From: Chiloscyllium plagiosum | Taxonomy: Eukaryota | DNA length: 42,516 bases | Direction of reading: 5' to 3' | Assembly (NCBI RefSeq): GCF_004010195.1 | Contig: NC_057746.1 | Span: 1,323,282 to 1,365,797 of the forward strand | Part shown: positions 1 to 42,516 of the stretch, one piece after another | How the letters are laid out: every line of letters starts with the position of its first letter | How positions within the stretch are numbered: the first letter of the stretch is position 1 | The notes under the pieces: generated by a model | Databases searched by the model: none | Told to the model about the DNA's origin: nothing | Seen by the model: the letters and a program-made list of their open reading frames with translations, nothing else | Program-made: the position numbers and the translations under genes

Positions 1-190
1 CCCTCAGAAAATGAACAGGAAATGACATCACCACAAACCCCAGGAACCCCATCCAGGACAAAGATATAAATAGAAAGCAGGAGACAACAGCTTCGCTTCA
101 CTTGGAGGTCACCACTGATGATGTTACCTAGCCAGGTAATGAAACGTCTGGATATCAAACCTACAGCTCAGCGAGCAAACCTACACCCTA
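1..190 (+). mobile_element. Penelope-like element (PLE) terminal repeat / 3' end, cut by the window start
   Basis: Contains CTGATGATGTTACCTAG...GAAACGTCTG, a hammerhead-bearing motif typical of PLE pseudo-LTRs. Family assigned from recall, not from a search. Confidence 0.65.
112..151 (+). ncRNA. Minimal type I hammerhead ribozyme motif
   Basis: Stem I CCA(112-114)/TGG(149-151); core CTGATGA 115-121 plus one extra T; stem II GTTACCT(123-129)/AGGTAAT(134-140) with loop AGCC; GAAA 141-144; palindromic ACGT mini stem III; predicted cleavage after GTC (C148). Confidence 0.75.
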
Positions 191-329
191 AGTCTATACT
201 ATATAGATAGCATGTCTCCTATATAGGATGCACAAAAGCTGAGTCAGTAGCCACTGATTTCTGTGGCACACTACGTTTACATCTTACCAATCAGAACATG
301 AGCCATTTTAGCCTATTCCTGTTAAGTGA

Positions 330-1100
330 TTGAGCAAAGATCTACCAAGTGGAAAATAATGTGGGAAAACATGAAATTATCTACTTTGACAGAAAAGAGA
401 TATATTATCTAAATGGTGCAAGATTGCAGAACTCTGATGTACGGAGGAATCTATGTGTTCTTGCAAATGAATCACAGAAGGTTAGTGTGCAACATGTAAT
501 TAGGAAACCCAATGCATTTTACTGTTTACAAACAAGGAGAATTGTACACAAAAGTAGGGAGGTTACAGAGGGCATTTAAGAGACTGCATCTGAGCACAAT
601 ATTGGTCTCTGTATTTAGGAAGAATGTAAATTTAGGAAGAAAGCAGTTCAGAGAACTTGCTGGACCAATATTTGGAATGGATGGGTTCCCCTTTAAGTAA
701 GTTTTAGCTAATCTAGGTTTGTGTTGATGGACTAAGAAGTAATTGAACTGAAACAACGAAGTTTCTGAGGGGTCTTGACAGGCTGGATGTTGAAACGATA
801 TTTCCTCTTGTGGAAGAATCAAGACCTAGTTTTAAAAATTAGAGTTAAAGTGCATTTAAAAACAGGCATTATCCATTAAAGACAAAATATGGTAATATGT
901 TTCCCCTCAGAGGATTGCAAGTCTTTGGAATTATTTTCCTGAAAATGTGGTGGAAGCAGAGTCCTTGACTGTAGCTAAGGCAGAGGAGAATAGATTCTTG
1001 ATAAGCAAGAGGGTGAAAAATTACCAGGACTTGGAACTGTGGAGTAATTTCATCAGCAACTATCTTATTCCTGCTTCTAACTCCTATGTTTCTATGTATA
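330..1100 (+). mobile_element. Heavily degraded CR1-type LINE 3' fragment
   Basis: Remnants such as NVGKHEIIYF / YYLNG and a CR1-like 3' tail; many stops and frameshifts. Confidence 0.55.
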
Positions 1101-1947
1101 ATGAGCATTACATTAAATATAATTCCAGGTTAGGTAATTTTAAAAAATACAGATTCTATTCATACCATCCTTAGCAGTTGTACTATGCAAAATTGTTTTA
1201 TAAAAATAGGCGGATAAACCTGTTAAATAGCTTTCAATGTGTATTATTTCAACAGACCTAATACACAGCTTAACAAAAATCAAATTTAGTGACATTAAAG
1301 TCGAGTTAAAGATGTTTTTAACCAGAAGATGTATTTGAAAGCTAATGGCTTTGTGCAATAAAGCAATAATTAGTATTTAAACCTGTCAAATTCTGAGAAA
1401 AGAAAACTATGTTCATTCTGTCCATTCCCATCCACTGCAGAACGTCGATACCCTGCTGAAAATAAAAGACAGGCTCTTTACGATTCTCCCCCCCCCCGCC
1501 AAACATCATGATGTAAATAAGCTCCTTAATGGGATGGTGACCTGTTCAGGGCACTATTGGGAAAATGCAGAAAGGCAGAGACTGGTCAGCATAGTGACCA
1601 TATTGTTCATCATTCCACTTCCATTCTAGAAGAATTTCCAGCTTGTTTTTCACCCTGAATTGTTTAGTTTCTGCCTGTAGATGTATTGTTTTGTTTTCTA
1701 AATTTCCAATGTATTGGAGCAAGGTTTCGCAACAGTCATGTGAATTTATTATTTTCACCAAATGTTAATGATTATAGGGTCATAGAGATTTACAGCACAG
1801 AATAAGGCCCTTCACCCTATTGTGTCCATGCTAGTCAAAAATAACCCCATAACTTTTCTAATCCCATTTCCAGCACTGGTCCATACTCTTGTAAGCCTCG
1901 GCATATGCTATGAGAGACTCATTCTTGTCCTGCCTCTTTCTTTACAG

Positions 1948-2093
1948 AACCTGAAGTACCTGAGGAACAGTCTGGTCCTGGGACAGTGATCTGTGTTCTG
2001 GGAATCATCCTGGGAATTATCAGTGCTGTTGTGGGGGTCATCTTACTGATTAAAGAGAGACAGCGGCTGCAGGCTCAGCAACACGGCATCTAG
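1948..2093 (+). CDS. MHC class II alpha chain (shark DAA/DBA-like), gene A: connecting peptide-TM-cytoplasmic exon (exon 4)
   Basis: Acceptor tctttctttacAG (1946-47), phase 1. Encodes (E)PEVPEEQSGPGTVICVLGIILGIISAVVGVILLIKERQRLQAQQHGI* with TAG at 2091-93 and a GTAAGT donor at 2096. Has the class II alpha CxxGxxxG TM motif and matches the exon spliced to the alpha-2 exon in gene B. Upstream exons lie before the window. Confidence 0.92.
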
Positions 2094-2394
2094 GGGTAAG
2101 TACAGGGTACAGTGTCTGTGTGTACAATTAGTGCTCATGGAAGAGTCAACATTCATTCAGTTATGCAACAAGAGAACTATGTGCAATTAGAATGAAGGCT
2201 CAATCAGACTATTCCTGACTGTTGGTTACTAAACCCTGGCAGCAATGTGCACAGATAAGGACAAGCCAAAAACAGATTTTATACCCATGTTAATACATGA
2301 CAGATGAACAGTTGGTACTTGGATAAAGTGCTGAGCTCAACCTTCAGAAGACCATAATAATGTTTGGCGGAGAGTCTAGACTCTCATAAAAGGA

Positions 2395-2673
2395 ACAACT
2401 TTATACCCAAAAGCTGGACAGTAGGTTTTTTTCTCTTTATTGACATTTACATGAGGTTTTAATCTGCTGTAATTTTTGAGATCTGTTTTGTTAATGTTTG
2501 TGTTTTGTTTTTAATTTGTGAGATGTTGGTGTTACAACTTTATACCCAAAAGCTGGACAGTAGTGTTGATTTCTCTTTATTGACATTTACATGAGGTTTT
2601 AATCTGCTGTAATTTTTGAGATCTGTTTTGTTAATGTTTGTGTTTTGTTTTTAATTTGTGAGATGTTGGTGTT
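2395..2673. repeat. Two-copy tandem duplication, ~139-140 nt unit
   Basis: ACAACTTTATACCCAAAAGCTGG...GAGATGTTGGTGTT at 2395-2533 and 2534-2673, nearly identical. Confidence 0.9.
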
Positions 2674-2679
2674 GTTTCC

Positions 2680-4455
2680 TGGTCAGCATTTATTGCCCAT
2701 CCCTCGTTGCCCTTGAGAAGGTGGTGCTGAGCTACCTTCTTGAACTGCTGCAGTTCATGTGCTATAGGTTGACACACAATGTCAATAAGGAGGGAATTCT
2801 TGGAATTTGACCCATGACAGTGAAGGAACGGCAACATACTTCCAAGTCAGGATGGTGAGTAGCTGACAGGGGAATTTGAAGGTGGTCATGTTCATGTGTA
2901 TCTGCTGCCCTTGTCCTTGTAGATGAAAGTGGCCGTGGGATTGGAAGGTGCTGTCTGAGGATCTTTGGTGAATTTCTGGATCATTTTGTAGGTAGTACTC
3001 ACTGTTGCTACTGAACATCAATTAAATGGGCTGCTTTGTCTTGGATTGTGTCAAGCTTCTTGAGTGTTGTTGGAGCAGCACTTACCCAGGCAAGAGGGGA
3101 GTATTCCATCACACTCCTGACGTGTGCATTGTAGATGGTGGACAGGCTTGGAGATTCAGGAAATGAGTTACTTGCTGCAGTATTCCTAGCGTCAAAGCTG
3201 CTCTAGTAGCTACAGTGTTTATGTGGCAAGTCCAATTCAGTTTATGGTCAATGTTATGCCCCTGCAGGATGTTGGTAGTGGGGGATTCAGTGATGGTAAC
3301 ACCATTAAATGTCAAAGTGCAGTGGTTAGATTGTCTGTTGTTTGTGATGGTCATAGCCTGGCATTTGTGTGGCATGAATATTGTCCAGATTTTGTTGCAT
3401 TGGAATATGGACTGCTTCAGTATCTGAGGAGACATGACTGTTGCTGAACATTGTGCAATCATCAGCGAACATTTCTGCTTCTGACAATATGATGCAGGAA
3501 AGGTCATTGATGAAGCAGCTGAAGATGGTTTGGCCTAAGACACTATCCTGAGGGACTCCTGCAAAGATGTCCTGGAGCTGAGATGACTGACTCTCCACAA
3601 CCACAACATTTTCCTACGTGTCAGGTATAACTCTAGCCAGTGGAGCATTCCCCCCGCCCTGATTACTATTGATTTGAGTTTTGCGAGGGATCCTTGAAGC
3701 CACATTTGGTCGAATGTGGCTTTGATGTCAAGAGCTGTCACTCTCACCTCACCAAGTTTAGGCCAAGGCTGTAATGAGGTCAGGAGCTGAGTGGCCCTAC
3801 TGGAACCCAAACTGGGGTCACTGAGCAGGTTATTGCTGAGCAGGTGCTGCTTGATAGCACTGGTGGTGACGGTCTTCCATCACTTTAATGATGATCGGGT
3901 GTAGACTGATGGGGTAGTAATTAGCCAGGTTGGATTGGTCCCACTTTTTGTGTAAAGGACATAGCTGGGAAATTTTTCACATTGTCAGATAGATGACAAT
4001 GTGAAAACGGTACAGGAACAGCTTGGCTAGGAGAGTGGCAAGTTCTGGAGCACACATCTTCAGTAATATTGCCAGAATGTTGTCAGGGCCCATAGCCTTT
4101 CCAGTATCCAGTGTCTCCAGACATTCCTTGACACCACATGGACCGAATCAAATTAGCTGAAGAATGGTGTCTGTAATGCTACGGAACCACTGGAGGAGGC
4201 TGATATCACTCAGTACTTCTGACTTAAGATTGCTGCAAAAGCTTCAGCCTTATCTTTTGCACTGATGTAATGGGCTCTTCCATCATGGAAAATGGTGATA
4301 TTTGTGGAGCCTCTTCCTCCAGTTTCATCACCACCACCATCACAACTGGAAGTGGCAAGACTTCAGAGCTTACATCTGATCTATTGATTGTGGGATCGCT
4401 TAACTCTATCACTTCCTGCTAATGCTGTTTGGCATGCAAGTAGTCCTGATTGGTG
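2680..4455 (-). mobile_element. Decayed non-LTR retrotransposon (CR1/L2 group) RT region and 3' end
   Basis: Minus-strand ORF pieces ALDIKATFDQMW and GVPQDSVLGQTIFSCFINDL...MFADDCT (RT motifs), broken by frameshifts. Confidence 0.85.
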
Positions 4456-6066
4456 GTATCACATTTATATAAATGATTTGGATGTGAACACAGGAAGTGT
4501 AGTTAGTAAGTTTGCAGACAACACCAAGATTGGAGGTGTAGTGGTCAGTGAAGACGTTTACCTCAGAATGCTTCGGGATCTTGATCAGATGGGCTACTGG
4601 GCTGAGGAGTGGCAAATGGAGCTTAATTTAGATAAATGTGAGGTGCTGCATTTTGGAAAGTTAAATCAGGGGAGGACTTATACACTTACTGGCAAGGTCC
4701 TGGGGAGTGTTGCTGAACAACCTTCGAGTGCAGGTTCAAGTTCCTTGAAAGTAAAGTCACAGGTAGATCGGATAGTGAAGAAGGCATTTGGTATGCTTTC
4801 CTTTATTGGTCAGAACATTGAATATAGGAGTTGGGAGGTCATGTTGTAGCGGTATAGGACATTGACTCAGCCATTTTTGAAATATTGTATGTAATTCTTC
4901 TCAGCTACAGGAAGGATGTTGTGAAACTTGAAAGGGTTTGGAAAGATTTACAAGGATGTTTGCTCTTATGGACCAGGCCAGATCCCCTCAAAACATTTCA
5001 AGAAAATAGCCCAGATCCTAACTTTGCTTGCTGTTTTAAGCAGGTGTAATGTGGATATTCCAGGAGTGATGCAGCTGGTCAAACCACTTAGTTTTAAACA
5101 AAACAGAATTTATTTACAAGATTACCGAATGAAATACAAACAAAACAAAACAGAATATAGAATAACAATCTATCCAAAACCCAAGAGATTATCCCAACTT
5201 AATGATGCTGTTCCAAATTCCTGCAAGAATCCCTATAAACACCCCTTGGCACAAATGGTAAAATCAAACACAGGATCTTATAGGACAGAAAGAGATGGCA
5301 GCATGGAACACCACCTTCCATGTAGCTGTTTCTTGGATCAGCAGTCTCACTGACTGTCAGCTTTCAGTGAACGGTCGGACTGTCAAAACCAAACCAAGCT
5401 GAACTGTGAGAACTGGCCTCTCCCCTTTCATTGTACATGTGTTTTTAAAAAACTGGAAAGCCTTTCACCTGAGGCAGTATCTATTTGCAATAATCAAACT
5501 GGCCCTAAAACCTTTCAGACCTAGACCTTTTCAGAACTGTTGCTTTTATGACTTCTCTGAATAAAAAAGCCAAGGACATAACCTTGTTAGAGGAGCAGCA
5601 TTATCTCATGCCAGGATTGGAGGATTTAAGCTATAGGGAGAGGCTGAACAGGCTGGGTCTGTTTTTCCTGGAGCATCGGAGGCTGAGGGGTGACCTTAGA
5701 AGTTTATAAAATTATGAGGGGCATGGATAGGGTAAATAGGCAACGTCTTTTCCCTGGGATGGGGGAGTCCCGAACTAGAGGGAATAGGTTTAGGGTAAGA
5801 GGGGAAAGATATAAAAGAGACCTCAAGGTCAACTTTTTCATGGAGAGAGTGGTGCATATATGGAGCTGTCAGAGGAAGTGGTGGAGGCTGGTACAATTGC
5901 AGCATTTAAAGGCGGCTGGATGTGTATATAACTAAAAAGGGTTTAGATGGATATGGACAAAATGCTGGCAAATGGGACGAGATTTATTGAGAATATCTGA
6001 TCAGCAAGGACAAGTTCGACTAAAGGATCTGTTTCTGTGTTGTACATTTCTATGACTCTATGATTC
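4456..6066 (+). mobile_element. CR1/HER1-like LINE 3' portion, inserted into the minus-strand LINE and itself interrupted
   Basis: IYINDLD...SKFADNTKIGG, WQMELNLDKCEVLHFG, EVYKIMRGMDRV; (TCTATGA)-like tail near 6050-6066. Confidence 0.9.
4961..5608. mobile_element. Solo-LTR-like insertion (~650 nt) inside the CR1
   Basis: Splits CR1 AGGATGTT|GCCAGG; begins TG and ends CA; non-coding. Exact ends and TSD are uncertain. Confidence 0.55.
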
Positions 6067-6760
6067 TATGGCACCTCATCTTCAGGCATACCTGGTGCTG
6101 ATCCTGACACGCTGTCCTGCACTATCCATTGAACCAGTGTTGATGGTAATGGCTGAGTGGGTAATATGCCAGGCCATGGTGTTGCAGATTTTACTTGAGT
6201 ACAATTCTGCTGCTGTTGATGGTCCACAGTGCCTCATTGATGTCCAGTCTTGAGTTGCTAGATATGTTTGAAGTCTGTACCATTGAGCACGGTGATAGTG
6301 TCACACAGCACAATGGAGGTTACTTTCGATGTGAAGGTGGGACTTTGACTCCATAAGGACTGTGTGGTGGTCTCTCCTACTGATACTGTAATGGGCAAAT
6401 GCATCTGCAGCTGGCAGATTGGCAAGGATGAGATCGAGTATGTTTTTCCCTCTTGTGGATTCCCTCACAACCTGCTGCAGACCCAGTCTTGCAGCTGGGT
6501 CCTTTAGGATTTGAGCAGCTCGATCAGTGGTACTGCTGCCAAGCCACTGTTGGTGGTAAATATTGAAATCCCCCACCCAGAATACATTTTTCATCCTTGC
6601 CACTCTCAGTGCTTCCTCTAAGTATAGTTCAATGTGGAAGAATTCTGATTCGTCAGCTGAGGGAGGGCAGTGTGTGGTAATCAGCAGGTTTCCTTAACCA
6701 TGTTTAACCTGAAGCCATGAGACTTCATGGGATCTGGAATCAGTGTTGAGAACTCCCAGG
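6067..6760 (-). mobile_element. AP-endonuclease region of the same minus-strand LINE
   Basis: WVGDFNIYHQQW...TRGKNILDLIL...DHHTV (GDFN, LDL and DH endonuclease motifs). Confidence 0.85.
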
Positions 6761-7284
6761 AGTTCCAAAGAATCAAAGTGGGCCCTTCAGCCAGTTTGCC
6801 TTGGCACTCAGCTACCTCTGAGTCTGCATCTGATTTTGTTCAAGGCAGTGAGACAAACACATCCTGCTCTCCTTCCATCCCCGGAACCTCTTCAGCAACT
6901 GACCAGGTTTTCCAGCTGCAGCCCCAAATCTTTCCTTATGATCATCTTTATTTATAAGATAGACATGAAGGTTTTGTTGGGAGCACCATACTGTCCAATC
7001 AAAATCCACCTTCAACTATAATTGCATAACGATATTTTGACTTCTCTGTCGAAACTATATGGTTAAATCCTGCCTTGGTAAGTTCCATATTTCTTAAACG
7101 TTTTCAAAGAAAAATTGCTAATGGAGTCAATGGCTCTGTATTTCAACCAACTGGTATCAGCTTTGATCATTTTCTCACAGCTCTCAAAGCACTGAATTAT
7201 CATTTTGTAAATATGTTCTGTGCCTCTGCCTTTTGTCTCTGTGATTGAGTTTCACAGTCCCCATTATAGACATCAAGAATCCAC

Positions 7285-8095
7285 TTTTAAAAAAAATGTA
7301 TTCATAGAATGTGGGAGTTGTTAGCTGGGCCAGCATTTATTGCCCGTCCTTTGCTGCCCTTGAGAAGGTGGTGGTGAGCTGCCTTCTTGAACCACTGCAG
7401 TTCCATATGCTGTGGATTGACCCCCAATGCTCTTAGAGAGAGAATTCCAGGAAATTGTCCCAGCAAAGGTGAAGGAACAGTGATATATTTCCAAATCAGG
7501 ATTTGAGTGGTTTGGAGAGGAATGTGCAGAGTGTGGTGCAGAGTGTGTATGTATCTGTAACTCTTGTCCTTCTAGATGGAAGTGGTCATGGGTTTAGAAG
7601 TTGCTAACAGCATTAATAGCTGAGTTATTGAGATTAGATTAGATTCCCTACAGTATGGAAACAGGCCCTTCGGCCCAACAAGTCCACACCGACCTTCCGA
7701 AGACGAACCCACCCAGATCCATTTTCCCTCTGACTAATGCATCTAACACTACAGGCAATTTCCCATGGCCAATTCACCTGACCTGTTTTAAAAAAAATGT
7801 ATTCATAGAATGTGGGAGTTGTTAGCTGGGCCAGCATTTATTGCCCGTTCTTCGCTGCCCTTGAGCTGCCTTCTTGAACCACTTCAGTTCCATATGCTGT
7901 GGATTGACCCCCAATGCCCTTAGGAAGAGAATTCCAGGAAATTGTCCCAGCAAAGGTGAAGGAACAGTGATATATTTCCAAGTCAGGGTTTGAGTGGTTT
8001 GGAGAGGAATGTGCAGAGTGTGGTGTCCCTATGTATCTGTAACTCTTGTCCTTCTAGATGGAAGTGATCATGGGTTTAGAAGTAGCTAACAGCAT
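7285..8095. repeat. ~310-330 nt direct duplication of a LINE 3' end, separated by a SINE fragment
   Basis: TTTTAAAAAAAATGTATTCATAGAATG...GCTAACAGCAT at 7285-7613 and 7786-8095; the second copy ends at the gap. Confidence 0.85.
7632..7785 (-). mobile_element. HE1/V-SINE-like SINE, 3' half
   Basis: Reverse complement reads ...GTGAATTGGCCATG..AAATTGCC..TAGTGT...GGGCCGAAGGGCCTGTTTCCATACTGTAGGGAATCTAATCTAATCT, i.e. a V-domain-like core and a CR1-type tail. Confidence 0.7.
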
Positions 8096-8595
8096 NNNNN
8101 NNNNNNNNNNNNNNNNNNNNNNNNNNNNNNNNNNNNNNNNNNNNNNNNNNNNNNNNNNNNNNNNNNNNNNNNNNNNNNNNNNNNNNNNNNNNNNNNNNNN
8201 NNNNNNNNNNNNNNNNNNNNNNNNNNNNNNNNNNNNNNNNNNNNNNNNNNNNNNNNNNNNNNNNNNNNNNNNNNNNNNNNNNNNNNNNNNNNNNNNNNNN
8301 NNNNNNNNNNNNNNNNNNNNNNNNNNNNNNNNNNNNNNNNNNNNNNNNNNNNNNNNNNNNNNNNNNNNNNNNNNNNNNNNNNNNNNNNNNNNNNNNNNNN
8401 NNNNNNNNNNNNNNNNNNNNNNNNNNNNNNNNNNNNNNNNNNNNNNNNNNNNNNNNNNNNNNNNNNNNNNNNNNNNNNNNNNNNNNNNNNNNNNNNNNNN
8501 NNNNNNNNNNNNNNNNNNNNNNNNNNNNNNNNNNNNNNNNNNNNNNNNNNNNNNNNNNNNNNNNNNNNNNNNNNNNNNNNNNNNNNNNNNNNNNN
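8096..8595. other. Assembly gap (500 N)
   Basis: Run of N. Confidence 1.
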
Positions 8596-9035
8596 AGGAA
8601 TGCTTGATGCTGCTCCTGGCATGCCCTCCTGCACTCTCCATTGAATGAGGGTTGATCCCCTGGTTTGATGGTAATGGTTGACTGGGGGATATGCTGGACC
8701 ATGAGGTTACAGATTGTGTTGGACTGAATTCTGCTCTGATGATGCACCACAGCACTTCATGGATGCCCAGTTCTGAGTTGCTAGATCTGTTTGAAGTCTG
8801 TCCCATTTAGTATAGTGATAGTGCCACACAACACAATGAAGGTTATTCTCAACATGAAGGTGGGACTTTGTCTTCACAAGTGCTGTGGACAGATGCATCT
8901 GCAGCTGACAAATTGGGATGGATGATGTTAAGTATGTTTTTCCCTCTTGTTGGTTCCCTCACCACCTGCCGCAGACCCAGTCTAGCAGCTATGTCCTTTA
9001 GGACCTGACCAGATCCATTAGTAGTACTAGTGGTA

Positions 9036-9381
9036 CAGGTACACAATCTTTTATCCGAAATGCCAAAATCCGAAAAGCTCCGAAATCCAAAGATTTTGTC
9101 GTGAACAATTTTCTGCATAACAAGGTTGTTTGGCGTGTGAACATTTAACCCAACTCCACACCCAGTGGCCCCACATCACTCAGATGCGATGTAGTGGTGT
9201 GGCCCAGCATTGGGAGGTGTTAATTGTGTCTTAGTGCTCAAAATAGTCACAGCTGCGTCTGCTCTTCAGTAACCTTTCTAATATTTCACTGTGAAAATGT
9301 CATTTATTCTGAAGTCCGAAAAATTCCAAATTCTGAAAAAAAGCTGGTCCCGAGGGTTTCAGATAAAGGATTGTGTACCTG
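9036..9381. mobile_element. Non-autonomous Tc1/mariner-pogo (Tigger-like) MITE, 346 nt
   Basis: TIRs CAGGTACACAATCTTTTATCCGAAA / TTTCAGATAAAGGATTGTGTACCTG, with TA on both sides (9034-35, 9382-83). Confidence 0.85.
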
Positions 9382-9419
9382 TATTTTTGCTGAACTATTA
9401 ATGGAAAACTTCAGCCAAT

Positions 9420-9700
9420 GTTCTGGGAACCCGGATTCAAACCCCACCACGGCAGGTGGTGGAATTCAAATTCAATTTTAAAAAGAAATCCGGAATTAAG
9501 TATCTAATGATGACCATAAAACCATTGTCAATTGTTAGAAAAACCCACCTGGTTCACTAATGTCCTTCAGGGAAGGAAATCTGCCATCCTTACCTGATTT
9601 GCCCTACATGTGACTCCAGAGCACCAGCAATTGGGTTGACTCTCAACTGCCCTCTGAAACGGCTTAGCAAGCCAATTCAGTTGTACCAATCGCTACAAAG
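9420..9700 (+). mobile_element. SINE-like element with conserved central domain (second copy ~12820-13100)
   Basis: B-box-like GGATTCAAACCCC and core GGTTCACTAATGTCCTTCAGGGAAGGAAATCTGCC; a diverged homolog occurs at 27795-28180. Confidence 0.55.
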
Positions 9701-10959
9701 TCTCAAAGAAATTGAACTGGACGGATTGCCTGGCATCAGCCCAGGTGCTGGAAAAGAGCTTGCAAAGGCCTCCCTACTAACATCTGGGGAGTTGGTGCCA
9801 AAATTGTCATTCAACAGCATGATATAGTCATACTCACTGAATCCTACCTTACAGACAATGACCCAGACACTATCACCATCCCGAGATATGTCTTGTCTCA
9901 CTTGGCAAAAGTAGGTACTACAGATGCTGGGGATTAGAGTCAAGATTAGAATGGTGTTGGAAAAGCACAGCAAGTTTTTTCCTGCTCCTCTGATGCTGCC
10001 TGACCTGCTGTGCTTTTTCAGCACGACTCTAATGATTGCTGTCTCACTGTCAGGACAGACTCAGCAGAGGTGGTAGGATAGTGGGATACAGTCAGGAGGG
10101 AGTCGCTCTGGGAGCACAACATTGACTCCAGACCTCATGAAGTCTTGCGTCTTCAGGTTAAATATGGCAACATAACCTCCGGCTGATTACTATGTACTGT
10201 CCTGATGAATCTGTACTCCTCCATGTTGAACAACACTTGAAGGAAGCCGGCTGCAGAAATATCTGTCCATATTGGTATCGGTAAGAGCAACCACCGCACA
10301 CTCCTTGTAGAGTCAAAGTCCTGTCTTCACATTGAGAATACCCTCCATTGTGTTGTGTAGCATTTTCACTGTGCTAAATAGAACAGACTTCGAACAGATC
10401 TAGCAACTCAAGACTGGGCATGCATGAGACGCTGTGCGCCATCAACAGCAGCAGAACTGTAACCTCATGGCCCGGCACATTCCCCACTCAACCATTACCA
10501 TAAGCCGGGGGATCAACCCTGGTTCAATAGAGAGTTGAGGAGGGCATGCCAGGATCAGCACCAGATAGACCTGAAGATGAGGTGTCAACCTTGTGAACCA
10601 CTTGCATGTCAGGCAGCATGAGCTGCAAGAGACAGACAAAGTTAATTGATCCCACAACCAATGGATCAGATCTGAGTTCTGCAGTCCTGTCACATCCAGC
10701 CGTGAATTAGAGGTGGACAATTAAACAACTCACTCTTTTTTTCTTTACTCAGATTCAATTCTCGACTGAGGAGATTCTAATCTTCTGCTTATATTTTTTT
10801 CTCTCAGAAAATAAAACCCCATAGTACATATTGGCTATGGCCAGCCAGCTCAGAGTCAGTCCTCACGGGTGTAGAAGTTAATCTCCTGGTTATTTTTTTT
10901 TCTCCCCGATTAAACAACTCACTGGAAGAGGAGGCTTCTATTAATATCCCCATACTCAA

Positions 10960-11653
10960 TGTTATTAAGTTGTAGGCATGTACTATACCTTTAAGAAAGC
11001 ATGAATGCTGGCAAGCACCTAGTTTACTAGAAAATTGAAAGTATGTAACATTTGGCTGTGAAACAACTACCAGAGCTTGTGGTTGCTATGTTTTCAAAAG
11101 AATTTGAATTTAGCTAATCAGTTTTAATTTTGCCCCAAGATACTAAAACCCAATCAAATTTGAATTTTAATGTTTTGACCACATCAAACCAATTAGATGA
11201 TCCAATGTTTTAAGGTATAAAAACAGGCATTTTTGACAGTTAGCCATTGTCATCCAGACTGCCCGCAACCCTTCTCTCTGAAAGGTACCCTTTTTCACAT
11301 GAAAAATCTTTACAGCAGGAAACCTAAATAACACAGGGAAACAAAGGAAGATCAACACCAGAAACCAGGCAGCTGGTGTTAGGTTTTGAAAATTAAGCTG
11401 ACGTAAATTTAATAGGGGCTTTATTGGATCAGTATATTGCTATAGAGTGGGAGGTAGATACGTTATTAAGAGAAAGGAGCCTTACATTTGTAAATAATTA
11501 TTGTTTAATGTTCTCCTTTGGAGTTAAAGATTTTCTTTAAACAGTGGAATTTGGGAGTTCCCTGTCACTTATACTTTAACAGATTATGAGGCGAATTGAG
11601 CTTTTCTGGGTGTTTGGTTTAATTAGTAGAAGGTTTTACCCCGTATCATAATA
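10960..11653. mobile_element. Solo-LTR-like insertion in a LINE (second copy ~14978-15671)
   Basis: Starts TGTTAT, ends CCCCGTATCATAATA and interrupts LINE sequence; related to the element at 36974. Confidence 0.45.
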
Positions 11654-12436
11654 CTGAATGATGGGTCAGCATGCTGGAATGTATTGTAAGATCATTACTG
11701 TTCCTAACTCATGATGCAATCACCTGGCTCCACATAGGAAACTTAGCCTCCCTTGTCAAGAGTATCACTCCTTTTGGACAATAAACCTCATCTAAAAACC
11801 TCTTCCGCCTGACCTATTGGAGTGTTGAAGAGCTCTAGTCTTTTTTTTTCCTCATCATGTCTTTTTTTCTATTTCACGTTGGTTTTGGGAGATATTCTCG
11901 TACAGCTTGGGATTTTTAAAAGCTCCCAGGATTCATGTAATTGGGATTTGAGGGTAAGGATGGACAGATGGGTTTGGTGCTCACCTCATCCTCACTGGCC
12001 TTCCTAGTCATAGATTCACAGAGGCACATAGCACGAATTCATAGATCCTTCAGCCCAACTTGTCCATACCGACCAGGTTTTGCTAAACCGAACTCGTCCC
12101 ACCTGTAAGCATTTGACCCATATTTCTCTAAACATATTCTATCTATGTACCTGTCCAAATATCATTTAAATATTGTAATCGCACAGACCTTGGCCACTTC
12201 CTCTGGGCGGTCATTTCATATACACACCACCCTCTGTGTGAACAAGTTGCCCCTCAGGTCCCTTTTAAATTTTTTCCTTTGCACCCCAAACCTATGCCCT
12301 CTAGTTCTGGAAATTGGGAAGGATGATGTTAAGTATGTTTTTCCCTCTTGTTGGTTCCCTCACCACCTGCCGCAGACCCAGTCTAGCAGCTATGTCCTTT
12401 AGGACCTGACCAGATCCATTAGTAGTACTAGTGGTA

Positions 12437-12782
12437 CAGGTACACAATCTTTTATCCGAAATGCCAAAATCCGAAAAGCTCCGAAATCCAAAGATTTTGT
12501 CGTGAACAATTTTCTGCATAACAAGGTTGTTTGGCGTGTGAACATTTAACCCAACTCCACACCCAGTGGCCCCACATCACTCAGATGCGATGTAGTGGCG
12601 TGGCCCAGCACTGGGAGGCGTTAATTGTGTCTCAGTGCTCGAAATAGTCAGAGCTGCGTCTGCTCTTCGGTAACCTTTCTAATATTTCACTGTGAAAATG
12701 TCATTTATTCTGAAGTCCGAAAAATTCCAAATTCTGAAAAAAAGCTGGTCCCGAGGGTTTCAGATAAAGGATTGTGTACCTG
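12437..12782. mobile_element. Duplicate copy of the Tigger-like MITE
   Basis: Same TIRs and TA flanks as 9036-9381. Confidence 0.85.
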
Positions 12783-13162
12783 TATTATTGCTGAACTATT
12801 AATGGAAAACTTCAGCCAATGTTCTGGGAACCTGGATTCAAATCCCACCACAGCAGGTGGTGGAATTCAAATTCAATTTTAAAAAGAAATCTGGAATTAA
12901 GTATCTAATGATGACCATAAAACCATTGTCAATTGTTAGAAAAACCCACCTGGTTCACTAATGTCCTTCAGGGAAGGAAATCTGCCATCCTTACCTGATT
13001 TGCCCTACATGTGACTCCAGAGCACCAGCAATTGGGTTGACTCTCAACTGCCCTCTGAAACGGCTTAGCAAGCCAATTCAGTTGTACCAATCGCTACAAA
13101 GTCTCAAAGAAATTGAACTGGACGGATCGCCTGGCATCAGCCCAGGCACTGGAAAAGAGCTT

Positions 13163-13289
13163 CCTGAAGAAGGGCTTATGCCCGAAACGTCAATTCTCCT
13201 GTTCCTTGGATGCTGCCTGACCTGCTGCGCTTTTCCAGCAACACATTTTCAGCTCTGATCTCCAGTATCTGCAGTCCTCACTTTCTCCT
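13163..13289 (+). mobile_element. 127-nt PLE terminal-repeat insertion with hammerhead motif, present only in duplication copy B
   Basis: 15-nt TSD ACTGGAAAAGAGCTT (13148-62, 13290-304); empty site at 9748-9761; CTGAAGA-A-GGGC-TTAT-GCCC-GAAA-CG-TC at 13164-13191. Confidence 0.85.
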
Positions 13290-14009
13290 ACTGGAAAAGA
13301 GCTTGCAAAGGCCTCCCTACTAACTCCCTACTGGGAGTTGGTGCCAAAATTGTCATTCAACAGCATGATATAGTCATACTCACTGAATCCTACCTTACAG
13401 ACAATGACTCAGACACTATCACCATCCCCAGATATGTCTTGTCTCACTTGACGAAAGTAGGTACTCTAGATGCTGGGGATTAGAGTCAAGATCAGAGTGG
13501 TGCTGGAAATACACAGTAGGTCAGGCAGCATGTAAGAAATCAAAGGTTTTTTTCCTGCTCCTCAGATGCTGCCTGACCTGCTGTGCTTTTTCAGCACCAC
13601 TCTAATGATTGCTGTCTCAATGTCAGGACAGACCCAGCAGAGGTGGCGGGACAGTGGGATACAGTCAGGAGGGAGTCGCTCTGGGAGCAACAACATTGAC
13701 TCCAGACCTCATGAAGTCTTGCGTCTTCAGGTTAAATATGGCAACATAACCTCTGGCTGATTAATATGTACTGTCCTGATGAATCTGTACTCCTCCATGT
13801 TGAACAACACTTGAAGGAAGTGCTGAGGATAGCAAGGGCACAAAAAAACTCTGGGTGGGGAATTTCACTGCCCACCACCAAGAGTGGCTCAGCAGCTGTA
13901 CCACTGGTTGAGCTGGTCAGGTCCTAAAGGATACAGTTGTTAGACTGGGTCTGCGGCAGGTGGTGAGGGAACTAACAAGAGGGAAAAAACATCCTTGACC
14001 TCAACCTTG

Positions 14010-14228
14010 GAGAAAGTGAGGACTGCAGATGCTGGAGATCAGAGCTTAAAAATGTGTTGCTGGAAAAGCGCAGCAGGTCAGGCAGCATCCAAGGAGCGGG
14101 AGAATCGACGTTTCGGGCATAAGCCCTTCTTTAGGAATCATTCCTGAAGAAGTGCTTATGCCCGAAACGTCGATTCTCCTGCTCTCTTGATGCTGCCTGA
14201 CCTGTTGCGCTTTTCCAGCAACACATTT
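14010..14228. mobile_element. Fold-back (head-to-head) PLE terminal-repeat insertion with two hammerhead motifs
   Basis: 15-nt TSD TTGACCTCAACCTTG (13995-14009, 14229-43); palindrome apex GGAAT-C-ATTCC at 14139. Minus-strand core is mutated (CTAAAGA); plus-strand core CTGAAGA at 14144 has a stem II mismatch. Confidence 0.85.
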
Positions 14229-16000
14229 TTGACCTCAACCTTGCCAATGTGCCGGCTGCAGATGTATCTGTCCATATTGATATCGGTAAGAGCAACCACT
14301 GCATACTCCTTGTAGAGTCAAAGTCCTGTCTTCACATTGAGAATACCCTCCATTGTGTTGTGTGGCATTGTCACTGTGCTAAATAGAACAGACTTCGAAC
14401 AGATCTAGGAACTCAAGACTGGGCATCCATGAGACGCTGTGGGCCATCAACAGCAGCAGAACAGTAACCTCATGGCCCAGCACATTCCCCACTCAACCAT
14501 TACCATAAGCCGGGGGATCAACCCTGGTTCAATGGAGAGTTGAGGAGGGCATGCTAGGAGCAGCACCAGATATACCTGAAGATGAGGTGTCATCCTTGTG
14601 AAACCACCAAACAGAACGACTTGCATGTCAGGCAGCATGAGCAGCAAGAGACAGACAAAGTTAATTGATCCCACAACCAATGGATCAGATCGGAGCTCTG
14701 CAGTCCTGTCACATCCAGTCATGAATTAGAGGTGGACAATTAAACAACTCACTCTTTTTTTTTCACTCAGATTCAATTCTCGACTGAGGAGATTCTAATC
14801 TCCTGCTTATATTTTTTTCTCTCAGAAGATAAAAACCCACAGTATGCATTGGCTATGGCCAGCCAGCTCAGAGTCAGTCCTCACTGGAGTAGAAGTTAAT
14901 CTCCTGGTTATTTTTTTTTCTCCCTGATTAAACAACTTACTGGAAGAGAAGGCTTCCACAAATATCCACATACTCAATGTTATGAAGTTGTAGGCGTGTA
15001 CTATACCTTTAAGAAAGCGTGAATACTGGCAAGCACCTAGTATACTAGAAAATTGAAAGTATGTAACATTTGGCTGTGAAACAACTACCAGAACGTGGGG
15101 TTGCTATGTTTTCACAACAATTCGAATTTAGCTAATCAGTTTTAATTATGCCCCAAGATACTAAAACCCAATTGAATTTGAATTTAATGTTTTGACCACA
15201 TCAAACCAATTAGATGATCCAATGTTTTAGGGTATAAAAGCAGGCATTTTCGACAGTTAGCCATTGTCATCCAGACTGCCCGCAACCCTTCTCTCTGAAA
15301 CGTACTCTTTTTCACATGAAAAATCTTTACAGCAGAAGACCTAAGATAACACAGGGAAACAGAGGAAGTTCAACACCAGAAACCAGGCAGCTGCTGTTAG
15401 GTTTTGAAAATTAAGCTGACGTAAATTTAATAGGGGCTTTATTGGATCAGTATAGTGCTATAGAGTGGGAAATAGATACATTTTTAAGAGAAAGGAGCCT
15501 TACATTTGTAAATAATTATTGTTTAATGTTCTCCTTTGGAGTTAAAGATTTTCTTTAAATAGTGGAATTTGGGAGTTCTCTGTCACTTATACTTTAACAG
15601 ATTATGAAGCGAGTTGAGCTTTTCTGGGTGTACGATTTAATTAGCAGAAGGTTTTACCCCGTATCATAATACTGAATGATGGGTCAGCATGCTGGAATCA
15701 TGTTCCTAACTCATGATGCAATCACCTGGCTCCACATAGGAACCTTGTCAAGAGTATCACTCCTTTTGGACAATAAACCTCATCTAAAAACCTCTTCCGC
15801 CTGACCTATTGGAGTGTTGAAGAGCTCTAGTCTGGGACAATGACCTCATCATGTCTTTTTTTCTATTTCACGTTGGTTTTGGAAGACATTCTCACACAGC
15901 TTGGGATTTTTAAAAGCTCCCAGGATTCGTGTAATTGAGATTTGAGGGTGAGGATGGACAGATGGGTTTGGTGCTCACCTCATCCTCACTGGCCTTCCTA

Positions 16001-17400
16001 GTCATAGATTCACAGAGGCACATAGCACAGATTCATAGATCCTTCATCCCAACTCATCCATACAGACCAGGTTTCCTGAACTGAACTCATCCCACCTGTC
16101 TGCATTTGACCCATATTTCTTTAAACATATTCTATCTATGTACCTGTCCAAATATCATTTAAATATTGTAATCGCACAGACCTTGGCCACTTCCTCTGGG
16201 CGGTCATTTCATATACACACCACCCTCTGTGTGAACAAGTTGCCCCTCAGGTCCCTTTTAAATTTTTTCCTTTGCACCCCAAACCTATGCCCTCTAGTTC
16301 TGGATTCCCTCACCCCACACAAAAGACCCTGACCTCACCCTATACATGGCCTTTGAGATTTTATAAACCTCTTGATAAGGTCACCCCTCAGCCTCCTACG
16401 TTTCAGAAAAAATGCCCAAGCTTATTCTGCCTCTCATAACTCCAGCCCTCTAGTCTCAGTTATATCTTTGTAAATCTTTTTTGCACCCCTTCCAGTTTCA
16501 TAACATCGTTCCTAAAGCAGGGTGACCAACATTGTACACAGTACTCCAAAAGTGGCCTTACCAATGTCTTTACAGCCAAAACCTGATGCCCCAACCTGAT
16601 TTCCTGACATATTTGCCCAATACTCAATGCTCTGACTGATGAAAGGCAAGTGTGCCAAATACCTACTTCACCACCCTGTCTACCCATTATGCCACTTCCA
16701 AGGAACTATGTACCTGAACCCGTATATCTCTCTGTTCAACAATATTCCCCAGGACCCTACCATTAACTGTATAAGTATTTCCCTGATTTGTCTTACCTCA
16801 CATTCCCTGGCCCACTGGCCCAGTTGATCAAGGTCCTATTGTACTCTCAGATAACTTTCTTCACTATCCACGATACCACTATATAGTTGTCATCCACCAA
16901 CTTATCTACCTTTGTGTGTTTTAGACTTCCAGCACCTCTTCTTCTGTAATGTGGAATCTTTTCACGACATCAACATTTATTTCCCTGATTCCCTAGCTTC
17001 CTTGTCTTTCTCTACAGTTAACATTGATGCAAAATATTGGTTTAGGATCTCACCCATTTCCTGTGGTTCCACATATAGATGGTACATAAAGGGCCCTTTT
17101 CTCTCCCTAGTTATTCTTTTGCCTTTAATATACTTACGGGGTTTCATTGGATTTTCCTTCACCTTATCTGCCAAAGTTACCACATATCCTCCTTCTTTCC
17201 CTCCTGATTTCCCTATTAGGAATACTCCTACACCCCCTGTACTCCTCAAGAGACTCACTTCATCCTAGCTGTCTAAACCTGACATGCCTGCTTCCTTTTT
17301 CTTGACCAGAGCCTCAATATCTCTGATCATCCAGTGTTTCCTACTCCTGCCAGGGAAATAAATGCTCAATACTCTGACCAATAAAGGAAAGCATACCAAA
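16001..17400 (-). mobile_element. CR1/HER1-like LINE with internal deletions (its 3' end also at ~12008-12310)
   Basis: KTLVRPLLEYCVQCWSP...KLEGVQKRFT; KVKENP...YIKGKRITRE; EILNQYFAS. Confidence 0.85.
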
Positions 17401-17449
17401 CACCTTCTTCCTGTTAGTTTGTAGGAACACCCTGTCCCTGAATGTCCGT

Positions 17450-17855
17450 TATATGGTAAGGTCCTAGGGAGTGTTGCTGAACAAAGAGACCTTGGAGTGC
17501 AGATTCATAGCTCCTTGAAAGTGGAGTTGCAGGTAGATAGGATAGTGAAGAAGGTCCAGAACTAGAGGGCATAGGTTTAGGGTGAGAGGGGTAAGATATA
17601 AAAGAGACCTAAGGGGCAACTTTTTCACACAGAGGGCGGTACGAGTATGGAATGAGCTGCCAGAGGAAGTGGTGGAGGCTGGTACAATTGCAACATTTAA
17701 AAGGCATTTGGATGGGTATATGAATAGAAAGGGTTTGGAGGGATATGGGCCGGGTGCTGGCAGGTGGGACTAGTTTGGGTTGAGATATCTGGTCGGCATG
17801 GACAGGTTGAACCAAAGGGTCTGTTTCCGTGCTGTACATCTCTACGACTCTATCT
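17450..17855 (+). mobile_element. CR1/HER1-like 3' fragment
   Basis: RDLRGNFFTQRAVRVWNELPEEVVEAGTIATFKRHLD plus 3' tail. Confidence 0.85.
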
Positions 17856-18030
17856 TGCTTTGGAAAGCCTCCCACTTATGAGATGTCCCTTTACCTGCAA
17901 TCAACTTTTTAGAATTCCTGCCTTGGCCCAATTTAGAACTTTAACTTGTTGACCAGGCCTATTCATTTCCATGATGATTTACAATGTGGAGGTAATGTTG
18001 TTAGACTGGGGTGGACAAACTCAGTAGAAG

Positions 18031-18296
18031 TAAGTAGAGGATTTTAACCAGTTCTATTAGTTTTTAAATAGTCATAGTCAGAAGTCACATGACACCAGGT
18101 TGTAGTCCAACAGGTTTATTTGAAATCACAAGCTTTCAAAGTGCTGCCCCTTTGGCAAAACCAGGGACCTGACAAAAGGGCAGTGCTCTGAAAGCTTGTG
18201 ATTTCAAATAAACCTGCTGCACTATAACCTGGTGTCATGTGACTTCTGATTATGACTATTTAAAAACTAATAGAACTGCTTAAAATCCTCTACTTA
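18031..18296. repeat. 266-nt near-perfect palindrome: fold-back PLE-type terminus with decayed hammerhead plus inverted flank
   Basis: Arms of ~125 nt (TAAGTAGAGGATTTTAA... / ...TTAAAATCCTCTACTTA). Right arm begins CTGACAA-A-GGGGC-AGT-GCTCT-GAAA-GC-TT (~18169-18197). Confidence 0.85.
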
Positions 18297-18764
18297 TTAC
18301 AACCCTATTATTTTTACATGTGTCTGTGATTTCCCTGCGTGTTTGCTCCTCAATTTATGCTGACTATTGGGGAACCTATTGTACATTCCCATCAAATTGA
18401 TCACCCCCCTTCTTCTTTCTCAGTTCCACCCTAATAGTTTCACTGGATGATTCCAATAGGATTATCTTCTCTAAGTACTGCTGTGATGTTTTCCCAAATT
18501 AAAATTGCCACTCCCTCTCTATCTTGCCTCCCCTTCTAGACGGAGTTAACCCTGGTGCCCAAGAGATAAGGAGTTCCATTACTATCCAGGAGAGCACTGA
18601 ATTCCGCTGTGTTCATCAAATAGCACTGTGTAGAGGATAGAGTGTTGGGACAAGATGGTAAAAGTACAACTACGATGACACAAACAGCATTCTCGATTTG
18701 TACAAGTTTTAATGAATTCTGAGAGACACCATAAACAGCTCAATGAATTGACATCATTCATGTG

Positions 18765-19038
18765 GTACAAGAAAAAGAGATGTTTTATTTCAAACAAATC
18801 AGTCTATATTGGAAAATTATTTAAAGAATCATCATGAATTCAGAGGATAAAATTATATAAAACCTGTTTAGCTGCAGAAATGAGTTTCAGTTTGCTCTGG
18901 CTTCACACAAAGTGTGAGAGGATACAGAACTGTGGGTCACGGAGGCTGAACGATGATGTTTCTCAGTGCAATGAGAGGATACAGTCCGAAGATGATGAAT
19001 TCATGGTTTGGTGAAGCATTTTCTGTCTCCCACTTAAA
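18765..19038 (-). other. Candidate non-coding terminal (3'UTR) exon of class II alpha gene B
   Basis: Minus-strand acceptor GCTTTCTTTTCAG (AG at 19039-40), unique sequence, AATAAA at 18784-89. The donor just after the stop codon of exon 4 requires a further exon. Inference only. Confidence 0.35.
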
Positions 19039-20689
19039 CTGAAAAGAAAGCCATCAAATATACATGAGAAGCTGAAAACATTGATTTCCTATCTCCTTTT
19101 TTGCACAATCCTTCCATCAGTACCTTGAGTGTGTTCTGACATCTGTGTAGAATGTGAAAGTAAATTAATTACAATAAGTAAGTCTATGGAACAACAGCAT
19201 ATACAATGAGCAAAACTACCACCTGTTATAAGATGCAATGGATAGATAACACTGACAAACTAGGCTGTGGTATCCCAAGCAGGAGAAAAGTGTCCAGCTT
19301 GAATATCGTGACTCCATCAATAAACAGATTACTGCAAACTGTAAGTGGCTCTGCTTCAGCACACCTGGGTGTGCCTATCAGGAAATGGCACAAAGATCCA
19401 AAATCCATTTGATGTTGCAGATAGAAAATCTGGGTCAGAAGATTCACAATTTCACAATGTGTGCTCCTGTCATGTAAAAGATTTTCCCCTATCTTGTGTT
19501 TGAACATTAAAATACAACTATGAAGAGCCAATGATAATAGTGCAGATAGAACCAAGCAGTGAAGCATTTAGACAAAATAAAACTAAATAAATGCACTGAT
19601 GGTACATGTGGGCATTAAAACATGAGAACTGGACGGCAAGAAATAACTTGTATTTAAATAGCATTTTATATGACAAGCTGAGAAGATCACTGGGATCTCT
19701 CTTCCCTCCATTACAGTCATTTACTCCACGCGCTATATCTGAAAGGCTAAGAGCATTGTGGAAGACCCCACATACCCCTCACTCAAATGCTTCTCCCTCC
19801 TGCCATCTGGCAGAAGATATCGCAGCATTCAATCTCTCATGGGCAGAATGTGCAACAGTTTCTTCCCCCAGACCACAGGCTCCTTACAGAGCATAATCAG
19901 ATTCTTTCCTATTTGAAATTCTTTTGTATTGCTGCTAGAAAAATGCCTGTTATTCATCATTCTTTTACACTGTAACTTGCGTGTTTTGCACTTCTTATGC
20001 ACTTTATGCCGTGTTAAATGGTGTAGTTTGTGCTGCCCATGTAGCACCTTGGTCCTGGAGGAACACTGCCTCATTTCTTTACTGTATCAGGTGTATATGG
20101 GAGAAATGACAAATAAAAACTACAGTACTCTAAGAATATAGCAAAGATTGGAAGTTAAAGTTGAGAAAGTGATTATTGAAATAGCAATTTCACTTTGGAA
20201 TAGTTTTAAATCTTGGAAAAAAATTTGAGTTTTACAGCAAAAATAGTATTTTTTTGACGCAGTTATAGTTGAAAAGGCTAAGAGTAACAATAAAGAAATG
20301 AGTTTGAAACTATCTGTGGAATAAGGAAGTACATGTTTGTTGGAGTTGTCTGGACAGATCAGAAATAAACTGTCTTGAAGAGCTGAAACTTATTGTACAA
20401 TCACAAATTCATTGGCTGCATATGTGTGAACTGTTACAGTCTTCATGTGGAAATCAGGCTCAGTGTCAGATATTTGTTGATTTATCTAACTGTGTTGTTC
20501 CTGAAGTAGAATTTTGATGGTCAGAGATTGACTAAGATTAGCAATGACAGACAGATTAATATTACAGCAGTTAGAAAATATAGGGCACAAAGTTCATTTG
20601 CGTAGCACCACCAAAGACAGGCCTAAGTGCAGCAGCATGTGTGACATTTACTGTGTCCCATGTAACCCGCATAGCACAGGTCAACTGGA

Positions 20690-21870
20690 GTGGTGCAGGT
20701 ACAGCTCCTCATTACAGGCTGTTAGGGAAAGTTGAATTGAAGGTAAATTATTGATTTGGTGAGAAGGTGCTGAGTGGTAGGAAACACAGCAGGGATAATG
20801 GTAACGTTCTCTAACTGGCAGCATGTGGATACTGGAGACACACAAAATCTGTTTCGTGGTCTCAACTATTCCCTATATTCATGGAAGATTTAGATGATGG
20901 GATGGAAAAACATATATCCAAATTTGCTGATGAAACAAAAATAGCACTATCAGCTGTGTAAGTAGAAGTATAAAATCACAGAGATATTAAAAGGTTAAGT
21001 AAATGGGCAAAACTGTGGCAAATGGAAGTATATGTCGGAAATGTGGGAGCACCCATTTTGACAAATGGTGCGAAATAGAAACAGTGAAGGTCCAGATAAT
21101 GAAAATGTCATGAACAGGAAAGGAAAATAACGAAAAAAGCTGATGCAATGCTGGTCTTTATCTCTCGAAGAAAAGAACAGAAGTGGGGGGACAAGTCATG
21201 TTTTAGTGATACAAAGCCCTGGTTTGATTATGCCTGGAATATTGGCAACAGTCCTAGAAACCTCACCACGAGCAGGAGATATTAGCCTTGGAGGGGGTGC
21301 AGTGTAAATTTACCAGAATGATCCCGGATTGCTAGGGTTACATTATAAAGGGGGATTAAACAATTTAGGGTTTTATTCCCTGGAATTAGGAAGGTCAACG
21401 TTTAGTGGTGATCAAAGTTTCAAAGTAATCACTGGGAGCTGTCAACATAAGCAGATATAATTACTTCACTGGTTTGTTGAGTCTAGGCACCGTGAGGCAG
21501 CAGTGCTAACCACTGTCCAACTGTGCCGCCTTAGTGGTGATCAAAGTTTCAAAGTAATCACTGGGAGCTGTCAACATAAGCAGATATAATTACTTCACTG
21601 GTTTGCTGAGTCTACAACTGGGCAGCATAATGTAAAAACTAGAGCTGGACCTGGTCAGAGAAAACGTTAGAAAACATTTCTACACACAAAGGATGGTAGA
21701 AGTTTAAAACTCACTTTCACAAATGGCAAGTCTGATCAGTGGTGAACTTTAAATTAGAGATTAACAGGTGTTTTGTTATCCAAAAATATGAAGAGAAGTG
21801 GGAGAAAGATGGATAATTGTTGTAAAGTTGGAGATTACCCGTGATCTTACTGGGATGGTGGAGGGGCCAA
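20690..21870 (+). mobile_element. Old degraded CR1-type LINE
   Basis: Remnants ATATCCAAATTTGCTGATGA (ISKFAD), TGGGCAAAACTGTGGCAAATGGA (WAKLWQM) and TTCTACACACAAAGGATGG. Confidence 0.65.
21486..21530 (-). mobile_element. 5' 45 nt of a tRNA-derived HE1/V-SINE, flanked by an 84-nt direct repeat
   Basis: Reverse complement GGCGGCACAGTTGGACAGTGGTTAGCACTGCTGCCTCACGGTGCC; repeats at 21402-21485 and 21531-21614. Confidence 0.75.
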
Positions 21871-22420
21871 ATGGTCAAGTCCTGTCCCATGCAGACTGAA
21901 GTGAAGTATTCAATGCTATCCACTGATCAAAGATACTGCAGACAGTATGAATTCCTCTTCACCTTCTGTGGAGTTTGCATCTTCCCCCCATAATTCACCC
22001 CCAAATTTACTCCTGTATATGCTTCCTATAATTTAGTGGTCTGCAGTCTATGCTCATATACTGTCCTTATTCTCAGAGTGCTTTAAAATTTAGAAAGTGC
22101 CACTGTACATCTGCAGGTTAATGGAAGACCAGTGGCAGTGCCAATGGGATAAATGTGCTCATCAGAAAGCCCTGAAATGGCTGGGTGGATTATTGCAGTG
22201 ATATGGTTTAAGTGAAAAATAATGTCCAATGATAACAGCTCTGAATGGACCCCATCTCCATCTCACCCAAGGACTGATGCTTCATGTGAATGTCAGCAAG
22301 GAGTATAGCAGACCAGCTCAGTGCTGCCCATGTGTGTATACACATTTACAGGAATAAGGACCTTGTGTAACATTCCCAAACATGTGTTATAAGCACAGAC
22401 ACTGTACCCTGTACTTACCC

Positions 22421-22566
22421 CTAGATGCCGTGTTGCTGAGCTTGCAGCCGCTGTCTCTCTTTAATCAGTAAGATGACCCCTACAACAGCACTGATAATTC
22501 CCAGGATGATTCCCAGAACACAGATCACTGTCCAAGGACCAGACTGTTCCTCGGGTACTTCAGGTT
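22421..22566 (-). CDS. MHC class II alpha chain, gene B: connecting peptide-TM-cytoplasmic exon (exon 4)
   Basis: Acceptor AG at 22567-68. Encodes (E)PEVPEEQSGPWTVICVLGIILGIISAVVGVILLIKERQRLQAQQHGI*, with TAG at 22421-23 and a GTAAGT donor at 22418. Phase matches the exon at 29417 (G+AA = Glu). Confidence 0.93.
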
Positions 22567-23121
22567 CTACATTAGAGAGAGGCAGGGAAAGATTGAGTGT
22601 CTCATAGTGAAACTCCAGATATCAACAGAGTGGAGAGACTGTTAGAGGGTCTCACTCAAGCTGTTATGCATCAACAGCTTAAATGCCCACAGGCCGTGCT
22701 GTAATTATGTTAGTCATATACACAAGATTCCAAAGGCTAGGAATTACTGATGGCAATGCTATTTGTAAAGAAAAGATTTTACACTATAGAAAGAATAAGA
22801 TAGATTCATCAGGCAGTACCAGGACTGGGAAACTAGTTATGAGCAGAGATGTGAGATACTTATAAAAGCACAGAGTGGAATTACAGCTATTTGGCTCAGT
22901 ATCCCATTACTGAATCTTTGAAAGAATTATCCAACTAGTCTCAATCACCTGCTCTTCATTCATAGCCCAACACTGGCTTGGAATTCCAGCTGACCAGACA
23001 GTGTTATTCCAGCGAAGAAGGATGTTGTGCATGGGACCCTGTAGAATCTCCGTTGTAGCAGACTCTGAAGGAATTGCTGGAAGATTGATTTTCCACAAGG
23101 CAATTTCTCTATGTTGAGAAC

Positions 23122-24220
23122 CTGTATGTTCTGTGTGTGTGTGCCTGAGTGTGCGTGTTCTGCGTGCATATGTTTGTGTGCGTGCATGCGTACTACATGT
23201 GTGTGTGTGCTCCGTGTGTATGTGTGTGTGCGCATTCTGTGTATGTGTGGATGTGTGCGTGTGTTCTGTGTGTATCCTTTGTATGCGCATATGTATGTTC
23301 GGCGTGTGTACATTCTGTGCATGTGTGAGTATGTGTTGTGTGTATGCGTTTGTGTGTGTAGATACATGTGTGAGTCTGTGTTCAGTGCATATCTCTGTGT
23401 GTATATACATACACATTCTGTGTGTGTGGTCTGTGTATGTGAGTTCTGTGTACGTGTCTATATGTGTTGTGCACATTCTGTGTGCGAGAGAGTTCTGTGT
23501 GTTCTGTGCGTGCCTTTGTCAACTGTGTGTTTGTGTGTGTATTCTGTGAGTGTATGTGTTTGCTGCATATGTATACTGTGTGTGTGTTCTCGGTATGTGT
23601 GTGCACGCGTTTGTGTGTATGTGGGGAGTGTGATGTGTGTGCCTGTTCTCTTCATGTGTATGTGTTGTGTGTGTGTTTTGTGTGTGTGTGCATGTGTGTT
23701 CTGTGTGCCCTTGTGTTCTGTGTGTACACTTGTATGTATATGCATGTGTGCAAGTATTTATGTGTGCATGTGTGCATATGTATGCACATGCTTGCACATC
23801 TGTTTGTGTGTATGTGCTCACGTGTTTGTGTGTGCATATATGTACATGTGTTTGTGCGTGTGTACGTATCTAAGTGTATGTGCATGTGTACATGTGTTTG
23901 TGTTTACGTGTGCATGCATGTTTGTGTGCGCATGTGTGTATATTTTTCTGTGTGTACACATGTTTGTGTGCAAGTACAAGTGATTGTATACATATGTGGT
24001 GTGCTTGTGTGTGCATGTGTCTCCATGTCTGTGTACATATACAAGTATTTGTGTGCACATATGTATGTTTGTGTGTACCTATGAGTGTTTGTGTGTACAT
24101 GTGCTTGTGTGTCCATGTATGTACATATGTGTTTGTATGCATGTATGCATATTTCTCTGTGCAACCATGTGTGTGTATGTATTTGTGTGTGTATGTGTAT
24201 GTGTAAGCATATGTACACAT
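23122..24220. repeat. ~1.1-kb degenerate (TG)n / alternating purine-pyrimidine repeat in intron 3 of gene B
   Basis: TGTG/TATG/TGCA mosaic; source of the many Cys/Val and His/Thr pseudo-ORFs. Confidence 0.95.
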
Positions 24221-24849
24221 AACTTCTCCCTCCTTGTATTCTATTCCATGAATTCTCTGAGGATTTTGATTATTTTCTGGACCTGCTCAGGATATTTTCA
24301 TGATCTCTGTACCCGAGTCCCTAAGTAGCATTATGTACTGATGATGGGTCTAGGTGTTACAGACATCGGTGGTGTGGATGGGAGTCACTGGTGAATCTGG
24401 GGTTCAAGCTACTATTTACATTGGAGTTAGGGTAAGTTTTTAATCCTCTAATCTCTCCTAGGTGGCTATAAATTTAAATGAGTCAGGACCCTCCAAACTC
24501 AGTTTTTTATGGATGTTTTTGGACAGTTCGAGTTGCAGGGGAATTGTCTATCAGAAACGTCAAATTTCAGGCCAATTTCCCTGTGCTGAGTTATCCTGAT
24601 GCAGAACTCCAGTCTGAGCCATTAATTATCTCCCTAAAATAATTTGCCACTGCACCTCCAATGTCTTACCTGTCTGATAATTGGATATTTGGAGAAATAA
24701 ATCAGTGACAAACATGAAACTATCTCCTATCATGATAACTAGATCAGTGCCCATTTTGGATTAAAGCACTGCTGGAATCTCATATGGATGTAAATGTTCT
24801 CTACGTTGCTGTGGCTGGTGGCACTGACATACCTCCCACAGCCTCACCT

Positions 24850-26170
24850 ACTCTTTGACGCCACGACTACTTACAGTACTAGCTAATAGACTGAATCACA
24901 TGACAGTCATCACATCTGCTCAAGGCTCATAACGTCCTTGACATAGTTGTAACAATATGCCCTGACAGAGAGCTTTGGGCATGAGTACTTGTTTACCTTT
25001 GAAAATGATGCTCCTTGAGACACTGAGCTCATCTCTGTAAAGGCCAGAAATATCTGAGAGTGTTTGGAACCTCTAACAATGTCAGGCCACCCTTCAATTA
25101 TAACATTAATAATGATAGTGCGGTGCCTTCAGTTATGGGGTGTTTGCTGTTTTGAATTGGCATTGTTGAACAAAATGCAATAGATTAAGAAGATCTTCCA
25201 CCTGAATATCATGTTGTCAATGTTTAATTCCAGTGGAATGCTGATATTGGGTTTGGGTTTGGCAATCTGCTTACAGAATCAAAGGTATTTGTATGGGGAT
25301 GCATATGATGGATGGTGTCATTGTATTCCAAGTCTTCACACTTATATTTAAGCTTTTCCTGTATGTGAACACCACACTATCTGGGAGGGTCAACTGATGG
25401 ATTTTTATGCTCTTTGAGGTGCAATATAGTGTCACTGTTGAAACTTCCTATGACATTAAACCTATTGTTATACAATTGTTGTAAATCCTGGACTGAGTCA
25501 ATAAGAATATTCTCTGTCTTTTCTGCTACCATGGGTAGCTTGGTGATCTGTGAGTAGTCACAGTTTTGAGAGCTGTATATACGGTAGTTCTGCCATTGCT
25601 GGTCGGTTTGTGTCCATCGGATAAAATATGAGATTTCCATGTTTAATTACTGTAGCTACATTACACTGTTAATGCAGAAATGAAAGAGATGGGAAACCCA
25701 TTGTATACAGGTAATGTCGTGGCTTTCAGTAGTACGATAGCGTTTTGATGGTCCTGGTTAATGTCCTTCACTAGGTTCAGTCAATGTCAGTCTGTGGTTG
25801 AATGTGTGCTTGCCAGTTTTCTTTGTGAAAATTATGTTGGTTGTGGAAAAACTTCCAGCAGGTTAACATCATGTGTTACATTCAGAATGTTGAAAGCCTG
25901 TTCACCGTCTGGTTGGATGTTGTTCTACTCTGGGTCTCACATCTTTTGCTGTGAGCTTGGTGTATGACCTGCATTTACACAAGTCTTTTCTGCATAACTT
26001 GCTGCTGTAACTGCATTCTGTTTGAGTGTGTCCTGTTGTAGGCTGCAGCTTTATATATAGATTTTTGAATAAGGACATTCTTTAGTACACAGACTTGGAC
26101 ATCAGGACAACTAAGCAGTGGCTGCTATAACGCAGACATGACACACAGTTTATTTACTTTGCATGTCCTG
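24850..26170 (-). mobile_element. Possible decayed Gypsy-type LTR retrotransposon gag-pol fragment
   Basis: DLQQLYNNRFNVIGSFNSDTILHLKEHKNPSVDPPR resembles the protease-RT linker; no intact catalytic motif; boundaries approximate. Confidence 0.4.
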
Positions 26171-26199
26171 GCTACAACATTAACTGTATCTAATGCCTG

Positions 26200-26570
26200 C
26201 AGATTTTGCAGAGATCATTCCCTCTGGGATACCCAGACCATTCCACAACCACCAACACCACCACCCTTTCCGATGTAACTGTAGAACGTGCAACACCTGT
26301 CCCTCTACCTCCTCCCTGCCCAAGGGCCTAAACAGTCTTTCCAGGTGAAGCAGCATTTCACCTGTACCTCCTCCAATCTTGTGTATTATTTTCGCTGCAC
26401 CCAACGCGGCCTACTCTACATTGGAGAGACCAAATGCAGACTGGGTGGCCGCATTGCGGAACACCTCCGATCTGTGCACAAACAGGACCCTGACCTTCCT
26501 ACAGCTGGGCATTTTCACACAGTGTCCTGCTCGCATGCCTACATATCTGTCCTCAGCATGCTGCAGTGGG
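26200..26570 (+). mobile_element. Penelope-like (Neptune-type) element fragment: Cys-rich linker and GIY-YIG endonuclease
   Basis: CNCRTCNTC, a frameshift, then FTCTSSNLVYYFRCTQRGLLYIGETKCRLGGRIAEHLRSV (VY...YIGET..RL..R..EH). Confidence 0.88.
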
Positions 26571-27720
26571 ATGTAGGGAGAGCTAGCTAATTGGATTAAA
26601 AAAGTGGCTTGATGGTCCAAATCAGAGGGACGTGGTTGTTTAGACGAGAGACTTGTGACCAGTGGTGTGCCGCAAGGTTTGGTGCTGGGTCTATTCTTGT
26701 TTGTCATTTATATAAATGATTTGGATGAGAATGTAGGAAGCATGGTTAGTAAGTCTGCGATGACACCAAAAATGGTGGTGCGATGGACAATGAAGAAGGT
26801 TATCTAAGATTACAACTGGATCTTGATCAACTGAGCAAAGGAATGGCAGATGGAGTTCAATTTAGAAGAATGCAATGTATTTCATTTTGGTAAAACAAAT
26901 CAGGGCAGGACTTATACAATTAATGGGAAGGACCTGGGGAGTGTTGTGGAACAGAGTGACCTTGAGGCATCAGTACATTGTTCCTTGAAAATGGTGTCAC
27001 AGGTAGATGGGAGTACACTGGATTACTACAGATACTGAGGCTCTGGTAAAGAAAATGAAGGAGGCATGTGTTAAGTTGTTTGGCACGCTTGCCTTCATCA
27101 GTCAGTGCATCGAGTACAGGAGCTGAGACATCATGTTGCGGCTGTACAAGATATTGGTAAGGCTACATTTGGAGTACAGCATACAATTCTGGTCACCCAG
27201 CTATAGGAAGTATGTTATTAAATTGGAAAGGGTGCAGAAATATTTACAAAGCTGTTAGCGGGACTGGATGGTTCGAGTTATAAGGAGAGGCTAGATTAGC
27301 TTGGACTTCTTTCCCTGGAGCATCGGAGGCTGAGGGGTAACCTTATAGAGATTTTTATAAAATCATGAAGGGAAAGGGTAAGGTAAAGACGTCTTTTCCC
27401 TAGGGTCAGGGAGTCCAAAACTAGAGGGCATAGGTTTAGATGAGACAAAAAATATCTAAACAGGAACTAAAGGGCAATTTTTTCACACAGAGGATAATGC
27501 ATATATGGAACAAACTGCCAGAGGAAGTGGTAGAGGTGAGTACAATTACAACACTTAAAAGATATTTAGACAGATATACAAATAGGAAAGGTTTAGAAGG
27601 ATATAGACCAAATGCAGACAAATGGGATTGGTTCAGTTTAGGAAACCTGGTTGGCATGGACAAGTTGGACCGAAGGGTCTGTTTCCATGCTGTACATCTC
27701 TATAATTCCAAGACTCTGTA
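26571..27720 (+). mobile_element. CR1/HER1-like LINE RT and 3' end
   Basis: VTSGVPQG.VLG..LFVIYINDLD, MEFNLEECNVFHFGK, GNFFTQRIMHIWNKLPEEVVE; frameshifted. Confidence 0.9.
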
Positions 27721-27794
27721 ACTGCAGGGGCTACAGTCTTCAACCTTGTCAATCCACTTACTTGCCACACTCTCAGTCAAACTCTGCTGACACT

Positions 27795-28180
27795 GCTGCT
27801 GCAGTGATAATGTCACTGGACTCATAATCCAGAAACCAAGACTAACAGTCTAGGGACATGGCTTCAATAAAGTAAGTTGTTAGTGGAATTTAAATTCAAT
27901 TAAAAAACCAGAAATTAAAAGCTAGTCTCAGTAATGATTGTGACATAGATTTTTGTTAAAACCCACCTGATTCACTAACATCCTATAAAGAAGGAAATCT
28001 GCTGTTCTTACCTGGTCTGGCCTGTGAATACATATGAATTCAGACTCAGGGTAAAGTCATTGACACTTAATTCCCCTCTAAAATGGCCAAGCATGCCAGT
28101 TCAAAGATAATAACAGATGGGCAACAATTGCTGGTCTCACTCACATGGGCCTCACTCACTCACTCATGAATGAATAAAAA
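27795..28180 (+). mobile_element. Diverged SINE-like element, same core as 9420-9700
   Basis: AAACCCACCTGATTCACTAAC.TCC...GAAGGAAATCTGCT..TCTTACCTGGTCTGGCCT; ends ATGAATGAATAAAAA. Confidence 0.55.
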
Positions 28181-29416
28181 CAAGGTGTGACTGCTTTCAT
28201 TATTAAAGTATTCAGGTAACTTTCTCCTTCTATGATGCTTCAGGTTCTCTGTAACTTGACTGCAGCTTATTAACTCAAAGTCAAACTTTTTCTAGCTGCA
28301 GACACTAACTGGACAAGCTCCCACCTACTAAAGTCTCAACACTTCATCTCTCCAATAGATGCTAATTAATTAATATCTTCCTTGTTTATAATTATAAATG
28401 CTACGAATCACTACTAATATTTACTTTTGTGAGTATTACCTTATTACTCTGAATAAAGCTTTACAACTATTAATAAATTTTGAGTTTCTAGAAGTTAAAG
28501 GAGGAAAATACTAACCAACCAAATCACCTGTTTCCTTATGAGAGTACTCAGAACTTGGCTGAGAAGGAAAATAAGGAGCATAAGGTGGAGGAGAAAGGAC
28601 AACTGCAATCTATGGCCAAATTCTTCACAACCTCCAAGCTCTCAGTGTTTGGAGAAAGAAAGAGAAGAAACAGCGGCAAAATAAATTAAAGACAAAGTAA
28701 GCAAAAAGAAAGGGTGGAAAAGAAGAGGGACAGACAATTGGAGACAAAGAAGCATTTATATTATAGGTTAATATGGGAATTACCAAACAAAATAGTTTAT
28801 ATGCATTTAAAACATTTCCAAAGCATCTTAAATTGACTAGTTTTCCATTGAAAATTTAAAACAGGGTTTGGTGTGAAATTCAGTTTCTCAGAATTAGGTA
28901 AATCTTGGAGCTCTGTTTTCCCAATCACCGAGATTTCAATCTTGCTGAAGATAATCACCAGTGAAAATAATCTAAACTACAGAAGTCAGAGTGTGTGGAA
29001 CATGCAGAACAAAGACAAGTAAATCTCAAAATGTAAATGGATATATATTGCAATTGGTATGATTTTGGTTTGCGTGGTGTTGTTTTAAATCTATTTTTTG
29101 CAGCATCAATACTGGGTAAGTTCAGCTGACTGGAAGTATGTTGCTGAAGACTATACGATGGACTTGGTTTTTCTCATTCTGTGAAGGCCAATCTTTGACT
29201 TAATTACATTGTTGTGAGTTTTTTGTTGGAATCTAGACTGGGTGTATAATCCACTAAACAGCCAAAGTAAATACTAATTACTTCATATTGCTTGGGATTC
29301 TACTGTTTTGGTTAAAGAGAGGCCTTTTAAGAAAAAGCCGGGGAGTTTGGGTATTACACACAGTTTATTAGACACTAGGATGAATTCAGCCCCTACACAA
29401 TGAAATCAATACTGAC

Positions 29417-29698
29417 CCCAGAATACAGTGGTTAGATCCTGCAGCCCCTCATGTTTCACATGACAGGAATACATGTCTCCAGGATTTGGGATGAAGCTCA
29501 GGTATGTGAATCTCTGATAGGAATAATCCTGTTTCATATAGAATTCCGTAATGTTGACTCCGCCAGTCACTGGCTCACTGTTCCTCTTCCATGTCATGGT
29601 AATGTGTGGAGGGAAGAATCCATCAGCCAGACAGATCAATGTGTTGGGCTGTCCCCATTCGACAGGCTCTTCAGGATACATGGCAATCTGAGGGGCAG
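29417..29698 (-). CDS. MHC class II alpha chain, gene B: alpha-2 Ig C1-set domain exon (exon 3)
   Basis: 282 nt, phase 1/1; acceptor TCTCTCTCCCACAG, donor GTCAGT. Encodes APQIAMYPEEPVEWGQPNTLICLADGFFPPHITMTWKRNSEPVTGGVNITEFYMKQDYSYQRFTYLSFIPNPGDMYSCHVKHEGLQDLTTVFW, with the class II alpha G-PNTLIC, FFPP, W-RN and YSCHVxH motifs and an NIT sequon. No stops. Confidence 0.96.
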
Positions 29699-31007
29699 CT
29701 GTGGGAGAGAGACAGGACACAGCAATAGGTACAATTAACCAATGTGTAAAATATATAATGAGCAGCTACTGTATAACTAATTCCGAATCATTAGGAGACT
29801 ATCAGTACACATCAGAAATTAGACTATTTTTATGTAGTGGATGGGAAGTTAACTAAAGGAAGAATTTATATAGTATATCCTTGGGTCCTTTACATACAAT
29901 ATGTTGTGTACATAGCAAGATCCAGAAAACCGCCAATGAAATGAAATCAATATCATTTGTATCAGATGGTCTTAGTTGGAACTAAATCTTGACTGAGATG
30001 CTGAGAAAATGGTCTGCTCTTTCTATAGGGACATCATGGATCCTTTGATAACCACCTCTGATGACAGATATGACCTCAGTTTAACATTACAATTAAAAGA
30101 GAGAACCTTTTTTTAAATCTCAAGATGTAACATTTTAAATCTAACATTGTAAAGTTCGCATTTATTGTCTATCCCTAGTTAAGTCTTGCCCTGACTTGCC
30201 TTACCAAAATGTAGCACCTCACATTTATCTAAATTAAACTCCATCTGCCACTCCTCAGCCCATTGTTCTTCAAGGTCTGATCAAGTTGTTGTTTTGGGAG
30301 GGGTGGGAGGGGCATGGGGTGCACATTCAAAAACAATGAAGAATTTCCTGGTAGGGCCATTTGTTAATCATCAACTTAACTGAAGTCACAGGACCAAGTT
30401 CCCAAAGATATTCGTGAAATCATGACAAAGCTTCGCTCAGCTGCTGCCACCAAAATTCGGAAGATATATCATTTCAGCTGGCTTCAGTCAGCCACAGCTA
30501 AACGAAGGTTTGGAATATCGAATTCCAAGCGATGGTAAGAAATTGTGAAAGTGTCTGAAACTTGTATGAAGGACTATACAGATAGTAGATAAGTCCCTTG
30601 CTAAATTTTCTAACATGAGGTTTAATGCTTTCACACTAACGAATTCAAGCATAGAAGCCTAGAAGAACAAGAACCATTATGCGCACGATGGGGAGTACGC
30701 CATGGATATTGGATGGTGAAGAAGGAAAATTAAATCCATACCATAGGCAATGGCAGGATGTTAAGAAATAGTTTTCCATTTATAGAAACCATTGCGTTAC
30801 ACAGAATAAAGCATATAATTCAATGCCATAAACCAGATTACCAGCCTCAGTAAATGGCATCACGAGATGTGGTCCTAGACCTCTGTGTACACTCGGATTC
30901 ATTGTTTATCCTGTGACACCAGAACATCCTGCTTAAGCCTGTGAACTTAAATGGGGTCAAATGATATGGAATATACAAAGAGTAGCAGTACGGTAATCTC
31001 TTAGGGA

Positions 31008-31560
31008 CATGTACAGCATGGAAACAGACCCTTCAGTCCAACTTGTCCAGGCTGACCAGATATCCTAAGTTAATCTAGTCCCATATACCAGCACTTGGCC
31101 CATATCCCTCTAAACCTTTCCATTCATATACCCATCCAGATGCCTTTTAAATGTTGCAATTGTACCAGCCTCCACCACATCCTCTGGCAGCTCATTGCAT
31201 ACGCACACCACCCTTTGCGTGTAAAAGTTGCCCCTTAGATCTCTTTTATATCTTTCCCCTCTCATCCTAAGCCTATGCCCTCTAGTTCTGGACTCCTCCA
31301 CCCCAGGGAAAAGACTTTGCCTATTTATCCTATCCATGCCCCTCATGATTTTATAAACCTTTATAAGATCACCCCTCAGCCTCCGACGCTCCAGGGAAAA
31401 CAGCCCCAGCCTGTTCAACCTCTCTTTTGTAAACTTCTATAAGGTCACCCCTCAGCCTCCGACGCTCCAGGGAAAACAGCCCCAGCCTATTCAACCTCTC
31501 TCTATGACTCAAATCCTCCAACCTTGGCAACATCCTTGTAAATCTTATCTGAACCATTTC
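31008..31560 (-). mobile_element. CR1/HER1-like 3' fragment with an internal ~76-nt tandem duplication
   Basis: [19 protein letters not shown] occurs twice (~31350-31425 and 31426-31501). Confidence 0.9.
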
Positions 31561-33496
31561 AAGTTGCACACCATCCACCTGTATCATAACTATTTTGTTC
31601 TGAGCAGGTTTAGAATGTATGGGTTCTGTTCAATATGTTTTCATATGATCAGCCTGGATTAATATGGAGCATGTGCTCAAGCAGCAAACAATGCATCACT
31701 AAATTTAGATATACATATTTTACCTGTACGATTACCAAGATTAATGAAAGATATTAATTATTCAAAAAATTGTTTCACTTTGACACAGAATAAATCCTAA
31801 AATTCAGATAAAGTCCCTGAAAAAGGGGATGATTCTTCATGTTGAGATATTATGATGACTACTGAAATCTACCTATGGATAAGAATTGCTTCATATATTC
31901 AAATAATTGTCTATTTAATTATTCCTACTAATTTATTTGGTGCAAGTAAGTCAGAAAACAAAAGAAAAAAATCAACTTAAAAGGAATTGAACAGGAATCA
32001 ATTCTCAAGTAAACACTTGCCACAGGTCACACTAACCCCCCAGTCCTGACCCCAGGTGATCAGAATATTGTTAAAATATTTTGCTGCCTAACATTTGAAA
32101 GAAGGTGCTTAGATTTAACTCACTCAAATGGGGTTAGTGAGTTTGTTCCTACCTGGAACAGACATCATAGAAAAGGGCAAAATGAAAACCCTGCTAAAAG
32201 TGGCAGTGAGTCCATTACACCAGAATCTTTGAGACATACGTAAAAAATTATTCCAAATGAATTTGGGGCAATGATTGACAAGGTTGGCTATCACACTTTC
32301 TGACCAAGGAAGCAACGTTTGCACAGGTAGTTTCTAAAATGCATCTTAATCAAGCCAAGACATAAAAACAGATTGCAAACCAGACAGAAGCAGCGGTGTA
32401 TTTATGAAGATTAAGCCTTGAATTGTGATAAAGCACATGTCCCATCAAAATGTAAATATGTTTTATTGGAAAACTGACTGCAAGGGACTTTATAAGTTGG
32501 AAAATTGCTGGGGAAGACAAAAGAGAATGGATTATTTCCTGGATGGGTCAAATCATATTTTATACAATGATTGCACAATATAATTGATTAATGCCTTTTG
32601 AAAACTATGACTTCAATATATAATAAATTAATTCATCCCTAAAATAGTATTGAAAACATCAAAAACCTGAATTACAAGTGAAAGGGGTGGGAGGGTGGCA
32701 AAGCAGGGGTATTGAGGAGAGAGACAGAATAGGGAGGAGAGAAATATTGGAGAAAAAGAGGTGGCGGTAAAGGTCTGGAGGAAAATGAGTGGGGGAGAAG
32801 GATTAGGGAAAAAGGACGGGTGGATAACAGCAATGGTGGGGGAAATAAATAGTGGGAAAGGTGTGTGGAAAGGAGTGGTGGGGAAAGATGTGGCACGGTA
32901 AGTAATGAGGGAAAAGGAGTTGGGGAACAGAATGCAGTGGATCTGAGTTGGATTCAGTTGAAATATTAACTTGGAAATAAAGTTACAATCTGAATATTTT
33001 GGTGCTACATCAGTGAAGACTTGATTTTCTGGGAGTAATATAAGCAGCTTTTTTCATTATTACGTTCCTTCCTCAACCAGTCAAATCTGCAATAGTTTCA
33101 AATCTGTTCCCATACTGTGTTTCTCCTGCTCTATCATTCACAACAGATTTTAAAGTTAATCAGTGATACATTCATTTACATAGGCCTCAGACTGTACCTG
33201 GTTTAGTATTAGTAATATGTAAGTCACACGTCTTAGTTAACAAATAATAGTTAGTTTTGTATGCAATAAGCTTAAACACTGGTGCTTAGATTTGTAACAA
33301 AGGTGTGAACTGTAGTGACTGGAACAAGGTCAGCCAGGTGGACTTCACTGACTTCATTGAGTTCAATGAGTTCCTGATTGAGGCTGTTACCTGGTTCAGA
33401 GAGCCCTGGCTGACAGATAGAAACAGGAGTGACAAGGTTCTGCTCTCTCATGGATTTGGCTCCGTGCTTGCTGCGTCAGTGTTATGTACTGTGCAC

Positions 33497-33919
33497 TAGG
33501 AGAAAGTGAGTACTGCAGATGCTGGAGATCAGAGCTGAAAAATGTGTTGCTGGAAAAGCGCAGCAGGCCAGGCAGCATACAAGGAGCAGGAGAATCGACG
33601 TTTCGGGCATAAGCCCTTCTTCAGGAAAAAATAGGGAGGAGTGACTTGGGGGAGGGGTGTTGGAAATGCGATAGGTGGAAGGAGGTTATGGTGAGGGTGA
33701 TAGGCCGGAGTGGGGGTGGGGGCGGAGAGGTCGGGAAGAAGATTGCAGGTTAGGAAGGTGGTGCTGAGTCCGAGGGTTGAGATGAGATAAGGTGGGGGGA
33801 GGGGAAATGAGGAAGCTGGAGAAATCTGCATCCATCGATTGCAGATCTGCGAAACGTCGATTCTCCTGCTCATTTGATGCTGCCTGACGTGCTGCGCTTT
33901 TCCAGCAATACATTTTTCA
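33497..33919 (-). mobile_element. PLE 3' fragment with an inverted partial terminal repeat
   Basis: 16-nt TSD GTTATGTACTGTGCAC (33481-96, 33920-35); same terminal repeat as 13163 and 14010; inverted piece 33850-33919 begins at CGAAACGTC. Confidence 0.85.
33594..33627 (-). ncRNA. Minimal hammerhead ribozyme motif, core intact
   Basis: Minus strand reads TTC-CTGAAGA-A-GGGC-TTAT-GCCC-GAAA-CG-TC-GAT; stem I is only ~2 bp by eye. Confidence 0.65.
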
Positions 33920-34186
33920 GTTATGTACTGTGCACATGTAAATAAAGGGTGACTTGGTGACATGATACCACCCTACGTGGAGTTATTTCATATACTATGT
34001 AAATATATGTAACTAACCTTCCTGAAAATTAACACGCACAGTCTAGGAAAAACAAAAAATAGAAGATCTCTCTGGATTGTTAACTGTTAAGTACTTTGGC
34101 TAGAGGACAGTTAAACTCAAGAGAAAATGATTATTCACTGAATGTCCCAAAATGGTGTTCTATGGCTGAACTCTCATTTAGCACAA

Positions 34187-34430
34187 ATAAAAACAGAAAT
34201 TGCTGGAAAAGCTAAGCGGGTATTGGCAGCATCGGTGAAGAGAAATCAGAGTTAATGTTTCAGGTCCAGTGACCCTTCCTGCAGAACTTGCTCAGTTTTG
34301 AGGAAGGGTCACTGGAAGTGAAACATTAACTCTGATTTCTCTTCACAGATGCTGCCAGGCCTGCTGAGGTTTTCCAGCAATTTCTGTTTTTATCTCTGAT
34401 TTACGGTATCCACAGACTTTTGGTTTTATT
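34187..34430. mobile_element. Fold-back PLE-type terminal repeat of another family, with decayed hammerheads
   Basis: 15-nt TSD TCTCATTTAGCACAA (34172-86, 34431-45); arms ~100 nt; TGAGGA-A-GGGTC-ACTG-GA...-GAAA-CA-TT on the plus arm and a variant on the minus arm. Confidence 0.8.
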
Positions 34431-36973
34431 TCTCATTTAGCACAAGCTGCTGGTACTGCAATGTGTTTCTGGAATGGCTGTCACTAGCTGATTTTATTTT
34501 CACTAGAGACAGAGATAGCTTCTGAAATACATATTCAGAACTCTGTACAAGTGGTAAGGATGTTTCAGGTCACATACTTTGCTGACAGAAGTTCCCATGA
34601 AAGGGAAAGTGAGCAAAGAGCTTTTCTTTTTGAGACAAATTACCACAGAATCTTTCTTGATGCTTTGTAGCATTATTCTAACCACAAACATGAAACTTCA
34701 TGCTGAAAATCTTGGAGACTAGATGTTTCCGTCTGAATCTGTTCCTTGCTCATGCAACATTGTTCCTGTTGCACCCAGTGCATTTTCCTTTTGCTAAGTG
34801 TCCTTTCCAAAAGCTGAAGTTGTATATGTGCATAGGTCCAGTCAATGTTACTATAAATTAATATTTGGACCATACATCTTTATCAAAATATTAAATCTAT
34901 AATTAATGTGTTAATAAACAAATCCTATTCAGCATAATTGAGTGAGTCAATTTGTTCCTTTGCAATTTGTTGGTGAAAGCAACCATAAAGTCAACCATTT
35001 TATAAAAGAATAAGGATTAGAATACAAGAATAATAATTAGGAATGGAATGTGCTTCAGTCACATGCGTCAACCACACTCCAGCAAACTAACAGGTCAATA
35101 TCAACCCCTGCTGCAGCACTGCACACACATCTGTTATAACACCCTCAATGATTCTGTGTCATGGGAAGGAAGAGGATATTTTCACAGACATTGGAGGTTT
35201 AATCACATCATCAAGAGGAGTAAAGTAACGAGTAGTCCTCAGTTGCCAAAATTAATTCTAGATTTCATGAACTTAGGTGAGGAAATTTCCCGCTGACTAC
35301 TAGATACCATCTTCTCTCATTTGATGAATCAATGCTTCTCCATGTTGAATAACACTTGGAGGAAGCACTGAGCTGGCAAAGACACAGAATGTGTCTATTA
35401 TAGGAAAGATGTGGATGCTTTGGAGAGGTTCAGAGGAGGTTTACCAGGATGCTGCCTGAACTGGAGGGCTTATCTTTTGAAGAGAGGTTGACTGAGATCG
35501 GACTTTTTTCATTGGAGAAAAGGAGGAGGAGAGGGGACCTAATTGAGGTATACAAGATAATGATAGATAGAGTCGATAGCTAGAGACTATTTCCCAGGGC
35601 AGAAATGACTAACACTTGCACACACATCTGTTATAACACCCTCACTATCAGTGGATTCACAACATAGCAAAATTTAAACATTCAGTGACCCTCGTAATTG
35701 TTCAGTTGTTACTCACCAGACTTTACAAATAACCAATTTTGGACACTAAGTTAATTACTTAAACAAAAATTAACAATTTATTATTAATAATGTAACATTA
35801 GCAGAACACAGATGAACTACAAGTCAATCTAATGAATATCTACCACCTAAACCCAATTTTCTTTGATCACCAACTCTGACTCACACACTGACAGACACAG
35901 TTAAGGAATACATATTTTTAAAAATAAAGAATTGTAAGTTGCCAGTTTGATAACTATTTTAACAATGACCATCAGGCCTTTAAGAAATGGAATGGTTTGT
36001 ACTACAGGTGCGAAGGACTGTATCTTGCTTCAATTCCGAGATCACCAGTCAATGCAAGTCACTTCTACAGACTTATGGAGACTTTTACTTATTTCTTACA
36101 GTTTGGGGTTCTTTTCTGAGGCCTTCCAACAAATCGATAACTGTAGAATAATTAGAGAGAGCATAACCAAAACCAAAAACACTCCTGCAGCTTCTGAAGT
36201 AACATTGCCTCCTGCTCAAAAACCCTACTCAGAGCCAGTTCACCCTTTGATTTGTCATGGACCAAACCAAACCCCCTCAAATCATGTCAAGAAGATAGTC
36301 TCGACTCGAAATCTTTCTTATTTTAAAATAAGTGTAAGACATTAGATTCTGGACACATTATGATTAGTCAAAATTGACTTTAAGCAAAGCACACTTTATT
36401 CTTACACTACAGTTAAAATAAAAATAAAAGAACTGGTTTAACTATAACTCTATCAAAATGCTTAATGAAGTCATTTTTTTTTTTACACATAAACTACTAC
36501 TGTTCCGATATTCGATAAATAGCAGCATCCTATAAATATACTTGGCAAAGGTAAATTCATAAAAACCACCAGGAGAAAATAAAATTTCAAAAAAGGAAAG
36601 ACAGAACTCAAGCTTTTGCAGCTGGATCTTCTTCCAAAATATCAGTTCACCAAATGAAAAGGAAAACCTGCAATCCCTGTGTCTGTGTATTCTTGACTCT
36701 GGTTTAAAAAAAACAAGGCTACCTAAATTGTTGAGCCCAGAGCAAACAGCTTAGCTCCAAGTTTACAACACTTGCTTTCAGAACAAACAGAACAGAACAA
36801 ATTCTTCTTAAAGGCACATCTCAGTAACAGATTTTCTTTTTTACCAACTTTTGTTGTGATTGGCTGACTAGCACATGTCCTCCCCTGATTGACTAATTCA
36901 TCATTCAACAAACTGTCAGTCCCTGAGCATAAAACATCTGGGTATTAGATTGTCTACAGTGTTCTTTGAACAG

Positions 36974-37830
36974 TGTTATGACACAAGGTAAACCCTCTGT
37001 TTAATTTAAAACCAGCAACATGGAAAAGATCTATCCCATGCAGTAATCTGTAAAAATTTGAATGGCAAAGAACTATGTAAAGTAAAAATTACCAACTTTA
37101 TTTCTTAATAAAGAGAATAATTAACTAACCACAATTTACAATTTCTTTCTCTAACCTATCTTTTACCTTGCCCTCTATAATACTAGTTTGATAAAACCCC
37201 CAATTAAGATTTACAAAACACCACTTCTTATCTCAAAACCAGGCAGCTGTACATTCTTGTCTTTGGATCTTCCTGTGTCCTCTTTGCTCCTCGTTAGGAA
37301 TTTCTGCGTCACAGGTTACTGATCGAAAAGGTACTTTTAAGAGAGATATCTTTTCAAGCAGTCTGTTACATGCTAGGACTTGGAAGGTTTCCTTGAACAA
37401 ATGGAAATGTACATTGAGTTTCGAGGTGCTTAACTGTTACAGGGAAAACCTTTCCAGGTAAAGGCAATAATGACATGAAGGTTTCAAAGCATGAGGATAG
37501 CAAATCCTCATGCATCAAATTCCAACTTTCTTCAGCTTCCATCATTTAAATTTGGACAAAATTTCTTGAACATTACTGAAGCCTTTTCATTTTTAACAGC
37601 ATAGTTATGAAGTATCATAAAGGAAGAAACAGAAATTTCATCAAAGTGAAGATCAACTAGCAGCGTCTGTATGCTGTTTCCCAGCTGGACCATAATCTCC
37701 ACTTCTTAATTTTTTTGGGAAAGTAATTATCTCAGAGTGTCAGTAGCATGTAACAAACTGCTTGAAAAAAATCTCTTAAAAGTATCTTTTTGATTAAATT
37801 AAGCTGGAGAGTTTACCCCGTGTCGTAACA
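36974..37830. mobile_element. LTR-related element with inverted termini
   Basis: TGTTATGACACAAGGTAAAC ... GTTTACCCCGTGTCGTAACA (17/20 inverted match); flanks ACAG / GCAG. Confidence 0.5.
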
Positions 37831-38139
37831 GCAGTCATGAACCTACATCATTTTTCCAGTTCAATTCTCAATAGAAAACATCAGTCTTTTGTTCTCTCTT
37901 TATAAAGTTATTCAAAGTTAAAATTGAACTCTCAACTGCAACTCACAGTTCCAAATCAAATATGAGAAAATAAAAGAAAAAATAATGATGGTCTCAACAT
38001 ATTGTAGACCCACCAGAATGCTTTCAGAACTGTTTGAATTTCCTGACTTTAACATAGTACCATTGTTGATGTAACCCTGCATTTTGTTCACATTTAAATA
38101 AACATACAGGACTCTGTTGGCAACACATTAGAAGGTCAC

Positions 38140-38230
38140 CTCGTGGGTCTGCTCCTGGGCCTGGCCAAGGTGGCCATCAATAGGTCCAGGCAGCGGGCAA
38201 CTGAGGGGATCACAGTACACAGCTGTCTAC
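38140..38230 (+). mobile_element. Short Tx1/L1-like LINE C-terminal fragment
   Basis: LVGLLLGLAKVAINRSRQRA; a degenerate antisense relative lies at ~38400-38660. Confidence 0.45.
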
Positions 38231-38878
38231 TCTGCTTAAAGAAAATATTAATCATGTTACCAGCCTGTGATGAAGCATTAATATAAAAGTAAATCAAATG
38301 CTTAATGGAGACTTACAGAATGGGCAAGGACATTTATTCAACTCAAATCAAAATAACATTCTAGTGTGATAATACATCCCAGTCACTGTACTGCCCACAA
38401 GTTTGTAAAGGCCTCTATGGTGATGGTGGACACCGTGAGGTCCCTCTGAATTGACACCTGTGTGTGAACATAACTGTGAAAGAGGGGGCAGGTATTTGGT
38501 TTCTACAACCTCCTCCATGGCCCACTACCTGAACCTGGGATGGTCACAGTGACCAGGTCCAGAAGCATGTTTATTAGGCGGGCCTTCGACCTGCCCACCT
38601 ATCTCCCTCCCTCCCTCCTCCCTGCACAGGATGTCTGTAGAAAAGCAGCATGGGGCTGAAATACACCAAAAAATTTAAAAGCAGTCCCTTTTAAAAAACT
38701 GAAAACAAGCTACAAACTATGAAAAATCATTTCCCTATAGGTATATAATCTGTAAATGGCTTAGCACCCTGCAAACTTATTCAGTGTACTATTGAATGGG
38801 ACTGTGTGCATCACTCTCCACATCAGATAACTGAAGGAGAAAAGAATAATCCCACAGGGGATCGAACTGGGGCTGTCT

Positions 38879-39378
38879 NNNNNNNNNNNNNNNNNNNNNN
38901 NNNNNNNNNNNNNNNNNNNNNNNNNNNNNNNNNNNNNNNNNNNNNNNNNNNNNNNNNNNNNNNNNNNNNNNNNNNNNNNNNNNNNNNNNNNNNNNNNNNN
39001 NNNNNNNNNNNNNNNNNNNNNNNNNNNNNNNNNNNNNNNNNNNNNNNNNNNNNNNNNNNNNNNNNNNNNNNNNNNNNNNNNNNNNNNNNNNNNNNNNNNN
39101 NNNNNNNNNNNNNNNNNNNNNNNNNNNNNNNNNNNNNNNNNNNNNNNNNNNNNNNNNNNNNNNNNNNNNNNNNNNNNNNNNNNNNNNNNNNNNNNNNNNN
39201 NNNNNNNNNNNNNNNNNNNNNNNNNNNNNNNNNNNNNNNNNNNNNNNNNNNNNNNNNNNNNNNNNNNNNNNNNNNNNNNNNNNNNNNNNNNNNNNNNNNN
39301 NNNNNNNNNNNNNNNNNNNNNNNNNNNNNNNNNNNNNNNNNNNNNNNNNNNNNNNNNNNNNNNNNNNNNNNNNNNNNN
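38879..39378. other. Assembly gap (500 N)
   Basis: Run of N; a further 55-N gap lies at 40133-40187. Confidence 1.
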
Positions 39379-42300
39379 AGACACAAGTCACATCCACACA
39401 CACTGCACAGTAAGACAGGCACAATCCCCATCCACGCACCCTGTACAGTGAGACAGGCATAATCCCCATCCACGCACCCTGTACAGTGAGATGGACACAA
39501 TCCCCATCCACACACAGTGCACAGTGAGACAGGCACAATCCCCATCCATGCACCCTGTACAGTGAGACAGGCACAATCCCCATCCACGCACCCTGTACAG
39601 TGAGATAGACACAATCCCCATCCACACACAGTGCACAGTGAGACAGGCACAATCCCCATCCTTACCCAATGAACAGTGAGACAGACACAATCCCCATCCC
39701 CACGCACTGCACAGTGAGACAGACACAATCCCCATCCAAACACAGTACACAGTTTAACCGGCACAATCGCCATCCACACGCAGTTCACAGTGAGACAGTA
39801 ACAACCCCATCCTCACACACTGCACAGTGAAACAGGCACAATCCCCAACCACACACAGTGCACAGTGAGACAGACATAAGCCCAATCCACACACACTGCA
39901 CAGAGAGACAGACACAATCCCCATCCCCACGCACTGCACAGTGACATAGACACAATACCCATCCACACACAGTGCACAGTGAGACAGGCACAATCCCCAT
40001 CCACACACAGTGCACAGTGAGACAGGCACAATCCCCATCCAGGCACAGTGTACAGTGAGACAGGCACATTCCCCATCCTTACCCACTGAACAGTGAGACA
40101 GACACAATCCCGATTCACACACAATGCACAGTNNNNNNNNNNNNNNNNNNNNNNNNNNNNNNNNNNNNNNNNNNNNNNNNNNNNNNNTCATCCTCTGCAC
40201 AGTGAGACAGACACAATCCCGATCCACACACACTGCACAGTGAGACAGACACAATCCCGATCCACACACACTGCACAGTGAGACAGACACAATCCCAATC
40301 CACACACATGCACAGTGAGACAGACACAATCGCCATCCAAACACATTACACAGTTTAACCGGCACAATCGCCATCCACACGCAGTTCACAGTGAGACAGT
40401 AACAACCCCATCCCCACGCACTGCACAGTGAGACAGACACAATCCCCATCCAAACACATTACACAGTTTAACCGGCACAATCGCCATCGACACGCAGTTC
40501 ACAGTGAGACAGTAACAACCCCATCCTCACACACTGCACAGTGAGACAGGCACAATCCCCATCCACACACATTGCACAGAGAGACAGACACAATCCCCAT
40601 CCACACACAGTGCACAGTGAGACAGGCACAATTCCCATCCACACACACCCTGCACAGTGAGACAGACAGAATCCCCATCCACACACACTGCACAGTGAGA
40701 CAGGCACAATCCCCATCCACACACAGTGCACAGTGAGACAGGCACAATCCACATCCACGCACCCTGTACAGTGAGACAGGCACAATACCCATCCATGCAC
40801 CCTGTACAGTGAGACAGGCACAATCCTCTTCCACGCACCCTGTACAGTGAGATCGACACAATCCCCATCCACACACAGTGCACAGTGAGACAGACACAAT
40901 CCCCATCCACGCACCCTGTACAGTGAGACAGGCACAATCCACAACCTTACCCGATGAACAGTGAGACAGACACAATCCCGATTCACACACAATGCACAGT
41001 GAGACAGACAAAATCCCCATCCACACACAGTGCACAGTGAGACAGGCACAATCCACATCCACACACACTGCACAGTGAGACAGACACAATCCCTATCCTC
41101 ACCCACTGCACATTGAGACAGACACAATCCCCATCCCCACGCACTGCACAGTGACACAGACACAATCCCCATCCACACACAGTACACAGATTAACCGGCA
41201 CAATCGCCATCCACACGCAGATCACAGTGAGACAGCAACAACCACATCCTCACACGCTGCACAGTGAGACAGGCACAATCCCTATCCACACACAGTGCAC
41301 AGTGAGACAGGCACAATCCCTATCCTCACCCACTGCACATTGAGACAGACACAATCCCCATCCCCATGCACTGCACAGTGACATAGACACAATCCCCATC
41401 CACACACAGTGCACAGTGAGACAGGCACAATCCCTATCCTCAACCTCTGCACAGTGAGACAGACACAATCCCGATCCACACACACTGCACAGTGGGACAG
41501 ACACAATCCCCATCCACACACAGTACACAGTTTAACCGGCACAATCGCCATCCACACGCAGATCACAGTGAAACAGCAACAACCACATCCTCACACGCTG
41601 CACAGTGAGACAGGCACAATCCCTATCCACACACATTGCACAGTGAGACAGACACAATCCCCATCCACACACACTGCACAGTGAGACAGACACAATCCCC
41701 ATCCATACACACTGCACAGTGAGATAGGCACAATCCCCATCCACACACAGTGCACAGTGAGACAGACACAAGCCCCATCCACACACACTGCACAGTGAGA
41801 CAGGCACAATCCTAATCCACACACACTGCACAGTGAGACAGGCACAATCCCCATCCACACACACACTGCACTGCGAGACAGACACAATCCCCATCCACAC
41901 CCACTGCACAGTCATACAGACACAATCTCCATCCACACACACAGTCCTTAGTAAAACAGACACAATCCCCATCCACACACACACAGCGCAGTGAGACAGA
42001 CACAATCCCCATCCACACACAATGCATAGTGAGACACTCAAAATCCCCATCAACACACACAGCACAGTGAGACAGGCACAATCCCCATCCACACAGTCTG
42101 CACAGCTAGACAGACACAATCCCTATCACCAAACACTGCACATTGAGACAGGCACAATCCCCATCCACACACAGTGCACAGTGAGACAGGCACAATCCCT
42201 ATCCTCACCCTCTGCACAGTGAGACAGACACAATCCCCATCCACACACAGTACATAGTTTAACCGGCACAATCGCCATCCACACGCAGTTCACAGTGATA

Positions 42301-42516
42301 CAGGCGCAACCCCATCCACACACAGTGCACAGTGAGACAGGCACAATCCCCATCCATGCACCCTGTACAGTGAGACAGGCACAATCCCCATCCACACCCA
42401 CTGCACAGTGAGACAGACACAATCCCGATTCACACACACTGCACAGTGAGACAGACATTATCCCCATCCACACACACTGCACAGTGAGACAGACACAATC
42501 CCCATCCACACACAGT
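39379..42516. repeat. 38-nt minisatellite/satellite array, >3.1 kb, running off the window
   Basis: Consensus CACAGTGAGACAGRCACAATCCCCATCCACACACASTG, roughly 80 units with recurring variants. Confidence 0.97.

What the first reader, a model, noticed from the sequence alone, without database searches (positions are those of the whole stretch)
112..34430. Dispersed minimal hammerhead ribozymes from about four Penelope-like families around MHC class II alpha genes
Seen: the hammerhead grammar CUGANGA+1 nt / stem II / GAAA / 2-nt spacer / UH recurs at 115, 13164, 14107-14172 (two copies), 18169, 33594 and ~34250-34330 (two copies). Four unrelated stem II sequences are used (GTTACCT/AGGTAAT, GGGC/GCCC, GGGGC/GCTCT, GGGTC/GACCT), i.e. 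structure is kept while sequence changes. Established: PLE terminal repeats carry minimal type I hammerheads with a palindromic stem III thought to cleave as dimers, and a PLE GIY-YIG fragment is present at 26288. Inference: several ribozyme-bearing PLE families colonised this locus, and copies on the pre-mRNA strand could affect MHC transcripts.
Basis: partly seen in the sequence, partly recalled or inferred. Interest (0 to 1): 0.7.

Follow-up and report, generated by a model that had tools for sequence, protein, structure and literature searches.

The report
Shark Penelope stubs starting at hammerheads
These tiny ribozyme motifs are the ends of four very common Penelope-type jumping-gene families in a shark-type genome, no denser beside the immune (MHC) genes than elsewhere and mostly broken here, but the shared start point of many short sister copies, often behind an extra G, likely records the capped front of the element's RNA and so how these elements copy themselves.

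Summary
All eight sites are remnants of minimal type I hammerheads in Penelope-like (PLE) termini, but only three keep the full grammar (+115, +13164, -33624; shuffles give 0.08). Exact patterns for the four families match 99,788 places genome-wide (reversed controls 0), so three here is ordinary (P = 0.11). Each family lies behind a GIY-YIG gene end elsewhere: one Poseidon-type and three Neptune-type, with one family resting on 1 of 25 copies. The local GIY-YIG fragment has no hammerhead behind it, and its relatives carry a fifth family. Four window elements have 15-16 bp target duplications, one with an empty paralogous site. An effect on MHC transcripts is unlikely: each gene shows one sense-strand intact copy and no compatible dimer partner. 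Genome-wide, short copies start 4-8 bases before the hammerhead, about 30 bases after a TATA-like box, usually behind G (60 of 100; 71 of 100). At the cleavage site copies are rare and show no G excess (32 G, 61 A). They are likely cDNAs that ran off the capped 5' end of uncut RNA. The PLE-hammerhead link is published. I found the cap reading in no paper, but this scan noted it before on other DNA.

The parts
1..191 (+). 3' end (pLTR) of a Poseidon-type PLE, family A. Intact minimal hammerhead: stem I 112-114/149-151, core 115-121, stem II 123-140, GAAA-CG-UC 141-148. On the sense strand of the inferred alpha2-TM intron of MHC class II alpha gene 1.
   Evidence: 2,033 exact copies; 23 of 32 copies have Poseidon ORF sequence upstream on the same strand
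1948..2090 (+). TM/cytoplasmic exon of MHC class II alpha gene 1; an alpha2 exon on the same strand lies about 36 kb upstream, outside the window
13163..13289 (+). Solo 127-bp family B stub (hammerhead core intact, stem I lost, long tail) between 15-bp target duplications at 13148 and 13290; the paralogous site near 9746 is empty
14010..14228 (.). Head-to-head family B palindrome; both arms start at ATTC, one base apart; both hammerheads broken; 15-bp target duplication (13995, 14229); folds into one long hairpin
18003..18303 (.). Decayed family C palindrome; + arm core CTGACAA at 18169, minus arm core lost; arms include mirrored non-PLE sequence; no clear target duplication; left edge approximate
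22424..22566 (-). TM/cytoplasmic exon of MHC class II alpha gene 2
26123..26566 (+). Broken Neptune-type PLE fragment (Zn-finger linker and GIY-YIG), followed by a LINE RT-like fragment (read from its translation); no hammerhead downstream
29417..29698 (-). alpha2 (C1-set) exon of MHC class II alpha gene 2
33497..33919 (-). Family B insertion: long tail, intact hammerhead (core starts 33624), about 200 bp of 3' untranslated sequence with the promoter stretch deleted, and an inverted partner (33850-33919) cut inside the hammerhead; 16-bp target duplication (33481, 33920)
34187..34430 (.). Old family D palindrome; both arms start at AGTT, 5 bases apart; both hammerheads broken; 15-bp target duplication (34172, 34431)

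Best explanation
The sites are scattered, mostly decayed insertion products of one Poseidon-type and three Neptune-type Penelope-like retrotransposon families whose terminal repeat carries a minimal hammerhead, and the short and palindromic ones are likely cDNAs that ran off the capped 5' end of the uncut element RNA. Shown: families, copy numbers, linkage to GIY-YIG gene ends, target duplications, two 3' ends about 36 bases apart, and 5' ends piled 4-8 bases before CUGA behind an excess of G. Inferred: (1) a Pol II promoter in the pLTR starts transcription at or just before stem I, so the hammerhead is the first 40 or so bases of the RNA; (2) RT starts internally 90-130 bases downstream, as shown for the anole element, and on the 5' pLTR copy it reaches the cap, which templates an extra C; (3) extension of both cut target strands joins two such cDNAs head to head. 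After insertion the copies decay, lack a dimer partner, and are predicted not to cleave MHC transcripts.
For: Copy numbers: 87,506 (B), 9,415 (C), 2,033 (A), 834 (D); reversed controls 0. ORF linkage: A 23 of 32 upstream-sense against 1 of 32 downstream-sense; B 13 of 132 against 3-5 in control positions; D 1 of 25; C hammerhead downstream of the endonuclease end in 23 of 25 loci. Target duplications in 4 of 5 window elements tested, plus an empty site, and in 8 of 14 solo stubs. 5' ends in loci not chosen by the family's own pattern: B 13 of 41 at -4/-3, 2 of 41 at the cleavage site; C 5 of 34 at -8, all five behind G. Base before the end, first 100 listed, counted by eye, templated C excluded by the pattern: B 60 G/24 A/16 T of 5,155 matches; C 71/10/19 of 1,386. 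Controls: cleavage site 93 matches, 32 G/61 A; position -36, 11 matches, 4 G/7 A; Fisher P 1e-6 and 3e-13. In two solo stubs the G lies outside the target duplication (L258, L261). TATA-like boxes sit 29-32 bases before the end in C, D and E (read). Internal RT start, both-strand extension and use of uncut RNA: PMC11167929.
Against: No transcription start was mapped. Many G's can also be read as microhomology with the target or the inverted partner (3 solo stubs share the G with the duplication). Family D shows only a weak excess: 45 G/28 A/27 T, or 36 G after collapsing ten copies with one context, P = 0.011. Family B has TTTATCT, not a canonical TATA, at that spacing. Family A copies are mostly long (40 of 50), so it does not show the pile-up. 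The D. virilis element is TATA-less and starts upstream of an intron (PMC2377424). R2 RT adds non-templated G and T without a cap (PMC13000458, one passage). The patterns at -4, +28 and -36 cover different subfamily sets, so their totals compare only roughly. One predicted stem I covariation in family C was not found (39/1/3/0).
Confidence: 0.72

Rival explanations
1. The 5' pile-up is a structural or enzymatic stop: RT stalls, or the endonuclease resolves the intermediate, at the front of the folded hammerhead, and the G is terminal addition or microhomology, not a cap copy.
For: The boundary coincides with stem I in B and D. The anole endonuclease prefers ATT near the ORF-pLTR junction and family B starts at ATTC. 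Non-templated G and T occur at R2 junctions.
Against: In C the boundary is 5 bases outside stem I. D and C have no ATT there. No G excess at two other positions. The spacing to the TATA-like box is constant while the spacing to CUGA is not.
Confidence: 0.17
2. Sense-strand copies act as cis-cleaving ribozymes that modulate MHC class II alpha pre-mRNA, and the locus is enriched for them.
For: +115 is intact with a 3-bp stem I on the sense strand of gene 1, and -33624 is intact with a 2-bp stem I on the strand of gene 2. Protein can activate a PLE hammerhead.
Against: No enrichment: 7.2 per 100 kb in the window against 4.3 in 17 arbitrary stretches and 3.2 in 15 flanks; P = 0.11. A single minimal motif did not cleave in vitro (PMC4209133). 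No compatible same-strand partner in the window or the five flanking loci listed, though runs of N hide part. Palindromes fold into long duplexes. No excess conservation of catalytic positions: 9.2% against 4.4% mismatch in the tail, 11 of 61 intact; this test is biased because the tail was the anchor.
Confidence: 0.04
3. The short palindromes and stubs are a separate non-autonomous family (retrozyme or MITE-like) made from self-cleaved or circular RNA.
For: Very high copy number, short length and target duplications. Tandem retrozymes derived from pLTRs are reported in one chondrichthyan (bioRxiv 10.64898/2026.07.22.740005).
Against: Ends are not at the cleavage site. The window copies are not tandem. 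Palindrome centres differ from copy to copy. The same hammerheads continue into ORF-bearing elements.
Confidence: 0.07

Closest known systems
[quoted passage not shown]
   Same: Same grammar: extra base after the core, G10.1-C11.1 pair, palindromic positions 15.2-16.2, short stem I. Mostly single dispersed copies, several families per genome, and opposite-strand pairs close together.
   Different: Sharks are not named in the parts read. The counts there are about 4,000 (coelacanth) and 9,000 (Xenopus); four exact patterns give 99,788 here. Stem II is only 4-5 bp in B-D. No fixed 5' boundary is described in the parts read.
Poseidon element of Anolis carolinensis, PAc (Frangieh et al. 2024, PMC11167929; parts 1-2 of 4 read)
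   Same: Two 3' ends forming a tail; hammerhead upstream of the RT start; uncut RNA used as template; no RNA-seq ends at the cleavage site; both target strands extended.
   Different: No cap run-off products or short stubs are described in the parts read. Three of the four families here are Neptune-type.
EN+ PLE insertions with inverted 5' pLTR, tail and target duplication (Arkhipova et al. 2013, PMC3846280; Craig et al. 2021, PMC8557442; passages read)
   Same: Head-to-head inverted ends, optional 30-40 bp tail, target duplications, solo pLTRs, TATA and Inr-like motifs in the pLTR.
   Different: Those passages explain palindromes by self-priming on an antisense template and solo pLTRs by recombination or deletion. 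Here solos carry their own target duplications and start at a fixed point behind G.
Non-LTR retrozymes (Li et al. 2026 bioRxiv 10.64898/2026.07.22.740005; part 1 of 5 and passages read)
   Same: Non-coding, hammerhead-bearing derivatives of pLTRs, present in a chondrichthyan.
   Different: Defined as tandem repeats with a hammerhead in each unit; the window's elements are single or inverted.

Membership tests
Minimal type I hammerhead of PLEs | Core CUGANGA, one extra base, stem II closed by G-C, GAAA, UH | tested here: met
   Met at +115, +13164, -33624 and in the families genome-wide; not met at the other 5 of 8 window sites
Minimal type I hammerhead of PLEs | Palindromic positions 15.1-16.1 allowing a dimer stem III | tested here: met
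   CG in 201 and GC in 58 of 309 descriptor hits, 42 CA/TG, 8 other (loci were mostly chosen by patterns that fix these bases)
Minimal type I hammerhead of PLEs | Stem I of 2-5 bp with compensatory changes | tested here: met
   CCA/UGG 24 against UCA/UGA 3 in A; U-A 13 against C-G 3 in D/E; not seen within C; most B copies have a U.U mismatch; absent at +13164
Minimal type I hammerhead of PLEs | Self-cleavage as dimer or with protein help | not testable with these tools
   Needs an in vitro assay. The MFE homodimer of the +115 motif was not a hammerhead fold, which decides nothing.
EN+ Penelope-like element (Poseidon, Neptune) | Hammerhead-bearing pLTR downstream of a GIY-YIG gene end on the same strand | tested here: met
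   A 23 of 32, B 13 of 132, D 1 of 25; C 23 of 25. D is weak.
EN+ Penelope-like element (Poseidon, Neptune) | Clade assignment by Zn-finger linker and endonuclease type | tested here: inconclusive
   CxxC linker motifs read in L055 and L293, absent in L101; criterion from PMC8557442; no RT tree was built
EN+ Penelope-like element (Poseidon, Neptune) | Inverted 5' partner, 30-40 bp optional tail, target duplication | tested here: met
EN+ Penelope-like element (Poseidon, Neptune) | Intact RT-EN ORF in partial tandem (active copy) | not tested
   No full-length intact copy was sought; the longest frame read was 497 aa
Non-LTR retrozyme | Tandem units each with a hammerhead | tested here: not met
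   Window copies are solo or inverted
Non-LTR retrozyme | Unit ends at the cleavage site; circular RNA | tested here: not met
   Genomic 5' ends at the cleavage site are rare (2 of 41; 93 matches); circular RNA itself was not testable
Host-domesticated intronic ribozyme | Conservation of the core above neutral sequence, or across species at the orthologous site | tested here: inconclusive
   No excess core conservation in 61 copies (biased test); orthologous sites in other species were not available

The most novel reading that the evidence does not exclude
In shark PLEs the hammerhead is the first 40 bases of the capped mRNA, so cleavage (as a dimer or with the element's protein) would decap it and act as a self-limiting switch. 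Internal priming on the same leader mass-produces strong-stop-like cDNAs that integrate alone or head to head. This would explain the inverted pLTR and has left about 100,000 core-intact ribozyme motifs in one genome, over ten times the counts in the 2014 survey.
Probability: 0.35. Interest if true: 0.7.

Novelty: new member of a known kind. Interest (0 to 1): 0.4.

Why it matters
As flagged (ribozymes near MHC genes) the finding is ordinary: any 40-kb stretch of this genome holds about one intact copy. Its value is as a footprint of PLE replication, which is still poorly understood. If the fixed start and the extra G mark the cap, genome sequence alone maps the transcription start, puts the hammerhead at the mRNA's front, and gives a directly testable origin for solo and inverted pLTRs. 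It also warns that short shark palindromes with target duplications are retrotransposon products, not MITEs.

Tried and rejected
Rfam scan: no hammerhead family among 28 matches; the mirror-symmetric elements score only as weak miRNA hairpins. An ungapped alignment gave a peak of family C ends at the cleavage site (6 of 34 at +29); gapped alignment removed it, so it was an indel artefact. Family C first showed no ORF link (0 of 40) because the queries were too distant; a family-specific query found it. A splice acceptor as the 5' boundary was rejected: the AG lies inside the kept sequence in D and E and is absent in B. The alpha1 exons were not found in the window or 15 flanking loci, which contain runs of N, so placing -33624 in an intron of gene 2 is an inference. 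RNA: no holder on record as RNA was listed. Single-cell poly(A) reads of run X19 (about 2 in 100 read) laid 2,364 reads on a family B terminus, with loose ends at both tail ends and at -4 and no place where many molecules begin or end; X20 laid none. On 29200-34600 the alpha2 exon had 1-2-fold depth and most unique intron sequence none. These lays are no evidence on start, cleavage or MHC effect. Pfam missed the endonuclease in L293 and L055; those were read by motif and tblastn. The paper on dimer cleavage by Lunse et al. was not held, so only its title was seen. Supplements were not read; those of PMC4209133 and the 2026 preprint may list shark motifs.
Full report
Observation. A descriptor scan of both strands found the exact hammerhead grammar at +115, +13164 and -33624, against a mean of 0.08 in 100 dinucleotide shuffles. 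Allowing one core change added -14134 and +18169, against 1.13 by chance. The remaining listed sites are recognisable family members with broken cores or stems. So 3 of the 8 sites are core-intact, and +13164 has lost stem I. Rfam reported no hammerhead family.

Setting. The C1-set exon at 29417-29698 has its closest named relatives among carpet-shark class II alpha chains (92% to the best hit), so the host is inferred to be a carpet shark. Two class II alpha genes point toward each other. Gene 1 has its TM exon at 1948-2090 (+) and an alpha2 exon about 36 kb upstream. Gene 2 has exons at 29698-29417 and 22566-22424 (-). The elements at 13163, 14010 and 18003 lie between the two stop codons. 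+115 is on gene 1's strand and -33624 on gene 2's strand.

Background. Exact family patterns match 87,506 (B, GGGC/GCCC), 9,415 (C, GGRGC/GCTCY), 2,033 (A) and 834 (D, GGGTC/GACCY) places in 3.56 Gb, with 0 for the reversed patterns. That predicts 1.16 in this window; three are seen (P = 0.11). A general descriptor gave 7 in 163,615 bases of 17 arbitrarily placed stretches, 4 in 126,518 bases of flanks and 3 in 41,461 bases here. The locus is not special.

Link to PLE genes. Family A has Poseidon-type ORF sequence within 1 kb upstream on the same strand in 23 of 32 copies, against 1 of 32 downstream. B has Neptune-type RT or endonuclease upstream in 13 of 132 copies (most copies are too short), against 3-5 in control positions. 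D has 1 of 25. For C, 23 of 25 loci found with an endonuclease-end query carry the C hammerhead 170-1,000 bases downstream, and L293 reads as a CxxxC/YIGET endonuclease. The window's own GIY-YIG fragment has no hammerhead behind it, and 8 of its 30 best loci carry a fifth family, E. The Poseidon and Neptune labels rest on motifs, not on a tree.

Structure. Across families the stems differ in sequence but pair. Two-sided changes appear in stem I (A: CCA/UGG 24, UCA/UGA 3; D/E: U-A 13, C-G 3), in stem II (GGGUC/GACCY in D, GAGUC/GACUC in E) and in the dimer palindrome (ACGU, AGCU). A predicted change in C was not found, and most B copies carry a U.U mismatch in stem I. These are a few events between master elements, counted on pattern-selected loci. 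Among 61 B copies from loci not chosen by a B pattern, 11 were intact and catalytic positions were no better kept than the tail (9.2% against 4.4%). The tail was the anchor and truncated copies add core mismatches, so this shows only no sign of host selection.

Anatomy. Four of five window elements tested have 15-16 bp target duplications, and the 13163-13289 stub has an empty paralogous site in the local tandem duplication, so it is a true later insertion. Eight of 14 solo stubs fetched elsewhere have duplications, with 3' ends at about +93 or +130 from CUGA, the PLE tail signature. The 14010-14228 palindrome folds into one hairpin of -170 kcal/mol, and only one arm can be sense in any transcript, so head-to-head pairs cannot form the hammerhead dimer.

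5' ends. Anchored on the hammerhead, 65 of 95 B1 copies end within 12 bases upstream of CUGA, 4 end at 13-29 and 26 run on. Anchored on the tail, in loci not chosen by the family's pattern, 13 of 41 B1 copies end at -4 or -3 and 2 at the cleavage site; 5 of 34 C copies end at -8, each behind G. Genome-wide, 5,155 copies have a non-templated base before ATTC; the first 100 listed show 60 G, 24 A, 16 T. For C there are 1,386, with 71 G, 10 A, 19 T. For D there are 1,020, with 45 G, 28 A, 27 T (36 G after collapsing ten copies with one context). These were counted by eye and include copies with inverted partners and some long copies with C>T changes. Among 40 C copies judged by eye to be solo, 26 had G. 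Controls: 93 copies with a purine before the cleavage site show 32 G and 61 A, and 11 at -36 show 4 G and 7 A; background G:A is 0.70. Long copies show TATAAAT 32 bases before the end in C, TATAAA 29 in D, CATAAAT 31 in E and TTTATCT 31-32 in B (read). TATA-to-start spacing, the initiator consensus and cap copying by RT as an extra G are recalled, not taken from a call.

Mechanism. I commit to cap run-off (0.72). The pLTR promoter would start at or just before stem I. RT would start internally in the tail and, on the leader copy, stop at the cap. One cDNA gives a solo stub and two give a palindrome. Internal initiation, extension of both strands, protein-assisted cleavage and use of uncut RNA are shown for the anole element (PMC11167929, parts 1-2 of 4). 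The start site and the cap step are inferred here. RNA lays could not test them.

MHC. A single minimal motif did not cleave in vitro and dimers cleaved weakly (PMC4209133). No second intact ACGU-type hammerhead was seen on the sense strand of either gene in the window or the five flanking loci listed, although runs of N hide part of this. An effect on MHC transcripts is therefore unlikely (0.04).

Literature. Seen: PMC4209133 and PMC11167929, parts 1-2 of 4; bioRxiv 10.64898/2026.07.22.740005, part 1 of 5 and passages; passages of PMC3846280, PMC8557442, PMC6155905, PMC6765202, PMC2377424 and PMC13000458; no supplements. Searches for shark PLE hammerheads and for a cap, extra-G or strong-stop reading of PLE ends listed no paper whose title or abstract start reports either; the library lacks most subscription journals. 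The scan's own notes, consulted after my reading was formed, hold the same palindrome and cap readings for other windows of this and other genomes. They are not independent support.

Verdict. Real, known in kind and ordinary at this locus; worth attention only for the replication footprint. New member of a known kind; interest 0.4.

Noticed in passing
window 9906-10040 and 13451-13612: Paralogous small palindromes made only of PLE tail sequence, with no hammerhead left; they predate the local duplication.
   Followed up: partly
window about 8900-16300: Local tandem duplication with 3.4-4.0 kb spacing, 92-99% identical in the blocks listed; the 13163 stub is present in one copy only.
   Followed up: partly
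window about 39300-42516: Array of a 38-bp satellite, more than 50 overlapping units listed.
   Followed up: no
window 18024-18303: The mirrored arms of the family C palindrome include about 45 bases of non-PLE sequence inside the tail, and no target duplication was found; unexplained.
   Followed up: partly
window 1948-2090 and 22424-22566: Two class II alpha genes in convergent orientation with 96% identical TM exon regions; no alpha1 exon was found for either in the window or 15 flanking loci.
   Followed up: partly
L002, L003, L008, L012, L016, L017, L023, L025: A fifth hammerhead family (AGCU stem I, GAGUC/GACUC stem II) lies a few hundred bases behind relatives of the window's GIY-YIG fragment.
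   Followed up: partly
G000:C16:42817564-42817927 and G000:C19:5625202-5625265: Short tandem arrays (47- and 29-base spacing) of family B tail sequence starting at the cleavage position; possible satellite seeds.
   Followed up: no
G000, listing (for example C1:17780685, C1:22201795, C2:24826947): Ten family D stubs share one upstream context, suggesting a stub carried inside another amplified repeat.
   Followed up: no
window 23100-24220: Degenerate (TG)n-rich tract in the alpha2-TM intron of gene 2; source of the spurious mir-297-type Rfam hits.
   Followed up: no
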